Shown here: piece by piece, positions 1 to 64,000 of the stretch | How positions within the stretch are numbered: the stretch's first letter is position 1 | How the letters are laid out: every line of letters begins with the position of its first letter | DNA from: Bifidobacterium breve | GTDB lineage: Bacteria > Actinomycetota > Actinomycetes > S36-B12 > UBA5976 | Reading direction: 5' to 3' | DNA: 64,000 nucleotides | NCBI GenBank assembly: GCA_945866135.1 | Contig: CAMBGF010000001.1 | Location: forward strand, 24,805 to 88,804 | Program-made: the position numbers and the translations under genes | Notes under the pieces: generated by a model | What the model saw: the letters and a program-made list of their open reading frames with translations, nothing else | Databases searched by the model: none | Told to the model about the DNA's origin: nothing

Positions 1-1
1 A

Positions 2-478
2 ATTGGCGAAGTTGGATCTGGCTTCAGTATTGCAATGAACACTTTGGACCACAGCCGAATTGCAATTGCGGCGCAAGCAGTTGGAATTGCGCAAGGCGCG
101 CTAGATTTTGCAGCTGGGTACATCAAAGAGCGAAAGCAATTCGGTAAAGCAATTGCAGACTTCCAGGGAATTCAATTTATGGTTGCTGACATGGCGATGA
201 AACTTGAAGCAGCTCGTCAACTGACTTATGCAGCAGCAGCCCGAAGTGAACGTGGCGATGCTGACTTAACATTCTTTGGCGCTGCTAGTAAGTGCTTCGC
301 ATCAGATGTTGCCATGGAAATTACAACTGATGCGGTGCAATTACTCGGTGGCTATGGTTATTCGCGCGATTATCCCGTAGAGCGAATGATGCGGGATGCA
401 AAAATTACCCAAATCTATGAAGGAACAAATCAAGTTCAGCGAATCGTAATGTCACGACACACGCTCGCATCTCGATAA
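2..478 (+). CDS. acyl-CoA dehydrogenase, C-terminal fragment (5' end lies outside the window)
   Basis: The reading frame is open from nt 2 ([16 protein letters not shown]...). It shows ACAD C-terminal motifs such as [14 protein letters not shown] and [14 protein letters not shown]. Stop codon at 476-478. Confidence 0.85.
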
Positions 479-481
479 CAC

Positions 482-1681
482 ATGTCTAAAGCAGCGCCGG
501 ATAAACTGCGCAGAGATGCCCTTGGAATTTTGACTGCTGCAGTTGCTGCGCAATTGGCAGTCTCGGCAGCCCAACAAGGACTTCCCGCGCTTGGCCCAAT
601 TTTGGCAAGTACTTTTAATTTGACCACAGCAGGCGTTGGGTTATTGCTCGGAACCATCAGCTTAGGTACTGCCACTGCCGTTATCTTCTGGGGAAAACTC
701 GCGGACCGAATTAATGATCGGTTAGTTGCAGTACTCGGTCTGCTTGGGACAGCAACTTGCTTTGCGGTTGCAGCATTTTTTGAAACTTCCGAAGTAGCAC
801 ATTTCGCAATTATTTTTGCCGGCATCATGATGGCAGCGCCAACAGTTGCAATGACCAAAGGTTTAGCTAGAAATTTTGTTCATCTTGGAAATATCGGCTT
901 TGCGTTATCAACTCGACAAGCAGCAGTACCTGTTGGCGGGGTAATTGGAGGCTTAGTACTTACTGGGATTGCAGTTTCCTATGGGCTCAGTGCTGCGCTT
1001 TATGCGTTAGCTGCCTTAATTGTTATTGGCGGATTGTTCGTGATCTTTGCGCCGGCAGGAATCCCTGAACCACCGCGAATGAGCACCGAAAACCTGCCAC
1101 CCGTAAATTGGAAAAGACTTGCGCCAATTCTTATTGCAGCCGCATTCTTTTGCCTTACCCAACTTGGAATTGTTGCACTTTTAACGTTGTATTTAAGTTC
1201 TAGTCGGGGCTGGTCGCCAACTCATGCCGGTCAACTTTATGCATTAATGATGGCCTGCGTTATTCCACTTCGGATTCGATTGGGTGTAATTAGCGATCGT
1301 TATCCAGATAAGCGCGTAAATTTCCAGATCGTAATCGCATTACTTGGCGCAGTTTTACTTTTACTGTGCGCAGTATTGGAGCAGTACGCAATAGTTGTGC
1401 CACTTCTATTCTTGGCTGGAATTACTGCGATGGGTTGGAATGGCTTACTTTTTACTACTGCAGTAGTTGCAGTTCCATCCCAACGCGTTGGCTATACCCA
1501 AGGCGTTCTGCATAGTTTCATTTTTGCAGCTGGGGGATTGTCGCCCATAATCATGTCGCGGATTGTGCAATCTTTCAGTTGGCAGGCGGCCTGGACCGTA
1601 ATGGCGATATGCTCAGTTATGGCTGCCGTTTCATTGCGTAGATTTGATGCCAGCCCAGCAACCATTGAGGAAATAGCATGA
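482..1681 (+). CDS. MFS-type transporter
   Basis: 399-aa strongly hydrophobic multi-helix ORF that starts 3 nt after the upstream stop. Its stop overlaps the next start (ATGA). This is a family-level call only. Confidence 0.65.
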   Translation: MSKAAPDKLRRDALGILTAAVAAQLAVSAAQQGLPALGPILASTFNLTTAGVGLLLGTISLGTATAVIFWGKLADRINDRLVAVLGLLGTATCFAVAAFFETSEVAHFAIIFAGIMMAAPTVAMTKGLARNFVHLGNIGFALSTRQAAVPVGGVIGGLVLTGIAVSYGLSAALYALAALIVIGGLFVIFAPAGIPEPPRMSTENLPPVNWKRLAPILIAAAFFCLTQLGIVALLTLYLSSSRGWSPTHAGQLYALMMACVIPLRIRLGVISDRYPDKRVNFQIVIALLGAVLLLLCAVLEQYAIVVPLLFLAGITAMGWNGLLFTTAVVAVPSQRVGYTQGVLHSFIFAAGGLSPIIMSRIVQSFSWQAAWTVMAICSVMAAVSLRRFDASPATIEEIA

Positions 1682-4065
1682 CGAAGCAACGAGTAGATAC
1701 CGAATTGTTGGATGAAATCCAGCGCCGGGTGTTATGGCTTGCGGTTCGCATGGTGGACTTTGCAAACCGGGAACGCGCTGAAAAAGATGACGTAAAAGTA
1801 GGTGGTCACCAAGCATCGAGTGCCTCCCTGACTTCAATCATGACAGCGCTTTACTTCGATCACTTAGCAGGACCAGATCGAGTCAGTGTTAAGCCGCATG
1901 CCTCACCGGTATTTCACGCCATTCAATACCTGCTTGGAAATTTAGATGAAAGTTACCTAACTCGACTTCGAGAATTTGGTGGCCTGCAGTCTTACCCATC
2001 CCGCACCAAAGATCCGGATACACCAGATTTTTCAACTGGTTCTGTTGGACTAGGCGCAGCTGCGCCACTGTTTGCAGCAGCAACACGGCGTTATGTTGAT
2101 TCACATTTTGGCGAGCGACCACATTCTCGTTTTATCGCATTGATTGGCGATGCGGAATTAGATGAAGGCAATGTTTGGGAAGCAGTTGCTGATCCTGCTA
2201 CCACCGAACTTGGAAATGTTATGTGGGTTGTCGACTTTAATCGCCAGTCACTTGATCGCGTTATTCCAGGAATTCGAATAGTCCAGTGGCGGGCGCAATT
2301 TGAGGCAGCCGGTTGGCATGTAGTCGAAGTTAAGTATGGCAAGAAGTTGCACGCAAAATTCGAACAGAAATTTGGCAAGGAACTTGAATCCTGGATCGAT
2401 GCCATGGCCAATGAGCAGTACCAATCTTTATTTGGATTTCGTGGCGCAGAATTACGCGAACGTTTCTTAGATGGCGCGCCAGCGGAAGTTGGACTTTCGG
2501 TAGCAGAATTAGATGATGCGCAACTTTATGAATTAGTTACCGACTTAGGTGGTCACAACTTAGATAGTTTGCGCGATGCGTTTGATTTGTGCGACTCGGT
2601 GACAGATCGACCAAGCGTAGTTTTTGCCTACACAATTAAAGGCTGGGGATTGCCAATGGCAGGTAACCCTCGCAATCATTCAGCCTTGTTATCTGGGGAG
2701 CAAGTAGACACTTTTCGCGGCGAGCTTGGCTTAACTAGTCAAAACGAATGGTCTGCATTCGAGCCACAAAGCGCGGCTGGGGTATTGGCTGCCCAGCGCC
2801 GCAAACTTCTTCACAAACCCCTCATACATAAAGGCGTTGAACTAAATGTGCCAGCACCTGAAGTTGCCACTGGAACTAAACCGCTAAGTACGCAGGAAGC
2901 TTTTGGTCGTGTCCTAGTTGATCTTTCGCGCATCGAAGAAATCAATAAGTATTTAGTTACAACTGCGCCTGATGTTGCTACTTCAACCAATCTTGCCGGG
3001 TTCATAAATCGAAACGGAATTTATTCACCTACTGAGCGTCGGGCCTGGAATGAGGACCCGATGCTGAAGTGGGCTGAAGGTCCAACGGGACAACATATCG
3101 AACTTGGCATTAGTGAAATGAACTTGTTCCTGCTGCTTGGCCAGCTTGGATTGTCGTGGGATTTATCTGACCAACCCTTGATTCCAATTGGCACAGTTTA
3201 TGACCCATTTGTTGCTCGTGGCTTAGATGCTTTTATTTACGGAACGTACTCTGCTTCTCGTTTCATTATTGCTGGCACACCAAGTGGAGTAACCCTGGCA
3301 CCAGAAGGTGGGGCGCATCAATCGACGATCACCGCTTCCATTGGCATGGAATTGCCGGGGGTAACTTTTATTGAACCAACTTATGGCACTGCGCTTAGTT
3401 GGTTGTTGGCTGATGCAATAACTCGTGTTGCTGCTGGACCATCTGAACAAAAAACGGCGGCGCCTTACGATGATGGCGCATTCTATTTCCGGTTAACCAC
3501 AAGACCAATTGACCAAGCGCCATTTGAGGCAGCACGTAAACGTATCGGAGACGCAGTTTTGCGCCGCCAAGTAATGTCTGGTGGCTACCGATTATTTGAT
3601 GCCTTTGAACAATTCCCAGATTTACGCAACTCAGATGGCAGCGAGCGCGTGCCGATGGTGCATTTAGTTGCATCAGGGGCGGTAATGCCAGAAGTTTTGG
3701 CAGCAGCAAATGAACTTTGCAGTGAAGGTGTGGCAGCCCACGTAGTTGATGTAACGAGCGCCGATCGCTGGTATGGAGCTTGGCAACGAACTTTGCGCCA
3801 AGCTGTACGCACCGCATCTGCGCCGTCTTTGCCAGGCCCACTTTGGTCAGTTATTGGCGATCGCGCGCCGATCGTTACGATTCAAGATGCCTCAAGCCAC
3901 GCCATGGCTTGGATGGGTTCGGCCATTGGTGTGCCATGCGTGTCACTAGGCGTGGACTCATTTGGTCAATCTGGAACCATCAAGGATTTGTACAACATAA
4001 ATGATCTGTCGTCCGGTGCGATCGTTAATGCAGCTCTTGCTTCGCTAGCGCTTGATAATCGATGA
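1678..4065 (+). CDS. ThDP-dependent AceE-like (homodimeric-type) 2-oxoacid dehydrogenase E1 / transketolase-superfamily enzyme
   Basis: 795-aa ORF with VGGHQASSASL, a ThDP-Mg motif region (GDAELDEGNVWEA...NVMWVVDFNRQSLD) and TLAPEGGAHQS. It has ATGA overlaps with both flanking transporter genes. Confidence 0.65.
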   Translation: MTKQRVDTELLDEIQRRVLWLAVRMVDFANRERAEKDDVKVGGHQASSASLTSIMTALYFDHLAGPDRVSVKPHASPVFHAIQYLLGNLDESYLTRLREFGGLQSYPSRTKDPDTPDFSTGSVGLGAAAPLFAAATRRYVDSHFGERPHSRFIALIGDAELDEGNVWEAVADPATTELGNVMWVVDFNRQSLDRVIPGIRIVQWRAQFEAAGWHVVEVKYGKKLHAKFEQKFGKELESWIDAMANEQYQSLFGFRGAELRERFLDGAPAEVGLSVAELDDAQLYELVTDLGGHNLDSLRDAFDLCDSVTDRPSVVFAYTIKGWGLPMAGNPRNHSALLSGEQVDTFRGELGLTSQNEWSAFEPQSAAGVLAAQRRKLLHKPLIHKGVELNVPAPEVATGTKPLSTQEAFGRVLVDLSRIEEINKYLVTTAPDVATSTNLAGFINRNGIYSPTERRAWNEDPMLKWAEGPTGQHIELGISEMNLFLLLGQLGLSWDLSDQPLIPIGTVYDPFVARGLDAFIYGTYSASRFIIAGTPSGVTLAPEGGAHQSTITASIGMELPGVTFIEPTYGTALSWLLADAITRVAAGPSEQKTAAPYDDGAFYFRLTTRPIDQAPFEAARKRIGDAVLRRQVMSGGYRLFDAFEQFPDLRNSDGSERVPMVHLVASGAVMPEVLAAANELCSEGVAAHVVDVTSADRWYGAWQRTLRQAVRTASAPSLPGPLWSVIGDRAPIVTIQDASSHAMAWMGSAIGVPCVSLGVDSFGQSGTIKDLYNINDLSSGAIVNAALASLALDNR

Positions 4066-4970
4066 CAAATCTGACAACACCAACAAAGTCACACACTGCA
4101 CTTTTCATAACAGTCTCAGTTCTCTTTGGTGGCAATTACATGTGGGCGCATTTTGCCTTACAGTCGTTTTCAGCACTTGAAGTGGCCTGGGGTCGAACCG
4201 TACTGGCGGCAGCGACTCTGGCTGTGGTAGTTCTGGTCACCAAGGATCATTACCCGCGCGGTAAAGAAATTTGGATCAAGTTAAACGTTGCAGCATTGCT
4301 ATTTAACACAGTTTCTTTTGTTGGCATGGCAACTGCGGTAAGTCGAATCACTACTGTTCAAGTGAGTATCTGGAATGCACTAGTGCCGTTGGTGACCCTT
4401 GGTTTTGTGCTGGTATTTATTCCAGAAGAAAACCCAACTTGGCGCCGAATAACTGGTTTGAGCATGGGTTTCTTAGGGGCCTTGTTCATTGCTCACCCTT
4501 GGTCAGGCCTTGGTGATTTTGACGCATTAGGTACTGGAGCAATCATGGTCGGAACTACGAGCTATGCAGCAGGACTTGTGTATGCCCGGCGAAACTTTGC
4601 CAATGTTAGCGATACACCAGCATCAATTGCTGCTGGCCAAATGCTTTGTGCGTCAATTCATTTCACTTTAATCTTGCCTTGGTTTGTAACCATTACAACT
4701 GATGCCTCAACGATTTCCATCGTCTCAATGTTGATTCTCGGGATTGTTGGTACGGGCATCACCTACATCATGATTCAAACTTTAATTAAGCAATCCGGCG
4801 CAGGTGTTGCCAGTGACACTACTTATGTGATTTTGTTTGTGGCAATTGTGCTGGGCATAGTTGTGCTGGGCGAGGAATTGAACGTCTGGCAGATTATTGG
4901 TTCAGGCTTTATTCTGATCGGGCTTGTGATAATTAATCGCAAAGAAAAAACCTCTGTAATCACGCCTTAG
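4062..4970 (+). CDS. EamA/DMT-family transporter
   Basis: 302-aa ORF with about 10 hydrophobic helices arranged in the two-repeat pattern typical of EamA proteins. Confidence 0.7.
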   Translation: MTNLTTPTKSHTALFITVSVLFGGNYMWAHFALQSFSALEVAWGRTVLAAATLAVVVLVTKDHYPRGKEIWIKLNVAALLFNTVSFVGMATAVSRITTVQVSIWNALVPLVTLGFVLVFIPEENPTWRRITGLSMGFLGALFIAHPWSGLGDFDALGTGAIMVGTTSYAAGLVYARRNFANVSDTPASIAAGQMLCASIHFTLILPWFVTITTDASTISIVSMLILGIVGTGITYIMIQTLIKQSGAGVASDTTYVILFVAIVLGIVVLGEELNVWQIIGSGFILIGLVIINRKEKTSVITP

Positions 4971-4988
4971 TGGCTACGGAGGTTTTTC
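4945..4988. terminator. putative bidirectional rho-independent terminator between convergent genes
   Basis: A6 run, then stem AACCTCTGTA (4949-4958), a 16-nt loop, stem TACGGAGGTT (4975-4984), then T5. The 10-bp stem has one G-U pair. Confidence 0.45.
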
Positions 4989-4995
4989 GTTAGTT

Positions 4996-6642
4996 CTAGT
5001 TCTTAAACCAATCAACATATTCTGGCGCTAGTGGAGTCTTTTCCTGAATCAAATCTGCTGCGCGTTCGGCAACCATCATGGTTGGGGCATAGAGATTTGC
5101 ATTTGTTACGTATGGAAATACTGATGCATCAACCACGTATAAGCCTTCAACACCATGAACCTTCATAGTGTTTGGATCTACTACGCTCATTTCATCGGTG
5201 CCCATTTTCGCAGTGCATGATGGGTGGTAGGCAGTCTCGGCATCTTTAGCTACCCATTCAAGAATTTCCTCTGGTGTTTGCACGCTTGGGCCAGGGGAGA
5301 GTTCACCGTCACTGTATTTATCAAATGCGGACTGCGCCAAGATGTTTCGCGTAACTTGAATGGCTTCTACCCATTCGCGCCGGTCCTGTTCAGTTGAAAG
5401 GTAATTAAACAAGATCGAAGGTTTAGCCATCGGATCAGCACTTTTTATTTCAATTCGTCCGCGAGCATCCGAATACATCGGCCCAACATGAACTTGGTAT
5501 CCGTGTCCTTGCTCAATTCCAGTTCCGTCATAACGCACTGCAATCGGCAAAAAGTGATACATCAAGTTTGGGTACTTAACCGTGTCGTTAGAACGAGCAA
5601 AGCCGCCACCTTCAAAGTGATTTGTCGCGCCCGGCCCCTTACGCGCGAATAACCAGGCAGCCCCAATGAATGGTCGCTTCCAAATCTTAAGATTTGGGTT
5701 CATGGTTATTGGCAGTTTGCAGGCATGCTGGATGTAAACCTCGAGGTGATCCTGCAAGTTTTGTCCAACACCTGGCAAATCTTTTACAACGGCAATGCCA
5801 TGCTTCTTCAAAAGTTCCGCTGGACCGATTCCAGAAAGCTGAAGTACTTGCGGGGTATTAATTGCGCCACCACAAAGAATCACATTCTTGGCTCGATACT
5901 CCGTTATTTTCTTGCCACGTTGAGCAACTACCCCAACAGCTTTATCGCCTTCGAAAATAACTCGGTGCACTTGATGACGAGTCTGAATTGTTAGATTTTT
6001 ACGACTCATTACAGGATGCAGGTACGCCGTTGCAGAAGACCAGCGTCGACCGTTTTTTACGTTCTTATCAAAAGGTCCAAAGCCCTCTTGGCTGTAACCA
6101 TTGACATCAGCAGTGCGCTTGAATCCAGCAGATTCGGCAGCGTCAAAGAAAGCTTTAAAAAGTGGATTCTTTGCTGGTCCTTTTTCTAAATAAAGTGGGC
6201 CGTCATGGCCACGGTAAACCTTGTCATTTGGAACGCCAGTCGCATTTTCCATTTTCTTAAAGTAAGGCAGGCAGTGCGCGAAGTCCCAGTTCGCCATACC
6301 TTTATCGCTAGCCCAACGCTGGTAATCAAGGGGGTTACCGCGCTGGAAAATCATGCCATTTATGGAACCTGACCCGCCAAGTATTTTGCCGCGGCCCTGG
6401 AATACCCGGCGGCCATTCATGTGTGGTTCAGGATCAGTTTCATACAACCAGTCATAGAACTTATTACCAATTGGAAATGTCAGTGCAGCTGGCATTTGGA
6501 TGTAAACATCCCACCACGAGTCTTTGCGACCCGCTTCCAGAACTAGAACTTCGTTATCTGGATTTTCGGAAAGTCGATTGCCAAGTACTGAGCCAGCAGA
6601 ACCGCCGCCAATTATTAAATAGTCATATTCCTTTGTTTCCAT
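4996..6642 (-). CDS. betA: GMC-family choline dehydrogenase
   Basis: 548 aa. N-terminal FAD fold [24 protein letters not shown] signature [14 protein letters not shown], and C-terminal HPSCTAKMG. It lies in a betaine catabolic context. Confidence 0.85.
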
Positions 6643-7490
6643 TACAGATTTCCTTCAGCAGTATCTACCACGTTTGCTAACAACATGGCGCGAGTCATCG
6701 GTCCAGTGCCACCTGGCATTGGCGCGATCCAGCCAGCAACTTGTGCGCAGGCAGGATCTATATCGCCAAGTAATCCAGCATCGGTTCGAGTAATACCGAC
6801 ATCAACTAGGGCAGCACCGGATTTGATCATGCTGGGCTTAATAAAATGTGGCACTCCTGCGGCCGCAACCACGATGTCAGCACGTTTAATGTGCGCCGCC
6901 ATATCTTTAGTTCCAGTGTGGCAAAGCGTGACAGTTGCATTCTCACTGCGCCGAGTGAGCAACAGGCCAAGTGGGCGACCAACGGTTACACCACGACCAA
7001 TAATGCAAACTTCGGCGCCATCAATATTTACGCCGAAGGCGCGAAGCAATTCAACAATTCCGCGAGGTGTGCAGGGAAGGGGCGCTGGTTCACCGAGTAC
7101 TAACCGACCTAAGTTAGTCGGATGAAGTCCATCAGCATCTTTTCGCGGATCAATGGCTTCGAGCGCCGCATTGGAATCGAGTCCTTTTGGTAATGGCAAC
7201 TGCACAATGTAGCCAGTGCAGGCAGGGTCAGCATTCAATCGCGCAATCGCAGCCATTACATCTTGCTGAGTTGCGGTAGCAGGTAGGTCTTCACGCACTG
7301 ATGTGATGCCAACTTCATGGCAGTCTTTGTGCTTGCCACCGACATATGAATGTGATCCTGGGTCATTGCCAACCAAGATCGTGCCAAGACCTGGATAAAT
7401 ACCCTTTGCGTGCAGCGCAGTTACGCGAGTGGCAAGGCCCTCCTTTACTTTTGCAGCAGTGGCGATTCCATCAAGAATTACGGCAGACAC
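6642..7490 (-). CDS. folD: bifunctional 5,10-methylene-H4F dehydrogenase / methenyl-H4F cyclohydrolase
   Basis: 282 aa with the motifs [28 protein letters not shown] and [10 protein letters not shown]. Confidence 0.95.
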
Positions 7491-7513
7491 TATTCCTACT
7501 TCCGAGTAAGTAA

Positions 7514-8119
7514 TTAGAGGTATTCAACAGTTGAATCAGCTAGAACATCCCACAGATGCGTTGCAAATGATGAGCGAACAAAAATTAGATAGCAATTTTC
7601 GCAGCAATGCCAAAGAATAACTGGAGATTTCGCCATCAAGCCTTGAGTGCAAGCGTCGATTGGAAACTTAGCGTCCCGCAAATCCTGTTCCCAAACATGG
7701 CCCAGAATCTCTTTAACTTTCGGGCCATAGATTTCTAGTTTGGTGCGTTGGGCACTGACATCTACAACTGAAATATGATGCACGTTTTGCACTGGCTTTA
7801 GCAACGACTCAATGTCAGCAGTGCCGGTTAATAGCCACCAGTCAGGACCTAGGCACAGTGCACTAATTCCATGGGATTCTGGTTGCTGATCTTGGCTGAC
7901 TATGCAATCGGCGTTCTTTCGTACCACTGATCCAACTTGCGGATTCAGTGTCAATCCAAGTGCTTGGTTGACCGCCGCAAAAGCTGGCGAACTTGGATCC
8001 ACGCGCAAGTCAATGCCAGGAGTGTATGGAACTTCAGCTATGTAGATGCCTTTGTCTAATCCACCGTGCACTGCGCCACCGAGTGGGCTAGTTGCTTTGG
8101 CGCTGTTTACCTTAACCAT
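7514..8119 (-). CDS. soxG: sarcosine oxidase gamma subunit
   Basis: Called from its position after soxA and its size of about 200 aa. I chose the ATG at 8119 (MVKVNS...), which has AAGGAG 13 nt upstream and overlaps the soxA stop (ATGGTTAA). The track ORF extends to 8146. Confidence 0.7.
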
Positions 8120-10784
8120 CTCGACGCACGTTCTCCTTATCGACAAAAATTGGTTCTGTGATCACAGCAGTTTCATTGCCAATTGCAACGCGTTCGCCAA
8201 TGCGAGCCCGCCCATTGTGTACCAGTGCCAGTGCAAATGATCGATTAAGTTCACCTGAGAAATAGGAACTTGTTACATATCCAATGTGCGGAATCGGTGG
8301 CGTAGCTCCCTTATGTTGAACCTCTGCAAAGTATGAGCCTTCTGGAATTACGTATTCCCAAGTCTCCGGCAACAAGCCCACCAACTGATGTCGATCTGAT
8401 CGACTGGTGTCAGCGCGATTGAACGAGCGCTTTCCAATGAAGTCATCCTTCTTTTTGGACACAATCCAATCCATGTCAAGATCTTGTGGAGTTTGGGTTC
8501 CGTCGGTTTCTTGGCCAACAATTACGAAGCCTTTTTCAGCCCGAAGTACGTGCAAGGATTCTGTGCCGTATGGCGTCACGTCCAGCGCAGCACCTAATTC
8601 CATAACCTTGTTCCAGAGCTCTAGGCCGTACCATGCGCAGACATTTATCTCGTATGCAAGTTCGCCTGAGAAAGATATTCGAGCTATGCGGGCTGGAATT
8701 CCAGCAACATCGCCATACTTGTTCTCCATGAATGCAAAGCCTTCTTTGGATACCTCGAGGCTAGGTGACAACAGCGCTAGCAGTTCACGACTCTTTGGCC
8801 CAACTATGGCAACAGTTGCAATTTGTTCCGTTACTGATGTGCAAAATACTTCAAGGTGTGGCCATTCAGTCTGCAACCATTCTTCGAGCCAGTCCATAAC
8901 TTTTGCAGCTCCACCAGTGGTTGTTGTCATCAGCCAATGATTTTCGCCAAGTCTCGTTGTTACGCCATCGTCAAAGACCATGCCATCGACACCGCACATT
9001 AAGCCGTATCTACTCATGCCAACTTTGAGAGTCGAGAACATGTTGGTGTAAACCTGATCTAGGAAAGCACCCGCATCTTTTCCTTGAATATCAATTTTGC
9101 CCAAAGTGCTGGCATCCATAACAGCTACGCCGTTACGCGCAGCTCGACATTCCCGCAAAACTGCAGAATGTAGATCCTCGCCCGGCTTTGGAAAAAACCA
9201 AGGACGCTTCCATTGCCCGACATCTTCCATCGGAGCGCCGGCAGCAACATGCCATGGGTGTATTGATGTAGTGCGAATTGGTTCGGTATGTAATCCACGT
9301 TCTCGGCCAGCCAGCGCTGCAAAGGGGACAGCAATGTACGGTGGGCGAAAGGTTAGCGAACCAATTTCATCAGGTTCTAATCCAACTAGATTGCCAATCA
9401 GGCCCATAGTTAGCGTGCCGCTAGTTTTACCCTGATCGTGCGCGGTACCAATTGCGGTGTAACGCTTAACATGTTCAATACTGATCATGCCAGCGCCAAC
9501 TGCACGACGAAGATCGCGCAAGGTTGCATCACGCTGATGATCTACATAGGCGACTAAGCCTTGCGTATCGTCAAGTTTGGGACCAAAGAAGACGGCTGGT
9601 TCATATTCTTCAAAATCCCCAGCCAACATGCCAACCGTGCTGATGCTCTTAACTTTTGAGCGCACAATGAACGCTGCTCGTTTTTTGCTCCAAGTTGGTT
9701 TGATTCCGATGTAGGTAGCTAAGTGAACTGTTGGAGTCCAGCCACCTGAAATTGCAAGTAAGTCAGTAGAAATCGTCTCTCTTAATCCAGACTTAGGATC
9801 ATTGATGACAACGCTGGAAAGAATTCCATCCAAAGTGCCATTGGTATCAAGTGCGGTGGCACCTTTTATGATTCGAATTCCAAGTTTCGCAGCTGGTTTG
9901 CGAGCAGATTTATTACTGGCCTTGGATAACTTCTTTCGGACATCAACAATTGCAAGAACTCGAACCCCAGATTTGTGCAATCGGATTGCATCGGTGTAGC
10001 CCTGATTATCTACCGTGATAACGACAGCAGTCTTGAACATTGTTACGCCACGTTCGACATAAGTAGCGCCAGCATGGGAAAGCATGATCCCTGGACGATC
10101 GTTGTTTGCAAAAACAAGCGGTCTTTGGAAAGCACCAGTTGCCAGGACAGTGTGTTCAGCGCGAACGTGCCAAGTGCGAATTCTGGCAACATCCGTTGAA
10201 ACTTTGCTGTTGATGTGATCAGTCCGGCGTTCTACTGCAACGGCATAACCTTGGTCATAAGTTCCAATTACTGTGGTGCGCTGCAGGTGCAGAACATTTT
10301 TGCGGGTGAGGGCAGAGAGCAGTTCAGGAGGAATTGTCTCACCACATTGTTGGGCGTGACCGCCAACTTCAGGTTTGTCATCCATGATAATTACGGTCTT
10401 GCCTTGATCGGCGTATTTTTTCGCTTCGGCTAAACCAGCTAACCCGGCACCCACCACTAAAACATCCGCATACCGATAAGCCCGGTCGTACCGAGAAAGA
10501 TCACGAGTATCTGGCAAGTCACCAATTCCTGAAAGACTGCGCGCCACAAGGCCGTCAGTAATTTCAACCGTCGTTGCTTGCACCATAGGTTCACCAGCAC
10601 CTGAATCAATGTTTACTAGAGCATTTGGTTCATCAATCCAAAGACTCATGATTCCACGTGGTCGGTCTCTGTAGGTACTGTCAGTGAAATGCAATACGCC
10701 ATTTCGTAATAGGGCAGTCGCTAGTGAATCACCAGCTTGGCCAACGTAATCGACTCCATCAAACTTGAAAGTTACATTGCTCAT
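8112..10784 (-). CDS. soxA: sarcosine oxidase alpha subunit
   Basis: 890 aa with an N-terminal 2Fe-2S-like fold, the dinucleotide fold DVLVVGAGLAGLAEA, and a C-terminal GcvT/H4F-binding domain. Confidence 0.9.
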   Translation of the reverse strand: MSNVTFKFDGVDYVGQAGDSLATALLRNGVLHFTDSTYRDRPRGIMSLWIDEPNALVNIDSGAGEPMVQATTVEITDGLVARSLSGIGDLPDTRDLSRYDRAYRYADVLVVGAGLAGLAEAKKYADQGKTVIIMDDKPEVGGHAQQCGETIPPELLSALTRKNVLHLQRTTVIGTYDQGYAVAVERRTDHINSKVSTDVARIRTWHVRAEHTVLATGAFQRPLVFANNDRPGIMLSHAGATYVERGVTMFKTAVVITVDNQGYTDAIRLHKSGVRVLAIVDVRKKLSKASNKSARKPAAKLGIRIIKGATALDTNGTLDGILSSVVINDPKSGLRETISTDLLAISGGWTPTVHLATYIGIKPTWSKKRAAFIVRSKVKSISTVGMLAGDFEEYEPAVFFGPKLDDTQGLVAYVDHQRDATLRDLRRAVGAGMISIEHVKRYTAIGTAHDQGKTSGTLTMGLIGNLVGLEPDEIGSLTFRPPYIAVPFAALAGRERGLHTEPIRTTSIHPWHVAAGAPMEDVGQWKRPWFFPKPGEDLHSAVLRECRAARNGVAVMDASTLGKIDIQGKDAGAFLDQVYTNMFSTLKVGMSRYGLMCGVDGMVFDDGVTTRLGENHWLMTTTTGGAAKVMDWLEEWLQTEWPHLEVFCTSVTEQIATVAIVGPKSRELLALLSPSLEVSKEGFAFMENKYGDVAGIPARIARISFSGELAYEINVCAWYGLELWNKVMELGAALDVTPYGTESLHVLRAEKGFVIVGQETDGTQTPQDLDMDWIVSKKKDDFIGKRSFNRADTSRSDRHQLVGLLPETWEYVIPEGSYFAEVQHKGATPPIPHIGYVTSSYFSGELNRSFALALVHNGRARIGERVAIGNETAVITEPIFVDKENVRRDG

Positions 10785-11059
10785 ACTGGTCTCTTTGGTT
10801 GCTCGGTAAATGGTTTATACGTCGGGCCAAATTCGTGAGTTATGGTGTTGCGCCAAACGTTAAACCAGCGTCGACATCCAGCAGAATGCACCCAACGCTC
10901 GGCATGCCAGCCCTTTGGATTTTCTCTAATAAAGACAAACTTCGACCATTCTTCATCAGTCGCGCTTGCCGGATCTGGATAAAAGATATTTGCGCCAGCG
11001 CCGTAGTGAAATTCAGTTTCATCACGTGGGCCGCAGTAAGGGCATGGAATGTGTAACAT
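10781..11059 (-). CDS. soxD: sarcosine oxidase delta subunit
   Basis: 92 aa starting MLHIPCPYCGPRDETEFHYGG, with the zinc-binding Cys/His pattern typical of SoxD. Confidence 0.9.
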   Translation of the reverse strand: MLHIPCPYCGPRDETEFHYGAGANIFYPDPASATDEEWSKFVFIRENPKGWHAERWVHSAGCRRWFNVWRNTITHEFGPTYKPFTEQPKRPV

Positions 11060-11068
11060 TTCAGACTC

Positions 11069-12310
11069 CTAATGTGCCACGCCGGCTGCGCCGTGCTCGT
11101 CGATTAAATGACCAGTTACAAATCGGTTCAGGCTAAATGGAGCATTTAATTCATGAGGTTCACCCGTTGCAATGGTGTGTGCCATAGTCCAACCGGATGC
11201 AGGGGTTGCTTTGAAACCACCAGTACCCCAACCAGTATTTATAAATAAGTTTTCAACGGGCGTGTGTCCAATGATTGGCGAGGCATCGGGTGAAATGTCG
11301 ACTATGCCACCCCAAGTACGAAGTAGGTGAGCTCGTTCAAAAATCGGGAAGAGTTCGATTGCTGCTGCTAACTGATGTTCAATCACATGGAAGCCACCGC
11401 GTTGTGCGTAGGAATTGAAAGCATCAGTTCCTGCACCCATTACTAATTCACCTTTATGGGCTTGGCTTACGTACACATGCACCATGCCACTCATGATTAC
11501 AGTGTTGTGAACTTGTTCCAGCAGTTCAGAAACTAGTGCTTGCAGTGGCCTGCTTTGAATCGGAATATCAAAACCTGCAAGATTTGCTAACACGCTGGAA
11601 TGCCCGGCAGCTACCATGCCTACTTTTTGTGCGGCGATTGGACCGAGATTGGTTTTTACGCCGTGAACTTTTCCATCACGAATATCAAAGCCAGTGACTT
11701 CGCAGCCTTGAATGATGTCAACACCCATGTCAGCTGCGGCTTTGGCGTAACCCCAAGCGACCCAGTCATGCTTAGCGATACCACCGCGGGGTTGGAAAGT
11801 AGCGCCAAGTACTGGGTAGCGAACATCTGGATTGATATTAACAATTGGCGCAATTTCTTTTACTTGCTCTGGAGTCAACCATTCGCTATCGATGTCGTTT
11901 ATTTTATTGGCATGGTAATTGCGTGCCTTGGCTCGCAAGTCACTCACGCTGTGAGCAAGGGACATTACTCCACGTTGGCTAAAGAACATTTCGTAGCCAA
12001 CTTCTTCTTCGAGATTTTCCCAAAGTTTTAGGGAGTGCTCGTAAATTCCGGCAGATTCATCCCAAAGGTAATTGGATCTGATGACAGTAGTGTTGCGGGC
12101 CATGTTTCCGCCAGCTAACCAGCCTTTTTCTAGTACCGCGATGTTGGTAATGCCATGGTTCTTAGCTAGGTAATAAGCAGTTGACAGTCCATGACCCCCA
12201 CCACCGATGATGATGACGTCATAAACCTTTTTGGGAGTAACTCGCGCAGTCCACAAAAAATCAGGATGTTCAGGTAATTCGACACTTCGTCGACGAGTCG
12301 TGGTAGCCAT
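11069..12310 (-). CDS. soxB: sarcosine oxidase beta subunit
   Basis: 413 aa with the FAD fold [20 protein letters not shown]. The gene order is soxB-D-A-G. Confidence 0.92.
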
Positions 12311-12333
12311 GTTTAGAGCCTATCTACTGATAA

Positions 12334-14757
12334 TTAAGAGCGCAGTCGGGACATCGAGGCATCAAACTGTGGGTCATCGCTGACTACGGCTGGATACATC
12401 GAATCAAAGTATTTGACGGTAACTTGCGTGCCTAATGTGGTGTGATCAATTGGCAACCAGGCGTATGCAATCTGCTTGCCAATTGAATGACCAAAATAGG
12501 AGCTTGTGGTGTAGCCCACCGGCACGCCAGCGACAAATACTGGTTCTTTGCCCATGACAACATGTTCTGGATTGGCAAATACCAGGCAGACTAACTTACG
12601 GGTTATGGCTGCTGCATCTAGAGCTTCAAAAGCATCGGCGCCGATGTAGCCGCCACCCTTACGAACTGAAAATGCTAAACCTGCTTCATGTGGATTATGT
12701 TCACTCGTCATGTCAGTGCCGTAAGAGCGGTAACCCTTTTCTAAGCGCATGGAGTTAAATGCACCACGACCGGCAGGGATAATTGCGAATTCTTTGCCAG
12801 CTTCCAGCAAGGTATCCCAAAGTTTTAGTGCCATGTCAGCATCAGTGTAAATTTCGTAACCAAGTTCACCGACGTAGGAAAGTCTCCATAGTGTTGCTGG
12901 AACTTGGTCTAAGTAAATTGACTTCGCCTTGAAGTAACCAAAGGCTTCATTGGAAACATCTTGTTTTGTTAATTTCTCAACAACTTTGCGAGCGTGTGGC
13001 CCAAATAAACCAAGGCCTACTGTGCCAGCTGTGATGTCTTTGACGAACACTGTGTCTGGCGCCACTTTTTGCAACCTGGCAACATCAATTGCGCCATTCG
13101 CGCCAATCATAAAGTGGTTTTCACTTAAGCGAGTAACAGTCACATCAGAAAGAATTCCTGCTGACTTAGTCAACATCAAGCAGTAAGTTACTGAGCCAGG
13201 CGATTTATCGAGCTTTCCAGTAGTTTGTGCCATTAAGAATTCCAAGGCACCCTTACCCGTTACTTCAATTCGCTTCAAGGAAGTGATATCGAATAACCCA
13301 ACATTCTCGCGAACGTATTGCGCTTCGGCGCCGATGATAGGCGACCAGAATTGTGCAGACCAATTATCGCGAGCAGGTGAGGGATACTTAGCAACTAATT
13401 CGCTATTTGATTCATACCACTGTGGTCGCTCGTAACCTGATGCTTCAAGGAAGTAAGCGCCAAGTTCTTGTTGGCGATGATAAAAACCTGTGGTGCGAAG
13501 TGGCCGTGGCTTTTCCATTGGTTGTAGCGGATGAATTACGTCGTAAACTTCAACGTAGTTTTGCGCGCCCCGCATAGCGATGTGGTTTGGTCCGAGTTGA
13601 TGTGGCTCAAATCGATTTACATCACATTCATGTACTGCGAGCTGGGGATGACCATCAATAATCCATTCGGCAGTTGCGCGGGCAACTCCAACGGCGTGGG
13701 TAACCCAAACTGCTTCGGCAACCCAGAAGCCCTTAAGACCATTCCATTCACCCATCAATGGAAAAGTATCGACAGTGAATGAAAACATGCCGTTCATACC
13801 ATCAGTAAGTTTTGCATTCTTTAACTCCGGCATAATTTCGCCAGCAAGCTCCATAACTGGTTCCCACTCTGGCTGGGTAAATGGCATTTGGCTTGGCATG
13901 ATTTCAGCTTTATCAAAAGGCAAAATCTCTTCGGATTCAACTGGCAAAGGTCGGTGTAAGTAGGATCCAATTCCCATGCCGTTGAAGCGCTGGCGGAAAT
14001 ACAAGTCTTCACCTTGGTGTCGCATGATTGGGATTGTTATTTCCTGGGTTTGATCGGCCAGTGAAGCAATGTCTTCGGTCCAAGCTAACTGGTGAGCAAG
14101 TGGTTGGAAGGCCTTTGTCATACCAAACATGCGACCAACTTTTGGTCCCCAGATCCCAGCACAGGAAATAACTATTTCTGCTGGAAAGAATCCTTGATCC
14201 GTTGTAACGCCAGTAACTTGCCCACCTTCTTGTTCAACTGCAATTACTTCATGGCGATCCTTAAAGATTGCGCCGCGAGATTCCGCAAGTTTTTGCAATG
14301 CTTCGACAGCGCGCACAGCTTTAGCAATCCCATCAGTAGGGCAATAAATTGCACCTAAAATTTTGGTTGGATCAAGTACGGGATGAAGTTCACCGGCGCG
14401 TTCGGGGGAGACAACTTCGGCTTCATATCCATAAGACTGCAGCCAGGCAGTGCGGCGGTGCAATTCTTTTAAGCGCGCTGGTGTTGTGGCAACTTCAAGG
14501 GAACCAACTTGATAAAAACCTGGGCCATCTGCGTTTGCGATACTCAGCAATTTGTTAATAGTTTGATCAGCCATGGCGGCAAGAGTTTTGTTTCCAGTAA
14601 CTTTTTGCACAAGTCCAGGTGCATGTGAAGTTGAACCGCCAGGTGCTGGCATGGGACCCTGCTCGATAACTGTGACATCGTTCCAACCACGCTGGGTTAA
14701 CTCATCAGCCAATGAGCAGCCAACTATGCCACCACCGATAATCACAATTTTTTTCAC
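12334..14757 (-). CDS. dimethylglycine oxidase/dehydrogenase (DAO domain fused to a GcvT-like H4F-binding domain)
   Basis: 807 aa. N-terminal KKIVIIGGGIVGCSLADEL and a C-terminal aminomethyltransferase-like domain. Its size is similar to Arthrobacter DMGO. Confidence 0.85.
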   Translation of the reverse strand: MKKIVIIGGGIVGCSLADELTQRGWNDVTVIEQGPMPAPGGSTSHAPGLVQKVTGNKTLAAMADQTINKLLSIANADGPGFYQVGSLEVATTPARLKELHRRTAWLQSYGYEAEVVSPERAGELHPVLDPTKILGAIYCPTDGIAKAVRAVEALQKLAESRGAIFKDRHEVIAVEQEGGQVTGVTTDQGFFPAEIVISCAGIWGPKVGRMFGMTKAFQPLAHQLAWTEDIASLADQTQEITIPIMRHQGEDLYFRQRFNGMGIGSYLHRPLPVESEEILPFDKAEIMPSQMPFTQPEWEPVMELAGEIMPELKNAKLTDGMNGMFSFTVDTFPLMGEWNGLKGFWVAEAVWVTHAVGVARATAEWIIDGHPQLAVHECDVNRFEPHQLGPNHIAMRGAQNYVEVYDVIHPLQPMEKPRPLRTTGFYHRQQELGAYFLEASGYERPQWYESNSELVAKYPSPARDNWSAQFWSPIIGAEAQYVRENVGLFDITSLKRIEVTGKGALEFLMAQTTGKLDKSPGSVTYCLMLTKSAGILSDVTVTRLSENHFMIGANGAIDVARLQKVAPDTVFVKDITAGTVGLGLFGPHARKVVEKLTKQDVSNEAFGYFKAKSIYLDQVPATLWRLSYVGELGYEIYTDADMALKLWDTLLEAGKEFAIIPAGRGAFNSMRLEKGYRSYGTDMTSEHNPHEAGLAFSVRKGGGYIGADAFEALDAAAITRKLVCLVFANPEHVVMGKEPVFVAGVPVGYTTSSYFGHSIGKQIAYAWLPIDHTTLGTQVTVKYFDSMYPAVVSDDPQFDASMSRLRS

Positions 14758-14784
14758 GAGTAACCCTCATTCGCTTCAAATTGA

Positions 14785-14824
14785 CTGTTGCGAACTATGC
14801 AACAGAGTGCGTGTTGCGCAACAC
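14785..14824. promoter_or_regulatory. two adjacent perfect palindromes upstream of the dimethylglycine oxidase operon (candidate operator)
   Basis: CTGTTGC-gaactat-GCAACAG at 14785-14805 and GTGTTGCGCAACAC at 14811-14824. They lie 28-67 nt upstream of the start at 14757. The same TGTTGC/GCAACA half-site recurs at 21268-21307. Confidence 0.4.
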
Positions 14825-14876
14825 TTTAATTTTCCTCTTAGTAAGGCATTGGGTCAAGTGGAATGCCCAAAGAACT

Positions 14877-14916
14877 AAAAAAAGAACTGGTGAGCCCCGA
14901 AGGACTCACCAGTTCT
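14877..14916 (-). terminator. rho-independent terminator after opuAC
   Basis: Perfect 12-bp stem AGAACTGGTGAG / CTCACCAGTTCT (14883-14894 and 14905-14916) with a 10-nt loop. On the minus strand it is followed by a T7 run (A7 at 14877-14883 on plus). Confidence 0.6.
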
Positions 14917-14939
14917 GTTGATTTATTAGCCAGGCTTAC

Positions 14940-15908
14940 TTACTTAAGCCAGCCAGCAACTATGTCCGCATGGGCATCTATCCACTTCTGAGCAGCTACA
15001 GCTGGATCAGTTCCGGATTCGATGTCGGCTGCGACTTCGTTCTGGTCATCATTTGTCCAGGTGAAGTTCTTAACGATCTTGGTGAAAGCATCGTTAGCAT
15101 CAATAACCTTAGGAGTTGCCAACTTCTGCAGAGGTAACTCTGGGTAGTCAGTAAGACCTGAGGCTTGCTCTGGATCTGTCCAGTCATTCGCAGGGAAATT
15201 GATGCGAGCCAATGGAACTTTCGCTAGGAAGTTTTGTGGCGTATACCAGTAACCGATTGCAGGTGTCTTATCAGCGGCAGCCTTTGTGAAGACATCAATT
15301 AATGCCTGCTCAGAGCCTGTTGAGATAGCAGTGAAGTTCAGCTTGTTAGCTGAAATCATTTTCTCACCGATTGTGGTGTATCCCGGAGGACCTTCGTACC
15401 AAGCGCCCTTACCCTTTGATTCGTCAGTGACGAAAAGATCAGCATATTTATTTAGGTTTGCTGAATCTGTGATGTCTGGATTTTCGTCAGCCATCCACTG
15501 TGGAACGTACATTCCGATAATGCCAATGTTTCCGTTGTCGCCAACTTGAACCAAAGCTCCACGGTCTGCCCATTCTTGCCAGCGGCCGCCGCCCCAGTCT
15601 TCGATAACTAGGTCTACTGAGCCCGCTTCCATAGCGTCATATGTAACGCCAGCTTCGGCAAGTGTGACCTGAGAGATATCGCAACCATTTGCCTTAGCAA
15701 TTTCAGTTACAACTTGTGCTGAGGCGGTGTAACCAACCCAAGCGTGCATAGCAATGGCGTACGAGCCACAAGCTGCTACTTCCGCAGCATCTGTTGGTGC
15801 AGCAGATGCTTCTGCATCCACTCCCGCGCCACCACATGCTGCCAACAGAAGTGCAGCAGCTGCCGCAAGCACACTGGCTTTGGCAGCAGCTTTCTTATTT
15901 CGGATCAT
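14940..15908 (-). CDS. opuAC: glycine betaine/choline ABC transporter substrate-binding lipoprotein
   Basis: I chose the start at 15908 (MIRNKKAAAKASVLAAAAALLLAACGG), which gives a signal peptide plus lipobox and has GAGGAG upstream. The track ORF extends to 16031 and would overlap the permease gene. Confidence 0.8.
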   Translation of the reverse strand: MIRNKKAAAKASVLAAAAALLLAACGGAGVDAEASAAPTDAAEVAACGSYAIAMHAWVGYTASAQVVTEIAKANGCDISQVTLAEAGVTYDAMEAGSVDLVIEDWGGGRWQEWADRGALVQVGDNGNIGIIGMYVPQWMADENPDITDSANLNKYADLFVTDESKGKGAWYEGPPGYTTIGEKMISANKLNFTAISTGSEQALIDVFTKAAADKTPAIGYWYTPQNFLAKVPLARINFPANDWTDPEQASGLTDYPELPLQKLATPKVIDANDAFTKIVKNFTWTNDDQNEVAADIESGTDPAVAAQKWIDAHADIVAGWLK

Positions 15909-15978
15909 TCTTATCTCCTCGCTAGGAAACGAACTATCTTGCGATAGTTCTTCAAACCAACGTTTGTTAGTTTGAAAT

Positions 15979-17958
15979 CTAGTGCTTGGGGGCCGAATTA
16001 CGGGCCACCGTGTACTGGGCAATTCGGTCAATCATTAGGCCAAGTAACAGGATTGAAAATCCTGCGATCAGCCCTTTACCTTGCAACTCTGGCTTTGACC
16101 CACCGACTATTACTAAATAGCCAAGTCCACCGGCGCCAACAAGGCCGCCAATAACCACCACTGCTAGTACAAATATCAATCCTTGATTAGTGGCAAGGAG
16201 TAGGGACTTCTTTGCCGCGGGAAGTTGTACTTTCGTTATCAACTGCCACTTAGTGGAACCTGTGGAAATCGCTGCCTCAATCATATTGGTTGGCACTTCC
16301 CGGATACCCTGGCCCACGATTTTGACGACTATGGGTATGGAATAGACGATTCCAGTGGCGATACCGGTAAACCGAGAGGGTCCAAAAAAGCCGAGCATCG
16401 GAATCAAATAAACAAATGCAGGCAGGGTTTGTCCCGCATCCAAAATTGGGCGCAGGGCGCGTTCGGCTCGGGTACTTCGACCAATCCAGACGCCAACAAC
16501 TACACCGATGAGCATGGTCAATATGGTTGCAACGATGGTTTGCGTGAAAGTAACCATAGTGTCAAACCAAAGACCACTTGCCACTATCGCAAGTAACAAA
16601 GTGAGTGTTATGAATGCTGATCGCAGGCCACCAAGAATTAATGACAGCAGTGAGATCATTGCCACGGTCAAGAACCAAGGCGAATTTGAGAGTACGCCTT
16701 CAAGCGGATTCAAAATTCCTACCGTGACGGCCTTAGCTAAACCTGTAGTTAGGAATTCAAAATTTTCGGTAATCCAGAATATAGATGATTCCGTGACATT
16801 CGAAACGGGTTTACTTATGTCTACCTGCTCGGGAAAGTAAGCCGCCCATGCTAATTGCCGAGATAGCACGATGCAGATAATCGTGGCAACTCCCGCTGAA
16901 ACAAGTCCGAGTTTGCGACGTCTCCGAGCGCTAGCTGGAGCAGGTACAAAAGATTCATCAATAGAAATTGCGGCAGAGGTACTTCGATCAAGCATGATTG
17001 CAATCAGCACAACTGCAATTCCAGCAACAAAGCCACCCCCAACATCTCGAATGATGAGGGCATCGATAACAGGTTTACCTAATCCTGGCGCTCCAATCAA
17101 AGCGGCAATTACAACAAAAGATAGCGCTGCCATAACTGTTTGGTTTATACCCAAAATAATTGTGCGCGAAGACATGGGCAATTGAATTTTTCTAAGCAAC
17201 TGAATTTTTGTGGTGCCCATTGATGTTCCAGCTTCAACCGGACTAACTGGAACCCCGCGAATTCCAAAAGCAGTCAGACGAACTGCAATAGGAATGCTAT
17301 AAACCATAGTTGCAATAGTTGCTGAGGCGGGACCAATCAAAAAGAACAGCGCAAGGGGTGCGAGGTAAACCAGGGTAGGCAGAATTTGAGCAAGATCCAA
17401 TATCGGAGTTACTGCTTTCAACGCGCGATCTGAAAGACCCGCCCAGATTCCAACAGGAATTCCTATTAACAGCGACATAATCACAGCAGCCAATGTCATT
17501 GCAAGAGTGTCCATGGAGTCAGTCCAGAGTCCGAGCGCGCCACAGGCGAAAACCAAAATTACTGCTGCAATTGCCATTCGTAAATGTGAGACTGCATAGA
17601 CCACGAATCCAATGACAGCAATAACACCGAGCCATCCAAGTAGGGGAATACTTGAGTCCCCGGCGGGGATAGCGATTATTTCTCGGATGCCCGTTACGAA
17701 TCCATCTATAAATTCACGGATCGGATTAAAGAAGTATTTAAAACTCGCGCCGTCACTTCTATTGGCTCGAATTGATGCAGCAACATTGCCAGCCCACGTG
17801 GTTACCCCAGTATCTTCTGGCACAGCTAAAACTAGTGTTGCCTGCCCTTGGAAAATTTTGGCAAGCACAACCCAAGCCGCAAACAGCATTGCAATTAACC
17901 AACCACGTTTAAGTTTTTTTGGTTTTGCAATAAACATTGTTTCCTTCGTGTTACTCAT
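15979..17958 (-). CDS. opuAB: fused (tandem-duplicated) glycine betaine ABC transporter permease
   Basis: 659 aa with two homologous permease halves ([17 protein letters not shown]... and [17 protein letters not shown]...). Its start overlaps the ATPase stop (ATGA). Confidence 0.85.
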
Positions 17959-18989
17959 CCGTGGCTGCCGCCTCCAACAAGTAGCAAGAAATCACGTGGG
18001 GTAATGAAACCCAGCGTCGTATTGCCTTCAACAACTGCAACTGGTCCATCAGCGTCCAAGATCGCAGCAGTTGCATCACGGATTATGGTTGTGGCCGGGA
18101 TGCTTCGACCACTTGCAGTTTCGTTACTGGCAAGAGGTCGAGCGATAGTTCGCACTGTCAATACGTGTGATTTAGGTACATCGCGCGTGAAGTCAGCAAC
18201 GTAGTCATCGGCTGGATTGGCAATAAGTTCTTCGGCTGTTCCCATTTGAACTACGGCGCCATCGCGCATGATTGCAATGCGATCTCCAACACGCAGCGCC
18301 TCAGCTAAATCGTGAGTAATGAAAACCATGGTCTTGCCAAGTTCTTCATGTAGGCGCATAACTTCAGCTTGCATATCACGCCTAATGAGTGGATCTAAGG
18401 CTGAAAAGGGTTCATCCAAGAACATAACGTCTGGATCCACAGCAAGGGCGCGCGCTAACCCAACACGTTGCTGCATACCACCAGAAAGTTGCTCTGGGTA
18501 GGCCTGCGCAAAACCCTGCAATCCAACAAGCTCAATCACTTCATTTGCGCGGGCATGGCGCGCTTCCTTGCTCACGCCATTTACTTCAAGTGCGAACGCG
18601 ATGTTGTCAATAACTCTGCGGTGCGGCAGCAAACCGAAGTTTTGAAAAACCATAGAAAATTTAGTTCTGCGCAGTTCGCGAAGCCGCGCATCGGATGCCT
18701 TGAGTACGTCTTCACCATTCATTACAACGCTGCCTGAAGTGGGTTCAATCAAACGAGTTAGACAACGTACCAAAGTTGACTTACCCGATCCGGAAAGCCC
18801 CATAACTACGAAAACTTCACCAGGCGCGACTTCAAAGGACACATCTCGAACAGCAGCAGTATTTCCAGTCTTCTCGCGCAGCTCAGCTCGCGGCAAGGCA
18901 GCGTCGGGACTACCAACAATCTTTTCGGGATTAGGTCCGAATACTTGCCATAGATTATTTACTGAGATCGCACTATTGCTTTCAGACAT
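17955..18989 (-). CDS. opuAA: glycine betaine ABC transporter ATP-binding protein
   Basis: 344 aa with Walker [10 protein letters not shown], signature [15 protein letters not shown], Walker [12 protein letters not shown], and a C-terminal CBS-like regulatory region. Confidence 0.9.
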
Positions 18990-20487
18990 CTACTTTCCCT
19001 TTCGTTGGTACAAACCATTGTGATGGTGCCGGGGCTAGATTTTGCCAAATATGTTTATGTTCTAAATACTCTGCAAGTCCAGCTTCGCCAAGTTCACGGC
19101 CGTTTCCTGATTGCTTGAACCCACCCCATTCGGCTTGGGCAACATATGGGTGATAGTCATTTATCCAGATCGTGCCATGGCGCAATTGCCTGGCAACGCG
19201 CTGTGCTTTGTCAGAATCGCTTGTCCAAACTGCGCCTGCAAGACCGAAGATAGTGTCATTGCCAAGCTTGATTGCCTCGTCTTCAGTATCGAAAACTTCG
19301 ACCGTCAAAATTGGACCAAAGGATTCATCTTGCACGCAATGCATTTCAGTGGTGCAGTTATCCAGCACGGTCGGCCGGTAGAAGAAGCCGTTCTCAAACT
19401 GGGCACCTTCGGGACGCATTCCTCCTGCGCGCAAAATAGCACCTTCGGAAAGCGCATCGGCAACATAACGTTCAACTTTGTCGCGGTGAGCTGCGCTTAT
19501 CAAAGAGCCAGTCTCGGCATCGGGATCAGTTGCCCCACCAAGTCGAATTAGATCTGCGCGCCGCGCAATTTCGGTTACTACTTGCTCATGAATCTTGCGC
19601 TCTACCAGCAAGCGCGCTCCAGCAGAGCAAACTTGCCCAGAGTGCAAAAACACAGCCGTTAGCGCATTGTCGATAGCAGCATCAAGATCTGCATCAGCAA
19701 AAATAATATTTGGGTTCTTGCCACCAAGTTCTAGAGCCACTCGCTTAACAGTTTCTGCAGCATTGATCATCAAACGTTTTCCAGTTGCCAAACTGCCGGT
19801 AAAGGAAACCATGTCAACACCAGGATGAGTGCTCATTGGACCACCGGCCACTGCGCCAGATCCAAGAACTAGATTTGCCACTCCTGTTGGTAAACCAGCT
19901 TCACTAAACACATCCATCATCATTGAAGTAGTAGAAGGTGTTAACTCACTTGGCTTAATGACAAAAGTGCAACCAGCTGCAATTGCTGGCGCCATTTTCC
20001 ATGACGCCTGGAGTAGGGGATAGTTCCAGGGCGTAATCATCGCGATCACGCCTATGGGTTCGGAAGTCATGGTGCTTCGAACGTTTTGCCTTCCTGGATC
20101 AACTTCGCGGTCATGATTTTGTGGCGCAAGAGTTGAAAAATATTTGAACACTGAAATCACATCTGCAATGTCGTATTGCGCCTCAACAAGCCGCTTTGCG
20201 GTATCTTCAGATTCCGCTTTGGCGAATAACTCTTTGTCACGTTCGAGAATGTCAGCTACGCGTTCCAAGATTTTCCCGCGTTGTTCACCAGTAAATGAAC
20301 CCCAATGGCCTGAGTCAAAAGCATGACGGGCTGCATCTATGGCAGCGACAGTGTCTGAGGCGCCGGCTTCATGAAAGGTGGCCACTAAGTGAGCATCTGC
20401 TGGATGCAAAACATTTCTGATCTCACCTGAGGAACTACCCTGTCGTTTGCCATTGATGAAGAGTTCAGTCATATGTTCATAAGCCAT
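18982..20487 (-). CDS. betB: betaine-aldehyde dehydrogenase (ALDH family)
   Basis: 501 aa with ALDH motifs ELGGKNP and the catalytic Cys in [10 protein letters not shown]. Substrate is inferred from context with betA and opuA. Confidence 0.8.
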
Positions 20488-20498
20488 AGTTGAAAACC

Positions 20499-21278
20499 TT
20501 ACTCACGCCAATAATTAGGATTGCCAGAGAGTTTAGCCGCACTGGCTTTCACTATTTGGCCTAATGAATCAAAATCTTTTGGCTTTAGTCGACTCGCAGG
20601 ACCAGAGATAACCAGAGCTGCCGCAACTTCGTCATGCACATCCCGAATGGGCGCTGCAACCGCAACAAAATCAGCTTCCATTTCCTGATAAGCAACGGCG
20701 TAACCAAGTTCGCGAACCTGCGCCAATTCCTTTTCTAATGCCTCGCCAGAAGTTATGGTGTTGGGCGCTAACTTTCCCCAGGAATCGGGTCTGGCGGCTA
20801 TCCGAGATGGCTTATCAAGCCAGGCAGTGAGTACCTTGCCAGTTGCAGTGCAGTGGGTTGGCACACTTTGCCCGAGCCAACTGCGCATCGAAACCATGGA
20901 TGGTCCCATAACTTGATCAACATAAAGAACGCGATTGTTATCGAGCACTGCAATGTTTACGGTCTCGCCAACTTGTATTGCCAGGGCCCTGGTTACCGCC
21001 CGGGAACCGGAGACAACATCGAGGGAACTTGTAACTGCGCCAGCCAGGCGCACTAAACCAAGACCCAATCGGTAGCGCCCGCGATCTGAAACTTGTTCAA
21101 CTAGACCATGCGCTAAGAGCGATGACATTAACCGAGATGCTGTTGATTTATGAACAGCTAAATCGGCAGCGATTTGAGTTACGCCAGACTCACCGCGTTG
21201 GGCAAGGATTTCCAGGATGGCAATTGCCCGATCTACTGATTGAACTGAGCCAGATTCGGCTATATGCGTGTTGCCCAT
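20499..21278 (-). CDS. IclR-family transcriptional regulator (regulator 1)
   Basis: 259 aa with an N-terminal wHTH (SVDRAIAILEILA...GVTQIAADLAVHKSTASRLM) and a C-terminal IclR effector domain. Confidence 0.85.
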   Translation of the reverse strand: MGNTHIAESGSVQSVDRAIAILEILAQRGESGVTQIAADLAVHKSTASRLMSSLLAHGLVEQVSDRGRYRLGLGLVRLAGAVTSSLDVVSGSRAVTRALAIQVGETVNIAVLDNNRVLYVDQVMGPSMVSMRSWLGQSVPTHCTATGKVLTAWLDKPSRIAARPDSWGKLAPNTITSGEALEKELAQVRELGYAVAYQEMEADFVAVAAPIRDVHDEVAAALVISGPASRLKPKDFDSLGQIVKASAAKLSGNPNYWRE

Positions 21279-21307
21279 GGCGCAACATTATGCGTCATGG
21301 GCAACAC
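21268..21307. promoter_or_regulatory. perfect 12-bp inverted repeat spanning the start codon of IclR regulator 1 (operator and/or RNA hairpin)
   Basis: GTGTTGCCCATG (21268-21279) and CATGGGCAACAC (21296-21307) with a 16-nt spacer. A nested TGTTGC-N7-GCAACA sits at 21269-21287. The iclR ATG (21278-21276) lies inside one arm. Confidence 0.4.
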
Positions 21308-21330
21308 TTGTCTTGAAAATAGCGAATTAG

Positions 21331-22998
21331 TTAGAACAGTCCGACTACTTCGCCGTTTACTAGCTTGATCGAGTTTGCGGCTGGAACCCTTGGCAATCCC
21401 GGCATTGTCATAATGTCTCCAGTCACAACAACTATGAACTCGGCGCCAGCGCTGAGACGGATTTCCCGAATCGTGATGGTGTGACCGGAAGGCGCCCCCT
21501 TGGCAGCGGGATCAGTTGAGAAAGAATATTGCGTCTTAGCCATGCAAATCGGAAAGTGGCCGTAGCCAGCATCTTCAAATACCTGGAACTGATCGATAAC
21601 ACTCTTATCTGCCACTACTTCAGCTGCGTCGTAAATTTGCGTTGCGATAGTTCCGACTTTGTCCCAAAGTGACATTGCATCTGGATAAAGCGGCTTAAAG
21701 GCAGCACTGCCACTTTCCACAAGTTCAACAACTTTCTGAGCCAGAACTTTGGTGCCCTTACTACCTTCAGCCCAGTGTGTGCAGCGAATTGCATCTACGC
21801 CCATATCTGCGCAGTACTTTTGCACGGCAGCAAATTCAGCATCAGTATCTGTCGTGAAGTTATTTACACCGACTACAACTGGAACGCCAAACTTTTGAAC
21901 GTTACGGATGTGACGACCCAGGTTTACAAGTCCTGCCTCAACAGCAGCGACATTCTCTTTACCTAAGTCATCCTTAGCAACTCCGCCATGCATTTTTAAC
22001 GCGCGAACTGTTGCAACAATTACTGCAGCTGACGGTTCAAGTCCAGCTTTACGACATTTAATGTCGAAGAACTTTTCAGCGCCAAGGTCAGCGCCGAATC
22101 CAGCTTCAGTTACTACATATTCACCGAGCTTCAAAGCTGTGTGGGTAGCAAGCACGGTATTGCAACCGTGAGCGATGTTTGCAAATGGTCCACCATGAAC
22201 AAATGCTGGATTGTTCTCAAGAGTCTGAACCAAGTTCGGCATCAGAGCATCTTTAAGTAGTACTGTCATGGCGCCATTTGCATTTAGTTGAGCGGCGGTA
22301 ATCGCAACTTTGTCACGCGTGTAACCAACAACGATGTTTCCAAGTCGGCGCTCCAGGTCGTCCAAGTCCATAGCAAGACACAAAATGGCCATAACTTCAC
22401 TCGCAACTGTAATGTCAAAGCCGGCTTCCCGCGGGTAACCATTGCCTGGGCCTCCGAGAGCAGCAGTAATCTCGCGAAGTGCACGATCATTCATATCTAT
22501 TACGCGTTTCCAAGCAATTCGGCGCACATCAATACCAAGTTCGTTACCCCAATAGATGTGGTTATCCAACATGGCAGAAAGTAAGTTATGGGCAGCGCCA
22601 ATCGCGTGGAAGTCGCCAGTGAAGTGCAAGTTGATATCTTCCATTGGCACTACCTGAGCGAAACCGCCACCGGCCGCGCCACCCTTCATGCCAAAGCAAG
22701 GTCCAAGTGATGGCTCGCGCAAACAAACAATTGCCTTTTTGCCAATTGCATTTAGCCCATCGCCCAGACCAACTGTTGTTGTGGTCTTACCTTCGCCAGC
22801 CGGGGTGGGCGTCATGGCAGTTACTAAAATTAGTTTGCCAGTTGGCCGATTTTTCAAGGATGAGATGAATTCCATGTTGATCTTGGCTTTTGTTGGACCA
22901 TAGCTCAGAACTGCATCTGCCGGAATACCGATTTTTTCTGCAACCGAAACAATTGATTCAGTTGTAGCTGCCCGAGCAATATCGATATCTGATTTCAT
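21331..22998 (-). CDS. fhs: formate-tetrahydrofolate ligase
   Basis: 555 aa with [15 protein letters not shown] and other FTHFS motifs. Its start overlaps the stop of the MttB-family gene (ATGA). Confidence 0.95.
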
Positions 22999-24434
22999 AC
23001 CAATAACTCCTTTTTACGCTTGTCTACCCACTCGTCAAGCTCTTCTTTAATGGCCGAGTCCATTTCTGGCGCAACATAGTCTTCAACCATCTTGTGCGCT
23101 ATTTTATTGGCTCTAACATCTGTTGTCTCGGATCCGATTCGCTTCCAGCGATCAAAGTTGTCTGCAGATGACAGGAACGGCCGATAGAAACAATCACGGA
23201 AACGATCCATAGTGTGAGCAGTTCCAAGAAAATGCCCACCATGTCCAGCTTCTTCGTGCGAGCCAAAGGCAAGTGATGCCTCATCAATTTCAAATGGCGT
23301 GAATTCTGCCTGCATCATCTGAAGTAATTCAACGTCCATAACAAATTTTTCATACGATGCAACTAAGCCACCTTCAAGCCAGCCAGCTGTGTGCATGACA
23401 AAGTTTGTGCCGGCAAGGAAAGTTGCATGCATTGTCATCAACGATTGGTATCCAGCTTGGGCATCCATAGTCTGCGCTGCATTCAGCGCGCCACCACCGC
23501 GAAATGGTAGTCCAAAGTGACGGGCAACTTGTCCAGTGCACAGCAGTCCCATTGCAGATTCCGGAGTACCGAACATTGGTGAGCCTGACTGCATGTCAAT
23601 GTTTGAAAGGAACGACCCAAACACTGCAGGGCAACCTGGGCGAACTAGTTGCGCAAGCGCGATGCCGCTTAAAGCTTCAGCAATTTGCTGCACCAAAGAT
23701 GCTGGAATCGTAACTGGGCTCATTGCGCCCATTAGCAAGAACGGAGTTAGCACACATGGTTGACCCGCTTCGCTGTATTCAAATAAAGAATCCAACATGC
23801 GATCATCCCAACGAAGTGGCGAGTTGCAGTTGATCAGGGAAATAATTGCAGGAGTTTTTTCGATGCTTTCACGAGACCCAAATACAATTTCGGTCATTTT
23901 GATGACATCTCTTGCGTTTGGACCAGTAACAACATTTCCCATGTATGCCTTGTCACTCAAAGTTTGTAAGGAATAGGTCATGTCAATGTGACGGGTGTCT
24001 AAATGTGCATCGTTTGGTTCAACAACAACCGCGCTTGAGACGTCTAAGTCTTCAAACATGTAGGTAAGTTTTGTAAAATTCTGAAAATCATCTAGCGTGC
24101 CATCGCGGCGCACACCCAGATCTCTAACGAATGGGGGGCCATAGACACCACCAAAAACCATATTGTCGCCACCGATGATTACGTTGTTTTTTGGATTGCG
24201 AGCTTGCAGCGTGAATTCCTTAGGGGCTTTAGCAACTTGAGCCAAGATCCACTCAGGATCAAACTTCACATTGTTGCCTTCAACTTTTTGACCCGCGGCC
24301 CGGAACATTTCCAGGGCGCGATCATGCATAAACTCGATTCCCATTTCGGAAACAATTCGGCGCCATCCCTTATCGAGGACAGCCATCGCATCCTGCGAAA
24401 GGATTTCATAACGTGGGCTCTTATTTTGGAACAT
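22995..24434 (-). CDS. MttB-superfamily (non-pyrrolysine) quaternary-amine:corrinoid methyltransferase, probably glycine-betaine specific
   Basis: 479-aa uninterrupted ORF with no in-frame TAG. Length and sequence look like the trimethylamine methyltransferase family. AGGAG RBS upstream. Substrate is inferred from context only. Confidence 0.8.
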
Positions 24435-24530
24435 TTCTGGCTCCTGCTGTGCGCGCTATCAGTTTTGATAACAAGTTGAAAAGATTCACCAAATGGACTT
24501 GACGAATACCGCACACAATACCGTACTATG

Positions 24531-24546
24531 TGGAACATAGGTTCCA
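24531..24546. promoter_or_regulatory. perfect palindrome in the divergent mttB-like / iclR-2 intergenic region (candidate IclR operator)
   Basis: TGGAAC-atag-GTTCCA. A further CTGGAA half-site sits at 24578-24583. The region is a 197-bp divergent promoter region. Confidence 0.35.
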
Positions 24547-24631
24547 GATTGTGAAACTTCCTTGAAGTCCTTGCAACCTGGAATTAGTACAAATTTAGCC
24601 CAAGTTTATAAAGCATATAGAAGGAGGCGAG

Positions 24632-25411
24632 ATGAGCGAGAAGTTTGCCTTAGATATGCAAGAAAAGCCGGTAACTGGAACGCAATCTATTGATCGCGCC
24701 TGCGACCTGCTAATTCGAGTTATTAACTCCGAAGATCCTGTGACATTGAGCGAGCTAGTCTCCACAACTGGCTTAGCTAAGGGAACTACCTCGCGAATCC
24801 TCAGCGCCCTTGAGCGCAGTGGTTTACTAGCCCGAAGTGTGATTGGCGGATTTGAATCAGGACCAGTGCTTAATCAATACGCAGTTCGCGGCGGCGCCTA
24901 CACAGCTTTGATCGGTTCCCTTACGCCAGCAATGGAGCGCATTGCCGACATAACGCACGAAACGGTCAGCTTGGCTGTAACTGGACACACTGGAATCGAC
25001 AATATTGCTCAGGTCGAGGGTTCATATCTATTAGGAAGCCGCAACTGGGTAGGCGAGAGTGTGCCATCTCATTGTTCAGCTGCCGGGAAAGTCCTAATTG
25101 CTTTTGGCGGCGCATCTGCGCCGAGCACATTGGCGCCACGAACCACTGAAACCATTACTGACTTTGCAACTTTGGATGCCCACATTCGAAAAGCGCGAGA
25201 AGTTGGCTACGCCGTAATTCGAAATGAACTTGAGCAAGGCTTGATATCAGTTGCGATTCCAGTTCTTGACGCCTCCAACAAGGCAATCGCGGCTTTGTCA
25301 GTTAGCGGACCTGCTGAGAGAATTACCCCAGGCGATGAATTACACATTGCACAACTTATGCGTAGAGAACTTAACCAAGTACAAGGCTTAAAACAAGAAG
25401 GAGCAGCATGA
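24632..25411 (+). CDS. IclR-family transcriptional regulator (regulator 2)
   Basis: 259 aa with a wHTH (SIDRACDLLIRV...LSELVSTTGLAKGTTSRIL) and an IclR effector domain. GAAGGAGG RBS upstream. It is ATGA-coupled to the corrinoid protein gene. Confidence 0.85.
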   Translation: MSEKFALDMQEKPVTGTQSIDRACDLLIRVINSEDPVTLSELVSTTGLAKGTTSRILSALERSGLLARSVIGGFESGPVLNQYAVRGGAYTALIGSLTPAMERIADITHETVSLAVTGHTGIDNIAQVEGSYLLGSRNWVGESVPSHCSAAGKVLIAFGGASAPSTLAPRTTETITDFATLDAHIRKAREVGYAVIRNELEQGLISVAIPVLDASNKAIAALSVSGPAERITPGDELHIAQLMRRELNQVQGLKQEGAA

Positions 25412-26064
25412 CTCACGATGAAATCCTGAAGGAAATGTATGAGCGCACTATGGAAGGCAATGCACCACGTGTGCTTGAGCTAACTCACATGGGCTTGGAC
25501 TCAGGACTAACACCGGACTCAATTCTTTTTGATGCTTTAATTCCTTCCCTCGAAGAAGTTGGTGCGCGCTTTGAGCGTGGCGACTATTTCGTACCTGAAA
25601 TGTTGATTGCAGGTCGCGCAATGAGTGGCGCTTTAGATGTGCTTCGCCCACTATTGGCGGATACCGGCGCCGAAACCGTCGGCACATTCCTTATGGGAAC
25701 TGTTAAGGGAGATGTTCACGACATCGGTAAGAATTTAGTTAACATCATGCTGGAAGGCGCTGGCTTTCAAGTTATTGATATCGGCGTTCAGTGCGCACCT
25801 GAAAAATTTATTGATGCAATCAAGGAACATCAACCAGATGTTGTTGGCATGTCAGCATTTCTAACCACCACGATGCCAATGTTTAAAGTCAACATCCATG
25901 AAATTACCAAAGCGGGTATGCGCGATGACGTAATAATCATGGTTGGCGGTGCACCGGTGACTCAAGAATATGCCGATGTGGTGGGGGCGGATGGTTACGC
26001 TTCTGATGCCTCGATGGCTGTCCGTAAGGCCAAGGAATTAATTGCAATTAAGCGTGGCAAGTAG
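25408..26064 (+). CDS. corrinoid (cobalamin-binding) methyl-carrier protein
   Basis: 218 aa with an N-terminal helical B12 cap domain and a Rossmann B12 domain carrying the DxHxxG ligand motif (GDVHDIGKNLV). Confidence 0.9.
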   Translation: MTHDEILKEMYERTMEGNAPRVLELTHMGLDSGLTPDSILFDALIPSLEEVGARFERGDYFVPEMLIAGRAMSGALDVLRPLLADTGAETVGTFLMGTVKGDVHDIGKNLVNIMLEGAGFQVIDIGVQCAPEKFIDAIKEHQPDVVGMSAFLTTTMPMFKVNIHEITKAGMRDDVIIMVGGAPVTQEYADVVGADGYASDASMAVRKAKELIAIKRGK

Positions 26065-26072
26065 CAAAATTC

Positions 26073-26468
26073 ATGACGACTTTTATTGCAACTATTGAAC
26101 ACGTAGTCAAAGGCCCGGTTTGGGGCTGCCAAGATTGTGGTCAATGCGTGCTGCACTCAACTGGAATGACTTGTCCAATGAACTGCCCGAAGACATTGCG
26201 CAATGGCCCTTGTGGTGGTGTGCGAGAAAATGGTCATTGCGAAGTAAATCCAGAAATGAAATGTGTTTGGCTTAAGGCTTATGACCGCACGCAAGGTTGG
26301 CCATTGCCCTTAGCTTGGAAAGAGGAATACAACCATTTACGTCCACCGGTTGATAATCGACTAAAGGGAACCTCGTCGTGGAAAAACTTTTTCACTAAGC
26401 GGGATCGCTGGACGCCAGCTGGTTGGAAGAACACCACGGATGAATCAATCGAAGTGGGTCACAACTGA
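26073..26468 (+). CDS. metV: MetV-like Cys-rich small subunit (methylene-H4F reductase C-terminal-domain protein)
   Basis: 131 aa with the Cys-rich stretch CQDCGQCVLHSTGMTCPMNCPKTLRNGPCGG. Its stop overlaps the metF start. Confidence 0.7.
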   Translation: MTTFIATIEHVVKGPVWGCQDCGQCVLHSTGMTCPMNCPKTLRNGPCGGVRENGHCEVNPEMKCVWLKAYDRTQGWPLPLAWKEEYNHLRPPVDNRLKGTSSWKNFFTKRDRWTPAGWKNTTDESIEVGHN

Positions 26469-27409
26469 TGTCAACACTTGAGCATAAATTAACTAAAACT
26501 ACCGAAACTGTATTCACTGCTGAATTTCACTCACTTGATGGAAATGGTCTAGAAAAGGCAAAGAAGTATGCCGACCGATTAAGCGGTTGGTTTGATGGCG
26601 TAAATGCCACGGATAACACGGCAGCACATGCACATGTTTCTAACGTTGCTACTGCCATAGCCATGAAACAACTTGGTCTGGAACCAATTTTGCAAGTAGT
26701 TTGCCGTGACAAGAATCGCTTAGCTCAACAAGCGGACATCATGGGCGCAAGCATGTTTGGCGTTGAAAACTTCTTGGCGCTAACTGGTGACGATGTAACG
26801 GCTGGAGATGAAACAGAAGCTCGTCGGGTATTTGATTTAGACGGACCACAGCTAGTGCGCTTAATGAGCACAATTAAGCGTGGTGAATACATGTCGGGCC
26901 GCAAAATTGATCCTGCGCCGCACATGTTCATTGGCGCTGTTGAAAATCCTGGCGCGCCGCCATTTGAATATCGCGTTCAACGGGTTGCCAAGAAATATGC
27001 CTCAGGTGCTAAGTTTCTACAACTTCAAATTTGCTACCATCAAGATCGCTTAGAAAAGTTCTGTGCTGGTGTTCGCGATGCAGGTTTAGCTGGCAAGATC
27101 GCGATAATTCCAACCATTGTTTTGATCAAAGGTGCCAGGCCATTGAATTTCATGCACAATAACGTGGCAGGAATTGATGTTCCGGCGGATCAGATTGCGC
27201 GCGTTGAAAAAGCAGCGGATCCGGCAGAAGAAGCATATTTACAAACTTTAGAATTTGCCCAACATGCTTTGGCTCAGCCAGCTGTGCGGGGTCTGCACAT
27301 AACAGACTTCAGAAATGATGAGACACTTGAACGACTAATGACAGACCTTGGCAGAGTTCGCCAATCAATTACAAGCGAAGTAAAGGACAACCATGCATAC
27401 AGTGCTTAG
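26468..27409 (+). CDS. metF: methylenetetrahydrofolate reductase (acetogen-type MetF)
   Basis: 313-aa MTHFR TIM-barrel-like sequence (VNATDNTAAHAHVS..., ALTGDD...), paired with metV. Confidence 0.8.
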   Translation: MSTLEHKLTKTTETVFTAEFHSLDGNGLEKAKKYADRLSGWFDGVNATDNTAAHAHVSNVATAIAMKQLGLEPILQVVCRDKNRLAQQADIMGASMFGVENFLALTGDDVTAGDETEARRVFDLDGPQLVRLMSTIKRGEYMSGRKIDPAPHMFIGAVENPGAPPFEYRVQRVAKKYASGAKFLQLQICYHQDRLEKFCAGVRDAGLAGKIAIIPTIVLIKGARPLNFMHNNVAGIDVPADQIARVEKAADPAEEAYLQTLEFAQHALAQPAVRGLHITDFRNDETLERLMTDLGRVRQSITSEVKDNHAYSA

Positions 27410-28247
27410 TAGCCCAACCAAGACGGTAACAATCGGTCATGATGTTCCGTTTGTAATTATTGGTGAGCGCCTAAACCCCACTGGACGCAAACTTTTCCAA
27501 GAAAAACTTCGTGCCAATGATCTTTCAACTATCAACATTGACGTAGCTGACCAAGTTGCTGGTGGCTGCGACATGCTCGATGTGAACATGGGCGTTCCAC
27601 TAACAGATGAACCAGCACTATTGGCGAACGCGATCAAACTCGTCCAGTCACTAACTGACTTACCGATTTGCATTGATTCATCGGTCATCGAAGCGCTGGA
27701 AGCAGGACTTGCCGTCTATGAAGGCAAAGCCCTAGTTAACTCAATGACTGGTGAAGATGAGCGAATGGATTTGATACTTCCGTTAGTTAAGAAATATGAC
27801 GCGGCGATTCTTGCTCTTCCTAATGATGAAATTGAAATTCCTATGCTGGCAAAAGACCGCATGGTAATTGTTGAAAAGATTGTGCGTCGGGTTGAAAAAG
27901 AAGGCATCTCGCTAGAGAACTTGCTAATTGATCCACTTGCCATGCCAGTTGGCGCAGATCCAGAAAATGCAAAGCACACACTCGAGACCATTTACTTAAT
28001 TAAAGAAAAGTATGGTCTTAACATGTCACTCGGTGCCTCAAATGTTTCCTTTGGCTTACCAAACCGGCATGCCCTAAATGGTGCTTTTATGCCGATGGCA
28101 ATGGCGATGGGTTTAACATCGGCAATTATGGATGGTCGCACTCCTGAAGTTGTACAAGCAGTGCGCGCTTCGGACCTAGTTTTGGGACTAGATCAATGGG
28201 GCGCTAATTGGATTAGTAACTTCCGAGCAAACAAAGAAGCGCAATAA
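27393..28247 (+). CDS. methyl-H4F:corrinoid methyltransferase (pterin-binding, DHPS-like)
   Basis: 284 aa with FVIIGERLNPTGRK and DMLDVNMGVP, resembling AcsE, MtgA and the MetH pterin-binding module. Confidence 0.8.
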   Translation: MHTVLSSPTKTVTIGHDVPFVIIGERLNPTGRKLFQEKLRANDLSTINIDVADQVAGGCDMLDVNMGVPLTDEPALLANAIKLVQSLTDLPICIDSSVIEALEAGLAVYEGKALVNSMTGEDERMDLILPLVKKYDAAILALPNDEIEIPMLAKDRMVIVEKIVRRVEKEGISLENLLIDPLAMPVGADPENAKHTLETIYLIKEKYGLNMSLGASNVSFGLPNRHALNGAFMPMAMAMGLTSAIMDGRTPEVVQAVRASDLVLGLDQWGANWISNFRANKEAQ

Positions 28248-28276
28248 CCGATAAGAATTAGCTGAAAGTAAAACCA

Positions 28277-30145
28277 GTGCCAGAAAACGAAAGCTCCTCG
28301 CCGCAGACGACAGTCAGTGGACTTGGTCGCGTCCAATTGCAGTTCAGTCCAAGTGGAACTGATGTTCGTGTGCCCCCTGGAGTAACTGTTTTTGACGCAG
28401 CTTCGTGGAATGGTTTAGCAATTGACTCCACATGTGGTGGCCATGGAACTTGCAAAAAATGCAAGATTCAAATTCTTGAAGGCGAAGTTCCGGTTTCTCG
28501 ACTAGACATCCGAGCCTTTAGTTCAGAACAGCTTGCAGATGGCTGGCGCTTGGCATGTGTTGCTCGCGCAAACGGAAATCTAAAAGTTGAAGTCCCGCCG
28601 CTATCCACGCGGCCAAAAGCTGCAACGGTGGGAGTAGGTCGACAGGTTATTTTGCGTCCTGCTGTGCAAAAACGATATGTCGAACTTGTTGAGCCAACTT
28701 TGCACGATCAACGTCCTGACATTGATCGACTGCGAGATGCCATGGATGATTTAGAGTTCCAAGCTGATTTATCAGTTCTAAAAACCCTGCCAACTATCTT
28801 GCGCAAAAATGATTTTAAAGTTACTGCAGTAGTCGTAGATGAGGCGCTGATTGCAGTGGAGCCAGGTGATACTTCGGCGCAGAACTACGCAATTGCCTTT
28901 GATCTTGGGACCACCACTGTCGTAGCGACTTTGCTTGATCTAATGACAGGCACTCCGCTGGCAGTTAAGTCAATGCTTAACAAGCAACAGCCATTTGGTG
29001 CCGACGTAATTTCGCGAATTTCTGCAACGATGATGGATCCACTGGCTGCTGGTCTAATGCAAAGCGCTGGACTAGCCACACTTAATGAACTTATTGCTGA
29101 AGTATGCACTGAAGCGGGCATCTCAAAAGATCAGGTTTACGAAACAGCGATTGCTGGTAACGCGACTATGGTCGAAATTTTGCTTGGCGTAGATCCAGAA
29201 CCTGTAGGCGTTGCGCCGTTTATCACTGCGGCGCAAAAGTGGCCAGTGTTTACTGCTGCTGAAGTGGGAATTGAAATACTTCCTTCCGCTCGCGTCTTTC
29301 TATTCCCAGCATTCGGTGCCTACGTTGGTGGTGACATTGTTGCGGGCGTGCTTGCTACTGGTATGGATCGCGACAAGCGAGTGCGCTTACTTATTGACGT
29401 AGGCACTAACTGCGAGATCGTGCTATCAAACGGCGACACGATTTTAACAACGGCTGCCCCAGCGGGACCAGCTTTTGAAGCCGCTTCAATTGCCTGTGGC
29501 ATGCGCGCTGCCGATGGCGCCATAGAAGTAGTGCAAGTAACTGATGAAGGTATCAAACTTGGGGTGATTGGCGATACGGAACCAGTTGGAATTTGCGGAT
29601 CAGGTCTAGTAGATGCGGTTTACGTACTTCATAAAGCAAAACTGATCGATGATTCTGGCCGCTTTGTAACTGATGAGTTAGCTCTTGAAATTGCCCCACA
29701 CTTAGCTTCGCGATTGCTCACTCGAGAAGCAGGGGATCGAATTTTTGTATTGCACTGGGACGGCGAGGAACCAACGGTTTACCTATCGCAGCGAGATGTT
29801 CGTGAACTGCAATTTGCAAAAGCTTCGATTGCAACGGGGTGGCGCCTGCTACTTGAAGAAGTTGGCTTAGTTGATGAGGATGTGCAGCAGGTGCTGCTCG
29901 CTGGATCTTTTGGATCGTATCTGTCGCCAGCATCGGCCATTGGCATCGGATTGGTTCCAAAACTTCCAGTTATGCGTATCGTCAGTGCTGGAAACGTTGC
30001 CGGCGAAGGCGCGAAGATGGTTTTGTTGTCGAGCACAGAACGAAGCGGCGCAACTACTTTGTTGGATGAAGTTGACTATGTTGAACTTTCTGATCGACCA
30101 GATTTCAACGACAAGTTTTTCTTGGAGTTGGCGCTTCCATCATGA
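28277..30145 (+). CDS. RACo-type ATP-dependent reductive activator of corrinoid proteins (2Fe-2S ferredoxin domain fused to an ASKHA domain)
   Basis: 622 aa with an N-terminal plant-type ferredoxin motif (CGGHGTCKKCK...C) and an ASKHA body (AFDLGTTTV, DVGTNCEIV). GTG start with a weak RBS. Confidence 0.75.
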   Translation: MPENESSSPQTTVSGLGRVQLQFSPSGTDVRVPPGVTVFDAASWNGLAIDSTCGGHGTCKKCKIQILEGEVPVSRLDIRAFSSEQLADGWRLACVARANGNLKVEVPPLSTRPKAATVGVGRQVILRPAVQKRYVELVEPTLHDQRPDIDRLRDAMDDLEFQADLSVLKTLPTILRKNDFKVTAVVVDEALIAVEPGDTSAQNYAIAFDLGTTTVVATLLDLMTGTPLAVKSMLNKQQPFGADVISRISATMMDPLAAGLMQSAGLATLNELIAEVCTEAGISKDQVYETAIAGNATMVEILLGVDPEPVGVAPFITAAQKWPVFTAAEVGIEILPSARVFLFPAFGAYVGGDIVAGVLATGMDRDKRVRLLIDVGTNCEIVLSNGDTILTTAAPAGPAFEAASIACGMRAADGAIEVVQVTDEGIKLGVIGDTEPVGICGSGLVDAVYVLHKAKLIDDSGRFVTDELALEIAPHLASRLLTREAGDRIFVLHWDGEEPTVYLSQRDVRELQFAKASIATGWRLLLEEVGLVDEDVQQVLLAGSFGSYLSPASAIGIGLVPKLPVMRIVSAGNVAGEGAKMVLLSSTERSGATTLLDEVDYVELSDRPDFNDKFFLELALPS

Positions 30146-30735
30146 GCATCGCAGTGATTGCATGTGGAGCACTTGCTGCCCACGTTCATGAAATAGCAGA
30201 TCGTCGAAATTTGGACTTGCATGTTGAGCCGGTCAATCCGTTACTCCACAACCGCCCTGAAGGAATTGCGCCAGAAGTTGAAAAACTAATTCTGGAATTA
30301 CAACCAATACATGATCAAGTTGCTATTGCCTACGCAGACTGTGGAACTTACGGTGCGATAGATCAACTTTGTGACAAGTACCAAGTCTCGCGCTTGTCTG
30401 GAGATCATTGCTATGACGTGTTTGCCACTGCGGAAAAAATGAAAGCTGAATTCGAAGCTGAGCCAGGTACTTATGTATTCACGGACTACCTAGTAAAGAC
30501 TTTCAGGCGCAGCGTCATGGTGGAAATGGGACTGGAAAAATACCCAGAACTTCGGGATGACTACTTTCACTCCTACAAGCGAGTGCTTTGGCTATCACAG
30601 CGCCAAACCCCTGAATTAGAGGCTGCCGCCCAAGATGCAGCGCAACTAATCGGCCTGCCACTTGAAATTATGCATGTTGGAGATGCACACTTAGAAGAGC
30701 AGCTCCTTGCTTTGATTGGATCAAAAGTTGAGTAA
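30142..30735 (+). CDS. DUF1638-like protein of unknown function
   Basis: 197 aa. The pattern VIACGALAAHV..., YADCGTYGAID, GDHCYDVF resembles DUF1638 proteins. It is coupled to RACo upstream and overlaps fdsG downstream. Confidence 0.55.
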   Translation: MSIAVIACGALAAHVHEIADRRNLDLHVEPVNPLLHNRPEGIAPEVEKLILELQPIHDQVAIAYADCGTYGAIDQLCDKYQVSRLSGDHCYDVFATAEKMKAEFEAEPGTYVFTDYLVKTFRRSVMVEMGLEKYPELRDDYFHSYKRVLWLSQRQTPELEAAAQDAAQLIGLPLEIMHVGDAHLEEQLLALIGSKVE

Positions 30736-31189
30736 TTATTCCGAGGAAAGCATTCTGAATTACTTGGGACCTTACAAAGGCGAGGCGTCAGCGATTTTAC
30801 GTTCTTTGCAGTTGGTGCAAGAACTTTTGGGTTACGTGCCAGATAGCGCCATTGATTTAGTCGCTAAAAATTCCAATGTTTCGCGCGCCGAAGTTTATGG
30901 CGTATTTACCTTCTACAGTGATTTCCGCTCAACACCTCCTGCCCAAGTTGTCGTTAAAGTGTGTGTCGCTGAGGCTTGCCAAGCATCTGGAAATGCCGAA
31001 TTGATTTCACAATTACACGGCCAGGGCTATGACATTCACAGTGGAAAAATTAAAGATGATATTCAAATGGAACAAACTTTCTGCTTAGGAAATTGCGCAC
31101 TTGGCCCAGCTGCCATGGTTAACGGTAAGCCGATTGGACGCGCAACTAGCGCGAGTATTTTGAAGACCGCTGTGGAACTTATTTCGTGA
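30716..31189 (+). CDS. fdsG: NAD-dependent formate dehydrogenase gamma subunit (NuoE-like 2Fe-2S)
   Basis: 157 aa with the NuoE-type Cys pattern (CVAEACQASG ... CLGNCALGPA). The track uses a TTG start, so the exact start is uncertain. Confidence 0.8.
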   Translation: MDQKLSNYSEESILNYLGPYKGEASAILRSLQLVQELLGYVPDSAIDLVAKNSNVSRAEVYGVFTFYSDFRSTPPAQVVVKVCVAEACQASGNAELISQLHGQGYDIHSGKIKDDIQMEQTFCLGNCALGPAAMVNGKPIGRATSASILKTAVELIS

Positions 31190-32733
31190 TTAAAGTATTT
31201 GTTCCTTTGGATTCTGCTGCCTTATCAATGGGCGCAGACGAAGTGGCCATTGCAATTGTGCAAAGCGCCGCAAGCCAAGGCAAAGACATTACTTTGATCC
31301 GCACAGGATCCAGAGGAATGCTTTGGTTGGAACCATTAGTTGAGGTTGAAACTTCAGCTGGCCGCATTGGTTTCGCCAACATAAGCACCGAGGCAGTCCC
31401 TGAGTTAATCAAAAGTGGAGCGCTAGACACTGGATCCCATAAATCAAGTATTGGATTAGTCGAAGAACATGATTTCTTTAAGAATCAAAACCGAGTAACT
31501 TTCGCCCGCGTTGGAGTAATTGATCCACTTTCGATTTCAGATTACGAAAATCATGGCGGTCTTGTAGGACTGCGCAAGGCGCTGGAAATGTCTGCCGCTG
31601 AAGTAGTTTCACAAGTTACTGAATCCGGACTGCGTGGTCGTGGCGGCGCAGGATTCCCAGCTGGCATTAAATGGCAAACGGTACTTAACACGCAGTCAGA
31701 TCAAAAATACATTTGTTGCAATGCCGATGAAGGTGACAGTGGGACATTCGCAGACAGAATGCTGATGGAAGGTGATCCATTTACTCTGATTGAAGGAATG
31801 ATCATCTCTGGAATTGCAGTCGGTGCAACGCAAGGTCTGATTTATGTGCGCTCGGAATATCCTCATGCAATTGACATCTTGAATCGTGCGATTGCGATGG
31901 CAAACGAATATGGCTTACTTGGTTCAAACGTCTTGGGATCGAAATCTGCTTTTGCTCTTGAGGTTAGAGTTGGCGCAGGCAGTTACGTGTGTGGTGAAGA
32001 GACCGCAATGCTGGAAAGTCTGGAAGGCAAACGTGGCATGGTTCGTGCTAAGCCTCCGATCCCAGCGCTGGTTGGATTGTTTGGGAAACCAACAGTAATA
32101 AATAACGTGATGACTTTGTCTGCGGTTCCAATGATTTTGGCGCAAGGTGCTGCTGCGTATCAGGCACTAGGACATGAGCGCTCCCGCGGTACGCAAGTAT
32201 TTCAACTCGCTGGAAACATAAAACGAGGTGGCGTAGTTGAAGTTGCTTTCGGAATCACTCTAGGTGAACTCGTAGATATCTACGGCGGTGGAACTAACAG
32301 TGGTAAGCCTGTTAAGACTGTGCAAATTGGTGGACCACTTGGGGCTTACTTAGGTACTGAATCTTGGGATGTTGCGATGGCTTATGAATCCCTTGCCCAA
32401 GCTGGTGGCATGCTGGGCCACGGCGGCATTGTGGTTTTTGACGATACGGCAAACATGGCAAAGCAAGCAAGGTTTGCTATGGAATTTTGCGCGGAAGAAT
32501 CGTGTGGCAAATGCACTCCTTGTCGTATCGGGTCAACTCGTGGAGTTGAAGTTATTGATCGAATTGTTGCGGGCGAAGATCAAGAAAAAAACCTCGAATT
32601 ACTTGAGGATCTGTGTGAAGTCATGACTGACGGTTCGCTTTGTGCAATGGGTGGACTCACTCCAATGCCAGTTCGCAGTGCACTCAAGTTATTTCCAGCT
32701 GATTTCGGGATCAAGACAGGAGCAAAGTTATGA
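31186..32733 (+). CDS. fdsB: NAD-dependent formate dehydrogenase beta subunit (NuoF-like, FMN/NAD/4Fe-4S)
   Basis: 515 aa with GRGGAGFPAGIKW and CGKCTPCR. GTG start overlapping the fdsG stop. Confidence 0.9.
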   Translation: MIKVFVPLDSAALSMGADEVAIAIVQSAASQGKDITLIRTGSRGMLWLEPLVEVETSAGRIGFANISTEAVPELIKSGALDTGSHKSSIGLVEEHDFFKNQNRVTFARVGVIDPLSISDYENHGGLVGLRKALEMSAAEVVSQVTESGLRGRGGAGFPAGIKWQTVLNTQSDQKYICCNADEGDSGTFADRMLMEGDPFTLIEGMIISGIAVGATQGLIYVRSEYPHAIDILNRAIAMANEYGLLGSNVLGSKSAFALEVRVGAGSYVCGEETAMLESLEGKRGMVRAKPPIPALVGLFGKPTVINNVMTLSAVPMILAQGAAAYQALGHERSRGTQVFQLAGNIKRGGVVEVAFGITLGELVDIYGGGTNSGKPVKTVQIGGPLGAYLGTESWDVAMAYESLAQAGGMLGHGGIVVFDDTANMAKQARFAMEFCAEESCGKCTPCRIGSTRGVEVIDRIVAGEDQEKNLELLEDLCEVMTDGSLCAMGGLTPMPVRSALKLFPADFGIKTGAKL

Positions 32734-35576
32734 CAGTAGTTTCAGATCCACGCGGCACTATGCCAATGCGATCAGGAATTGGTGAAGCTGATTATGGAAC
32801 ACCCAAATCGGATTCAGATGTTCTGGTAAACGTCACTATTGATGGCCAGTCCCATTTAGTTCCGCTTGGAACGTCAATCATGCGAGCAGCCGGGGAAGCT
32901 GGTTGTGACATTCCAAAGCTTTGCGCCACTGATTCATTGCAACCATTTGGATCCTGCCGAATGTGCCTTGTCGAAATTGATGGTCGAAAAGGAACTCCAG
33001 CTTCCTGCACCACACCTGTCGAAGAAGGAATGGTAGTTCGCACTCAGACTGCAAAAGTTGCAAAACTTCGTAAAGGCATGATGGAGCTTTACATTTCAGA
33101 TCACCCGCTCGATTGCCTCACTTGCTCAGCAAATGGCGATTGCGAACTCCAGGATATGGCTGGGGTATCAGGACTTCGCGAAGTTCGTTACGGCATAGGC
33201 AAAAATCATCTTGATGCACCAACGGATTCCTCGAATCCTTATTTCTCATTTGATGAGAGTAAATGCATTGTCTGTAATCGCTGCGTTCGCGCGTGCGACG
33301 AAGTACAAGGCACTCTTGCCCTAACTATTGAAGGACGTGGCTTTAATTCAAAGGTAAGTCCAGGTGGCTTGAACTTTTTATCTAGTGAATGTGTATCTTG
33401 TGGAGCTTGTGTGCAAGCTTGTCCGACTGCAACATTGCAAGAAAAATCTGTAATTGATTTAGGTATGCCAACTAGGACTGTTGAAACTACTTGTGCCTAC
33501 TGTGGCGTCGGTTGCTCATTCAATGCTGAGCTACGCGGTGATGAATTGATTCGAATGGTTCCAACAAAAACCGGTGGAGCTAATGAAGGTCACAGTTGCG
33601 TAAAAGGTCGATTTGCTTGGGGATACGCCTCACACAGTGACCGCGTAACCACACCAATGATGCGCGAGAAAATTACCGATGAATGGCGCGTAGTTTCTTG
33701 GGATGAAGCGATCCAATTCACAGCCACAAAGTTCAAGGCAATTCAAGAAAAATATGGTGACAATAGCATCGGCGGTATTTCGTCATCACGTTGTACTAAT
33801 GAGGAAATTTTCGTTGTCCAGAAAATGGTTCGTGCTGCTTTTGGCAATAACAACATTGATACTTGTGCGCGCGTGTGCCACTCACCAACGGGCTATGGCT
33901 TAAGTACCACGTTTGGCACCTCAGCTGGCACTCAAGACTTTAAATCAGTTGCTCACTCAGATGTGATCGTTGTGATTGGAGCAAATCCAACTGATGCGCA
34001 TCCAGTATTTGCTTCGCGCATGAAGCGACGAATTCGGGCTGGGGCGAAGTTAATTGTGATTGATCCGCGCAAGATTGATCTCGTGGAATCTGCTCACATC
34101 AAAGCTGATTTCCACTTACCACTACAGCCCGGAACTAATGTGGCAGTAATCAACGCAATTGCACATGTAATTGCAACTGAAGGTTTAATTGATGAAGAAT
34201 TCGTAGCGCAGCGCTGCGATCCAGGTCAGTTCAAGCGCTGGCGCGCATTTATTGAACTTCCCGAAAACAGCCCAGAAGTAGTTTCCGCGCAATCTGGAGT
34301 TCCGGCGCAATTGATTCGCGAAGCTGCTCGGATGTATGCCGCTGGTAATAACGCAGCAATTTATTACGGTCTGGGCGTCACTGAGCATTCCCAGGGTTCA
34401 ACCATGGTTATGGGTATGGCCAACTTAGCCATGGCAACTGGAAACATTGGGCGCGAAGGAGTTGGCATCATTCCATTGCGCGGCCAAAACAATGTGCAAG
34501 GCGCTTGCGATATGGGTTCTTTCCCGCACGAACTTTCGGGTTATCGACATGTTTCTGACAATGCAGTCCGTGAACAATTCGAAATGTTGTGGGACGTAAA
34601 GCTGTTACCAGATCCTGGAATGCGCATCCCAAATATGTTTGACAACGCTATTTCCGGAGAATTCCGCGGCGTATTTGTGCATGGCGAAGATATTGCGCAA
34701 TCGGATCCAAACGTTAAACATGTTCACCGGGCTCTTGAATCGATGGATCTTGTCGTCGTGCAAGATTTATTCCTGAACGAAACCTCAAAGTTTGCGCATG
34801 TTTTCTTGCCAGGAACTTCCTTCTTAGAAAAAGATGGCACCTTTACTAACGCTGAGCGTCGTATTAATCGAGTCCGTCCAGTTATGGCGGCTCGCAACGG
34901 TAAGCAAGAGTGGCAGATTGTTTGTGAAATCGCGCAAGCCATGGGTTATGACATGCACTACGACAATGCTGCACAGATTATGGATGAGATTGCGCAAATC
35001 ACTCCAACTTTTAAGGGCGTGAGTTTTGCCATGCTTGACCAGGTTGGTAGCGTGCAATGGCCATGCAATGACGCCGCTCCAACTGGCACACCAATTATGC
35101 ACATTGATAATTTCGTTCGTGGCCAAGGTCAGTTCATGGAAACGCCTTTTGTTCCTACCGAAGAACGTTCAAATCGTAAGTTCCCACTTTTACTTACTAC
35201 TGGTCGAATCTTGAGCCAGTACAACGTAGGCGCGCAAACTCGTCGTACTAAGAACACCACATGGCACACGCAAGATTTACTCGAGATTCATGAGGCGGAC
35301 GCAGCTATGCGAGGGATCGTGGATGGGCAGAAAATCGCAATCACAAGTCGCATTGGCGAAACGATTTTGACTGCTCATGTTACCCAGCGAGTCCCAGCAG
35401 GTGTGGTTCACACAACTTTTCACCACCCGCAAAGTGGTGCAAATGTTATTACGACAGAATTCTCGGATTGGGCAACCAATTGTCCTGAGTATAAAGTGAC
35501 GGCTGTTGAAATTCGTCCCGCAGAATCTAGTGCGCCTGCAACCAATACCCTCGATGAAGTGCTGACAAAGGTCTAG
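32730..35576 (+). CDS. fdsA: NAD-dependent formate dehydrogenase alpha subunit (bis-MGD, Cys-type)
   Basis: 948 aa with an N-terminal NuoG-like 2Fe-2S and 4Fe-4S Cys clusters, then a molybdopterin domain whose active site reads ARVCHSPTGYG. The residue is Cys and there is no in-frame TGA. Confidence 0.92.
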   Translation: MTVVSDPRGTMPMRSGIGEADYGTPKSDSDVLVNVTIDGQSHLVPLGTSIMRAAGEAGCDIPKLCATDSLQPFGSCRMCLVEIDGRKGTPASCTTPVEEGMVVRTQTAKVAKLRKGMMELYISDHPLDCLTCSANGDCELQDMAGVSGLREVRYGIGKNHLDAPTDSSNPYFSFDESKCIVCNRCVRACDEVQGTLALTIEGRGFNSKVSPGGLNFLSSECVSCGACVQACPTATLQEKSVIDLGMPTRTVETTCAYCGVGCSFNAELRGDELIRMVPTKTGGANEGHSCVKGRFAWGYASHSDRVTTPMMREKITDEWRVVSWDEAIQFTATKFKAIQEKYGDNSIGGISSSRCTNEEIFVVQKMVRAAFGNNNIDTCARVCHSPTGYGLSTTFGTSAGTQDFKSVAHSDVIVVIGANPTDAHPVFASRMKRRIRAGAKLIVIDPRKIDLVESAHIKADFHLPLQPGTNVAVINAIAHVIATEGLIDEEFVAQRCDPGQFKRWRAFIELPENSPEVVSAQSGVPAQLIREAARMYAAGNNAAIYYGLGVTEHSQGSTMVMGMANLAMATGNIGREGVGIIPLRGQNNVQGACDMGSFPHELSGYRHVSDNAVREQFEMLWDVKLLPDPGMRIPNMFDNAISGEFRGVFVHGEDIAQSDPNVKHVHRALESMDLVVVQDLFLNETSKFAHVFLPGTSFLEKDGTFTNAERRINRVRPVMAARNGKQEWQIVCEIAQAMGYDMHYDNAAQIMDEIAQITPTFKGVSFAMLDQVGSVQWPCNDAAPTGTPIMHIDNFVRGQGQFMETPFVPTEERSNRKFPLLLTTGRILSQYNVGAQTRRTKNTTWHTQDLLEIHEADAAMRGIVDGQKIAITSRIGETILTAHVTQRVPAGVVHTTFHHPQSGANVITTEFSDWATNCPEYKVTAVEIRPAESSAPATNTLDEVLTKV

Positions 35577-35578
35577 TA

Positions 35579-35794
35579 ATGGATGTCACAATACTAACTC
35601 GAATGGCCGAGCAAATTGAACTTAATATTCCTGTCCATGAAGACACTTACCTAAGAATTTCAGAGCACTTAGTGAAATTCTGGACACCACAAATGCGCAC
35701 AGATTTTTATCAGCAAGTAACGAAAAACCGAAAAGATTTCAGCGCAACATTAAATAAAGTTGTTGATGAACTTCGAGCGAAAGCTAATGCTTAA
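35579..35794 (+). CDS. fdsD: formate dehydrogenase delta subunit
   Basis: 71 aa with HLVKFWTPQMR, matching the FdsD-family FW-P-M-R motif. It lies immediately after fdsA. Confidence 0.75.
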   Translation: MDVTILTRMAEQIELNIPVHEDTYLRISEHLVKFWTPQMRTDFYQQVTKNRKDFSATLNKVVDELRAKANA

Positions 35795-36969
35795 TTAATT
35801 CGCCAAGGCAATGGCAAGATTCGAATTAAAGTTCCAGCAGGATTTTCGCCAGGAGAAATTACCGCTAAACCCTCCGCATGAGAGAGTCCACGTAACATAG
35901 CGGAACCTCGGAATTCGGTAAGTTGCGCTTTGCCGGAACTAAGCACTATCGGCACCACGCGCGTTCTTTCACATGGATAATCCAGTTCAAGTTGCGTTTT
36001 TGTCATGCGGTAATTTTCTTGCCCGGTAAGCCCGCGAAGTGCTGGGGCAACAATCGTTAAAAAACTAACCAGGGCAGCAAGTGGATTACCGGGAAGGCCA
36101 GCAACTAACTGGCCGCTGGGTAATCTTGCGAGCAGGCTGGGATGTCCAGGTCGCATGAAAATTTCATCGATGATGTTAGTGGCTTTTAATTCCATAAGCG
36201 CCGTTCGCAAATAGTCGCGCTCACCATGAGCGCTGCCGCCAGTTACCACAATAATTTCGCCTGTACTTTCAGAAATTAAATTCTTAAGCTGAGCCAGATC
36301 ATCAGGACAGTTAATGCTAGAACTCACATTTGCACCAAGATATTCAACCCAGGAAGAAACTTGGATAGTAAGCGAATCGCGAATCTGACCAAGTTCAGGC
36401 GTGCCACTTGAGACAAGTTCACTTCCAGTCACGATTATCGCTACCGCTGGCTTTTCATAGACTAAAACCTCATCGATTTGAGAACTAGTGGCCAGACCCA
36501 TTACGGCAGGAGTTAGGAGCGTTCCTGCGGCAGCAATAATTTCGCCGGCTTCAGCTTCGTCGCCAGGTGTGCGAATGTGCTGGCCGAGTGTGAATGAATT
36601 TTTACTAGCTACTGATCCATCGAACAGACTTGCTAATTCGCTAGGAATCACAAACGAACAGTGCGGCGGTAAATGTGCACCTGTACTTACTTTCAGTGCG
36701 CACCCAGAATCCAAGTAGGGCAAATAGCTCCCAGCATGTAGTTCTCCGACGATGTTCCATGGCCCAGGTCCAAATACTGCGTAGCCATCCATCATCGAAG
36801 TGTGAGCCGGTGGCAATGAGATTTGGGAAACTAGAGATTCAGCTAAAACTTGATTTAGTGCCTGTGCCAAGGGAATCGAGATTGCAGACTTAGTAACCAC
36901 AGATTGGCTGCTTAGGGCAACCGCTGAATCCCAATCCACATTGTGATTATTGTCCCCAGTCATAGACAT
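35791..36969 (-). CDS. moeA: molybdopterin molybdenumtransferase
   Basis: 392-aa MoeA-like sequence (SMMDGYAV, VTGGSAHGERDY). It is convergent with fdsD and the 3' ends overlap by 4 nt. Confidence 0.85.
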   Translation of the reverse strand: MSMTGDNNHNVDWDSAVALSSQSVVTKSAISIPLAQALNQVLAESLVSQISLPPAHTSMMDGYAVFGPGPWNIVGELHAGSYLPYLDSGCALKVSTGAHLPPHCSFVIPSELASLFDGSVASKNSFTLGQHIRTPGDEAEAGEIIAAAGTLLTPAVMGLATSSQIDEVLVYEKPAVAIIVTGSELVSSGTPELGQIRDSLTIQVSSWVEYLGANVSSSINCPDDLAQLKNLISESTGEIIVVTGGSAHGERDYLRTALMELKATNIIDEIFMRPGHPSLLARLPSGQLVAGLPGNPLAALVSFLTIVAPALRGLTGQENYRMTKTQLELDYPCERTRVVPIVLSSGKAQLTEFRGSAMLRGLSHAEGLAVISPGENPAGTLIRILPLPWRIN

Positions 36970-37002
36970 AATCTACCGAACCCATGCCATGCTTTAGACC
37001 TG

Positions 37003-37824
37003 ATGAACAACGTTGACTCAATAATTGTTGCTGGTGGTAGCGCCTCGCGACTGAGCGGAATCGATAAGGCGTTGTTGCCATTTGGGTCAGCCGGCAACAC
37101 ATTGCTAGTTGATGCAGTAGCCGCTTGTCCAGGCCGAGTTCTCGTTGTGGGTTTACCTCGCGACATTGCCGTGGCAGTAATCGCGCGCGTGACATGGGTT
37201 TCTGATTTAAATCCAGGCGGTGGTCCAGCTGCGGGAATCTGGTCAGGCCTAGAACACGTGAACACAGAATATGTTTTTATTTCAGCTGGTGATCAAACTC
37301 TGGACTCAGAAACAGTGACGGCAATTATCGAAGCAGCCGCAGGAAATGACGGCGCTTGGGCTATTCGCGAAGATGGCCTAGGGCAACCACTTTGTGCCTG
37401 TGTCAGAACGCAATCACTTAGGGAAATGCTTGCACCCACGCAAGGGATAAACCTTTCACCACTTCGGTTACTTTCGACTTTGAATATGGTCGGCGTTAGT
37501 GTGAAGCCAGGACAGGTTACAGATTTTGATACTTGGGCAGATGTAACTAGAGCGGTTAAGCGGAGTGAAGCAATGGATCAGATTACGCAAATGTGGTTAG
37601 CTCGGGTTGCTGCGATATTAGAAGTGGATCAACATGGACTCCCAGTTGCGCAACTTCTTGACTTAACCCGCGAAGTTGCCCACGGCGTCGAACGTAAGTC
37701 CGCCCCGCTAACTACTTATCTTCTCGGTTACGCCGCAGGGAAAAAGTCTTTAACATCAGCCGAAGTTACCGATCTACTTAGCCACGTTTCCAAAGCAGTG
37801 CAGGAATGGGAAAGCGTTGAATAG
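37003..37824 (+). CDS. mobA: molybdenum cofactor guanylyltransferase with an extra ~80-aa C-terminal domain
   Basis: I chose the start at 37003 (MNNVDSIIVAGGSASRLSGIDKALLPF) because the track start 36943 would overlap moeA. The NTP-transferase fold is followed by an additional helical C-terminal region. Confidence 0.75.
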   Translation: MNNVDSIIVAGGSASRLSGIDKALLPFGSAGNTLLVDAVAACPGRVLVVGLPRDIAVAVIARVTWVSDLNPGGGPAAGIWSGLEHVNTEYVFISAGDQTLDSETVTAIIEAAAGNDGAWAIREDGLGQPLCACVRTQSLREMLAPTQGINLSPLRLLSTLNMVGVSVKPGQVTDFDTWADVTRAVKRSEAMDQITQMWLARVAAILEVDQHGLPVAQLLDLTREVAHGVERKSAPLTTYLLGYAAGKKSLTSAEVTDLLSHVSKAVQEWESVE

Positions 37825-38647
37825 CGACGAACCAATTTCAGCAACGCAACGTATTCAGGTTTCTAAAACTGACAGCGATGCGAGCGTAAGCGATCATGTC
37901 GTTGGGGAAGAGCCGCTTGAAATTCGGATTGACGGCGGGGCAGGGTTACAACAACTTGCAATCACAATGCGAACACCAGGTGCGGACATCGAATTAGGTG
38001 CAGGTTTTTTGTGGTCTGAAGGTTTACTAAGAAACCGAGAAGATTTAATTGGAATCACAACGTGTAAAGACAAAGAACTATCGCCACGAGAACAAGAAAA
38101 TGTAATTGTCGCAAGAGTTGTGGCCGATGCGCCCGCAGTCACGCGAACAATGGAGCGAAGATTCACCATTTCAAGTGCTTGTGGTGTTTGTGGTTCAACA
38201 CATATTCATGATCTGCGTGAGCGTGGATGTAAAAATGTGTCTGCACCTGGATTAAGTGACGATGAACTAGCAAAGCTTCCCGAGCTAATGCGTCCTAAGC
38301 AAAAAATATTTGATAAAACCGGTGGCCTCCATGCTGCTGGATTATTTGATCCGTCCGGAAGTTTAATTGTTGTTCGTGAAGATGTTGGTCGCCATAATGC
38401 AGTGGACAAAGTTATTGGTTACGCCTTAATGCATGACATGTTGCCGCTAGCTGGGCATTCATTGGCAATTTCTGGCCGTGGTGGTTTTGAAATAATTCAA
38501 AAAGCAATCGCAGCTCAAATCTCAGCAGTGGTGGCAGTGTCGGCGCCTACTTCATTAGCTGTTGAAACCGCGCGCGAATTTGGTTTGACCCTACTTGGCT
38601 TTACTCGAAATGGGTCAGCGACAAAATATTCTCCTTATTCGCAATAA
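37817..38647 (+). CDS. fdhD: formate dehydrogenase accessory sulfurtransferase
   Basis: 276 aa with SSACGVCG and VGRHNAVDK motifs. Confidence 0.9.
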   Translation: MNSDEPISATQRIQVSKTDSDASVSDHVVGEEPLEIRIDGGAGLQQLAITMRTPGADIELGAGFLWSEGLLRNREDLIGITTCKDKELSPREQENVIVARVVADAPAVTRTMERRFTISSACGVCGSTHIHDLRERGCKNVSAPGLSDDELAKLPELMRPKQKIFDKTGGLHAAGLFDPSGSLIVVREDVGRHNAVDKVIGYALMHDMLPLAGHSLAISGRGGFEIIQKAIAAQISAVVAVSAPTSLAVETAREFGLTLLGFTRNGSATKYSPYSQ

Positions 38648-38655
38648 AGGATCCC

Positions 38656-39309
38656 TCAGCAGGTGCATTTTCCAATGCACTCACAATCATCACAAACTAA
38701 CTCGCCAGACCAGGCCTCTCGGCCTTCCATGATGGCAAAACCGGCAATAACTAAACTGGCAACACTGTCTAGCCACGCCCATCCAAATAAATAAAACGAA
38801 ACCAAGCCAGCCAAGGTTGAAACAGATAGCCAGGCGCATAGTCGTGTCTCTTTCGCATCTGCGATTAGGAGTATAGATCCGATCTGCTTTCCGGTTTTCA
38901 ATTTTAGATTTGCTAAAAATGGCATTATCAGTACCGAAAGCAAGGTGAGCGCAATTCCTACTTCACTGACTTCGGGTGTACTGCCATAAACGAGATTTCT
39001 AACACTTGAAACGCTGACATAAATAGCCAATACGAAAAAAGTAACGCCAATTAATTTAAGCGCCCTGCGCTCTTTTGTCTCATCAAATTCACCTCCATAA
39101 AATTGAGCTCGAAGTCGTGTTAATACAAGTGCAGCAGCGAAAACTTCGATTCCAGAGTCGACGCCAAATCCAATGAGTGAGACGTAACTTGCAATTAATC
39201 CAGCAGTAATTGCTATTACGCCTTCAAAGACGTTGTAAAAAATTGTGAATTGCTCTAAGCGAATGCCGCGGACTTGAAGTCTGGCGTCACTTTTTGCAAT
39301 TGTGGCCAT
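38656..39309 (-). CDS. cation-efflux-like membrane protein with a Cys-rich C-terminal tail
   Basis: 217 aa with about 6 hydrophobic helices resembling a CDF transmembrane domain. It ends in ...LVCDDCECIGKCTC. Confidence 0.55.
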   Translation of the reverse strand: MATIAKSDARLQVRGIRLEQFTIFYNVFEGVIAITAGLIASYVSLIGFGVDSGIEVFAAALVLTRLRAQFYGGEFDETKERRALKLIGVTFFVLAIYVSVSSVRNLVYGSTPEVSEVGIALTLLSVLIMPFLANLKLKTGKQIGSILLIADAKETRLCAWLSVSTLAGLVSFYLFGWAWLDSVASLVIAGFAIMEGREAWSGELVCDDCECIGKCTC

Positions 39310-39357
39310 GTCACAAAATCTAGCAGTGCAGGGGCGCTGAAGTGATCAGCTATCCCA

Positions 39358-39394
39358 TGGGGTGAGTGACGGGACTTAAACCCGCGGCGTCCTG
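39358..39394 (-). repeat. partial duplicate of the 3' 37 nt of tRNA-His (36/37 identical)
   Basis: CAGGACGCCGCGGGTTtAAGTCCCGTCACTCACCCCA compared with the tRNA 3' end at 39429-39465. The two copies are a direct repeat offset by 71 nt. Confidence 0.8.
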
Positions 39395-39428
39395 CCGCGT
39401 TCGCTCGCAGAACGCGCGGGTTTTTACT

Positions 39429-39505
39429 TGGGGTGAGTGACGGGACTTGAACCCGCGGCGTCCTGGACCACAACCAGGTGCTCTACCAGCTGAGCTACAC
39501 CCACC
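39429..39505 (-). tRNA. tRNA-His (GTG)
   Basis: Minus strand reads GGTGGGTGTAGCTCAGCTGGTAGAGCACCTGGTTGTGGTCCAGGACGCCGCGGGTTCAAGTCCCGTCACTCACCCCA. It folds as a cloverleaf with G-1, anticodon loop TTGTGGT, and an encoded CCA. Confidence 0.95.
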
Positions 39506-39567
39506 ATGTTGCTTCAGATTTCTCTGTCGACAACAAATCCCATTCTATTCAGGGAAGTTGCATGGGG

Positions 39568-40179
39568 CTAATTTGGTGTGTGACGAGCTGCTATCTCTTT
39601 TGCTTTTGATCCATCAGGTCCAGGCAGTTCCACGAATACGGCTTCGCGATAGTACTTCAACTCGTTTATCGAGTCCAAGATGTCACCGAGTGCTCGGTGG
39701 TTACCAGTTTTTGGAGGGCTAGCAAAGTAAGCCTTGGGATACCAACGTCGAGCCAATTCTTTAACGCTGGAAACGTCAATGATTCGATAATGCAAATAAG
39801 AATCTATCCGCGGCATATCGCGTTGTAAGAAAATTCGATCCACGTGAACACTGGATCCGGCAAGCGGTGCTTTACTTGCCTCAGGAATGTGGGAAGTGAT
39901 GTAGTCAAAGAGCAATTCTTCAGCAGCGTCTAGCGTCACACCGTTTGGAATTTCTGGCAATAGACCAGATTCAGTGTGCATATTAACGACGAAGGGATCC
40001 ATCGCTTCTAGGCGTTCGGCTGGGGCTTGGATAACAATGTTTAAACCTTCAGTTACCGGCTCAAGTTGGGCATTAGTAATGACACAGGCAATTTCAACTA
40101 ACAAATCATTTTTAAAATCTAAGCCAGTCATTTCGCAGTCAATCCAAACGATGCGGTCAGATTCGATGTTTTCACCCAT
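39568..40179 (-). CDS. orn: oligoribonuclease
   Basis: DEDDh exonuclease motifs (VWIDCEMTGLD, HRALGDILDS). I chose the start at 40179 (MGENIES...). The track ORF extends to 40227. Confidence 0.85.
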   Translation of the reverse strand: MGENIESDRIVWIDCEMTGLDFKNDLLVEIACVITNAQLEPVTEGLNIVIQAPAERLEAMDPFVVNMHTESGLLPEIPNGVTLDAAEELLFDYITSHIPEASKAPLAGSSVHVDRIFLQRDMPRIDSYLHYRIIDVSSVKELARRWYPKAYFASPPKTGNHRALGDILDSINELKYYREAVFVELPGPDGSKAKEIAARHTPN

Positions 40180-40255
40180 TCCCCAAGGGTATTGGAGAGT
40201 AAATTGGGAAGTCGCCTGCGGGGGCAAAGTAAGTAAATGTCATAGAGTCGGATAC

Positions 40256-40468
40256 ATGAAAGGTACTGCCAAATTTATGATGCGCGCTGCTATCGCGCTA
40301 ATGCTTGCCGCGCTTGGATGTGTTGTTGCCTTCGCAGCGATTGGCTCATCTGTGGCAGAAGACGGAAGGCTCGTTGAACCCTTTTTTCTGATTCCGATTG
40401 CATGGTTACTGGCTCTAACAGGCGCAATACTGGCAATTGCAACGTTTATCGTTAGACGCACTAAGTAA
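40256..40468 (+). CDS. small two-helix membrane protein (hypothetical)
   Basis: This is the 70-aa C-terminal part of the track ORF 39974..40468, starting MKGTAKFMMRAAIALMLAALG... It has two hydrophobic helices. The upstream part of the ORF is antisense to orn. Confidence 0.4.
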   Translation: MKGTAKFMMRAAIALMLAALGCVVAFAAIGSSVAEDGRLVEPFFLIPIAWLLALTGAILAIATFIVRRTK

Positions 40469-40512
40469 CGTACTGCAACATAATCGTGATTCACAAAGGT
40501 TAAACTAAGAAC

Positions 40513-41529
40513 ATGACACGTTATGGCACCATGTTTGGACCGAATATTACGTTCTTAGGCGTCGACGAGTGTGATGTTAACTCTCCCGAGACTTACGCAG
40601 ATGCTGATGTAGTCATTGTTGGTGCACCTTTTGACGGTGGCACAAGTTATCGATCAGGCGCTCGGTTTGGTCCAAAGGCAATGCGCGAAACCTGCTATTC
40701 CGAGCATGATGGTTCGCGGCCCAGTATGGCAATGCGGGTTGATGGTTTAAAGGACCTTCGCGTATATGACATGGGCGATGTCGAAATGTTCTCGGGTGAC
40801 GCTGCTAAATCATGTGCGAGCTTGGAAAAAGTTATTGAAACTATCGCAGCCTCAGGTGCTATTCCATTAGTACTCGGCGGCGACCATACTGTGACCTGGC
40901 CAAACGTGACTGGTGTGGCTCGCGGGGCCGACATGTGGGGACGTATTGGCGTAATTCATTTTGATGCGCACGCAGACACCGGCGACATCCAGTTCGGATC
41001 TTTGATTGGGCATGGCCAGCCAATGCGATTGCTTCTGGAGAGCGGCGCGGTTCGCGGCGATCGTTTCATCCAAGTTGGACTTCGAGGATATTGGCCACCA
41101 CCAGAAACTTTGGACTGGATGGCTACTCAAGGTATGCGCGCATATGAGATGACTGAGATTACTCATCGCGGCCTAAAGGAATGCATTGATGAAGCAATTT
41201 CGATCGCACTCACAGATTGCGATGCGATTTACTTGAGCGTTGACATCGATGTTGTTGACCCTGGCTCAGCACCAGGAACTGGCACGCCAGAACCAGGTGG
41301 CTTAAGTTCGCGCGATTTGCTCGACACTGTCCGGCGCATGGCCTATGAACTTCCAATCGTTGGTGTTGATGTAGTCGAAGTTAGCCCGCCTTATGATCAC
41401 GCCGACATCACTGCCATTTTGGGTAATCGCGTAGTGCTTGAAGTGCTTTCTGGAATGGCTCGCCGACGTAAAGATGCCCGCGATGGCACTACTTGGAATC
41501 CGGGTCAACCATTACTTGATGGTCGCTAG
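40513..41529 (+). CDS. agmatinase/guanidino-acid hydrolase (ureohydrolase family)
   Basis: 338 aa with Mn-binding motifs GGDHTVTWP, HFDAHADTGD and SVDIDVVDPGSAPGTGTPEPGG. Confidence 0.85.
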   Translation: MTRYGTMFGPNITFLGVDECDVNSPETYADADVVIVGAPFDGGTSYRSGARFGPKAMRETCYSEHDGSRPSMAMRVDGLKDLRVYDMGDVEMFSGDAAKSCASLEKVIETIAASGAIPLVLGGDHTVTWPNVTGVARGADMWGRIGVIHFDAHADTGDIQFGSLIGHGQPMRLLLESGAVRGDRFIQVGLRGYWPPPETLDWMATQGMRAYEMTEITHRGLKECIDEAISIALTDCDAIYLSVDIDVVDPGSAPGTGTPEPGGLSSRDLLDTVRRMAYELPIVGVDVVEVSPPYDHADITAILGNRVVLEVLSGMARRRKDARDGTTWNPGQPLLDGR

Positions 41530-41554
41530 CGCTATAGTTCTAGTATAGTAACAT

Positions 41555-41583
41555 TTGACGTTATTAACGCTAGGCGTTATTAT
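41555..41583 (+). promoter_or_regulatory. candidate sigma70-like promoter giving a leaderless higB transcript, overlapping direct repeats
   Basis: TTGACG (41555-41560), a 17-bp spacer, then TATTAT (41578-41583). The higB GTG lies 7 nt downstream. CGTTATTA is repeated at 41559 and 41575. Confidence 0.35.
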
Positions 41584-41589
41584 AAAAAA

Positions 41590-41871
41590 GTGATCACTTC
41601 TTTTGCTGACAAAGGAACAGAATTGGTCGCAACTGGTTATCGAGTGGCTAGATACGCATTCATTGAGTCAACACTTCGCCGCAAGCTTGCGTTACTGGAG
41701 ATTGCAGGACAACTTAGTGACTTAAGAGTGCCTCCAGGGAATCATCTAGAAAAACTCAAGGGTGACTGGGCTGGGTTTCACAGCATTCGAGTAAATGATC
41801 AGTGGCGCCTTTGCTTTAAGTGGACCAGCCAGGGGCCAGCAGAAGTCCAGCTAGTGGACTATCACAGATAA
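41590..41871 (+). CDS. higB: HigB-type toxin (RelE/ParE superfamily, 'plasmid maintenance system killer')
   Basis: 93 aa with the pattern ...PPGNHLEKLKGDWAGFHSIRVNDQWRLCFKW...VDYH typical of HigB. GTG start. Confidence 0.8.
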   Translation: MITSFADKGTELVATGYRVARYAFIESTLRRKLALLEIAGQLSDLRVPPGNHLEKLKGDWAGFHSIRVNDQWRLCFKWTSQGPAEVQLVDYHR

Positions 41872-41880
41872 GGATCGCAA

Positions 41881-42192
41881 ATGCCTAAGACAAAAGTTAG
41901 ATTGAATCCGGTTACGCCGGGGGAACTGCTCTGGGAAGAGTTCTTGGTTCCGATGGACATTAGTAGGTATCGCCTTGCTAAAGACATCGGCGTGCCGGCG
42001 CAACGAATTGGTGACATCGTAATGGGCAAGCGAGCTATAACAGCTGACACAGATTTACGGTTATGTAAATATTTTGGGCTTAGCGATGGATTTTGGCTTC
42101 GCGCACAAGCAAGTTGCGATTTAGAGGTTGCTCGAAGTGCGATCGAACTCGAACTTGCCAGGATATTGCCAATTAAAGCGTCAGCCAAGTGA
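41881..42192 (+). CDS. higA: HigA-type antitoxin (XRE HTH)
   Basis: 103 aa with PGELLWEEFLVPMDISRYRLAKDIGVPAQRIGDIVMGKRAITADTDLRLCKYFG. It starts 9 nt after higB. Confidence 0.85.
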   Translation: MPKTKVRLNPVTPGELLWEEFLVPMDISRYRLAKDIGVPAQRIGDIVMGKRAITADTDLRLCKYFGLSDGFWLRAQASCDLEVARSAIELELARILPIKASAK

Positions 42193-42213
42193 TAAAAAAC
42201 TTTGAGCAGGCCA

Positions 42214-43692
42214 CTAGATAGTTCCCTTATCAAGGCCACTTAGAACTTCTTGCGCTCGAACTTTAAGTTCTGGTAAATCACTTAAGCGTTTTAAGCCAGC
42301 AACTTGTTGAGACATGCGATGGTTCTTTGCGAATTCTTCTTTATGGCGGTCCAGAAAATCCCAGTACAAAGTGGTGAATGGGCAGGCAGTTTCGCCAACC
42401 CGAAGCTTCGGATCATATTCACAGCCTTTGCAGAACTGCGTCATGCGAGAAATGTATGCGCCACCGGCCGCATAAGGCTTAGTCATTAATTGACCACCAT
42501 CAGCGTGCAGCCCCATGCCAATTATGTTTGGAACCATAACCCACTCAGTGGCATCGATAAATTGCTCACGCATCCAGTCCAAGAATTCAATTGGATTAAC
42601 ACCTGTCACCAGTGCGAGATTGCTCAGAATCATTAGCCGGGGAATGTGATGAGTCCATGCCCTGGTCTCTATGCCCGAGACGATACCTTGCATACACTTC
42701 ATTTTCGTTTTCGAGGAATCTTGAAATAGTGGCAGTAGCTTGCGCTGCGCAGTAAGACCATTTCTAAATTTGTAGTCAGCGCCTAAGTGCCAATACATAC
42801 CATTTAAGTATTCGCGCCAGCCAATAATTTGACGCACGAAAGCTTCAACTGAAGCGATCGGGGCTTGGCCGGCTTCGTATTTCACAAGCGCAGCAGAAAT
42901 AACTTCAGAAGCGTGAAGTAAGCCATTATTTAAATATGGACTGAGCAGTGAATGATGCAGGGCCCAACTATCGTTACTTACTGCGTCTTCGTATGGACCA
43001 AAATTTGTCAGATTATGCTCGATGAAATGATCGAGTTGAGCTAGTGCGCCCGCCCTGGTGGTTGCCCAAGTCTTAGTTGGATTCAAGCCGAGCTCAGCAC
43101 ACACTTCAAGATCTATTTCATCGCGCTCATGTTCTAAATATTCTGGCCAGGTGTAGTTCTTTGGGGGAGGCAGGCGATTCTCTTTGTCAAAGTTCCAAAC
43201 CCCAGTTTCTGGCTTTCCGTTTTCAACCATGATCCCCAAGCGCAGGCGCTGTGCTCGGTAAAAGGTTTCCATTAAGAAAGTTTTTTGCTTACCTGCCCAT
43301 AACTCAAAGTCCACGCGCGAAGTTAGAAAGAAATCATTTGGCAGGAAGCCGACACCAAATTCTGCGAGCTGGGCAAATTGCACAAACGATGAAGGTTCCG
43401 CTGAAAAAATTGGCAGTGTTCCGAACTCGGTCTGTGCCATTTTTAGGCCATCGATTGTGGTTGGCGCTTTGAGGTATCTGACTTTATAGCCCGCTGCAGT
43501 AAGTTCATTAGCAAAATGTCTGGCCGATGAAATTAAGAAAAACAATCTTTCTTTGTGCCACGGGCGACCTGTTGTCATGCGAGAACTTTCCACAATCACT
43601 ATTTGGTCAGTTGCTGGATCGGCTGTTTTTAAAACCCCGTAATCACGATTTAGATGATCAAAGGGAATATAAAGAATTCGTTTCATGCTCAT
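42214..43692 (-). CDS. FeS-BCP class cryptochrome/photolyase-family protein (probable (6-4) photolyase)
   Basis: Four Cys with spacing C-x88-C-x2-C-x12-C (KCMQG ... [20 protein letters not shown]), the same as the 4Fe-4S ligands of A. tumefaciens PhrB. The start at 43692 overlaps the upstream stop (ATGA). Confidence 0.8.
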
Positions 43693-43832
43693 TTCGCCGA
43701 CTTGCATTTCTGGGAGCAAAATTTAACATCTTCCCAATCCTGTTCCCATTTCTTTCGCCACTCAAAATCCAGCCCGCAACCCAAACAAGTCTTGGGAGCA
43801 TGACCATTTTTTGTTTTAGCTACGCGGGGCAT
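43689..43832 (-). CDS. DUF2256-like small zinc-ribbon protein
   Basis: 47 aa: [45 protein letters not shown] chose the start at 43832 because the track ORF start 43907 would overlap tRNA-Arg. Confidence 0.65.
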
Positions 43833-43877
43833 GGCTCTAAATATAGGTTCAAACGTTAGTTGCTGCAGTAGTGATGG

Positions 43878-43953
43878 TGGTACGCCCGAGAGGACTCGAA
43901 CCTCCAACCGACAGGGTAGAAACCTGGTGCTCTATCCATTGAGCTACGGGCGC
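43878..43953 (-). tRNA. tRNA-Arg (TCT)
   Basis: Minus strand reads GCGCCCGTAGCTCAATGGATAGAGCACCAGGTTTCTACCCTGTCGGTTGGAGGTTCGAGTCCTCTCGGGCGTACCA. Anticodon loop TTTCTAC, CCA encoded. Confidence 0.93.
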
Positions 43954-44035
43954 ATCGCCAGCAAGAAAACCTGCAAGCCTCATAATTCTATCTGCGGTAA
44001 TTCGGCAGTGTTGGGCACGCGTTAGACTCGAGCAC

Positions 44036-45733
44036 ATGGCTGAGTTCATTTATACCCTTTCAAAAGCACGTAAAGCCCACGGCGATAAGGTCATTTTGGA
44101 TGACGTAACGCTGTCATTCCTGCCTGGCGCAAAGATTGGTGTAGTTGGACCAAACGGTGCTGGTAAGTCCACATTGTTAAAGATCATGTCGGGCGAGCAG
44201 CAAGTATCAAATGGTGATGCCATGCTCGCAGCCGGTTACACAGTTGGCATGTTGGCCCAAGAACCCCAGCTTGATGATTCCAAAAATGTTTTAGAAAATG
44301 TGCAAGAAGGTGTTGCCGAGACCATGGCAATGCTGGCTCGATTCAATGAAGTCTCTGCTCAAATGGCAGATCCAGATGCTGACTTTGATGCTCTGATGGC
44401 CGAGATGGGAACTTTGCAAGAAGCCATCGATCATAAAAATGCTTGGGATTTAGATAACCAACTTGAGCAAGCCATGGACGCTCTGCGCTGCCCACCAAGT
44501 GACGCTGATGTGAGCGTACTTTCTGGTGGTGAGCGCCGCCGCGTTGCACTTTGCAAACTACTTTTACAACAGCCAGATTTATTACTTCTTGATGAGCCAA
44601 CTAACCACTTGGACGCCGAGAGTGTTAATTGGCTAGAACAGCACCTTGAGAAATACCCAGGAACTGTTATCGCAATTACCCACGATCGATACTTCCTAGA
44701 CAACGTGGCGCAATGGATTTTAGAGCTTGACCGTGGTCGCGCATTCCCATATGAAGGTAACTACTCGACTTACTTGGAAAAGAAGCAGGCTCGCCTGAAA
44801 GTTGAAGGTGCAAAAGACGCCAAACTTTCCCGCAGGTTGCAAGAAGAACTTGAATGGGTTCGATCCAATGCCAAGGCTCGTCAGACTAAGAGCCGGGCAC
44901 GTTTGGATCGTTATGAAGAGATGGCCATTGAAGCTGAAAAGACTCGCAAGATGGACTTTGAAGAAATTCAAATTCCACCGGGTCCACGACTTGGAAGTAT
45001 TGTTATCGAATCCGATCACTTGTCGAAGGGATTTGGCGATCGCATCCTGATGGATGATCTCTCATTCACACTTCCACGTAACGGCATCATCGGTGTGATC
45101 GGACCTAACGGTGTTGGTAAGACCACGCTGTTTCGCATGATTGTTGCTGCTGCCGAAGCTGATACTTCTGATGATTCAACACAGGCAGATTCTGGTTCAC
45201 TTAAGGTTGGCGAGACTGTGAAACTTTCCTACGTCGACCAAAGTCGTTCCGGTTTAGATCCCGCAAAGAATGTTTGGGAAGTTGTTTCCGACGGCCTGGA
45301 CTGGATCAAAGTGGGCGCAGTTGAAATGCCATCACGTGCTTACATCGGTGCATTTGGATTTAAGGGACCAGATCAGCAAAAGCCTTCTGGAGTACTTTCG
45401 GGTGGTGAACGTAACCGCCTCAACTTGGCACTGACTTTGAAGCAAGGTGGCAACGTACTTCTCCTCGATGAGCCAACTAACGATCTAGATGTGGAAACGC
45501 TTGGCTCATTGGAAAATGCGTTACTGGAATTTCCGGGCTGCGCCGTGATCACCTCGCATGATCGCTGGTTCCTGGACCGAATTGCCACTCATATATTGGC
45601 TTACGAAGGCGACTCGCAATGGTTCTGGTTTGAAGGAAACTTCGAGTCATATGAAAAGAACAAGATTGATCGCTTGGGCGCCGATGCTGCGCGTCCGCAT
45701 CGTGCCACTTACCGCAAACTAACTCGTAGCTAA
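44036..45733 (+). CDS. ettA: energy-dependent translational throttle ABC-F ATPase
   Basis: 565 aa with two ABC cassettes (GPNGAGKST and GPNGVGKTT, two LSGGE signatures). The N-terminus MAEFIYTLSKARKAHGDK resembles EttA. Confidence 0.9.
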   Translation: MAEFIYTLSKARKAHGDKVILDDVTLSFLPGAKIGVVGPNGAGKSTLLKIMSGEQQVSNGDAMLAAGYTVGMLAQEPQLDDSKNVLENVQEGVAETMAMLARFNEVSAQMADPDADFDALMAEMGTLQEAIDHKNAWDLDNQLEQAMDALRCPPSDADVSVLSGGERRRVALCKLLLQQPDLLLLDEPTNHLDAESVNWLEQHLEKYPGTVIAITHDRYFLDNVAQWILELDRGRAFPYEGNYSTYLEKKQARLKVEGAKDAKLSRRLQEELEWVRSNAKARQTKSRARLDRYEEMAIEAEKTRKMDFEEIQIPPGPRLGSIVIESDHLSKGFGDRILMDDLSFTLPRNGIIGVIGPNGVGKTTLFRMIVAAAEADTSDDSTQADSGSLKVGETVKLSYVDQSRSGLDPAKNVWEVVSDGLDWIKVGAVEMPSRAYIGAFGFKGPDQQKPSGVLSGGERNRLNLALTLKQGGNVLLLDEPTNDLDVETLGSLENALLEFPGCAVITSHDRWFLDRIATHILAYEGDSQWFWFEGNFESYEKNKIDRLGADAARPHRATYRKLTRS

Positions 45734-45833
45734 AATCTTTCAAATTTGGAATCTTCCAATTTTTGAATCTTTAGACATCTATCGTTTAGGCCTTGTTTAA
45801 GTTTCGTTAGTTTTCTTGTGTCAGATTTGAGTC

Positions 45834-46316
45834 ATGAAAGATGTTATGACACGAAGTCAGATAAAACCTTGGATTACTCGAAACATTGCGCTCGTTGCGC
45901 ACGATAATCAAAAAGAAGAATTGCTCGACTGGTGTAAGAAAAACCGCGGCTTACTTTCTCGTCATAATTTATTCGCCACTGGCACAACTGGCGCACTGCT
46001 AGCTGATTGCTTAGATCTGCCCGTGCATCGGTTTTTAAGTGGTCCACTTGGCGGCGATCAACAAATTGGTGCCGCAATTGCTGAAGGCAAAATTGATATC
46101 CTAGTTTTCTTTTGGGATCCACTAGAGCCACAACCACATGATCCAGATGTAAAAGCCCTCTTACGCATTGCAACACTTTGGAATGCTGGAATTGCAGTAA
46201 ACCGTACAACGGCAGACATGTTAATAACCTCTGCGCTTTTTGAAGCAGATTATCCAACTAAGCGACCAAACTTTATTGGTGGCACTGAGCTAAGCAGTTT
46301 CGCACAAGTTAATTAA
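45834..46316 (+). CDS. mgsA: methylglyoxal synthase
   Basis: 160 aa with IALVAHDNQKEELLDW ... ATGTTG ... GPLGGDQQIGA ... FWDPL, all MgsA motifs. Confidence 0.85.
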   Translation: MKDVMTRSQIKPWITRNIALVAHDNQKEELLDWCKKNRGLLSRHNLFATGTTGALLADCLDLPVHRFLSGPLGGDQQIGAAIAEGKIDILVFFWDPLEPQPHDPDVKALLRIATLWNAGIAVNRTTADMLITSALFEADYPTKRPNFIGGTELSSFAQVN

Positions 46317-46376
46317 TAGCTGTAATCAGAGACGATACGCTTAAGTACTCATTACCTACCAAGGCAGGTTTCTTAG

Positions 46377-46778
46377 GTGGCAATTCTTACCGTTCCGGTT
46401 CACTTGCGCTGGGGTGACATGGATGTGTTCGAGCACATAAACAATGTTGCTTACGTTGGTTACCTTGAAGATGCTCGTGTTTCCTTACTAGCAAATGCTG
46501 GCTTTGCCCCAGAACTAGATGGCATTAGACAGTTTGTTGTCCGCCATGAAATTGACTATTTGAAACCACTGACTTTTAGGGCAGAACCGATGCAGATGCA
46601 GGTCTGGATTGAATCGATAGGAAACAGTTCTTACGTAATCGGGTACTGCCTGCTCGACGAAGAAGCTGAATACATGCGAGCAAAAACTACGATGGTTTGC
46701 ATGAAGATGGAAAGTGGACTACCTGGTCGTATTCCATCGCAACTGAAGCAAACTTATGAAAAGTTAATGCGCGACTAA
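46377..46778 (+). CDS. acyl-CoA thioesterase (hotdog fold, 4HBT/YbgC-like)
   Basis: 133 aa starting VHLRWGDMDVFEHINNVAYVGYLEDAR, typical of hotdog thioesterases. GTG start. Confidence 0.7.
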   Translation: MAILTVPVHLRWGDMDVFEHINNVAYVGYLEDARVSLLANAGFAPELDGIRQFVVRHEIDYLKPLTFRAEPMQMQVWIESIGNSSYVIGYCLLDEEAEYMRAKTTMVCMKMESGLPGRIPSQLKQTYEKLMRD

Positions 46779-48047
46779 TCTTGTTTGCTCGCGCTGGGCA
46801 AGTGTTGGAATCTTTCGAAGCAAGAATAGCGAAGCCATGGCGATCAAACACAGGACTGCAGCAACGTACCAGGCTACTTCGTAGTCGCCATTAGTTTCGC
46901 GGATCCACCCAGCAAATGACGCAGCGATGGCAGCGCCCAACATGTGGAATGCAAAAATCCAGCCATAAACCACGACAGAGCGGGCAACGCCAAAATACTC
47001 GCGGCACAACTGAACAGTAGGTGGAACGGTTGCAATCCAATCAAGACCATAAAAAACTATGAAGAAAATCAGTGGTGGATTAACATCTGGCCCGAGCACC
47101 ACGGGAATAGTCAATAAAGCTAAGCCGCGCATTCCATAAAAGAAAACTAGTAGCCAAATAGAACTTACTTTGTCAGTTAAATATCCCGAACCTATAGTTC
47201 CGATCAAATCAAAAATTCCCACTATGGCAAGTAGTGAGGCGGCTGTGCTGACTGGCATTCCGTGATCATGCGCGGCGGGAATGAAATGGGTTCCGATAAG
47301 GCCGTTAGTTGACCAGCCACACACAAAGAACGTAAATGCTAAAACCCAAAACGCTGGATGACGCATCGAGGTAAGTAAGACCTCAATAGCACCGCGCGCA
47401 GTTGCCGGGGCGGCTGGCCCAAGATCAACTTCTTGCGTGGCGCCATAGGGCAATAGACCAAGATCTGATGGCCGATCTCGCAAGAAAATAAATACCACCG
47501 GAGCAAGCACCGCGCTACAAGCAGCAACGGTAAGTGATGCGCTTCGCCAACCCGAGCTCTCAATCATAAAAGTAAGAAGTGGCAGAAATATCATGGAGCC
47601 AGTTGCGTAACCTGCAGAAAATAACCCTGTGACCAGGCCACGACGCTTAACAAACCAACGGTTTGCAACCGCTGCACCGAAAATTAGCGCCAGGCAACCA
47701 GTACCAAACCCAACAAATACTCCCCAGAGTAAAACCAGTTGCCAACTTTGGGTCATCAAAGTAGTTAGGAATAGCCCAGTTGAAACCAGAAGTAGCGCTG
47801 CGCAAACTACTCGTCGCATGGAAAAGCGTTCAATCAAAGTGGCGGCAAAAGGGGCGGTAAATCCATAAACAAGTAGGTGCAGTGCTACCGCCCCGGAAGT
47901 CAAACTTCTAGACCAACCAAACTCAGACTCAAGGGGCAGCAGCATCACGCCAGTAGTTGAGCGAAATGCAGCCGCTGAGACAAGAGTTAGAAATGTTATT
48001 GCGACGATCCACCAAGCGCGATGCATTCGAGTCAGTGCTGAGGCCAT
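46764..48047 (-). CDS. MFS transporter
   Basis: 427-aa ORF with 12 hydrophobic helices. This is a family-level call only. Confidence 0.7.
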   Translation of the reverse strand: MASALTRMHRAWWIVAITFLTLVSAAAFRSTTGVMLLPLESEFGWSRSLTSGAVALHLLVYGFTAPFAATLIERFSMRRVVCAALLLVSTGLFLTTLMTQSWQLVLLWGVFVGFGTGCLALIFGAAVANRWFVKRRGLVTGLFSAGYATGSMIFLPLLTFMIESSGWRSASLTVAACSAVLAPVVFIFLRDRPSDLGLLPYGATQEVDLGPAAPATARGAIEVLLTSMRHPAFWVLAFTFFVCGWSTNGLIGTHFIPAAHDHGMPVSTAASLLAIVGIFDLIGTIGSGYLTDKVSSIWLLVFFYGMRGLALLTIPVVLGPDVNPPLIFFIVFYGLDWIATVPPTVQLCREYFGVARSVVVYGWIFAFHMLGAAIAASFAGWIRETNGDYEVAWYVAAVLCLIAMASLFLLRKIPTLAQREQTRLVAH

Positions 48048-48084
48048 ACCCGCACACTATCGGTATTGGATTACGGTTACTGAA

Positions 48085-48459
48085 TTACTCGCTATTTACC
48101 AGACTGTTAGCAGCTGCTACCAAATAATTCCATAATTCCTCACGTGCATGTACTGGCATTTCAAGTTGCGCAAGGGACGCTTGCATGTGGTCTAACCAGC
48201 GATCACGAGCATCAGCATTTATCACGAAAGGCATGTGGCGCATTCGCAATCGGGGATGACCACGTTCGCTTTGATAAGTCGTTGGGCCACCCCAATATTG
48301 TTGTAAAAATAATGCGAGATGGCGACGAGCTTGCACTAAATCATGACCTTGATACATAAGGCTTAGAACTTCATCAGTTTCGATACCTTGGTAAAAGCCA
48401 TCAACAAGTTTTAAAAAGAATTCCTCGCCGCCAACTAGCTCAAATAAAGTGCGTTCCAC
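48085..48459 (-). CDS. glbO: group II truncated haemoglobin
   Basis: 124 aa with WGGPTTYQSERGHPRLRMRHMPFVI, the trHbO signature. Confidence 0.85.
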   Translation of the reverse strand: MERTLFELVGGEEFFLKLVDGFYQGIETDEVLSLMYQGHDLVQARRHLALFLQQYWGGPTTYQSERGHPRLRMRHMPFVINADARDRWLDHMQASLAQLEMPVHAREELWNYLVAAANSLVNSE

Positions 48460-48473
48460 TTGTCTAGTTTGCC

Positions 48474-49958
48474 CTAACTGACAAGTAGTTTTTTAGCATC
48501 TAATTGCGCCGCCGCTTTGGTGATGTTTCGGGTCATCGAGCCAAATACAAATCCATGGAATGGCCAAACAGACCACCAATATGCATGGCCTGCCAATCCC
48601 TTGGGATGGTAGATAGCGTGCTGGTGGTACATAGTTTCGCCAGCATCATTTTTTTCTACTCGTAATTCCAACCAAGCAAGTCCTGGCATGTGCATTTCTG
48701 CCCGCAGCCGCAGCAGTTCACCTGGAAGACATTCTTCTACTCGCCAGAAATCCAAAATCTCGCCAGCTAGTAATCTGTGGGGATCGCGCCGGCCACGACG
48801 TATTCCAGGGCCACCAAAAAAGCGATCAATTACCCCGCGGGTTTCCCAGGCCAATGGGAAAGAATACCAACCGTTTTCGCCGCCGATTCCTTCAATAATT
48901 TTCCAAAGCGATTCAGGCGAGGAGTTGGAAACAACGTAGCGATCATCAGTGTAGAGCGAGCCACCAGCCCACTCTGGATCTGTTGGAAGGGGCTCGCTTG
49001 GCTCTCCAGCCATTGATGCGGAGGACCAGCGCGATGTGACATTTGCTTGCCGAATTCTAGTAAGAGCGATAGCAACAGAATCTGCAAATCCCAGCAAGCC
49101 CTCGGGCGGATCAGGTATGTATTGCTTGATGTCATGCTCGGCGCAGATAACTTCAGTTTTCAAGCTATCCACAAGTGGGCGAGCAATCTTTTTTGGAACT
49201 GGCGTGACGAGCCCAATCCAACGCGCAGATAGACCAGGGGAAAGTAAGTTGATTGGCAAAATAAGGCGTTTACGTAAACCGGCAACTTTGGCGTAGCCGT
49301 GCATCATTTTTTGGTAAGTCATGATGTCAGGGCCACCAATATCAAAAGTTCGATTAATTCCTTCCGGCATGTTGCGAGCCTCTACTAGGTAGCGAAGGAC
49401 GTCTCTAATTGCAATCGGTTGGATTTTTGTTCGCACCCAACGAGGGGTGATCATGGCTGGCAAGATTTCAGTGAGGTACCGCAGCATTTCGAAAGAAAGA
49501 CTTCCTGAGCCAATAATCACCGCAGCGCCAAATGCGATTGTTGGGACGCCTGAGTTCAAGAGAATGTTGCCCACTTCAGCGCGGGAGCGTAAATGCGGGG
49601 AAAGTTTTGGATCATTTTGTAGCCCACCGAGATAGATGATTCGCCCGACATTATTACTTTTGGCTGCTTGCGCAAAAACTGTTGCTGTGTGACGTTCGTT
49701 TTCCTCAAGGTCACCAACGCTTCCAATGGCATGAATCAAGTAGTAAGCAACATCGACATCTTTCAAAGCTTCGGCACATGTGGTCGGATCATCAGCATCG
49801 CCGGAAATGATTTCAACTTGGTCAAACCAAGGGTGTTGGGCTATTCGTTCAGGGTGTCGGACCAAAACTCGGACAGTTACGCCCTCTTCGAGCAATCTTG
49901 GAATTAAGCGTCCGCCGATGTAGCCAGTAGCACCCGTAACCAAGCAACGTTGTGTCAT
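48474..49958 (-). CDS. NAD(P)-binding SDR-family protein with a DUF2867-like C-terminal domain
   Basis: 494 aa with an N-terminal Rossmann motif VTGATGYIGGRL and a long C-terminal domain of unknown function. Confidence 0.65.
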   Translation of the reverse strand: MTQRCLVTGATGYIGGRLIPRLLEEGVTVRVLVRHPERIAQHPWFDQVEIISGDADDPTTCAEALKDVDVAYYLIHAIGSVGDLEENERHTATVFAQAAKSNNVGRIIYLGGLQNDPKLSPHLRSRAEVGNILLNSGVPTIAFGAAVIIGSGSLSFEMLRYLTEILPAMITPRWVRTKIQPIAIRDVLRYLVEARNMPEGINRTFDIGGPDIMTYQKMMHGYAKVAGLRKRLILPINLLSPGLSARWIGLVTPVPKKIARPLVDSLKTEVICAEHDIKQYIPDPPEGLLGFADSVAIALTRIRQANVTSRWSSASMAGEPSEPLPTDPEWAGGSLYTDDRYVVSNSSPESLWKIIEGIGGENGWYSFPLAWETRGVIDRFFGGPGIRRGRRDPHRLLAGEILDFWRVEECLPGELLRLRAEMHMPGLAWLELRVEKNDAGETMYHQHAIYHPKGLAGHAYWWSVWPFHGFVFGSMTRNITKAAAQLDAKKLLVS

Positions 49959-50015
49959 ACCTAATTGTTACGCATTTGGATTCCAGGCGCATGCTGGGTA
50001 TCGCTGATTGACCTG

Positions 50016-50531
50016 TTAGTCCCTGCGATTGTGGTTGGCCACGTTTAAAATTTCGCCATTTCGGATGTACCAAAGACGACCATCGCTGTCGAGGACTTTA
50101 GTTACCCGAAGCGCAACGTCTACGACCTTGCCACGAATCGTGCCAATTTCCACTTCATCACCTAACCCGAATTGATCTTCCAGAATCAAGAAAATTCCAG
50201 AGATGTAATCCTTAACTAAGGCTTGCGCGCCAAAGCCCAAAGCAACACCCAGAATTCCAGCAGAGGCCAGTAATGGCCCGACATTGATTCCGGCAATCGC
50301 CAAAATGGTAATTATGGCGATGATCCAAATCGTGGTGCTAATTGTGCCGTGAAGAAGTCGGCTTACTGTGGCAGCCCGTTGATCTGATCTGGAGCTAGAA
50401 CTAAGAGCGTGTTTAGTGAGCCGATCCACAGCTCGCAATAAGACCACTCTTGCTACCAAGCCAAAGATAATGACAATTGCCACTTTTACTGGCTGACCTA
50501 AAAACCAAGCTAAAACTTCTTTTGCGTCCAT
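50016..50531 (-). CDS. short MscS-family mechanosensitive channel-like protein
   Basis: 171 aa with TM helices and an MscS pore/beta-domain onset (GAQALVKDYISGIFLILEDQFGLGDEVEIG). It lacks the usual C-terminal domain. Confidence 0.6.
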   Translation of the reverse strand: MDAKEVLAWFLGQPVKVAIVIIFGLVARVVLLRAVDRLTKHALSSSSRSDQRAATVSRLLHGTISTTIWIIAIITILAIAGINVGPLLASAGILGVALGFGAQALVKDYISGIFLILEDQFGLGDEVEIGTIRGKVVDVALRVTKVLDSDGRLWYIRNGEILNVANHNRRD

Positions 50532-50610
50532 CTATTCATTGTGTCCTATGCCACGCGCAATTCCACGGATGTGCAGCGAAATTGAAATTGACTTGTCGTA
50601 AAGTAAAGGG

Positions 50611-50928
50611 GTGATTACTGCTACTCGCCGCATCTGGGCAACTATTACCGCAACTGCAATTCTGAGTGCGACCGCAATTTATCCGGTCCTAGCTGAGAGC
50701 ACAAAACGTGATGATGGTGATGAACCTGGGGAGCCGATGGGAACTCTTAACGCGATCCTTTGGTTTGTAGTGTTGCCACTGGCCATCACCGGGATTATTA
50801 CGTTATTAACTCTTGGACCCAGTTGGACCAGTTCAGCTAAAAATTCAACTCGTGATGGTTACTTAGATGACCCAACTCTTAGTGAAAACCAAATTCCACC
50901 AACGCAACGTTCGCAAATTACTTACTAG
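50611..50928 (+). CDS. hypothetical secreted/membrane protein
   Basis: 105-aa ORF with a GTG start, a signal-like N-terminus and one internal hydrophobic helix. I recognise no family. Confidence 0.35.
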   Translation: MITATRRIWATITATAILSATAIYPVLAESTKRDDGDEPGEPMGTLNAILWFVVLPLAITGIITLLTLGPSWTSSAKNSTRDGYLDDPTLSENQIPPTQRSQITY

Positions 50929-50931
50929 TTT

Positions 50932-53478
50932 CTATTTAGCGCCGTCGCGTGCCTGACAGCGCAGTGACCTATCAACGTTGTCCCTTAATTCGCGCACTAA
51001 CCTAATCGCGCCAACATCAGTTGAGCTCGCAATAAAAGCATCGGCCATTGCCATGATCTCGGGGGAGCCCAGCAGCGATGGGAAAAGTCCAAGTGTCAAA
51101 GTCTGAGAAATTTCATTAGTTCGAGTTTCCCAAATGCCCGCTAAGGAATCGAAGTACTTATCAACAAATGGAATTAGCAGTTCACGTTGATCAGGTTGCG
51201 AGAACCCGCCAACAGTTGCCTCAAGTAGCGCATTAGCTAAGCCATCATTTTCAACAACCGCGTTCCAGGCTTCCAGTTTTGCAGCTGCCGTTGGAATTCC
51301 TGCTTTAGCAGAAGCAGCTTGGCGCTGACCACCGGCAGTGTTGTCGCGAGCTAGTTCGTCATCGATGGCTGTCGTTGGTAGGCCACCAAGTGCAACGAGT
51401 CGGCCAACAAGTGACCAGCGAAGATCAGTATCCACTTCGAGTCCAGCTGGAACATTTGAACCGTCCAGCCAGCCAGCGAGTAACTCAACATGTTGCGGGG
51501 TGCGAGCTAAGCCAGCGATGTTCTTAACGAAAGCGAGCTGATGATCGCCGCCAGCATCTGCTTTAGCGAGCGCAATTAGAAGTGAGGCAAGCAGCGCGTC
51601 ACGATTTGCTGCTCGGTTTGCAGGATTAGCAAATTGCTCGATTGCGGATCGCGCTTGTAGTAATAACTGTTGGGCAACGCCAATCTCAATCTCACCTAAG
51701 TCCGTGTTTAGAACCATGCGCAAATAATCACTCGCGCTCATTTCAGCATCGCGCGTCATGTCCCAGGAAGCTCCCCAGATAAGTGCGCGAGCCACGCCAT
51801 CTTCGATGTCGCGCAATCCTGTTGCGGAAGTCTTCGCCGAGTTGTCATCAAGCCGGATTTTTACGAAAGTGTAATCGCCATCATTTAACAGCATTAAATC
51901 TGCAACTGGTTGCCCAACAAGTTCTGGTACGTCGGTACGAGCACCATCGACATCGATTTCGATTCGCTGATCTCGTTTTATTTTGGAATCAATCCGGTTG
52001 TAAAGTCCAATACCAATGTGGTGCGGGCGAAGTAGCTGATCCACACCTATCGGGGAAACTGGCGGTTCCTGCACAATTGTGACTGACTTGTACTTGCCAT
52101 CTTGGACCACTATCTCGGGGCGAAGTGTGTTTACGCCAGCAGTTTGCAACCAACGTTGCGTCCAATCCTTAAGTGAACGCCCACACGCTTGTTCAAGTTC
52201 CACGAGTAAATCTTGTAGCTCAGTGTTACCCCAGGCATGCTTCTTGAAGTAAGCGCGAATGCCAGCAAAGAATGCATCCTCACCAACCCAAGCAACCAGT
52301 TGGCGAAGCGCCGATGCACCCTTTGCATAAGTAATGCCATCAAAGTTAACTTCCACAGCGTCCAAGTCAAACATGTCAGCAACAATTGGGTGCGTCGTTG
52401 GTAACTGGTCTTGCCGGTAACCCCAAGACTTGCGCTGATTTACGAAGTTAACCCAAGCTTCGGTGTATTGCGTTGCTTCTACGGACGCGTGATGCGCAGC
52501 CCACTCAGCAAAACTTTCATTTAGCCACAGGTCATCCCACCACTTCATGGTGACTAAGTCGCCAAACCACATGTGAGCCATTTCGTGCAGCACCGTGTTG
52601 GCGCGCTGTTCGTAGGTGGCGCGCGTTACTTTACTGCGAAATACATAGCTTTCATGATGAGTAACGCAAGCCGCATTCTCCATTGCGCCAGCATTAAATT
52701 CTGGGACAAATAATTGGTCATACTTTTCAAACGGATAACCGTAATCAAAAGCTTCTTCAAAGTACTTGAAACCCTGCTTAGTAACGGTGAATAAATCTTC
52801 TGGATCTAAATACTCTGCTAAGGAATTGCGACAAAACAGACCAAGTGGGTAAGTGCCGAATTTACCTTTAAATTCATCGCGCACTTCGTAATACGGACCA
52901 GCAACTATTGCCGTGATGTAAGTGGACATTTTTGCACTTGGCGCAAATGTCCAACGCTCAATGCCATCTCGAACTGACTCTGGCATCGGTGTCGCCGAAT
53001 TACTCGTTACTTTCCAATGGTCAGGAGCAGTAATGGTGAAAGCAAAAGTTGCCTTTATGTCCGGCTGGTCAAAGCAAGCAAATACTCGGCGGGCATCAGC
53101 AATTTCAAACTGGGTGTAAAGGTAAACCTCATCGTCAACGGGATCTATGAATCTGTGCATACCTTCGCCCGTGTTCATGTATGCAGCTTCGGCTTCGACT
53201 ATCAAAACGTTGTGGGACTTTAGGTTATGCAGCGGAATTCGGAAACCATCATGAGTTCCGATATCTAGGGATTCGCCGTTTAGTTCAATTAGCTGAACTT
53301 TTGGCGCAATGAAATCAATCCAAGTCGAATTATTTTCCCGAGCAGTGAAGTGCACCGTGGTCTTGCTGGTGAAAGTGTCATCGCGAGTCGTTAGGTCTAA
53401 TTCAATTTCGTAAGTTTGAGCCTGTACTACAGCCGAGCGTTCGCTGGCTTCTAGTCTTGTGATGTTCGTACCTGACAC
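50932..53478 (-). CDS. pepN: aminopeptidase N (M1 family)
   Basis: 848 aa with GAMEN and HEMAHMWFGD...WLNESFAEW zinc motifs. Confidence 0.92.
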   Translation of the reverse strand: MSGTNITRLEASERSAVVQAQTYEIELDLTTRDDTFTSKTTVHFTARENNSTWIDFIAPKVQLIELNGESLDIGTHDGFRIPLHNLKSHNVLIVEAEAAYMNTGEGMHRFIDPVDDEVYLYTQFEIADARRVFACFDQPDIKATFAFTITAPDHWKVTSNSATPMPESVRDGIERWTFAPSAKMSTYITAIVAGPYYEVRDEFKGKFGTYPLGLFCRNSLAEYLDPEDLFTVTKQGFKYFEEAFDYGYPFEKYDQLFVPEFNAGAMENAACVTHHESYVFRSKVTRATYEQRANTVLHEMAHMWFGDLVTMKWWDDLWLNESFAEWAAHHASVEATQYTEAWVNFVNQRKSWGYRQDQLPTTHPIVADMFDLDAVEVNFDGITYAKGASALRQLVAWVGEDAFFAGIRAYFKKHAWGNTELQDLLVELEQACGRSLKDWTQRWLQTAGVNTLRPEIVVQDGKYKSVTIVQEPPVSPIGVDQLLRPHHIGIGLYNRIDSKIKRDQRIEIDVDGARTDVPELVGQPVADLMLLNDGDYTFVKIRLDDNSAKTSATGLRDIEDGVARALIWGASWDMTRDAEMSASDYLRMVLNTDLGEIEIGVAQQLLLQARSAIEQFANPANRAANRDALLASLLIALAKADAGGDHQLAFVKNIAGLARTPQHVELLAGWLDGSNVPAGLEVDTDLRWSLVGRLVALGGLPTTAIDDELARDNTAGGQRQAASAKAGIPTAAAKLEAWNAVVENDGLANALLEATVGGFSQPDQRELLIPFVDKYFDSLAGIWETRTNEISQTLTLGLFPSLLGSPEIMAMADAFIASSTDVGAIRLVRELRDNVDRSLRCQARDGAK

Positions 53479-53566
53479 AGGCGTACTCCTTGTGAATCAA
53501 ACTGGTGGCTGTGTCTAGTTTGACACTTAAAAGCCGGCTGGCAACATGTGGGTCTAATCTGAAGGC

Positions 53567-54181
53567 ATGACACAAACGAAAACAGCTGCTGATTTCTGGT
53601 TCGATCCGATTTGTCCCTGGGCTTGGATTTCCTCGCGCTGGATGTTAGAGGTTGAACAGGTGCGTCCAGTAACTACAAACTGGCACGTTATGTCACTGGC
53701 AGTACTAAACGAGGGCCGCGAATTACCTGAGAAGTACGTTGATTTAATGAAGCGCGCTTGGGCTCCGGTTCGGGTGGTAATTGCTGCGCAACAACGGCAC
53801 GGCCTGAATATTACAGGTCCGCTTTACAGCGCGATGGGAACTCGCATTCATAATCAAGGTCGTGGTGATGACTACATACCTGTGATTACCGAGTCGTTAG
53901 CAGAGTGTGGCCTGGATGCAGATTTGATTTCAGCCGCGAATTCCACTGAATTCGATGAAGCTTTAAATGTTAGCCATCATGCAGGAATGGATCCGGTTGG
54001 CATGGATGTCGGTACACCCGTTATTCATGTAAATGACACGGCATTCTTTGGACCAGTTATTTCGCCCACACCTCGCGGCGAGGCGGCCGGAAAATTGTGG
54101 GACGGCGTTTTGCTAGTTTCAGCAACTGACGGCTTCTTTGAGTTAAAGCGCACTCGTACCCGCGATCCAATTTTCGATTAG
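53567..54181 (+). CDS. DsbA-fold thiol reductase, Rv2466c-like (mycothiol-dependent reductase family)
   Basis: 204 aa, similar along its whole length to my recollection of M. tuberculosis Rv2466c (ADFWFDP.CPW.W..SRW.LEV...FFELKRTRT). The active-site motif here is CPWA. It lies between pepN and rpiB, as in Mtb. Confidence 0.75.
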   Translation: MTQTKTAADFWFDPICPWAWISSRWMLEVEQVRPVTTNWHVMSLAVLNEGRELPEKYVDLMKRAWAPVRVVIAAQQRHGLNITGPLYSAMGTRIHNQGRGDDYIPVITESLAECGLDADLISAANSTEFDEALNVSHHAGMDPVGMDVGTPVIHVNDTAFFGPVISPTPRGEAAGKLWDGVLLVSATDGFFELKRTRTRDPIFD

Positions 54182-54218
54182 TCGCCAATTTTTACCTCTG
54201 AACTGGAAAGATAAACCC

Positions 54219-54665
54219 ATGCGCGTTCATTTAGCCACCGATCATGCCGGCTTGGAATTTAAAGATGCATTGACTAAGTATTTAGCCAGCAAAGGTTACG
54301 AAGTAGTTGACCACGGCGCCTATGTTTATGACGCAGAAGATGACTATCCAGCGTTTTGTATTGCAGCGGCGCAAGCAGTTGCTGCTGAGCCAGGTTCCCT
54401 TGGGGTAGTTTTTGGTGGCTCCGGCAACGGCGAACAAATCGCAGCTAACAAAGTTAAGGGCGTGCGCGCGGCGCTGGCTTGGAGCATCGCAACAGCGCAG
54501 TTAGCTAAAGAACATAACAATGCAAACGTGGTTGGGATAGGCGCCCGGCAACACACCCAAACTGAAGCGTTTGAAATTATTGATGCGTTTTTAGAAACCC
54601 CGTTTAGTGATGCGCAGCGCCATGTGCGTCGCATTGGGCAGATTGCAGACTACGAAAACCGATAA
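54219..54665 (+). CDS. rpiB: ribose-5-phosphate isomerase B
   Basis: 148 aa with RVHLATDHAGLEFKD and GSGNGEQIAANK, RpiB/LacAB motifs. Confidence 0.9.
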   Translation: MRVHLATDHAGLEFKDALTKYLASKGYEVVDHGAYVYDAEDDYPAFCIAAAQAVAAEPGSLGVVFGGSGNGEQIAANKVKGVRAALAWSIATAQLAKEHNNANVVGIGARQHTQTEAFEIIDAFLETPFSDAQRHVRRIGQIADYENR

Positions 54666-56603
54666 CTAGTGATTACAAGTGCAGGGCTTGGTTAAATCAC
54701 CATTGCATCGCAAGCAAACAGGCATTGAAGGCGCTACATCCATTGCTGGGCTGCGCTTAAAAAATCCTGAAGGTTTCAGCATGAAACCAATTCGCTCAAC
54801 TGGCATAACTGGCCAGTCTTCAAGTCTTGGAATGTGATTAACACCAAACACGTACCACATAACAACGTCTTCATTAACAAGATTTCGATTCTGCTTAGTC
54901 CACCTTGGAAGACCATCCCCACCTGCATGTTGAAATGGATATTCACCTGCAGGGTATCTTTCCTGGCGGCGGTTAGGGGTCACCCAGAGATGTTGGAACA
55001 TAAAGCCCGCCCTCTTACCAATAACAGAATCAGGAGAGGCGAGCGGAAAAGTGTTTCCCTCGGGAACTAATTTGAAACCGACAGATTTATTCATGTGATT
55101 CTTTTTATTTGGATTAACAATCTTCCAATAGCGACTGGTCATCAAGTTCAGCATTCGTCCCGACATGTTTTCCGCTTCAATCGGAGTCTCTTGAGTTATG
55201 TAAGCGCCACCATGAATATTTTCTGGTCCCATTTTTTTTGCAACTGAGTCAACTTCAATGACGGAGTTCTTTTCACCGTCAACATCTAAGTCCAGGCGCG
55301 CACAAAAAGTATGTTGATGATATGGAGCCCACAGGCCAGGTTCCATTTCGGTGGCTGAAGGATGATCAACTCCAGGAGTGTCTGCAAGCGTTAAGACAAT
55401 TCCTGTTAACTTAGCTTCAAATTCAATGGACCCATCCTGATAGAAGTACCAGAAATATCCATATTCGTAATTGTTAATGGTCACGATTGACGAAACAACA
55501 AAGCGTCGACCTCTTCGCACTTCCACATGCCCATCAATATCGACATGCTTCCACAAAATTCCATGGTCTTCTTCGTGCATGCAAATTGCATTTTTAATTT
55601 CGCGAACATCTCCCTCAGGAGTTAGCAGGTGAACATCCTTATATGTAATTTCCCCGAGGCAGTCGCAGCCAAGTGTTAAAGAGTTGGTGTAACTACCAAG
55701 TCCGAATTCTCCGGTGTCGAAAGCGTTCTTGCGGTAGGTGCCTTGACTTGGATCACCATAGGGAATGACCAGTTCGGCAATAGACATTCGGTAACCGATT
55801 CTTCGTTCAATTCCGTTGTCATCAAATCGAACATCGTGAATAACCAAACCCTCACGATGATCCCAACCAACTCGAAAGTTCCAACGCTCCCAATTAATTT
55901 TCCAGCCCTGCACCTCACTGGAAGCGCCATCCTTTTGGATGATCTGTAAATCTTTTAGCGTTAAATTGGCACCTGTTTGTGATGCTCGGTAGTCACCAGG
56001 CGTCATAGGGATTGGAGTGACACCACTGTCTTCAATAGCAACCACTTCTTCAGCTTCCAAATCAACAATTGCGTAAAGCCCATTGATTGGGTGCGCATAC
56101 ACATTTGATTCTGGTGTTGGACGCAACCACATTGGTGTCCAAACAAGCCGTTTGCCATTGTCGAGATGCTGTGGAATTTGCGCTCCAATTGGCCAAGTCT
56201 CCACATAGACCTGCGTGTCTGGGTCGGTGATGCCTCGCAACTTCAAAGCCTCACGAACACGAGTGTCTCTTAGAACTGCTTTTACTGCCAGCGCAGACTC
56301 AGTTAAGACAACGGGCGCTTTCGCCCCATCGATCAACGTCCAACTAATGGCGCAGCCAGTTGTCGTAAGCACTCCTTCAAAAACCTGCGAAGTTGGCCTG
56401 TGTAGGAATGAGATACGCACTGTTCTCACAAACTCAGATTTTGGTGTCCAGTCAAGGACTGCCGCCTTGGTTGGCTCAGCGAGTTGGCAGGTAAGTAAAA
56501 AGTAAGTTGAGTCAATGCCCCAAAGATTTCGGGCATGTTGCATGACACTTTCGAGTTCAACTTTTGACAGCGGATCCAGTGGATGCGCAAACAAGGTGGC
56601 CAT
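54666..56603 (-). CDS. copper-containing primary amine oxidase (TPQ cofactor)
   Basis: 645 aa with the TPQ precursor motif NNYEYG and the Cu-ligand region YHQHTF. Overall it resembles Arthrobacter AGAO. Confidence 0.9.
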   Translation of the reverse strand: MATLFAHPLDPLSKVELESVMQHARNLWGIDSTYFLLTCQLAEPTKAAVLDWTPKSEFVRTVRISFLHRPTSQVFEGVLTTTGCAISWTLIDGAKAPVVLTESALAVKAVLRDTRVREALKLRGITDPDTQVYVETWPIGAQIPQHLDNGKRLVWTPMWLRPTPESNVYAHPINGLYAIVDLEAEEVVAIEDSGVTPIPMTPGDYRASQTGANLTLKDLQIIQKDGASSEVQGWKINWERWNFRVGWDHREGLVIHDVRFDDNGIERRIGYRMSIAELVIPYGDPSQGTYRKNAFDTGEFGLGSYTNSLTLGCDCLGEITYKDVHLLTPEGDVREIKNAICMHEEDHGILWKHVDIDGHVEVRRGRRFVVSSIVTINNYEYGYFWYFYQDGSIEFEAKLTGIVLTLADTPGVDHPSATEMEPGLWAPYHQHTFCARLDLDVDGEKNSVIEVDSVAKKMGPENIHGGAYITQETPIEAENMSGRMLNLMTSRYWKIVNPNKKNHMNKSVGFKLVPEGNTFPLASPDSVIGKRAGFMFQHLWVTPNRRQERYPAGEYPFQHAGGDGLPRWTKQNRNLVNEDVVMWYVFGVNHIPRLEDWPVMPVERIGFMLKPSGFFKRSPAMDVAPSMPVCLRCNGDLTKPCTCNH

Positions 56604-56657
56604 CCATGAAGCCTATTAAAACTGCAAGGTCGGTGTACTTGAAATTCTTCGAGAACT

Positions 56658-56731
56658 TGGAGCGGGTGACCGGGATCGAACCGGCATGGCCAGCTTGGAA
56701 GGCTGGGGCTCTACCATTGAGCTACACCCGC
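56658..56731 (-). tRNA. tRNA-Gly (TCC)
   Basis: Minus strand reads GCGGGTGTAGCTCAATGGTAGAGCCCCAGCCTTCCAAGCTGGCCATGCCGGTTCGATCCCGGTCACCCGCTCCA. Anticodon loop CTTCCAA. Confidence 0.95.
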
Positions 56732-56803
56732 GAGCCAACCTTTTTCCGGTTGGACGCGAATTTAGACTATCGCATCATTTCTACTACAATCGAACAGCAA
56801 GAT

Positions 56804-56876
56804 CGGGGCGTAGCGTAGTGGCTAGCGCGCCTGCTTTGGGAGCAGGAGACCGAGAGTTCGAGTCTCTCCGCCCCGA
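56804..56876 (+). tRNA. tRNA-Pro (TGG)
   Basis: CGGGGCGTAGCGTAGTGGCTAGCGCGCCTGCTTTGGGAGCAGGAGACCGAGAGTTCGAGTCTCTCCGCCCCGA. Anticodon loop TTTGGGA. CCA is not encoded. Confidence 0.93.
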
Positions 56877-56950
56877 CTCGTAGTTGCGGAGTCCGCCTTA
56901 TTTATTTAGGGCGGGCTCTACACATCTAACGCGTTATAAGTAGGAGAACC

Positions 56951-58285
56951 GTGAAGAGCGCCGTAGAAAATATTTCCCCATCCCGCGTGAAGATCACTGT
57001 CGAGATGCCATTTGCTGAACTTCAGCCAAACCTGGATTCGGCTTACCAACGCATTGGTGCGCAAGTGAGTATTCCGGGTTTCCGCAAGGGAAAAATCCCC
57101 ACCCGCATAATTGATCAGCGCGTTGGACGAGTGGCAGTTCTGGAAGAAGCAGTAAACGATGCAATTCCATCTGGCCTAGCTCAGGCATTAATTGAAAATG
57201 AAATTGTGCAACTGGGTCGCCCAGAAGTTGATGTGACAACGCTAGATGAAGAGGTCGGTTTAATTTTCACAGCTGAACTTGATATCAGCCCAGAATTTGA
57301 ACTACCTAAATTTAAAGAACTTAAAGTTGTCGTCGATAATGCAGAAGTAACTACTGACCAAGTTGAGGAACAGCTAACTGCGCTACGTGGACGCTTTGGT
57401 GCATTAAAAGATGTACAGCGTGCTGCCAAAGATGGCGACGTTTTGTTAGTTGATCTGCGCGGTGATCATGAAGGCCAAGAAGTAGAAGAACTCTCAGCAA
57501 CTGCGTTTAGCTATGAACTTGGTTCTGACGATATGGTGCCTGGATTTGATGACGCAGTTCGTGGCGCCAAAGCAGATGAAGTTCGTCACTTCTTATTTAC
57601 ACCTACTGCCGGGCAGTGGACTGATAAGGGAATCACTGTGGAAGTAAAAGTATTGGGAGTGCGCGAGCGCGAACTTCCCGCCGCTGACGATGAATTTGCG
57701 CAACTTGCCAGTGAGTTCGACACTATTGGTGAACTGCGCGAAGACATTCGCACTCGCCTAGGTCGGGTTCGCCTAGTTGAACAGGCTTACCAAGCGCGCG
57801 ACCTAACCCACGATGCGCTAATGGAAGCAGTAAAGCTCGATCTTCCAGATCGCACTATCCAGGACGAGATTGCCGCACACTTTGAAGATGGTCACGGCGA
57901 TGATGCGCATCGTATGGAATATGAAACAACTACTCGAAGTGGACTTAAATCACGTTTGATTTTAGACAAGATTGCCCAGACCGAAGATCTCCAAGTTAAT
58001 GATGCCGAGCTTTCCCAGTGGCTGATCCAAGAAGCCCAGCGTTACAACATGGCGCCAGATCAGTTTGCTGATCAGCTAGTGAAGTCCGGTCAGGTTCAGG
58101 GCGCAGTTTCTGAGGTTCGCCGCGCTAAGGCGCTTGCTCATGTCCTGGAAAGTGTCGCAGTTGTAGATAAGTCCGGTAACAAGGTCGATTTAGAGTCAGT
58201 ACTTCGTGGCGAAGAATCAGCTGAAGACTTCGCGGTGGACTTTGACGCCAGTTCGGATACTGAAAACTTTGAGGCCGACGAATAG
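56951..58285 (+). CDS. tig: trigger factor
   Basis: 444 aa with an N-terminal ribosome-binding region (GFRKGKIP) and an FKBP-like middle domain. GTG start. It sits upstream of clpP1P2. Confidence 0.9.
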   Translation: MKSAVENISPSRVKITVEMPFAELQPNLDSAYQRIGAQVSIPGFRKGKIPTRIIDQRVGRVAVLEEAVNDAIPSGLAQALIENEIVQLGRPEVDVTTLDEEVGLIFTAELDISPEFELPKFKELKVVVDNAEVTTDQVEEQLTALRGRFGALKDVQRAAKDGDVLLVDLRGDHEGQEVEELSATAFSYELGSDDMVPGFDDAVRGAKADEVRHFLFTPTAGQWTDKGITVEVKVLGVRERELPAADDEFAQLASEFDTIGELREDIRTRLGRVRLVEQAYQARDLTHDALMEAVKLDLPDRTIQDEIAAHFEDGHGDDAHRMEYETTTRSGLKSRLILDKIAQTEDLQVNDAELSQWLIQEAQRYNMAPDQFADQLVKSGQVQGAVSEVRRAKALAHVLESVAVVDKSGNKVDLESVLRGEESAEDFAVDFDASSDTENFEADE

Positions 58286-58398
58286 TCGTACTTGTTGGTA
58301 GTTCCAGCACGCTAGGAGCGAACAAGGCCATGTCGCCCATGCCAATGTCAGGCTGACCCCTTATTGTTTAGGAGTTAGCAAAACATTTAGGAGTAATT

Positions 58399-59034
58399 GT
58401 GAGCGGCATCGAGATCCCAGGGTTAAATCTCCCGGAAGCACGCACCCCGTCCCCAACTGGACAGCAATTTGGCGATTCGGTCTACCAGCGCCTGTTGCAA
58501 GATCGCATTATTTTCCTAGGCACCCAAGTTGCTGATGACATGGCAAATGCCATTTGTGCTCAGATTTTACTTTTGGCTGCTGATGACCCGGAAAAGGATA
58601 TTTTCCTTTACATAAATTCTCCTGGTGGCTCAATCAGCGCGGGTATGGCAATTTATGACACCATGCAGTTTGTTAAAAATGATGTAGCAACAGTGGCAAT
58701 GGGACTTGCTGCCTCTATGGGTCAGTTCCTGTTATGTGCTGGCGCATCGGGCAAGCGTTACTCGCTGCCGCACGCCCGCATCATGATGCACCAACCCTCC
58801 GGTGGTATCGGTGGAACTGCAGCTGATATCAAGATCCAAGCCGAACAAATGAAATTTACTAAGGCAAAGATGGCAGAACTTATTGCCGAACATACTGGTC
58901 AGTCAATGCAAACAGTTACTGATGATTCTGATCGTGACCGATGGTTCACTGCAGAAGAAGCAAAAGATTATGGTTTCGTCGATCACGTTGTGCGCAGTGC
59001 GCGCGATGTGGCCGGCGAAGGCGGAACGGCATAA
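58399..59034 (+). CDS. clpP1: ATP-dependent Clp protease proteolytic subunit 1
   Basis: 211 aa with ClpP motifs (INSPGGSISAGMAIYDTM, GLAASMGQFLL, IMMHQPSGG). GTG start. Confidence 0.9.
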   Translation: MSGIEIPGLNLPEARTPSPTGQQFGDSVYQRLLQDRIIFLGTQVADDMANAICAQILLLAADDPEKDIFLYINSPGGSISAGMAIYDTMQFVKNDVATVAMGLAASMGQFLLCAGASGKRYSLPHARIMMHQPSGGIGGTAADIKIQAEQMKFTKAKMAELIAEHTGQSMQTVTDDSDRDRWFTAEEAKDYGFVDHVVRSARDVAGEGGTA

Positions 59035-59045
59035 GGGAGATACTC

Positions 59046-59663
59046 ATGGATTACTCACCACAATCGCGTTACATTCTGCCGAACTACATTGAGCGCACAC
59101 CGCAAGGTATCCGGGAATACAACCCTTATGGCAAGTTATTCGAAGAGCGCATTATTTTCCTAGGTGTGCAAATTGATGACGCTTCTGCTGATGACGTTAT
59201 GGCGCAGCTTTTGGTTTTGGAATCACTTGATCCAGAGCGCGACATTCAGATGTACATCAATTCACCAGGTGGTTCTTACACTGCGATGACTGCAATTTAT
59301 GACACTATGCAATTCGTGAAATGCAACGTGCAAACCGTATGTCTTGGCCAAGCAGCTTCGGCCGCTTCAGTAATTCTTGCTGCTGGCGCGCCAGGAAAGC
59401 GTTTTGCTCTGCCACATGCGCGCATTCTGATTCATCAGCCATACACCGAAGGTGGCGGCCAAGGTTCAGACATTGAGATTCAAGCTAATGAAATCTTGCG
59501 CATGCGCGATGAGATGGAAGGCATTTTCTCGCACCATACTGGGCGCTCTGTTGATGAGATCCGCATAGACATGGATCGGGACAAAATCCTTACCGCCCCA
59601 CAGGCAAAGGAATACGGAATCATCGATCAGGTACTAACTTCGCGGGTTCCACTGAATAAATAG
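59046..59663 (+). CDS. clpP2: ATP-dependent Clp protease proteolytic subunit 2
   Basis: I chose the start at 59046 (MDYSPQSRYILPNY...) with an AAGGGAG RBS. The track ORF start 58941 would overlap clpP1. Motifs: INSPGGSYTAMTAIYDTM, GQAASAASVIL. Confidence 0.9.
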   Translation: MDYSPQSRYILPNYIERTPQGIREYNPYGKLFEERIIFLGVQIDDASADDVMAQLLVLESLDPERDIQMYINSPGGSYTAMTAIYDTMQFVKCNVQTVCLGQAASAASVILAAGAPGKRFALPHARILIHQPYTEGGGQGSDIEIQANEILRMRDEMEGIFSHHTGRSVDEIRIDMDRDKILTAPQAKEYGIIDQVLTSRVPLNK

Positions 59664-59766
59664 CCTTCTTTTGGCGTGTACGCCAAGAGAAAACGCTTGA
59701 TTCAAGGTACTTTGGAGGAACGCTCGAAGTATCTGTCCACACTTATTCCCCCGGGAGGTGACCACT

Positions 59767-61047
59767 ATGGCTCGTATTGGCGAAAGTGGCGACCTGTTGA
59801 AGTGTTCGTTCTGTGGCAAAAGCCAGAAGCAGGTCAAGAAATTGATCGCTGGCCCAGCCGTATACATCTGTGACGAATGCATTGACTTGTGCAATGAAAT
59901 CATTGAAGAAGAATTAGGCGAGTCGGTAAACCTCGGTTGGGATGAACTTCCTAAGCCGCGCGAGATATTTGCATTCCTTGATCAGTATGTAATCGGTCAA
60001 GAAGTTGCCAAGAAGTCGCTTTCAGTTGCTGTCTATAACCATTACAAGCGAGTACAAGCTGGCGCGAATGAATCCACGCGCGAAGAAAGCGTTGAACTTG
60101 CTAAGTCAAATATTTTGTTACTTGGCCCAACAGGTTCAGGTAAGACGCTGCTCGCGCAGACTTTAGCTCGCATGCTAAATGTTCCGTTTGCTATTGCAGA
60201 TGCCACCGCACTTACTGAGGCTGGTTATGTCGGGGAAGATGTGGAAAACATCTTGCTGAAACTAATTCAGGCTGCAGATTACGACGTAAAAAAAGCGGAA
60301 ACTGGAATCATATACATTGATGAAATCGACAAGGTAGCTCGCAAGAGCGAAAACCCTTCGATCACTCGCGACGTTTCAGGTGAAGGTGTCCAGCAAGCTC
60401 TTTTGAAAATTCTGGAAGGTACAACTGCCTCAGTTCCGCCACAAGGTGGGCGCAAGCATCCGCATCAGGAATTTATTCAAATTGATACCAGCAACGTCTT
60501 GTTTATTGTTGGTGGCGCATTTGCCGGCTTAGATCAAATTATTCGTCAGCGAATTGGCAAGAAAGCGCTGGGCTTCACGGCCAACATTGAGCAAAAGGAA
60601 ATTAACGAACAAGATATCTTCTCGCAGGTTATGCCAGAAGATATGTTGAAGTTCGGCATGATTCCAGAATTCATTGGTCGCTTGCCAGTATTCACTTCCG
60701 TTGCCCAGCTCGACAAAGAAGCGCTTGTGGCTGTTTTAACGCAACCAAAGAACGCTTTAGTTCGGCAGTACCAAAAACTATTTGACTTAGATGGCGTGGA
60801 GCTTGAATTCACACCTGATGCACTTGAGGCAGTTGCGGAACAAGCAATTCTGCGTGGCACAGGTGCTCGTGGATTGCGCGCGATCATGGAAGAAGTTTTG
60901 TTAACGGTTATGTACGACGTACCTAGCCGCGATGACGTAGCTCGAGTAGTCATTAACCGGGAAGTTGTCCTAAAGAACGTTAATCCAACTCTGATTCCGC
61001 GGGATGCACCAGTTGCAAAACGAATTCCAAAGGAAAAGTCAGCTTAG
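59767..61047 (+). CDS. clpX: ATP-dependent Clp protease ATP-binding subunit ClpX
   Basis: Zinc ribbon [30 protein letters not shown] and Walker [12 protein letters not shown]. The ATG at 59767 has GGGAGG 8 nt upstream. Confidence 0.95.
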
Positions 61048-61049
61048 TT

Positions 61050-63602
61050 TTAACTTTCGCTTGTTGGCGCGAGTTCGATCGCCAAAGAAATTTGGCCCGC
61101 GGCTTCTGCATAAGTAAAGTCACTTTGAACTCGGCCCGCAGTCTTCAAATCTGCGGCAACAAGTTTTGCTTTTGCTAGAACTTGCGCCGGCGCACTAATA
61201 GTTGCCTTAGTAATCTCCGCTTTCATGGAAACTTTGGCTTCACTTTTGGACTTTCGAAGCTGGAGCAAAATCTCGCCAGAAACTCCAAGCAAAGATGAAT
61301 CGCCATTAAAAGCCCGTAGTGCTTCTGAAGTTGGCCAAGGCGACTTGTGAACTGATTCCTCGTGAGTCCAAGACCAAACTTCTTCCGTTACAAATGGCAA
61401 GAACGGCGCAAAGAGTTTGATCAAGGTGTCCAAAGTAATGGTCAGGGCCGCACGAGCAGATTGCGCTGCGACTTCGCCAGCTAGCCCATAAGAACGGTCC
61501 TTAACTAACTCAAGATGATCATCAGTGAATTCCCAGAAGAATTTTTCTGCTGCTTCCATGGCCTTGGTGTAATTAAATGCTTCAAATGCCTTGGTCGCCT
61601 CATCGACAACATCAGCAAGGGCAGCCAGGAGCGCTTTATCTATTGGTTCGGTAATCGCCTCGGGGGCTGCGCTACCTTGGGTTAAAACAAATTTACTTGC
61701 ATTGAGAATTTTGGTTGCTAAGCGACGACCAATTTTCATTTGGCCTACATCAAAAGCAGTATCTGTTCCAGGACGACCGCTGGCAGCCCAATAGCGCACA
61801 CCATCGCTGCCATGTTCATCCAGTAAATCTAGGGGAGTAACAACATTGCCTTTGGACTTGGACATTTTCTTACGATCTGGATCTAAGATCCAACCAGAAA
61901 TTAAGGCATGCTTCCAAGGCAAAACTTTCTCCTCAAGGTGCGCGCGAACAACTGTGCTAAACAACCAAGTGCGAATAATTTCATGGGCTTGTGGGCGAAC
62001 ATCAAATGGCCAAACTCGACTCCACAAGTCCTCATCAAATCCCCAGCCACCTGCAATTTGTGGTGTCAGCGATGAGGTTGCCCAAGTGTCCATAACATCA
62101 GGGTCACCCATAAATCCACCGGGAACTCCACGCTGCGCTTCGGTATAGCCAGCGGGAACATCTGTCGAAGGATCAATGGGAAGCGCGGCAACATCTGGAA
62201 CCAGAATTTTGTCCCACATTGGATTTCCATCAGCAGCTAGGCCGTACCAAACGGGAACTGGCACACCAAAAAATCGTTGTCGTGAAATTAGCCAGTCGCC
62301 ATTAAGTCCTTCAACCCAGTTTTCGTAACGCACTTTCATGTGATCTGGGTGCCACTTAATGCTGCGACCGCGATCCACTAACTCAGTTCGCAACGGTGCA
62401 TCACGGCCACCATTGCGGATGTACCACTGTCGAGTCGTCACGATTTCAAGGGGCTTATCGCCTTTTTCAAAGAATTTAACGGGATGAACTATTGCGCGAA
62501 TTTCGCCGTGTAGATCCCCAGATTCCTTAAGCAGTTCTGCCATCTTTTCCTTGGCGGAGTGCGCAGTTAGGCCAGCAATTGCGGAATAAGCATTCTGACC
62601 GAGTTCACCAGAAATCCAGTCTGGAATTTCCGAAATGATTCGACCATCCCAGCCAATTATTGGCCGAGTTGGTAGTTGAAGTTCGCGCCACCAGGTCACG
62701 TCAGTGGTATCACCAAAAGTACAAATCATTGCAATTCCAGATCCCTTTTCTGGATCTGCGAGCGTGTGGGCAACTACTGGAACTTCCACTCCAAAAATTG
62801 GTGAAGTGACAGTGGTTCCAAATAGTGGCTTGTAACGATCATCATCGGGATGAGCAACTAGAGCAACACAGGCTGGAAGTAATTCCGGGCGAGTTGTCTC
62901 AATAAATATTGGCTCGCCATCTGGCTTATGGAATGAAATGCGATGGTAGGCACCTGGGCGCTCCCGATCTTCCAATTCAGCTTGCGCAACGGCAGTTCTA
63001 AAAGTTACATCCCAGAGCGTAGGTGCTTCACTTTGATAAGCCTCGTTGCGCTCAAGATTATTTAGGAACATGCGCTGGGAAACACTACGCGCACGTGCAT
63101 CAATGGTTTGGTAGGTAAGTTTCCAATCGACGCTAGTTCCGAGTCGGCGCCAAAGTTCTTCAAAAGCTTTTTCATCTTCAATTGTTAATTGGACACAAAG
63201 TTCCACAAAGTTTCGGCGGGAAATCGGTAACTGATCTTTACCTGGTTCTGCTGGGGGCGCGAAGTTTGGATCATAGGGAAGTGATGGATCACATCGCACG
63301 CCAAAGTAATTCTGAACTCGACGTTCAGTTGGCAAGCCGTTGTCATCCCATCCCATTGGGTAAAAAACCGACTTACCATTCATTCGCTGATAACGAGCTA
63401 CACAATCTATATGCGTGTAGGAGAACACATGGCCCACGTGAAGTGAGCCACTAACAGTTGGCGGCGGTGTATCAATACTAAAAACGTTTTCGCGAGTTGC
63501 GCTGCGGTCAAAGGAGTAGGTGCCAGCTTCGTCCCAGGCCTGCATCCACTTTGATTCCAAGCCGTCGAGTGTTGGCTTTTCCGGCATTCGTTGCGCGCTC
63601 AT
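61050..63602 (-). CDS. valS: valine-tRNA ligase
   Basis: Class I motifs HVGH and KMSKS. I chose the start at 63602 (MSAQRMPEKPTLDG...). The track ORF N-terminal extension to 63746 runs across the folC start. Confidence 0.92.
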   Translation of the reverse strand: MSAQRMPEKPTLDGLESKWMQAWDEAGTYSFDRSATRENVFSIDTPPPTVSGSLHVGHVFSYTHIDCVARYQRMNGKSVFYPMGWDDNGLPTERRVQNYFGVRCDPSLPYDPNFAPPAEPGKDQLPISRRNFVELCVQLTIEDEKAFEELWRRLGTSVDWKLTYQTIDARARSVSQRMFLNNLERNEAYQSEAPTLWDVTFRTAVAQAELEDRERPGAYHRISFHKPDGEPIFIETTRPELLPACVALVAHPDDDRYKPLFGTTVTSPIFGVEVPVVAHTLADPEKGSGIAMICTFGDTTDVTWWRELQLPTRPIIGWDGRIISEIPDWISGELGQNAYSAIAGLTAHSAKEKMAELLKESGDLHGEIRAIVHPVKFFEKGDKPLEIVTTRQWYIRNGGRDAPLRTELVDRGRSIKWHPDHMKVRYENWVEGLNGDWLISRQRFFGVPVPVWYGLAADGNPMWDKILVPDVAALPIDPSTDVPAGYTEAQRGVPGGFMGDPDVMDTWATSSLTPQIAGGWGFDEDLWSRVWPFDVRPQAHEIIRTWLFSTVVRAHLEEKVLPWKHALISGWILDPDRKKMSKSKGNVVTPLDLLDEHGSDGVRYWAASGRPGTDTAFDVGQMKIGRRLATKILNASKFVLTQGSAAPEAITEPIDKALLAALADVVDEATKAFEAFNYTKAMEAAEKFFWEFTDDHLELVKDRSYGLAGEVAAQSARAALTITLDTLIKLFAPFLPFVTEEVWSWTHEESVHKSPWPTSEALRAFNGDSSLLGVSGEILLQLRKSKSEAKVSMKAEITKATISAPAQVLAKAKLVAADLKTAGRVQSDFTYAEAAGQISLAIELAPTSES

Positions 63603-63644
63603 GAACCCTAATCTTAGACAATCGCAGCCACTTAGAATGAATCT

Positions 63645-64000
63645 ATGACTTTGCCAGATCACCAAGAGCTTGCGCGCGTGGTGGAGGTCTTGGAATCTCG
63701 TTGGCCGGAGACCAAAATCGAACCAAGTTTGGATCGAATTAGCCATTTAATGACACTTTTAGGCGATCCACAGTTCGCTTATCCAGTTATTCACGTGACT
63801 GGAACAAATGGTAAAACTTCAACAGCGCGCATGATTGAATCTTTACTCAGAGCACTCGGACTGCGAACTGGATTAGTAACTAGTCCACACTTGCACCAAG
63901 TCAGTGAACGTATCCGACTTAATGGCGACCCGATTCCAGCAGCTAAGTTTGTGGAAATTTATGACGAGTTAGAGCCTTACTTAGCAATTGTGGACAGTGA
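63645..64000 (+). CDS. folC: folylpolyglutamate synthase/dihydrofolate synthase, N-terminal part (3' end lies outside the window)
   Basis: My own translation from the ATG at 63645 reads MTLPDHQELARVVEVLESRWPE...VIHVTGTNGKTSTARMIESLL, which includes the Mur-ligase P-loop. The ORF is open to the window end and is not in the track. Confidence 0.85.
   Translation, partial: MTLPDHQELARVVEVLESRWPETKIEPSLDRISHLMTLLGDPQFAYPVIHVTGTNGKTSTARMIESLLRALGLRTGLVTSPHLHQVSERIRLNGDPIPAAKFVEIYDELEPYLAIVDS

Follow-up and report, generated by a model that had tools for sequence, protein, structure and literature searches.

The question raised by this locus is whether one unbroken stretch of an actinobacterial chromosome encodes the whole route from choline or glycine betaine to glycine, including oxidation of the methyl groups removed on the way. 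Within the window, i.e., the 64,000-nucleotide stretch of DNA analysed here, positions 4996-38647 extend exactly from the stop codon of betA to that of fdhD. They hold 28 contiguous genes in the runs described in the initial annotation (on the minus strand mttB-fhs, iclR1-betB-ABC and dmgo-soxBDAG-folD-betA, opposed by a plus-strand series), with all the genes it named where it had placed them. Families were assigned with Pfam and NCBIfam/TIGR profiles, comparing bit scores with curated cutoffs, and PDB matches were used for reference enzymes. For every enzymatic step that had been listed, the block supplies a gene whose assignment is supported at family level or better. We consider it likely that this is a chromosomal, vertically inherited supercluster with which an aerobic host would convert choline and betaine to glycine and the three N-methyl groups to CO2 via tetrahydrofolate (H4F). 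The evidence comprises gene content, order, overlaps, family assignments, key motifs, synteny and motif conservation; the substrates and flux direction of the enzymes are what we infer.

The quaternary amine would enter through an OpuA/ProU-type ABC importer, and choline would be oxidised to glycine betaine by BetA and BetB:

4996-6642, minus strand: betA, choline dehydrogenase of the GMC family (GMC_oxred_N and GMC_oxred_C; TIGR01810 equivalog, 830 bits, cutoff 732)
14883-14916, minus strand: intrinsic-terminator-like hairpin closing the iclR1-betB-ABC operon (15-bp stem with 8 GC pairs, T7 tail)
14940-15908, minus strand: opuAC-type substrate-binding lipoprotein (PF04069; lipobox LLAAC; likely start 15908)
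15979-17958, minus strand: fused double permease of a choline/betaine ABC importer, 659 aa (two BPD_transp_1 stretches; TIGR03416 359 bits, ProW 328 bits)
17955-18989, minus strand: ProV/OpuAA-type ABC ATPase (TIGR01186 360 bits, cutoff 327)
18982-20487, minus strand: betB-like betaine-aldehyde dehydrogenase (PF00171; best family TIGR01804 BADH, 581 bits, below the cutoff of 669)

betA is the final gene of the dmgo-sox-folD-betA operon. Among PDB entries the opuAC product is closest, though weakly, to 4XZ6, whose deposited name is glycine betaine/proline-binding protein; the product is a putative quaternary-amine binder of an OpuA/ProU-type importer. The strong hairpin 3' of opuAC (14916-14883) bears out the claim that the second minus-strand run ends at a terminator.

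Betaine and Co(I) MtgC would then yield methyl-corrinoid and dimethylglycine through a pyrrolysine-free MttB homologue, and a MeTr-like methyltransferase would pass the methyl group from MtgC to H4F. Corrinoid oxidised to Co(II) would be re-reduced at the cost of ATP by RACo, probably with the DUF1638 protein, while MetF/MetV would convert methyl-H4F to methylene-H4F:

22995-24434, minus strand: mttB-like, MttB-superfamily methyltransferase without pyrrolysine, MtgB-like (PF06253 622 bits; ORF uninterrupted)
25408-26064, plus strand: mtgC-like corrinoid protein (PF02607 and PF02310; best NCBIfam MtgC_2, 203 bits, below cutoff; DVHDIG, i.e., DxHxxG, motif)
26073-26468, plus strand: metV, small Cys-rich MetF partner with 8 Cys (PF12225)
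26468-27409, plus strand: metF, methylene-H4F reductase (PF02219; distant from canonical MetF structures)
27393-28247, plus strand: methyl-corrinoid:H4F methyltransferase of MeTr/AcsE/MtgD type (NF005719 294 bits, cutoff 259; C. hydrogenoformans MeTr 2YCK, 147 bits)
28277-30145, plus strand: RACo-type ATP-dependent reductive activator with N-terminal 2Fe-2S domain (all four RACo Pfam domains; RACo 3ZYY, 347 bits)
30142-30735, plus strand: DUF1638 protein, conserved companion of corrinoid reactivation (PF07796; in 45 of 48 full loci)

The corrinoid module had been described as one block; it is in fact split, with mtgC before metV-metF and the methyltransferase, RACo and DUF1638 genes after them. 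From iclR2 through fdsD, no gap between neighbouring plus-strand genes exceeds 29 nt, and at seven junctions the genes overlap; we base the operon structure on such overlaps and tight spacing, together with the terminator 3' of opuAC. MetF is expected to work in the oxidative direction on methyl-H4F; with NAD+ this reaction is thermodynamically uphill, which counts against the proposed route.

The MttB homologue aligns far better with D. hafniense MtgB (2QNE; 401 bits, 41.5% identity) than with pyrrolysine-type MttB (7XCL; 133 bits). Its best PDB match is the uncharacterised protein 4YYC (44.9% identity), with which it has the motif AGWLEGGL in common. Betaine-binding residues Y97/Y98, R312 and H348 of MtgB are kept, and position 356 is Gly. 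F356 is one of four betaine-binding residues shown in D. hafniense MtgB, where F356L raises Km several hundred-fold, so the substitution leaves the betaine specificity of the homologue not established. Synthesis of betaine and consumption of dimethylglycine are both encoded in the block, which has no other betaine-to-dimethylglycine enzyme (neither BHMT nor GbcAB). Betaine is thus the missing link, and from this context we predict that the homologue is a glycine betaine:corrinoid methyltransferase.

Dimethylglycine oxidase and then heterotetrameric sarcosine oxidase would remove the other two methyl groups with O2, giving methylene-H4F directly:

7514-8119, minus strand: soxG, sarcosine oxidase gamma subunit (PF04268; TIGR01375 93 bits, below cutoff; the ORF reaches 8146, the likely start ATG at 8119 agreeing with 201-aa orthologues)
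8112-10784, minus strand: soxA, alpha subunit, short form of ~890 aa (Fer2_4, SO_alpha_A3, GCV_T, GCV_T_C; TIGR01372 1007 bits, cutoff 1164)
10781-11059, minus strand: soxD, delta subunit, 92 aa (PF04267; TIGR01374 122 bits, cutoff 116.5)
11069-12310, minus strand: soxB, beta subunit (TIGR01373 605 bits, cutoff 529)
12334-14757, minus strand: dimethylglycine oxidase, DAO-FAO_M-GCV_T, first gene of the third run (aligned over its full length with Arthrobacter globiformis DMGO 1PJ5, 828 bits)

Direct formation of methylene-H4F is the known chemistry of both oxidase families. Passage of all three methyl groups through methyl-H4F, as initially proposed, therefore holds for the betaine methyl only. 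From methylene-H4F, FolD would form 10-formyl-H4F, Fhs would release formate with gain of ATP, and FdsGBAD, matured by MoeA, MobA and FdhD, would oxidise formate to CO2 with NAD+:

6642-7490, minus strand: folD, methylene-H4F dehydrogenase/methenyl-H4F cyclohydrolase, preceded by soxG (PF00763 and PF02882; NF010789 468 bits, cutoff 401)
21331-22998, minus strand: fhs, formate-H4F ligase (NF010030 902 bits, cutoff 652)
30716-31189, plus strand: fdsG (PF01257; NF004638 formate dehydrogenase gamma, 134 bits, below cutoff)
31186-32733, plus strand: fdsB, NuoF-like FMN/NAD module (PF01512 and PF10589)
32730-35576, plus strand: fdsA, Mo-bisPGD catalytic subunit (TIGR01591 897 bits, cutoff 666)
35579-35794, plus strand: fdsD, 71 aa (PF11390 36.7 bits, cutoff 27)
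35791-36969, minus strand: moeA, molybdopterin molybdotransferase (MoeA_N, MoCF_biosynth, MoeA_C)
37003-37824, plus strand: mobA fused to DUF6457 (PF12804 and PF20058; likely start 37003, agreeing with 273-aa orthologues)
37817-38647, plus strand: fdhD, sulfurtransferase for FDH maturation (PF02634 202 bits; TIGR00129 141.2 bits, cutoff 140.9)

FdsA matches R. capsulatus FdsA (6TG9) with 1385 bits, and its motif ARVCHSPTGYG is identical, matching C386/H387 of the Cys-His Mo site. moeA had been counted in the plus-strand series; it lies on the minus strand (36969 to 35791), convergent with fdsD. Several observations count against the proposed pathway: BetB, SoxA, SoxG, MtgC, RACo and FdsG score below NCBIfam curated cutoffs, and the window contains no genes for cobalamin synthesis or uptake, for glycine consumption (gcv, glyA) or for protection from H2O2.

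Three other explanations can be weighed against this one. The MttB homologue might act on another methylated amine (choline, proline betaine, carnitine, gamma-butyrobetaine or TMA) in a mixed quaternary-amine locus, betaine being demethylated elsewhere. Specificities in the MttB superfamily are diverse and the aromatic pair is not conserved (PMC13080624); up to seven paralogues, presumably differing in substrate, occur in R. pomeroyi and other bacteria, and both the Gly replacing F356 and the deposition of 4YYC only as a putative trimethylamine methyltransferase, substrate not stated, point the same way. However, the block has a single MttB gene, and betaine to dimethylglycine is the sole step from BetB to DMGO otherwise lacking an enzyme. 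R312 and H348, which bind the carboxylate, are retained together with the aromatic Y97, and W352, invariant and one helical turn from position 356, could offer a second aromatic face. Orthologues (68-98% identity) also adjoin betA and betB in 30 of 48 species, and we regard a different substrate as improbable. Less credible still is that MtgC, the pterin methyltransferase, RACo, DUF1638 and MetF mainly form a split cobalamin-dependent methionine synthase running anabolically beside incidental catabolic neighbours, even though MetF and a MeTr-type methyltransferase can run both ways and methionine synthesis in P. inhibens and R. pomeroyi requires the same MtgC and MtgD modules (PMC12478193). 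Neither the window nor any annotated relative locus has a homocysteine-binding (PF02574) gene. Wherever a locus carries both mttB and the module, the two are divergently paired, and here the module is co-operonic with fdsGBAD. PurU, which lies alongside in 27 of 48 other species, is an irreversible formyl-H4F hydrolase and thus supports the oxidative direction. A dual role in catabolism and methionine synthesis, compatible with the preferred pathway, is a possibility we entertain tentatively, ahead of any of the rivals.

It is also unlikely, if slightly less so than a different MttB substrate, that the cell relies on folD, fhs, fdsGBAD, moeA, mobA and fdhD as its only, general-purpose C1 genes, chance neighbours of amine operons whose unity the word supercluster overstates. 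FolD scores above the cutoff of the ordinary actinobacterial equivalog and is unusually well conserved, at 89-93% where SoxA from these loci reaches 66-70%; on these grounds it may be the cell's only copy, not dedicated to the pathway. Freshwater Actinobacteria related to the host lineage are genome-streamlined, and in the majority of other Actinomycetota the core has no Fds, Fhs or FolD within 10 kb. Sole-copy status is nevertheless compatible with a role in the betaine pathway. Moreover, overlaps join folD to betA (1 nt), fhs to mttB (4 nt) and fdsG to the DUF1638 gene (20 nt); all three are therefore co-transcribed with pathway-specific genes. Fds also adjoins the corrinoid module in two different arrangements among Nanopelagicales-labelled loci.

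Control of the block was sought in its two IclR-family regulators and the palindromes near them:

20499-21278, minus strand: iclR1, first gene of the second run (HTH_IclR and IclR_C)
24632-25411, plus strand: iclR2, opening the 11-gene plus-strand operon (IclR-family regulator)
14786-14823: putative operator pair 5' of dmgo, TGTTGC-N7-GCAACA (14786-14804) and the 12-bp palindrome TGTTGCGCAACA (14812-14823)
21269-21306: nested palindrome with TGTTGC-N7-GCAACA in the fhs/iclR1 gap, putative IclR1 operator
24531-24546: palindrome TGGAAC-N4-GTTCCA in the mttB/iclR2 divergent region, putative IclR2 operator

The pair upstream of dmgo, directly 3' of a -10-like hexamer (promoter-like match 14857-14829), is kept in 6 of 8 loci. 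The palindrome at 21269-21306 overlaps a -35/-10-like pair and the iclR1 start codon; it has the same position in loci L005-L008, L011 and L015 and occurs with at most one mismatch in 13 of 42. TGGAAC-N4-GTTCCA has one match in the window against 0.01 expected; of 81 orthologous intergenic regions, 62 contain it when two mismatches are allowed, the half-sites being invariant and the spacer variable. In relatives, iclR2 and mttB always diverge. The two conserved palindromic operators point to a pair of IclR regulons. We infer that IclR2 would control mttB-fhs and the divergent 11-gene corrinoid/metVF/fds operon through TGGAAC-N4-GTTCCA, and IclR1 would control iclR1-betB-ABC and dmgo-soxBDAG-folD-betA through TGTTGC-N7-GCAACA. 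Regulation as a unit, as first suggested, thus gives way to two probable regulons over five or six transcription units.

Inheritance as a unit is supported for this clade. The host belongs to a freshwater Actinomycetota lineage known from metagenomes alone (depositors' name Candidatus Nanopelagicales), and relatives down to ~73-78% protein identity retain synteny over the entire block and, mostly, over its flanks. In one relative, whose MttB is 78% identical, a single 42.8-kb contig (L011 and L086) spans the block from FdsA to BetA, and three further loci (L088-L090) keep its right end through fdhD. In a set of 48 species-level actinobacterial loci with full flanks, nearly all (46) have the MttB/corrinoid core, 44 an MTHFR gene, 31 PurU or Fhs and 30 BetA plus BetB; the fully consolidated form is limited to this clade (3 of 48).

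The same logic is found in the aerobic MtgBCD-MetF2 pathway of Ruegeria pomeroyi, a marine proteobacterium (Mausz et al., 2025, PNAS; PMC12478193), where MtgB, MtgC, MtgD, MetF2, RamA, DUF1638 and C1 oxidation on H4F have genetic and proteomic support; here the pathway is predicted from its genes. In Alpha-, Gamma- and Deltaproteobacteria, mtgBCD and genes for cobalamin reactivation, C1 oxidation and the later demethylations are often co-located (PMC12478193). A complete route in one locus is unusual within Actinomycetota, as had been claimed, but less striking beside these systems, and the block is a very complete new example of a described pathway type and not a new kind of system.

The 28 contiguous genes between the stop codons of betA and fdhD occupy window 4996–38647 (ORF listing, Pfam and NCBIfam scans), which is exactly the extent of the supercluster proposed in the initial annotation. 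The gene runs described there are present, with two amendments: moeA lies on the minus strand, and the corrinoid module is not one block but is split around metVF and also holds an MeTr-type methyltransferase, a RACo activase, and a DUF1638 protein, none of which had been named. In the following list, iclR1 and iclR2 denote the iclR genes that open run 2 and the plus-strand operon, respectively, and dmgo the dimethylglycine oxidase (DMGO) gene.

Gene runs of the block and the terminator-like feature.
24434–22995 and 22998–21331, minus strand: run 1, mttB-family gene (mttB) and fhs, with a 4-nt overlap
Minus strand: run 2, iclR1, betB-like aldehyde dehydrogenase, ProV-type ATPase, fused double permease, OpuAC-type lipoprotein
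14916–14883, minus strand: strong terminator-like hairpin at the end of run 2, 15-bp stem and T7 tail
Minus strand: run 3, dmgo, soxB, soxD, soxA, soxG, folD, betA
24632–35794, plus strand: eleven genes from iclR2 to fdsD, in the order iclR2, corrinoid protein (MtgC), metV, metF, pterin-binding methyltransferase, RACo, DUF1638, fdsG, fdsB, fdsA, fdsD
Downstream of fdsD: moeA (minus strand, convergent with fdsD), then mobA-DUF6457 and fdhD

Neighboring genes of the plus-strand run are never more than 29 nt apart and overlap at seven junctions (ORF listing). Likely true starts are 15908 for opuAC, 8119 for soxG, and 37003 for mobA. Within the window we found no genes that would consume glycine, supply cobalamin, or remove H2O2, and an Rfam scan for cobalamin, THF, and glycine riboswitches gave none, the sole matches being four tRNAs outside the block.

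Family assignments were examined protein by protein. Curated NCBIfam cutoffs were passed by BetA, FolD, Fhs, SoxB, SoxD, FdsA, the ABC ATPase, and the pterin methyltransferase, while BetB, SoxA, SoxG, MtgC, RACo, and FdsG had the correct best match at scores under the cutoff. The 807-aa oxidase aligns with Arthrobacter globiformis dimethylglycine oxidase (1PJ5) over residues 3–806 of 807 (828 bits) and has the Arthrobacter-type DAO-FAO_M-GCV_T-GCV_T_C architecture. Sarcosine oxidase is encoded by four genes of one operon in the order beta-delta-alpha-gamma (soxBDAG); SoxA (1007 bits against a cutoff of 1164) and SoxG (93 against 144) both carry the expected Pfam domains. The SoxA protein (8112–10784) is a short form of ~890 aa that scores below the cutoff of the NCBIfam SoxA model (TIGR01372), and since homologs at 58–59% identity occur in Bacteroidota (Chitinophagaceae, Flavihumibacter), this short subtype spans phyla. 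FdsA matches the Rhodobacter capsulatus protein (6TG9) over its full length (1385 bits), with an identical Mo-site motif, ARVCHSPTGYG, corresponding to C386/H387 of R. capsulatus FdsA; the G-B-A-D order of the formate dehydrogenase subunits, with FdhD nearby, fits the NAD+-dependent Mo FdsGBAD type.

The components expected of a corrinoid-dependent demethylation system, namely MtgB (PF06253), MtgC, the pterin-binding methyltransferase, a MetF paralog, a reductive activase, and DUF1638, are all encoded within 22995–30735. MtgC has the DxHxxG motif in the form DVHDIG and scores 203 bits with the MtgC_2 and 188 bits with the MtbC NCBIfam models, both under cutoff. The pterin-binding methyltransferase matches MeTr (2YCK, 147 bits) as well as the MetH pterin domain. 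RACo contains all four Pfam domains (N-terminal 2Fe-2S, linker, middle, and ASKHA ATPase) and aligns with Carboxydothermus RACo (3ZYY) at 347 bits; its AcsV family score is 434 bits, below the NCBIfam cutoff of 800. The metV (PF12225) and metF (PF02219) genes overlap by 1 nt, and the eight Cys of MetV are consistent with a role as iron-sulfur electron-transfer partner.

The substrate of the MttB homolog is central to this reading. The protein has a full-length PF06253 TIM-barrel domain (622 bits, profile positions 25–499 of 500), and its gene is an uninterrupted 479-codon ORF without in-frame UAG, so the protein contains no pyrrolysine. This, together with low scores against TIGR02369 (270 bits, cutoff 525) and the pyrrolysine-type MttB 7XCL (133 bits), rules out a pyrrolysine trimethylamine methyltransferase. 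Scores were much higher for Desulfitobacterium hafniense MtgB (2QNE/9YCE; 401 bits, 41.5% identity) and for 4YYC (436 bits, 44.9% identity), the latter deposited only as a putative trimethylamine methyltransferase. In D. hafniense MtgB, mutagenesis and a betaine-bound structure identified Y97, R312, H348, and F356 as betaine-binding residues (Picking et al., 2026, PMC13080624). Window residues Y98, R312, and H348 align with Y97 (cation-pi) and with R312 and H348, which bind the carboxylate; none of the three varies among 13 actinobacterial orthologs. At the second cation-pi position, F356, the window protein has Gly356, within a motif (AGWLEGGL) common to 4YYC; W352 and G356 are likewise invariant in the 13 orthologs, and W352 might substitute for the missing phenylalanine. 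With Gly at 356, the assignment of betaine specificity rests on context rather than on a complete active-site match. That context argues for betaine: the block makes it (BetA, BetB) and consumes dimethylglycine (DMGO), and no other enzyme for the intervening step, whether BHMT or GbcAB, is encoded within the window. The lone GbcB signal was a weak 2Fe-2S match in the RACo N-terminus, and both candidates were rejected as the betaine demethylase. We infer that the MttB homolog is MtgB-like in function, a prediction that stops short of a proven MtgB.

The resulting scheme would begin with uptake of a quaternary amine and, for choline, its oxidation to betaine via betaine aldehyde, catalyzed by BetA and BetB. 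The MttB homolog would then transfer a methyl group from betaine to Co(I)-MtgC, giving dimethylglycine and CH3-Co(III)-MtgC, and the MeTr-like enzyme would move it onto H4F; RACo, with DUF1638, would re-reduce adventitious Co(II) in an ATP-dependent reaction, and MetFV would oxidize CH3-H4F to CH2-H4F. Dimethylglycine oxidase and heterotetrameric sarcosine oxidase both channel the C1 unit to H4F, and DMGO followed by SoxBDAG would thus take dimethylglycine to sarcosine and glycine, each using O2 and yielding CH2-H4F. From there FolD would produce 10-CHO-H4F, Fhs would release formate with formation of ATP, and FdsGBAD, matured by MoeA, MobA, and FdhD, would generate CO2 and NADH. Steps were graded as supported where gene content, motifs, and synteny speak for them, and as inferred where they follow the established biochemistry of the families; choline oxidation to betaine carries both grades, and uptake, the corrinoid steps, MetFV, and the two oxidases (from their enzymology) the second. 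With the corrections made here, this supports the pathway proposed in the initial annotation, each part falling in a known family and the pathway type being already published. Its image of a reversed Wood-Ljungdahl methyl branch is also apt, as Fdh, Fhs, FolD, MetFV, MeTr, and RACo all have homologs in the block.

Two palindromes mark putative operators. Motif 1, TGGAAC-N4-GTTCCA, occurs once in the window (24531–24546; 0.01 expected), midway between the mttB and iclR2 starts. Of 81 orthologous intergenic regions, 62 contain it within two mismatches, many as an exact match, and the half-sites are constant whereas the spacer varies; we estimate the chance expectation at ~1% per locus for a region of ~250 nt. 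Motif 2, TGTTGC-N7-GCAACA, has exactly two copies in the window.

Copies of motif 2.
21269–21287: overlaps a -35/-10-like pair and the iclR1 start codon
14786–14804: 29 nt upstream of dmgo

The dmgo copy adjoins a 12-bp palindrome, TGTTGCGCAACA, and a -10-like hexamer lies just upstream of this pair. Within one mismatch, motif 2 precedes dmgo in six of eight loci and iclR1 in 13 of 42. A further TGTTGC...GCAACA match, at 37073–37099, is wrongly spaced and sits within the mobA coding region; we regard it as fortuitous. A sigma-70 promoter scan was generally uninformative, with fewer matches than in shuffled sequence (10 vs. 24; 9 vs. 19), and promoter evidence is limited to the two sigma-70 hits that coincide with conserved palindromes. 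Taken at the level of sequence, these sites suggest two IclR regulons: IclR2 would control mttB-fhs and the corrinoid/metVF/fds operon, and IclR1 the importer with betB as well as the oxidase/folD/betA operon. The pairing of each IclR protein with its putative operator is likewise a prediction.

An exact-sequence search with the window MttB gave no record, and the organism was placed by way of its relatives. The nearest of these are metagenome-assembled genomes (MAGs) obtained from lake and river samples. The MttB of ‘Actinomycetes bacterium ChBW.bin.33’ shares 98% identity with the window protein, and that of MAGs from Lake Mendota and Lac Pavin, labeled Candidatus Nanopelagicales or Actinomycetota, ~90%. 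The initial annotation had suggested that the genes are inherited as a unit, with comparison of the whole block among relatives as a check, and for this clade synteny bears that out: the window-type arrangement (FdsABG...IclR2 divergent from MttB-Fhs-IclR1-BetB-ABC-DMGO) was found in five relative loci (L005, L007, L008, L011, and L015; MttB 73–98% identical). L011 and L086 are two views of a single 42.8-kb contig that carries the FdsA-to-BetA block. The left half of the block and its flank are kept in L085 and L087, and the right half through fdhD in L088–L090 (FdhD 75–97% identical), with the right flank largely common to L088 and L090; L086, a more distant relative, has a different left flank. 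Flanking genes in the window are typically actinobacterial (an Rv2466c-like protein; tig-clpP1-clpP2-clpX-valS). A genomic island or horizontally acquired origin is ruled out by the uniform GC (0.46–0.49), the lack of any integrase or mobility gene in the window, and the retention of left and right flanks in relatives. Conservation of the block, together with uniform GC and no mobility gene, thus indicates that in this clade the locus is chromosomal and passed on vertically.

To place the block more widely, we scanned one genome per species with the ortholog alignment as query, which gave 80 actinobacterial loci, and compared these by tblastn with all window proteins. Associations were counted over the 48 loci in which both flanks of mttB extend for a full 10 kb.

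Components found within 10 kb of mttB.
Corrinoid core (MtgC, methyltransferase, RACo): 46/48
DUF1638: 45/48
MTHFR gene of either type: 44/48
betB: 34/48
betA and betB: 30/48
PurU or Fhs: 31/48 (PurU 27)

The consolidated form occurs in 3 of the 48 species-level loci. Other Actinomycetota combine the modules differently, the core typically being joined by PurU and another kind of MTHFR as well as by IclR1-BetB-BetA-ABC. In L001 and the majority of Nocardioides/Marmoricola-type loci (L016–L084), PurU (27/48) and a MetV-less MTHFR (36/48) stand in for Fhs and MetVF. PurU, the formyl-H4F hydrolase, is irreversible, and its presence at the equivalent position therefore supports an oxidative C1 flux. 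Outside the window’s clade, Fds is mostly not found within 10 kb of the MttB/corrinoid core. Five loci from Nanopelagicaceae-labeled MAGs (L019, L022, L029, L053, and L059) retain the Fds linkage in a second arrangement, with FdsB and FdsA adjoining the DUF1638 end of the corrinoid operon on the opposite strand and betA-fdhD following the ABC transporter genes.

Several known systems share parts of this design. The acetogen Wood-Ljungdahl methyl branch consists of Fdh, Fhs, FolD, MetFV, MeTr/AcsE, and RACo/AcsV, and every component has a homolog here, including MetV, the MeTr-type methyltransferase, and the RACo-type activase. Unlike that branch, the window pathway is predicted to run in the oxidative direction, lacks CODH/ACS and CoFeSP, has an NAD-linked, oxygen-tolerant FdsGBAD, and is coupled to O2-dependent flavoprotein oxidases. 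These oxidases resemble those of Arthrobacter and Corynebacterium (1PJ5; 2GAG/1X31), DMGO being a full-length ortholog and soxBDAG having the canonical order; the window locus differs in its short SoxA and in placing the oxidases in one operon with folD and betA.

The closest known system is the aerobic MtgBCD pathway of Ruegeria pomeroyi, established by genetics and proteomics and comprising MtgB, MtgC, MtgD, MetF2, RamA, DUF1638, and H4F-linked C1 oxidation (Mausz et al., 2025, PMC12478193). Both have a PF06253 methyltransferase, a separate corrinoid protein, a pterin-binding methyl-corrinoid:H4F methyltransferase, a dedicated MetF paralog, a reductive activase, and DUF1638, followed by dimethylglycine and sarcosine demethylation and H4F-linked C1 oxidation. 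In Alpha-, Gamma-, and Deltaproteobacteria, mtg genes are often co-located with later demethylation and C1 genes, and ~5% of oceanic mtgC reads were assigned to Actinomycetota, with no actinobacterial locus described (PMC12478193); our literature search found no description of an actinobacterial cluster of this kind. The window host, by contrast, is a freshwater actinobacterium in which all modules, among them the importer, betAB, fhs, NAD-linked FDH, and its Moco maturation genes, share one 34-kb block; fdsGBAD is part of the corrinoid operon, MetF has a Cys-rich MetV partner, the activase is of the 2Fe-2S RACo/AcsV type, and control is apparently by two IclR proteins. In the aerobic MtgBCD system, MtgC and MtgD have a second role, in methionine synthesis together with MtgE (Mausz et al., 2025, PMC12478193), whereas no such link to methionine synthesis is visible in the window or annotated relative loci; a PF02574 gene was found in neither.

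The anaerobic MtgABC system of D. hafniense (PMC13080624) likewise uses a TIM-barrel MttB-family enzyme without pyrrolysine (41.5% identical, with Y97, R312, and H348 conserved and F356 replaced by Gly in the window protein) and a separate DxHxxG corrinoid protein, and passes the methyl group to H4F. The matches for the H4F methyltransferase here were to MeTr and to the pterin domain of MetH, with D. hafniense MtgA absent from the labeled PDB matches, and in the aerobic host methyl-H4F would be oxidized to CO2 rather than serve anaerobic respiration or acetogenesis. The chloromethane (cmu) pathway of Methylobacterium extorquens CM4, consisting of CmuA, CmuB, MetF2, FolD, and PurU (PMC3621897), is another aerobic case in which a corrinoid methyltransferase pair loads methyl groups onto H4F and clustered genes encode a dedicated MetF paralog, FolD, and a formyl-H4F-cleaving enzyme leading to formate and CO2. 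It differs in its methyl donor, chloromethane, in the fusion of methyltransferase and corrinoid protein in CmuA, in its plasmid-borne genes (PMC3621897), and in using PurU for Fhs, as do most other Actinomycetota loci. The main differences from known systems are thus the freshwater actinobacterial host, full consolidation with fdsGBAD in the corrinoid operon, MetV, and the W352/G356 variant.

The presence of metVF and fdsGBAD in one translationally coupled corrinoid operon, the 20-nt overlap of the DUF1638 gene with fdsG, and the adjacency of Fds to the corrinoid module in two arrangements across Nanopelagicales-labeled loci led us to consider a physical or electronic coupling of MetFV or RACo with Fds beyond co-regulation, an idea we regard as quite improbable. 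In one version, the FeS protein MetV would pass electrons from methyl-H4F to the FMN/NAD+ module of FdsGB, by analogy with MetFV-RnfC2 of Acetobacterium woodii; in the other, low-potential electrons from formate oxidation would serve Co(I) regeneration by RACo in an oxic cell. With either, an aerobe would have a new way of running an O2-sensitive, thermodynamically awkward reverse methyl branch.

All parts belong to known families and the pathway type is already published, so the block is of interest mainly as an unusually complete single locus in a freshwater lineage of ecological importance, and for the details of its regulation and active site. The block extends cobalamin-dependent aerobic betaine demethylation from marine Proteobacteria to Actinomycetota, with hosts including planktonic freshwater lineages labeled Candidatus Nanopelagicales by their depositors and soil genera such as Nocardioides, and is the most compact version so far, a single 34-kb locus from uptake to CO2. 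It offers a convenient single-locus marker for choline/betaine methyl oxidation in lake metagenomes and metatranscriptomes. The implied vitamin B12 need for osmolyte catabolism bears on B12 and nitrogen cross-feeding with phytoplankton. Handles for further work are the two candidate IclR regulators with conserved putative operators, the W352/G356 betaine-site variant, and an aerobic MetFV.

Some local variation was seen in and around the block. In the close relative L087 (JANRDD010000033.1), BetB, the ABC transporter, DMGO, FolD, BetA, and EamA are 89–97% identical to the window proteins, and SoxB, SoxD, SoxA, and SoxG (window 7514–12310) are 82, 80, 70, and 68% identical, which suggests replacement of the soxBDAG segment through recombination within the operon; BetA is called there in two pieces (94 and 471 aa), possibly from a frameshift or assembly error. 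Directly left of betA (1678–4970) are a 795-aa transketolase/PDH-E1-like protein, an MFS transporter, and an EamA transporter with no evident pathway link, kept in L085 and L087 and not in L086. The border right of fdhD varies slightly among relatives: in the window, fdhD is followed directly by a cation-efflux (CDF) gene and a tRNA (38656–39504), whereas L088 and L090 lack the CDF gene at this position and L089 has it next to znuABC-like genes. Farther into the right flank, outside the block, a copper amine oxidase (54666–56603) and a truncated globin (48085–48459) fit an aerobic, amine-using lifestyle. In an 80%-identical relative recovered from different samples (L002–L004), fewer than 250 bases beyond fhs could be retrieved in each locus, the L002 range reaching the contig end, and these ends may mark a repeat or strain-variable junction where the window has the iclR1 palindrome.

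Follow-up and report, generated by a model that had tools for sequence, protein, structure and literature searches.

Aerobic Ruegeria pomeroyi DSS-3 demethylates glycine betaine by a cobalamin-dependent MtgBCD system, as established by mtgC and mtgD knockouts and by proteomics (Mausz et al., PNAS 2025, PMC12478193). Growth on betaine genetically requires both MtgC and MtgD. MtgB was assigned from proteomics, and the MtgB candidates, MetF2, a RamA-type activase, and a DUF1638 protein are induced on betaine (PMC12478193). Genes of the mtg type are co-located with genes for dimethylglycine (DMG) and sarcosine demethylation and for C1 oxidation in SAR116, SAR324, SUP05, and Sinorhizobium meliloti, and Actinomycetota contribute 5% of the Tara mtgC reads (PMC12478193). 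In the Desulfitobacterium hafniense MtgB, betaine is bound by Y97, R312, H348, and F356, of which Y97 forms one cation-pi wall, R312 and H348 are carboxylate ligands, and F356 is the second aromatic wall, the F356L substitution raising Km about 800-fold (PMC13080624).

An initial sequence-only reading of the locus described here held that characterised non-Pyl MttB homologues come from strict anaerobes, a view outdated by the R. pomeroyi system (PMC12478193). For the same reason, its claim that a hybrid corrinoid/oxidase betaine pathway is uncharacterised does not hold in general, but it does stand for an actinobacterium: we found no report in the literature of corrinoid betaine demethylation in Actinomycetota or in fresh water. 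Given that the hybrid route was shown genetically in 2025 in aerobic marine bacteria, the locus would represent a new lineage for a known pathway, with two conserved palindromic operator candidates as a modest extra.

A predicted choline and betaine mineralisation island

The window analysed, a stretch of 64,000 nucleotides, contains at positions 4996-38647 (Table 1) what we regard, with a probability of about 0.75, as a self-contained island for the mineralisation of choline and glycine betaine, including an MtgB-like betaine step, in an aerobic actinobacterium of the Nanopelagicales type from fresh water. The domain matches along the island have E-values of 1e-24 to 1e-263, which rules out chance. 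The genomes closest to the window are Nanopelagicales or Actinomycetota MAGs, and the window encodes a truncated globin, a Cu amine oxidase, and an Rv2466c-like reductase that depends on mycothiol; together with the DMG and sarcosine oxidases, these support the earlier description of the host as an aerobic-type actinobacterium.

Table 1 Features of the island (strand given as + or -)
Feature	Coordinates	Strand	Profile matches and remarks
BetA choline dehydrogenase (choline to betaine aldehyde)	4996-6642	-	GMC_oxred N and C; TIGR01810, 830 bits (cutoff 732)
FolD methylene-H4F dehydrogenase/cyclohydrolase	6642-7490	-	THF_DHG_CYH, THF_DHG_CYH_C
Heterotetrameric sarcosine oxidase	7514-12310	-	SoxG; GCV_T and SO_alpha_A3; DAO
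SoxG	7514-8146	-	
SoxA	8112-10784	-	
SoxD	10781-11059	-	
SoxB	11069-12310	-	
DMG oxidase (H4F-dependent, O2-using)	12334-14757	-	DAO, FAO_M, GCV_T
Box B, candidate IclR1 operator, upstream of DMG oxidase operon	14786-14823		Palindrome TGTTGC-N7-GCAACA
Betaine/choline-type ABC transporter	14940-18989	-	OpuAC, BPD_transp_1 (two), ABC_tran
OpuAC binding protein	14940-16031	-	
Fused permease	15979-17958	-	
ATPase	17955-18989	-	
BetB-like aldehyde dehydrogenase (betaine aldehyde to betaine)	18982-20487	-	Aldedh, 532 bits
IclR-family regulator 1	20499-21278	-	HTH_IclR, IclR_C
Second Box B, candidate autoregulatory operator	21269-21306		Palindrome; overlaps iclR1 start codon
Fhs formate-H4F ligase	21331-22998	-	FTHFS, 874 bits; ATGA-coupled to MttB homologue
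MtgB-like non-Pyl MttB-superfamily methyltransferase, proposed glycine betaine:corrinoid methyltransferase	22995-24434	-	PF06253; 479 aa
Box A, candidate IclR2 operator, divergent promoter region	24531-24546		Palindrome TGGAAC-N4-GTTCCA
IclR-family regulator 2, first gene of plus operon	24632-25411	+	Divergent from MttB homologue
MtgC-like corrinoid protein	25408-26064	+	B12-binding, B12-binding_2; 218 aa
MetV-like Cys-rich partner of MetF	26073-26468	+	DUF5981 (MTHFR C-terminal, MetV type)
MetF-type methylene-H4F reductase, MetF2 analogue, proposed oxidative direction	26468-27409	+	MTHFR
MtgD/MtgA-like methylcorrinoid:H4F methyltransferase	27393-28247	+	Pterin_bind; PRK07535, 294 bits (cutoff 259)
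RACo/AcsV-type ATP-dependent reductive activase of corrinoid protein	28277-30145	+	Fer2; RACo linker, middle, and C-terminal domains; 622 aa
DUF1638 protein, proposed accessory for corrinoid reactivation	30142-30735	+	PF07796
NAD-linked molybdenum formate dehydrogenase	30716-35576	+	2Fe-2S_thioredx; Complex1_51K; TIGR01591, 897 bits; GTGA and ATGA junctions
NuoE-like subunit	30716-31189	+	
NuoF-like subunit	31186-32733	+	
FdhA	32730-35576	+	
Molybdenum-cofactor and FDH maturation genes	35791-38647		
MoeA	35791-36969	-	
MobA	36943-37824	+	
FdhD	37817-38647	+	

The coordinates and lengths first given for the MttB homologue, Fhs, and the operon genes match ours exactly, and the identities proposed for the MetV-like protein, MetF, pterin-binding methyltransferase, RACo, and DUF1638 protein agree with their Pfam and NCBIfam domains. 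The same is true of the flanking oxidases: the GMC choline dehydrogenase matches TIGR01810, the DMG oxidase matches 1PJ5, and all four sarcosine oxidase subunits (SoxB/D/A/G) are present. With 828 bits to the Arthrobacter globiformis enzyme (1PJ5) versus 359 to DMG dehydrogenase, the DMG enzyme is, by these scores, an Arthrobacter-type DMG oxidase. SoxD, of 92 aa, was identified from its sequence (MLHIPCPYCGPRDETEF...), its gene overlapping soxA by ATGA. The divergent operon had been credited with seven products; all seven are present and tightly coupled, but the unit comprises ten genes, from IclR regulator 2 to FdhA, and runs on into the NAD-type formate dehydrogenase, the junctions past DUF1638 being overlapping. 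Junctions read from the sequence of this operon include ATGA, TGATG, and GTGA overlaps.

Within the operon, the corrinoid protein carries the previously noted DxHxxG motif (at 102; GDVHDIGKNLV, residues 101-111) and is 43% identical to the in-cluster protein of S. meliloti. Its best NCBIfam model is MtgC_2 at 203 bits, below the cutoff of 370, a score similar to the 212-216 bits of the S. meliloti and Paracoccus corrinoid proteins. The MetV-like protein has eight conserved Cys in common with its S. meliloti and Paracoccus homologues, and MetF is 35-36% identical to the in-cluster alphaproteobacterial MetF. In the RACo homologue, Fer2, RACo_linker, Raco_middle, and RACo_C_ter all score above cutoff, the first being an N-terminal plant-type [2Fe-2S] ferredoxin domain, and Cys53, 59, 62, and 94 are present; since the protein reaches 434 bits on the AcsV equivalog, for which the cutoff is 800, the activase is of this family type rather than AcsV itself.

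Every step from choline to glycine and CO2 is encoded except betaine to DMG, and the sole catalytic module left without a pathway step is the corrinoid methyltransferase set. This being the only gap between BetA/BetB and DMG oxidase plus SoxBDAG, we assign the module to it. In agreement with the sequence-only reading, which had seen neither BHMT nor a GbcAB-type Rieske oxygenase in the cluster, no Rieske (GbcA) and no S-methyltransferase (BHMT/MtgE) domain was found in a Pfam scan of 60 ORFs of the window (minimum length 100 aa within the island and 120 aa in the remainder, where overlapping antisense ORFs were omitted), and tblastn with the S. meliloti bmt gave no match within the window. Against the assignment, the window has neither a cobalamin riboswitch nor any gene for cobalamin uptake or synthesis.

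In the proposed pathway, choline imported by the OpuAC-type ABC system would be converted to betaine by BetA and BetB. The MttB homologue would then take a single N-methyl group from betaine and load it onto Co(I) in the adjacent MtgC-like corrinoid protein, leaving DMG. The pterin-binding methyltransferase would hand the methyl group to H4F, and MetF, with MetV, would oxidise the resulting methyl-H4F to methylene-H4F. RACo, probably with DUF1638, would re-reduce adventitiously oxidised Co(II) at the expense of ATP. The second and third methyls would be removed with O2, as methylene-H4F, by DMG oxidase and SoxBDAG, and all three C1 units could be converted to CO2 by FolD, Fhs, and the NAD-linked formate dehydrogenase, giving NAD(P)H and ATP. 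Because mttB is translationally coupled to fhs, and the corrinoid operon to formate dehydrogenase, the module is tied to C1 oxidation. We infer the substrate, which way MetF and Fhs run, what DUF1638 does, and how the regulators pair with the operators; that the module carries out the betaine-to-DMG step with transfer of the methyl group to H4F, as originally suggested, appears well supported by the pathway gap, the conserved gene neighbourhood, the residues of the binding site, and the characterised homologous system. Such a route would keep the methyl group as methyl-H4F, with no use of O2 or homocysteine.

Conservation and candidate operators

The module is conserved across 47 actinobacterial loci whose flanks each extend for at least 8 kb. 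A divergent IclR gene and the corrinoid protein are found in all 47, MT2 in 46, DUF1638 in 45, and RACo in 44, with all four core partners together in 43. At least one of BetA, BetB, DMGO, and SoxB adjoins the module in 37 of these loci, and BetB is syntenic with the MttB orthologue in 35. Among these loci are those of the cultured aerobes Nocardioides, Asanoa, and Nostocoides jenkinsii.

Two palindromes (Table 1) point to how the island may be regulated. The divergent promoter region holds the window's sole exact copy of Box A, and 61 of 77 loci have this box upstream of their MttB orthologue. In related loci, Box B recurs at position -86 relative to the DMGO orthologue, with 58 sites versus 1-2 in shuffles. 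The two IclR regulators, each with its own conserved palindrome, probably control the corrinoid arm and the oxidase/transport arm. The second Box B could also serve as an fhs terminator hairpin.

Substrate of the MttB homologue

As first described, the MttB ORF is uninterrupted, with no in-frame TAG across its 480 codons, and its stop overlaps the fhs start as ATGA. Searched against PF06253 (COG5598), the protein matches over its full length (622 bits, cutoff 25; residues 3-477 align with positions 25-499 of the 500-position profile). The window protein and those of S. meliloti and D. hafniense are roughly equidistant (41-44% identity), and all are far from Pyl-MttB. Identity to the authenticated D. 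hafniense MtgB is 41% (401 bits), which is not diagnostic of substrate: MtcB and MtyB are 53% identical and differ in substrate preference, and two true MtgBs are 65% identical, so substrate is not fixed by sequence identity.

Three of the four MtgB betaine-binding residues are retained in the alignment as Y98, R312, and H348; they are invariant in all 121 actinobacterial matches and are likewise present in both alphaproteobacterial in-cluster proteins (S. meliloti, PDB 4yyc, and Paracoccus). The fourth, F356, is not conserved, a point overlooked in the sequence-only reading: the window protein has G356, together with W352. Among about 110 diverse family representatives, an aromatic residue at 352 never occurs together with one at 356 (0/49 vs 42/62; Fisher p = 1e-15, not phylogeny-corrected), and we infer that W352 takes the place of the missing F356. 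The AF2 model is poor in the segment holding W352/G356. Since Y98 is present in only about 8 of 30 W/G representatives, the full Y98/R312/H348 plus W352/G356 signature is informative.

The same residues bear on the possibility, which we consider unlikely, that the protein acts on another quaternary amine (proline betaine, carnitine, gamma-butyrobetaine, choline/phosphocholine, or another methylated compound), the betaine-to-DMG step being encoded elsewhere. The modest identity to MtgB, set beside the divergent preferences of the more similar MtcB and MtyB, and the loss of F356 would fit such a reading, as would the many different residues at position 98 within the W352/G356 clade, which imply several specificities, and the Q or S found there in the nearest non-orthologous representatives (55-56% identity). 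However, the island makes betaine and uses DMG with no other candidate for the step between, the window carries a single MttB copy, betaine-pathway neighbours are widely kept in the synteny set, Y98/R312/H348 are identical to those of the in-cluster S. meliloti and Paracoccus proteins, and the carboxylate-binding R and H suit a small betaine.

Less probable still is that RACo, DUF1638, the corrinoid protein, and the pterin methyltransferase work mainly in a split methionine synthase like that of Phaeobacter inhibens, or have a dual function like that in R. pomeroyi, with betaine secondary. Although these components would be common to both roles, no homocysteine-binding MtgE/BHMT-type gene occurs in the window, and only one weak match was found among 80 actinobacterial loci; moreover, the operon stands among genes for betaine uptake and oxidation, and the joining of IclR, MetVF, and formate dehydrogenase into a single transcription unit, together with the mttB-fhs coupling, argues for a catabolic build. 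Finally, a trimethylamine:corrinoid methyltransferase, as the generic public annotation of all homologues ("trimethylamine methyltransferase family protein") and PF06253 membership would have it, is ruled out by the absent in-frame UAG/Pyl codon and by 270 bits against a cutoff of 525 on the Pyl-MttB model TIGR02369, and is further opposed by 133 bits to Methanosarcina barkeri MttB versus 400-436 to MtgB and 4yyc and by the lack of TMA-related genes nearby.

Comparison with known systems

The same net conversion of betaine to DMG, ahead of DMG and sarcosine demethylation, is catalysed by enzymes unrelated to those of the window: in Pseudomonas by the Rieske monooxygenase GbcAB, and in SAR11 and mammals by BHMT. 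The Pyl MttB/MttC pair of M. barkeri (PDB 7XCL) belongs to the same PF06253 family and has the same type of corrinoid partner, but the window protein lacks the Pyl codon, is only distantly similar, and fails TIGR02369. The Eubacterium limosum enzymes MtpB, MtcB, MtyB, and MthB are quaternary-amine:corrinoid methyltransferases of the MttB superfamily that work with a common corrinoid protein and H4F methyltransferase (MtqC/MtqA). They keep the Arg that binds the carboxylate (PMC13080624) but reportedly not the aromatic pair. By description, they would differ from the window protein in substrate (proline betaine, carnitine, gamma-butyrobetaine, phosphocholine), and their host is an anaerobic acetogen.

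MtgB/MtgC/MtgA of D. hafniense Y51 (PDB 2QNE, 9YCE) and MtgB of Methanolobus vulcani resemble the window in having a non-Pyl MttB TIM-barrel methyltransferase, a DxHxxG corrinoid protein next to it, and a methyltransferase acting from methylcorrinoid to H4F. F356/Y355/I352 of D. hafniense MtgB correspond to G356/G355/W352 in the window. Unlike the window's host, both organisms are strict anaerobes; in D. hafniense, methyl-H4F enters the Wood-Ljungdahl pathway or respiration (CoM is used in the methanogen), whereas the window would oxidise it to CO2 beside O2-dependent oxidases.

Also among the closest known systems are the alphaproteobacterial MtgBCD ones. S. meliloti and Paracoccus methylovorus p1 both carry the same set of seven genes (MttB divergent from corrinoid protein, DUF1638, MetV-like protein, MetF, MeTHF:cobalamin methyltransferase, and ASKHA activase), which adjoins bmt and genes for a betaine ABC transporter in S. 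meliloti and carnitine dehydrogenase on p1; the window proteins are 31-54% identical to their homologues in these clusters. Like the window, these systems combine MtgB, MtgC, MtgD, MetF2, and the MetV-like, ASKHA activase, and DUF1638 proteins in the same divergent MttB/corrinoid protein arrangement, with the same Y/R/H plus W352/G356 pocket signature, in an aerobic host with an oxidative DMG/sarcosine route and H4F-linked C1 oxidation. The window differs from the alphaproteobacterial systems in phylum (Actinomycetota) and habitat (fresh water or soil), has no MtgE nearby, and has a MetV without the ~80-aa N-terminal extension of the alphaproteobacterial proteins. It is further distinguished by two IclR regulators, by an Arthrobacter-type DMG oxidase as the next step, and by the gathering of transporter, BetAB, DMG oxidase, SoxBDAG, FolD, Fhs, and NAD-linked formate dehydrogenase in one ~34-kb island.

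Gene content of the island and the missing betaine step

Every ORF coordinate claimed by the sequence-only reading was reproduced in our ORF table, and its gene assignments were likewise borne out. The 479-aa MttB homologue matches PF06253 with 622 bits in Pfam; direct inspection of the sequence revealed no in-frame TAG in its gene and an ATGA overlap between its stop codon and the start of fhs, the product of which is formate-H4F ligase according to Pfam and NCBIfam. The same libraries recovered the IclR regulator and MetF of the divergent plus-strand operon, and the remaining members of the predicted set were recognizable as a 218-aa corrinoid protein with B12-binding and B12-binding_2 domains and GDVHDIGKNLV at residues 101-111, a MetV-type protein (DUF5981), a pterin-binding methyltransferase (PRK07535, 294 bits against a cutoff of 259), a 622-aa RACo-type activase in which four domains were found, and a DUF1638 protein. 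The proposal that these genes form one tightly coupled operon stands as far as the coupling is concerned, with ATGA, TGATG, and GTGA overlaps, but the extent of seven genes was too short. Downstream of the DUF1638 gene and on the same strand, overlapping junctions lead through the genes for NuoE-like and NuoF-like proteins to that for formate dehydrogenase alpha (TIGR01591, 897 bits), so that the transcription unit comprises at least ten genes; those for MoeA, MobA, and FdhD come next.

The other side of mttB encodes a second IclR regulator, a BetB-like aldehyde dehydrogenase, an OpuAC-type ABC transporter, SoxB, SoxD, SoxA, SoxG, FolD, and BetA. The dimethylglycine (DMG) oxidase of the island scores 828 bits against that of Arthrobacter globiformis and 359 bits against DMG dehydrogenase, and both this enzyme and SoxBDAG contain H4F-binding GCV_T domains. 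The island thus encodes uptake, the conversion of choline to betaine, that of DMG via sarcosine to glycine, and the oxidation of methylene-H4F to CO2. Since the betaine-to-DMG step is the sole gap in this pathway and the corrinoid module the sole unassigned catalyst, the module most plausibly fills the gap. Neither Rieske (GbcA) nor BHMT/MtgE-type proteins were found within the 64-kb window, and the related loci, covered with flanks of at most 10 kb, contain no Rieske gene and, among 80 of them, a single weak BHMT/MtgE match. Searches of the window against Rfam detected no cobalamin riboswitch.

Coordinates of features in the window
Feature	Position	Location or content
MFS transporter, 795-aa protein, EamA transporter	482-4970(+)	small operon
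Box B, TGTTGC-N7-GCAACA	14786-14823 (palindrome 14786-14804)	upstream region of the DMG oxidase gene, at -86
IclR1	20499-21278(-)	oxidase/transport side
Box B, TGTTGC-N7-GCAACA	21269-21306 (palindrome 21269-21287)	over the iclR1 start codon
MttB homologue	22995-24434(-)	479 aa
Box A, perfect TGGAAC-N4-GTTCCA	24531-24546 (wider inverted repeat 24525-24552)	divergent mttB/iclR2 intergenic region
IclR2	24632-25411(+)	divergent from mttB
Corrinoid protein	25408-26064(+)	218 aa
MetV-like protein	26073-26468	131 aa
Pterin-binding methyltransferase	27393-28247(+)	PRK07535
RACo-type activase	28277-30145(+)	622 aa
NAD-type molybdenum FDH set	30716-38647	joined to corrinoid operon: NuoE-like, NuoF-like, FdhA, then MoeA, MobA, FdhD
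Arginase-family protein	40513-41529	agmatinase/ureohydrolase-like
Truncated bacterial globin	48085-48459	
Copper amine oxidase	54666-56603	

Three independent lines, namely, pathway logic, conservation, and homology to a characterized system, argue for glycine betaine:corrinoid:H4F methyl transfer, and we put the probability that the corrinoid module converts betaine to DMG with transfer of the methyl group to H4F at roughly 0.75. In the proposed scheme, the MtgB-like enzyme would react betaine with the Co(I)-corrinoid protein to yield DMG and the methyl-Co(III) protein, the pterin methyltransferase would move the methyl group onto H4F, and MetF with its eight-Cys MetV-like partner would oxidize methyl-H4F to methylene-H4F. 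Cobalt oxidized to Co(II) would be rescued by RACo, with its [2Fe-2S] and ASKHA ATPase parts, together with the DUF1638 protein, a need expected to be acute in an aerobe. DMG oxidase and SoxBDAG would deliver the second and third methyl groups as methylene-H4F, and FolD, Fhs (toward formate and ATP), and the NAD-linked formate dehydrogenase would finish the oxidation to CO2. Neither O2 nor NAD(P)H would be spent in the corrinoid step, unlike in the reaction of a GbcAB oxygenase, and the reducing power of the first methyl group would be retained.

The substrate pocket of the MttB homologue

The betaine site of Desulfitobacterium hafniense MtgB has been delineated by mutagenesis and a betaine-bound structure, in which the carboxylate is held by R312 and H348 and the cation-pi contacts come from Y97 and F356 (Picking et al., JBC 2026, PMC13080624). 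Residues Y98, R312, and H348 of the window protein align with Y97, R312, and H348 of MtgB, and none of them varies among 121 actinobacterial homologues. Gly occupies position 356 and an invariant Trp position 352, within a ten-residue segment (letters not shown) that stands against HTAGILQYFM. The W352/G356 arrangement is common to both alphaproteobacterial in-cluster proteins, from Sinorhizobium meliloti and Paracoccus, and the full Y/R/H/W signature matches them exactly. This signature is informative, since position 98 is highly variable in the W/G group, with Tyr in only about a quarter of the representatives.

Among approximately 110 diverse superfamily representatives (P0121-P0270), none of the 49 proteins with an aromatic residue at 352 has another at 356, compared with 42 of 62 in which 352 is not aromatic (Fisher p ~1e-15, uncorrected for phylogeny). 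The combination W/G is found in 43 representatives; in 42 others, residue 352 is aliphatic or small (I, V, L, M, S, C, or T) and residue 356 is Y, F, or W. This mutual exclusion suggests two alternative builds of the second aromatic wall of a quaternary-amine pocket. The AF2 model of the MttB homologue (mean pLDDT 64.9, below 50 over residues 348-439) is too unreliable for comparing the geometry of W352 with that of F356.

Overall identity was dropped as a guide to substrate: MtcB and MtyB act on different substrates at 53% identity, and the value for two true MtgBs is 65%. The window protein is 41% identical to authenticated MtgB, and F356, one of the residues that define the pocket of the D. 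hafniense type, is absent from it. Given these values and the MtcB/MtyB calibration, we file the protein as MtgB-like rather than as a proven MtgB, that is, as a putative member of an aerobe-type MtgB-like clade predicted to work like MtgB.

Conservation, candidate operators, and host

Synteny was counted in 47 actinobacterial loci, each flanked by 8 kb or more in both directions. The divergent IclR gene and the corrinoid protein gene are present in all 47, the pterin methyltransferase in 46, DUF1638 in 45, and RACo in 44, and all four core partners occur together in 43; BetA, BetB, DMG oxidase, or SoxB adjoins in 37. MetV/MetF, Fhs, and formate dehydrogenase belong to the cluster only within the Nanopelagicales-type subset, and linkage of FdhA is restricted to 6 of the 47 loci, all from this freshwater or groundwater subset.

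Two palindromes accompany the genes. Box A, of which the window holds a single exact copy, has counterparts with at most two mismatches in 61 of 77 actinobacterial loci, in the 400 bp preceding the MttB orthologue, against a chance expectation of ~0.02 per locus. Its arms are conserved and its spacers variable, and it is a likely candidate for an IclR operator. Box B is found in related loci at -9 of iclR1, -86 of the DMG oxidase gene, and -30 to -65 of betB, amounting to 58 sites compared with 1-2 in shuffles. Many Nocardioides-type loci carry an extra Box B copy ~6 kb from MttB. The boxes suggest one IclR regulator per arm, with putative regulator-operator assignments. A consensus scan for promoters and terminators across 20400-39400 returned fewer matches than shuffles and was uninformative.

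The label of an aerobic-type actinobacterium, given to the host from sequence alone, is justified by the closest relatives of the MttB homologue and by the rest of the window. Freshwater MAGs labelled Actinomycetota or Candidatus Nanopelagicales encode MttB proteins 89-99% identical to it, and those of cultured aerobic Actinomycetota (Nocardioides, Asanoa, Nostocoides jenkinsii, Marmoricola) are ~70% identical. Nocardioides sp. Root1257, Asanoa ishikariensis, and N. jenkinsii are examples of cultured relatives that possess the orthologous cluster. The window also encodes a mycothiol-dependent Rv2466c-like reductase, ClpP1P2/ClpX, and trigger factor, as well as a copper amine oxidase, an arginase-family protein, and a truncated globin, the last three of which indicate further amine catabolism and an oxic lifestyle. 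A separate small operon comprises genes for an MFS transporter, a 795-aa transketolase/PDH-E1-like protein, and an EamA transporter, and the end of an acyl-CoA dehydrogenase gene adjoins it. A reading of the module as a horizontally acquired relic of an anaerobe was rejected on the basis of the uniform GC content (~48%), the intact coupled ORFs, and the actinobacterial synteny, with syntenic orthologues of 68-99% identity across many genomes.

Annotation, significance, and comparison with aerobic MtgBCD

The only NCBIfam match of the MttB homologue is TIGR02369, and NCBIfam has no MtgB or Mtp/Mtc/MtyB models. All named public homologues (P0001-P0120; plasmid hits H1-H30) are called "trimethylamine methyltransferase (family protein)" or "trimethylamine--corrinoid protein Co-methyltransferase"; the proteins so named contain no pyrrolysine. 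Such names systematically mis-annotate or under-annotate these proteins and are apt to inflate methylamine or methanogenesis potential in metagenome surveys, where they may be mistaken for signs of anaerobic methylamine metabolism; if the present reading is true, thousands of them would have to be corrected.

Betaine use by acI-B was predicted, without a mechanism, by a 2017 network model. The literature searched yielded neither an account of the module from Actinomycetota or Nanopelagicales nor an enzyme assigned to bridge BetAB and DMG oxidase in such organisms. The odds appear evenly balanced that Actinomycetota possess an MtgBCD-type betaine demethylase that is widespread, dedicated rather than methionine-synthase-linked, controlled by a two-regulator/two-operator IclR regulon of its own, present in abundant freshwater Nanopelagicales-type plankton and in the common soil genera Nocardioides, Asanoa, Marmoricola, and Nostocoides, and in streamlined freshwater forms part of a single choline-to-CO2 island. 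If so, the bridge between BetAB and DMG oxidase would be explained, the aerobic cobalamin betaine route would extend from marine Proteobacteria to freshwater and soil Actinomycetota, and betaine and choline turnover by these aerobes in lakes and soils would depend on vitamin B12, making carbon and nitrogen cycling by very abundant lake bacteria reliant on this cofactor as well. The aerobe-type MtgB pocket (Y98/R312/H348/W352 with G356) would be an alternative to the Y97/R312/H348/F356 of anaerobes. The pocket covariation (W352/G356 versus aliphatic-352/F356) and the pair of conserved operator candidates both lend themselves to direct tests.

Two statements of the sequence-only reading, that all characterized non-Pyl MttB homologues belong to strict anaerobes and that a hybrid corrinoid/oxidase betaine pathway was uncharacterized, have been superseded by the MtgBCD system of aerobic Ruegeria pomeroyi, published in 2025 (PMC12478193), and the novelty was overstated. 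Knockouts of mtgC and mtgD abolished growth on and consumption of betaine in this bacterium, and betaine, choline, and carnitine induced its MtgB candidates, MetF2, RamA-type activase, DUF1638, and proteins of cobalamin synthesis (PMC12478193). Other marine bacteria have these genes clustered with those for later demethylation steps and C1 oxidation (PMC12478193). The only mention of Actinobacteria in that paper is their 5% share of Tara mtgC reads (PMC12478193).

The same study dealt with the S. meliloti cluster and with its counterparts in R. pomeroyi, which are scattered (Mausz et al., PNAS 2025, PMC12478193). The seven-gene set found in the window, with its divergent layout, is also present in S. 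meliloti and on plasmid p1 of Paracoccus methylovorus, adjoined by bmt and a betaine ABC transporter in the former and by carnitine dehydrogenase in the latter. The window proteins are 31-54% identical to their in-cluster counterparts, the corrinoid proteins behave alike on NCBIfam MtgC models, and the best PDB match of the MttB homologue (436 bits) is the S. meliloti in-cluster MttB, 4yyc. The window system has the same component set as the aerobic MtgBCD of 2025 and is predicted to work like it. It differs in phylum and habitat, in the assembly of its genes into one island with regulators of its own, in the Arthrobacter-type DMG oxidase, and in a shorter MetV, which keeps the eight conserved Cys and is missing the ~80-residue N-terminal extension of the S. 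meliloti and Paracoccus homologues; it also has no MtgE nearby and hence displays no sign of methionine-synthase coupling.

Follow-up and report, generated by a model that had tools for sequence, protein, structure and literature searches.

A short-MetV MetFV-type reductase pair in a probable betaine demethylation island of an aerobic Nanopelagicales-type actinobacterium

In aerobes, methyl-tetrahydrofolate (methyl-H4F) made by a demethylase is oxidised by a dedicated MetF paralogue in the chloromethane (cmu) pathway (metF2) and in the ligM O-demethylation operon (metF). Two-subunit MetFV reductases (type II, or '2S') are those of the acetogens Clostridium ljungdahlii, C. formicoaceticum, Thermoanaerobacter kivui and Eubacterium callanderi. 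MetFV reductases have been described as mainly enzymes of anaerobes, and the cysteines and the NGPCGG signature of MetV have been assigned to two [4Fe-4S] sites (PMC8515935). The MetFV enzymes purified so far need an extra module before they will use NAD(P)H (PMC8515935 among other sources). A different setting was described by Mausz et al. (2025; PMC12478193) for the demethylation of glycine betaine in aerobic marine bacteria, where methyl-H4F oxidation was assigned to a MetF paralogue and MetV was not mentioned. During growth of Ruegeria pomeroyi on betaine, MetF2 was the most induced protein while SPO3016, labelled methylenetetrahydrofolate reductase (EC 1.5.1.20), went down; the uncharacterised SPO1861, encoded beside metF2, was induced in two of four growth comparisons by proteomics (PMC12478193).

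The locus described here matches the 'MetF2' step of that betaine pathway, and its MetF is accompanied by a MetV. It lies in a 64 kb stretch of DNA (hereafter the window) from an aerobic Nanopelagicales-type actinobacterium, in which a whole island for turning choline and glycine betaine into glycine is encoded. The host is taken to be aerobic because the window encodes a sarcosine oxidase, a copper amine oxidase and a mycothiol-dependent enzyme. It is a freshwater actinobacterium from environmental metagenomes, and its closest named relatives are Nanopelagicales-type metagenome-assembled genomes. We found no paper on cobalamin-dependent betaine catabolism with full methyl-carbon oxidation in this group, and searches for literature on MetV in aerobes or in Nanopelagicales returned nothing relevant. 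The genes are as follows.

4996-6642, minus strand: betA (TIGR01810, above its cut-off)
6642-7490, minus strand: folD, methylene-H4F dehydrogenase/cyclohydrolase
7514-12310, minus strand: soxG/A/D/B
12334-14757, minus strand: DMGDH-like gene
14940-18989, minus strand: Opu-type ABC transporter
18982-20487, minus strand: betB-like aldehyde dehydrogenase (ALDH)
21331-22998, minus strand: formate-tetrahydrofolate ligase (FTHFS)
22995-24434, minus strand, divergent: non-pyrrolysine MttB-superfamily methyltransferase (MtgB-like quaternary amine:corrinoid), an uninterrupted ORF (PF06253, E=6e-187)
24632-25411, plus strand: IclR-family regulator, first gene of the plus-strand run
25408-26064, plus strand: mtgC-like corrinoid (B12-binding) protein (PF02310, PF02607)
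26073-26468, plus strand: metV, short MetV subunit, 131 aa, PF12225 core
26468-27409, plus strand: metF, flavoprotein subunit of a MetFV-type methylene-H4F reductase, 313 aa
27393-28247, plus strand: mtgA/mtgD-like methyl-H4F:corrinoid methyltransferase, pterin-binding (PRK07535, 294 bits against a cut-off of 259)
28277-30145, plus strand: RACo/RamA-type ATP-dependent corrinoid reductive activase with an N-terminal [2Fe-2S] ferredoxin domain
30142-30735, plus strand: DUF1638 protein
30716-31189, plus strand: fdsG, NuoE-like [2Fe-2S] subunit of NAD-dependent formate dehydrogenase (best model FDH gamma, below cut-off)
31186-32733, plus strand: fdsB, NuoF-like FMN/NAD subunit (726 bits, full length, to Cupriavidus necator FdsB, 6VW7)
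32730-35576, plus strand: fdsA, Mo-bisPGD catalytic subunit (TIGR01591, 897 against a cut-off of 666)
35791-38647: molybdenum cofactor and FDH maturation genes moeA (minus), mobA-DUF6457 (plus) and fdhD (plus)

Successive genes of the plus-strand run from 24632 to 35576 overlap or are separated by gaps of at most 29 nt, a spacing which suggests that they form one operon. A promoter and terminator scan of 24300-36100 returned fewer sites than shuffled sequence and is therefore uninformative, and an Rfam scan of the whole window yielded four tRNAs alone, with no cobalamin, THF or glycine riboswitch. The components of a cobalamin-dependent quaternary-amine methyltransferase, namely the MttB-superfamily enzyme, the corrinoid protein, the pterin methyltransferase and the activase, are all encoded together. 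The corrinoid protein scores best against MtgC models (203 bits for NF047996 and 156 bits for NF047995, both below cut-off), and DUF1638 proteins co-occur with RamA-like activases (PMC5764234). The adjacent genes for BetA, the BADH-like ALDH, OpuAC, DMGDH and Sox point to glycine betaine as the probable substrate.

The original prediction had placed a 131-aa Cys-rich MetV-like ORF, overlapping the start of a 313-aa MetF, between the corrinoid protein and the methyl-H4F:corrinoid methyltransferase, with fdsG and fdsB about 3 kb downstream in the same operon. Coordinates and profiles bear this out: the stop codon of metV and the start codon of metF have one base in common (..ACTGATG..), the flanking genes occupy 25408-26064 and 27393-28247, and fdsG starts at 30716, about 3.3 kb away in the same tightly packed run. 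The MetV translation, which includes CQDCGQCV...CPMNCPKTLRNGPCGG, matches the PF12225 profile with E=1.9e-25, far beyond chance. The conserved cysteines are C19, C22, C25, C34, C38, C47, C56 and C64, of which seven are invariant among 40 diverse sequences, while C34 is kept in at least 90% of them. The 131-aa start is correct, since the invariant E9, K13, C19, C22 and C25, together with C34, all lie upstream of Met36. This internal methionine is the start in some public gene calls.

In several respects the pair resembles the acetogen '2S' enzymes: metV comes immediately before metF, with which it overlaps, MetF falls into the same clade, and MetV carries the NGPCGG signature (residues 44-49) as well as all eight cysteines common to acetogen MetV, which would bind two [4Fe-4S] clusters. 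Acetogen MetV, however, has a further Cys-containing domain of about 118 residues ahead of PF12225, whereas the 131-aa window protein begins at the PF12225 core and carries a conserved C-terminal PPVDxRLxGTSSW motif, whose GTSSW part is missing from the acetogen sequence. Its closest relatives are found in aerobic Actinomycetota, Chloroflexota and Proteobacteria; the proteobacterial homologues carry an N-terminal extension that is unrelated to the acetogen one and free of cysteines. The label 'acetogen-type' given in the original prediction calls for qualification, as this MetV lacks the N-terminal residues and has its nearest kin among aerobes. A PDB sequence search with MetV gave a chance match alone (E=0.17) and a Foldseek search with its AlphaFold model (pLDDT 74.5) gave nothing (best E=8.3); MetV is without any solved structural relative.

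MetF is a full-length match to the methylene-H4F reductase TIM-barrel profile PF02219 (E=2e-26), its residues 10-294 aligning with positions 7-286 of the 287 in the profile. It shares 31% identity (E=3e-40) with the MetF of the Wood-Ljungdahl cluster of the acetogen Acetoanaerobium and 34% (E=1e-65) with that of Sinorhizobium meliloti, as against only 17% with E. coli MetF; the Thermus and human enzymes score 27-31 bits. PRK08645 scores 161 bits as compared with 45 bits for TIGR00676. Accordingly, the predicted membership of the MetFV family holds, and by these comparisons MetF belongs to the MetFV clade, nearer to MetV-linked MetFs than to those of the NAD(P)H type. E19, D108 and Q187 are the equivalents of E. 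coli Glu28, Asp120 and Gln183, which we take to be the catalytic residues for folate chemistry, and are invariant in our alignment (A3). An aromatic equivalent of Phe223 is absent, and LTGD replaces LRGD in all MetV-linked MetFs aligned.

MetV and MetF are an obligate pair. Among 82 related MetV loci, for which the neighbours within 10 kb were compared, MetF adjoins MetV in 80, and full-length natural MetV-MetF fusions occur in at least ten cluster representatives. The other partners found near MetV are MtgC (72/82), MtgA (69/82), RACo (57/82), MttB (54/82) and DUF1638 (53/82). The gene order MetV-MetF-pterin methyltransferase-RACo of the window recurs in S. meliloti, Paracoccus and Azoarcus, while in two loci (L075 and L078) MetVF follows two stand-alone GcvT-family genes.

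Given that the window holds a full choline/glycine betaine-to-glycine island, MetVF is best read as the step from methyl-H4F to methylene-H4F, and the metF product at 26468-27409 is read here as a methyl-H4F dehydrogenase. We propose, with a probability of roughly 0.7, that MetVF is an obligate two-subunit MetFV-type reductase running backwards in betaine catabolism and passing its electrons to an acceptor encoded elsewhere. Glycine betaine would be imported directly or made from choline via BetA and BetB; one methyl group would be moved by the MttB-family enzyme onto the Co(I) corrinoid of MtgC and from there to H4F by MtgA. Methyl-H4F would then be oxidised to methylene-H4F at the flavin of MetF, and the electrons would leave singly through the two putative [4Fe-4S] clusters of MetV. 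The carbon would reach CO2 via FolD, FTHFS and FdsGBA, with a gain of NAD(P)H, ATP and NADH, the FolD step pulling the product of MetVF onward, while RACo and DUF1638 would keep the corrinoid reduced. With the R. pomeroyi MtgBCD and MetF2 pathway this scheme shares the MttB-family enzyme, the corrinoid protein, the pterin methyltransferase, a RamA-like activase, DUF1638, a MetF paralogue and H4F-linked C1 oxidation. It differs in its actinobacterial host, in the gathering of all steps from choline to CO2 in one island and in the joining of fdsGBA to the operon.

The oxidative direction, which had also been anticipated in the original prediction, is argued from the pathway context, since the enzymes that make methyl-H4F (MttB, MtgC and MtgA) precede MetVF and FolD, FTHFS and FDH follow it. 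In this expected direction, as in its aerobic host and in its association with betaine demethylation and not with a Wood-Ljungdahl cluster, the pair departs from the acetogen '2S' enzymes. Alternatively, MetVF might be mainly reductive and feed a split methionine synthase composed of MtgC, MtgA and an MtgE encoded elsewhere, betaine catabolism being secondary. R. pomeroyi and P. inhibens cannot make methionine without MtgC and MtgD, which work in both directions; eight of the related loci contain a gene for a PF02574 homocysteine methyltransferase, and in Acinetobacter a fusion in reverse order (MetF-MetV) adjoins methionine synthase genes. We nevertheless consider this alternative unlikely: none of the window's ORFs of 150 aa or longer resembles MtgE, the operon lies inside a catabolic island (transporter, BetAB, DMGDH, Sox, FolD, FTHFS and FDH) with its own IclR regulators, and the opposite responses of MetF2 and SPO3016 to betaine in R. 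pomeroyi speak against it. If, on the other hand, MetVF were the sole methylene-H4F reductase of the genome, it would need to do reductive work for methionine synthesis as well.

The presence of NuoEF-like genes in the same operon raises the question of whether FdsG and FdsB serve as an NAD+-reducing diaphorase of MetVF, which would make it an NAD-linked methyl-H4F dehydrogenase; FdsGB had indeed been named as a candidate acceptor in the original prediction. MetFV enzymes studied to date require a separate NADH module, fdsGBA belongs to the same closely spaced operon both in the window and in its two nearest relatives (L004 and L005), and metFV genes are found near NuoEFG homologues in Desulfobacterales and Chloroflexi, where a complex was speculated upon by Yi et al. 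(PMC8515935). This is the speculative 'X type' of Dethiosulfatarculus sandiegensis, with its NuoEFG homologue upstream, and the window resembles it in having NuoE/F/G-like genes and metFV in one cluster. In the window, however, these genes lie downstream after three other genes, their linkage is not conserved among relatives, and they encode a bona fide formate dehydrogenase whose NuoG-like member is a complete FDH alpha subunit.

Several observations make the diaphorase role quite improbable. Fds genes lie within 10 kb of MetV in only 7 of the 82 loci, and in five of these seven they make up an fhs-fdsGBA unit of their own, encoded convergently on the opposite strand; NuoEF-like genes are found within that distance in none of the loci of Chloroflexota, Gaiellales, Solirubrobacterales and Proteobacteria. 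Structures of NAD-dependent formate dehydrogenases have been solved, and FdsB and FdsA are orthologous to their counterparts there along the whole length, leaving no additional domain for docking (FdsA scores about 1390 bits against Rhodobacter capsulatus FdsA, 6TG9/6TGA, and 1385-1399 bits against 6TG9/9WXB). FDH maturation genes follow fdsGBA directly. FdsGBA is an orthodox NAD-dependent formate dehydrogenase, of a kind mostly encoded together with fhs. Like FdsGBA(D) of R. capsulatus and C. necator (6TGA, 6VW7), it has full-length FdsB and FdsA and an adjacent fdhD-like chaperone gene and Mo-cofactor genes; the differences are that no fdsD was identified in the window and that the genes are, judged by spacing, co-transcribed with the methyltransferase operon. 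FdsGBA would share this operon because it ends the same pathway and not because it docks to MetVF. On this evidence FdsGB is unsupported as the partner of MetVF, and a tempting idea, that of an NuoEF-like diaphorase, is removed. Since fdsGBA is joined to the methyltransferase operon in the window, L004 and L005, a lineage-specific interaction between FdsGBA and MetVF is still conceivable in these three.

A further candidate is the [2Fe-2S] domain of RACo, which might receive electrons from MetV and so fund the ATP-dependent reactivation of the corrinoid, the bulk of the electrons needing another sink. RamA/RACo-type activases of aerobes have no known physiological donor, the activase of the window bears its ferredoxin domain at the N-terminus, and the order MetV-MetF-MtgA-RACo(-DUF1638) is kept from Actinomycetota to Proteobacteria. 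The argument is nevertheless purely one from synteny, and MetVF occurs without RACo in, for example, L075, L078 and L034; reactivation, moreover, takes electrons only occasionally and cannot explain a catabolic flux, so that this role is very unlikely. Least credible is a MetF that uses NAD(P)+ directly, with MetV merely structural or stimulating activity, for although aerobes have a canonical MetF that works with NAD(P)H, and although an NAD+-linked oxidation, unfavourable in itself, could be drawn forward by FolD as has been shown for the Acetobacterium woodii complex, the purified MetFV enzymes, with which this MetF clusters, are all inactive with NAD(P)H unless an extra module is present, the Phe223 equivalent is missing, and the strong conservation of the MetV cysteines (seven of eight invariant, the eighth nearly so) argues for a redox role of MetV.

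The original prediction had called the partner not obvious. No RnfC2 or Hdr/Mvh-type NAD(P)H module is present in the window: domains of RnfC2 and of HdrABC-MvhD, which belong to the three-subunit and six-subunit MetFV complexes, were found neither among its ORFs of at least 150 aa nor in the 82 loci, which gave only an EtfD-like CCG protein tied to DMGDH-EtfAB. The acetogen '2S' enzymes likewise have no adjacent RnfC2 or Hdr/Mvh genes and pose the same question of a physiological partner. The 64 kb encode none of the candidate acceptors ferredoxin, rubredoxin or ETF, and a motif scan in all frames gave no stand-alone ferredoxin or rubredoxin.

Three candidates suggested by the related loci were set aside. 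EtfA, EtfB and an EtfD-like membrane Fe-S protein are encoded in 21 loci, adjoining DMGDH where this is present; because of this gene order and their absence from the window, the ETF proteins are assigned to DMGDH. The PF13769 'virulence factor' gene that precedes metV in Azoarcus and S. meliloti encodes no cysteines and has no homologue in the window, and the latter holds also for the 'ferredoxin' adjoining MttB in S. meliloti and Paracoccus.

The window thus presents a new member of a known pathway, and through it a Nanopelagicales-type actinobacterium is credited with cobalamin-dependent betaine catabolism in which the methyl carbon is oxidised completely. The point of modest interest is that MetVF with a short MetV is widespread in aerobes. 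As the Fe-S subunit accompanies MetF in actinobacteria, in Chloroflexota and in the three proteobacterial loci that were compared, ordinary aerobes, in which genetics is easier, share the redox-partner problem of the acetogens. It is possible, although we advance this only tentatively, that short-MetV/MetF pairs constitute a distinct O2-compatible class of MetFV, widespread in aerobic Actinomycetota, Chloroflexota and Proteobacteria, whose members act as methyl-H4F dehydrogenases feeding a higher-potential carrier and not NAD+ or a low-potential ferredoxin; for these enzymes we infer direction, flavin type, cluster content and O2 tolerance alike. If this were true, a partner found in tractable hosts such as Sinorhizobium or Paracoccus, and in Ruegeria provided that its MetF2 is MetV-linked, could settle the long-debated partner of the acetogen two-subunit enzyme.

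The original prediction of a 131-aa MetV-like protein and an overlapping 313-aa MetF (together MetVF) was correct in its coordinates, in its quoted motifs, which are found in both translations, and in the overlap, which amounts to a single base common to the MetV stop and the MetF start in the window sequence. Domain and model matches also place the pair, as had been claimed, between a B12-binding corrinoid protein (best model MtgC) and a methyl-H4F:corrinoid methyltransferase (MtgA; PRK07535, above cut-off). On the 3′ side of the methyltransferase come the corrinoid reductive activase RACo and a DUF1638 gene, then FdsG, FdsB and FdsA. Every junction among the ten genes at 24632-35576 is an overlap or a gap of at most 29 nt in the ORF list, so that MetVF is tightly packed with the downstream FdsG and FdsB; judged from this spacing, the ten genes probably form one operon. 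A promoter and terminator scan of 24300-36100 gave fewer sites than shuffled sequence.

Features of the window
4996-24434, minus strand: divergent block upstream of the MetVF run, from betA to mttB
26073-26468, plus strand: MetV, 131 aa, matching PF12225 ('MTHFR C-terminal', the MetV family; E=1.9e-25)
26468-27409, plus strand: MetF, 313 aa, matching PF02219 (MTHFR; E=2e-26) along its whole length
36943-37824: MobA-like NTP transferase fused to a DUF6457 domain, between moeA and fdhD
53567-54181: mycothiol-dependent Rv2466c-like nitroreductase
54666-56603: copper amine oxidase

Annotation of the rest of the window revealed a single catabolic island. Besides betA (TIGR01810, above cut-off) and mttB, an uninterrupted ORF for a non-pyrrolysine member of the MttB superfamily, the minus-strand block holds genes for FTHFS (fhs), an IclR regulator, a betaine-aldehyde-dehydrogenase-like (betB-like) ALDH, an Opu-type ABC transporter, a DMGDH-like flavoprotein, soxB, soxD, soxA, soxG and folD; moeA, mobA-DUF6457 and fdhD lie 3′ of fdsA. 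Given this gene content, all steps from choline to glycine are encoded in the window, and so are all H4F-linked steps that take methyl-H4F to CO2, on condition that MetVF converts methyl-H4F to methylene-H4F. Two different N-demethylation chemistries adjoin within 4996-24434: the first methyl group leaves by a corrinoid-dependent route, and the two that follow by a flavin/H4F-dependent one. In the reading that we favour, with a probability of about 0.7, a methyl group of glycine betaine would yield methyl-H4F, which MetVF would oxidise at the MetF flavin; the MetV clusters would relay the electrons to an acceptor whose gene lies elsewhere, FolD would pull the reaction, and FTHFS and FdsGBA would finish the oxidation. 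The oxidative direction originally proposed for MetVF thus probably holds, as the island supplies the flanking H4F-linked steps, and a pair working mainly reductively, in methionine synthesis, is unlikely.

The host is an aerobic actinobacterium, as indicated by the taxonomy of the homologues together with the Rv2466c-like enzyme, the copper amine oxidase and a heterotetrameric sarcosine oxidase that the window also encodes. Among the matches listed, the closest homologues of MetF and MetV come from MAGs of Nanopelagicales, Actinomycetes and Actinomycetota, and an identical MetF protein is found in several metagenome assemblies. Nanopelagicales are aerobic freshwater plankton. The window further carries tig, clpP, clpP and clpX at 56951-61047, the listed ORFs of the two ClpP paralogues overlapping (58399-59034 and 58941-59663), and tRNA genes at 39432, 43881, 56661 and 56804.

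The MetV alignment was scanned against one genome per species, and the best 80 loci of at least 600 rows were examined. These are mostly Actinomycetota (Nanopelagicales, Gaiellales, Solirubrobacterales and the isolates Planobispora takensis and Allosalinactinospora lopnorensis), with a Chloroflexota block and one locus labelled Rubrivirga. In plasmids and chromids, the tblastn matches to MetV came from S. meliloti, Paracoccus aminovorans, a marine Paracoccaceae bacterium, Azoarcus sp. KH32C and many Acinetobacter plasmids. S. meliloti, P. aminovorans and Azoarcus share the order corrinoid protein, DUF1638, MetV, MetF, pterin methyltransferase, RACo, accompanied by MttB in S. meliloti and P. 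aminovorans. When all ORFs in 82 of these loci were labelled by BLAST against the window proteins, MetF adjoined MetV in 80; MtgC was present in 72, MtgA in 69, RACo in 57, MttB in 54, DUF1638 in 53 and FTHFS in 13. Full-length MetV–MetF fusions make up at least ten cluster representatives (50%-identity clusters), and Acinetobacter has a MetF–MetV fusion; since such natural fusions occur, MetV and MetF are one working unit. In two Actinomycetota MAGs (L075 1774-5235; L078 5350-9926), two stand-alone GcvT-family (aminomethyltransferase-like) genes are followed directly by MetV–MetF, and neither locus contains Mtg genes. The GcvT-family genes may encode another methyl-H4F-forming demethylase feeding the MetVF module. 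DmdA and LigM, two demethylases that form methyl-H4F, belong to the GcvT family, so these loci fit MetVF as a general methyl-H4F-oxidising module.

The 463-aa Acinetobacter lwoffii fusion (plasmid locus L084, 7909-9300), from a strict aerobe and in reverse domain order, neighbours queH, the putative oxygenase gene mesX and genes for methionine synthase and flavin reductase, which suggests that the MetV domain serves another purpose there, one linked to methionine. A PF02574 homocysteine S-methyltransferase gene (MtgE-like) lies inside the mtg cluster of eight loci, including L053, L060 and L062, in keeping with the connection between betaine demethylation and methionine synthesis known from the literature; none was found among the window ORFs of at least 150 aa. 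Directly before metV, Azoarcus (L085 8546-8881) and S. meliloti (L001 11469-11771) have a small PF13769 ('virulence factor') gene whose product has no Cys. The window does not contain it, and further copies lie in some loci from Actinomycetota and Chloroflexota (L009, L040, L072, L077, L080).

FdsGB, one of the two candidate acceptors of the original prediction, shares the gene run with MetVF, but the main argument against it as the MetVF diaphorase, a role we consider quite improbable, is that this linkage is not conserved. FdsA or FdsB occurs in 7 of the 82 loci and FdsG in 6, and these seven loci are all closely related to the window. The window's arrangement recurs only in L004 and L005; in L011, L015, L024, L030 and L036 the Fds genes are on the other strand, pointing towards the end of the mtg operon, as an fhs-fdsG-fdsB-fdsA unit in four of the five (L036 ends within the unit, at fdsB). 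Fds therefore goes with the formate-producing enzyme, as expected if it closes the pathway. From end to end, FdsB matches its C. necator counterpart (726 bits) and FdsA that of R. capsulatus (about 1390 bits), and these alignments reveal no extra domain in either. The two states, convergent fhs-fdsGBA or co-directional fdsGBA at the mtg operon end with fhs beside mttB, suggest that an inversion or a rearrangement took place in this lineage. RACo, too, is encoded in the same run, and there is a slim chance that MetVF supplies electrons to it.

No ferredoxin, rubredoxin or ETF gene was found in the 64-kb window. Clustering of unlabelled ORFs detected EtfA, EtfB and an EtfD-like membrane protein, which combines a CCG domain with a 4Fe-4S dicluster, in 21 loci. 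In the 15 of these that also carry DMGDH (L013, L018, L028, L029, L037, L041, L045, L052, L053, L056, L057, L060-L063) they adjoin it in gene order, and they occur without it in L022, L032, L038, L044, L054 and L058; loci from Gaiellales, Solirubrobacterales and some Nanopelagicales have a DMGDH-EtfB-EtfA-EtfD-like unit beside the mtg cluster. Within its 64 kb the window carries the DMGDH-like gene without any Etf gene, and the Etf proteins, considered as MetVF acceptor, were assigned to DMGDH.

The window MetF is only weakly similar to solved NAD(P)H-type enzymes (27-31 bits; 17% identity to E. coli MetF). It is closer to the MetV-adjacent MetF of S. meliloti (34% identity) and to that of the Wood–Ljungdahl cluster of Acetoanaerobium noterae (31%, E=3e-40), which comprises CODH, CooC, FTHFS, FchA, MetV, MetF, LpdA and AcsD/C. 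Residues matching E. coli Glu28, Asp120 and Gln183 occur in every sequence of the alignment. All MetV-linked MetFs aligned lack the aromatic residue that E. coli has as Phe223, and LRGD is replaced by LTGD; the roles of these E. coli residues are those given in the MetF structural literature. Direct use of NAD(P)+ by MetF is hardly plausible.

MetV has an NGPCGG motif and eight cysteines, seven invariant and one nearly so among 40 diverse family members, all eight being common to acetogen MetV. Yi et al. (PMC8515935) assigned these features to two [4Fe-4S] sites. The assignment to the MetFV family holds, and the label 'acetogen-type' needs qualifying as regards MetV: the window protein lacks the Cys-containing N-terminal part of about 118 residues and has a conserved C-terminal PPVDxRLxGTSSW segment absent from the acetogen sequence. 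Neither sequence nor fold searches found a solved structure resembling MetV. The 131-aa form takes in E9, K13, C19, C22 and C25, all of them invariant, as well as C34, which is nearly so. Public gene calls disagree on this protein: one assembly has 96 aa from an internal Met (L087 2711-3001), and L090 has no call between 2597 and 3001.

According to the acetogen literature (including PMC8515935), MetFV occurs mainly in anaerobes, and the in vivo partner of the two-subunit form is unknown, reduced ferredoxin working in vitro but being energetically implausible in vivo; other classes contain RnfC2 or Hdr/Mvh, and an 'X type' with NuoEFG homologues is speculative. The same literature reports that C. 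formicoaceticum MetFV oxidises methyl-H4F with FAD or rubredoxin, not ferredoxin, and that the A. woodii complex does so slowly with NAD+ unless methylene-H4F dehydrogenase pulls. In the aerobe R. pomeroyi, betaine is demethylated by MtgB, MtgC and MtgD, and the MetF paralogue MetF2, the most induced protein, was assigned to methyl-H4F oxidation (Mausz et al. 2025, PMC12478193). In the proteomics table of that paper (supplementary file 2) SPO3016, labelled methylenetetrahydrofolate reductase (EC 1.5.1.20), decreases, and the uncharacterised SPO1861, next to metF2 (SPO1862), is up in two of four growth comparisons; SPO1861 could be the MetV of R. pomeroyi. Neither Mausz et al. nor Price et al. 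2018 mentions MetV. The window system belongs to this recently described, already known pathway as an actinobacterial member whose MetF is part of a MetV-linked pair. The modestly new point, largely unremarked in the literature searched, is that MetFV with a short MetV is common among aerobes.
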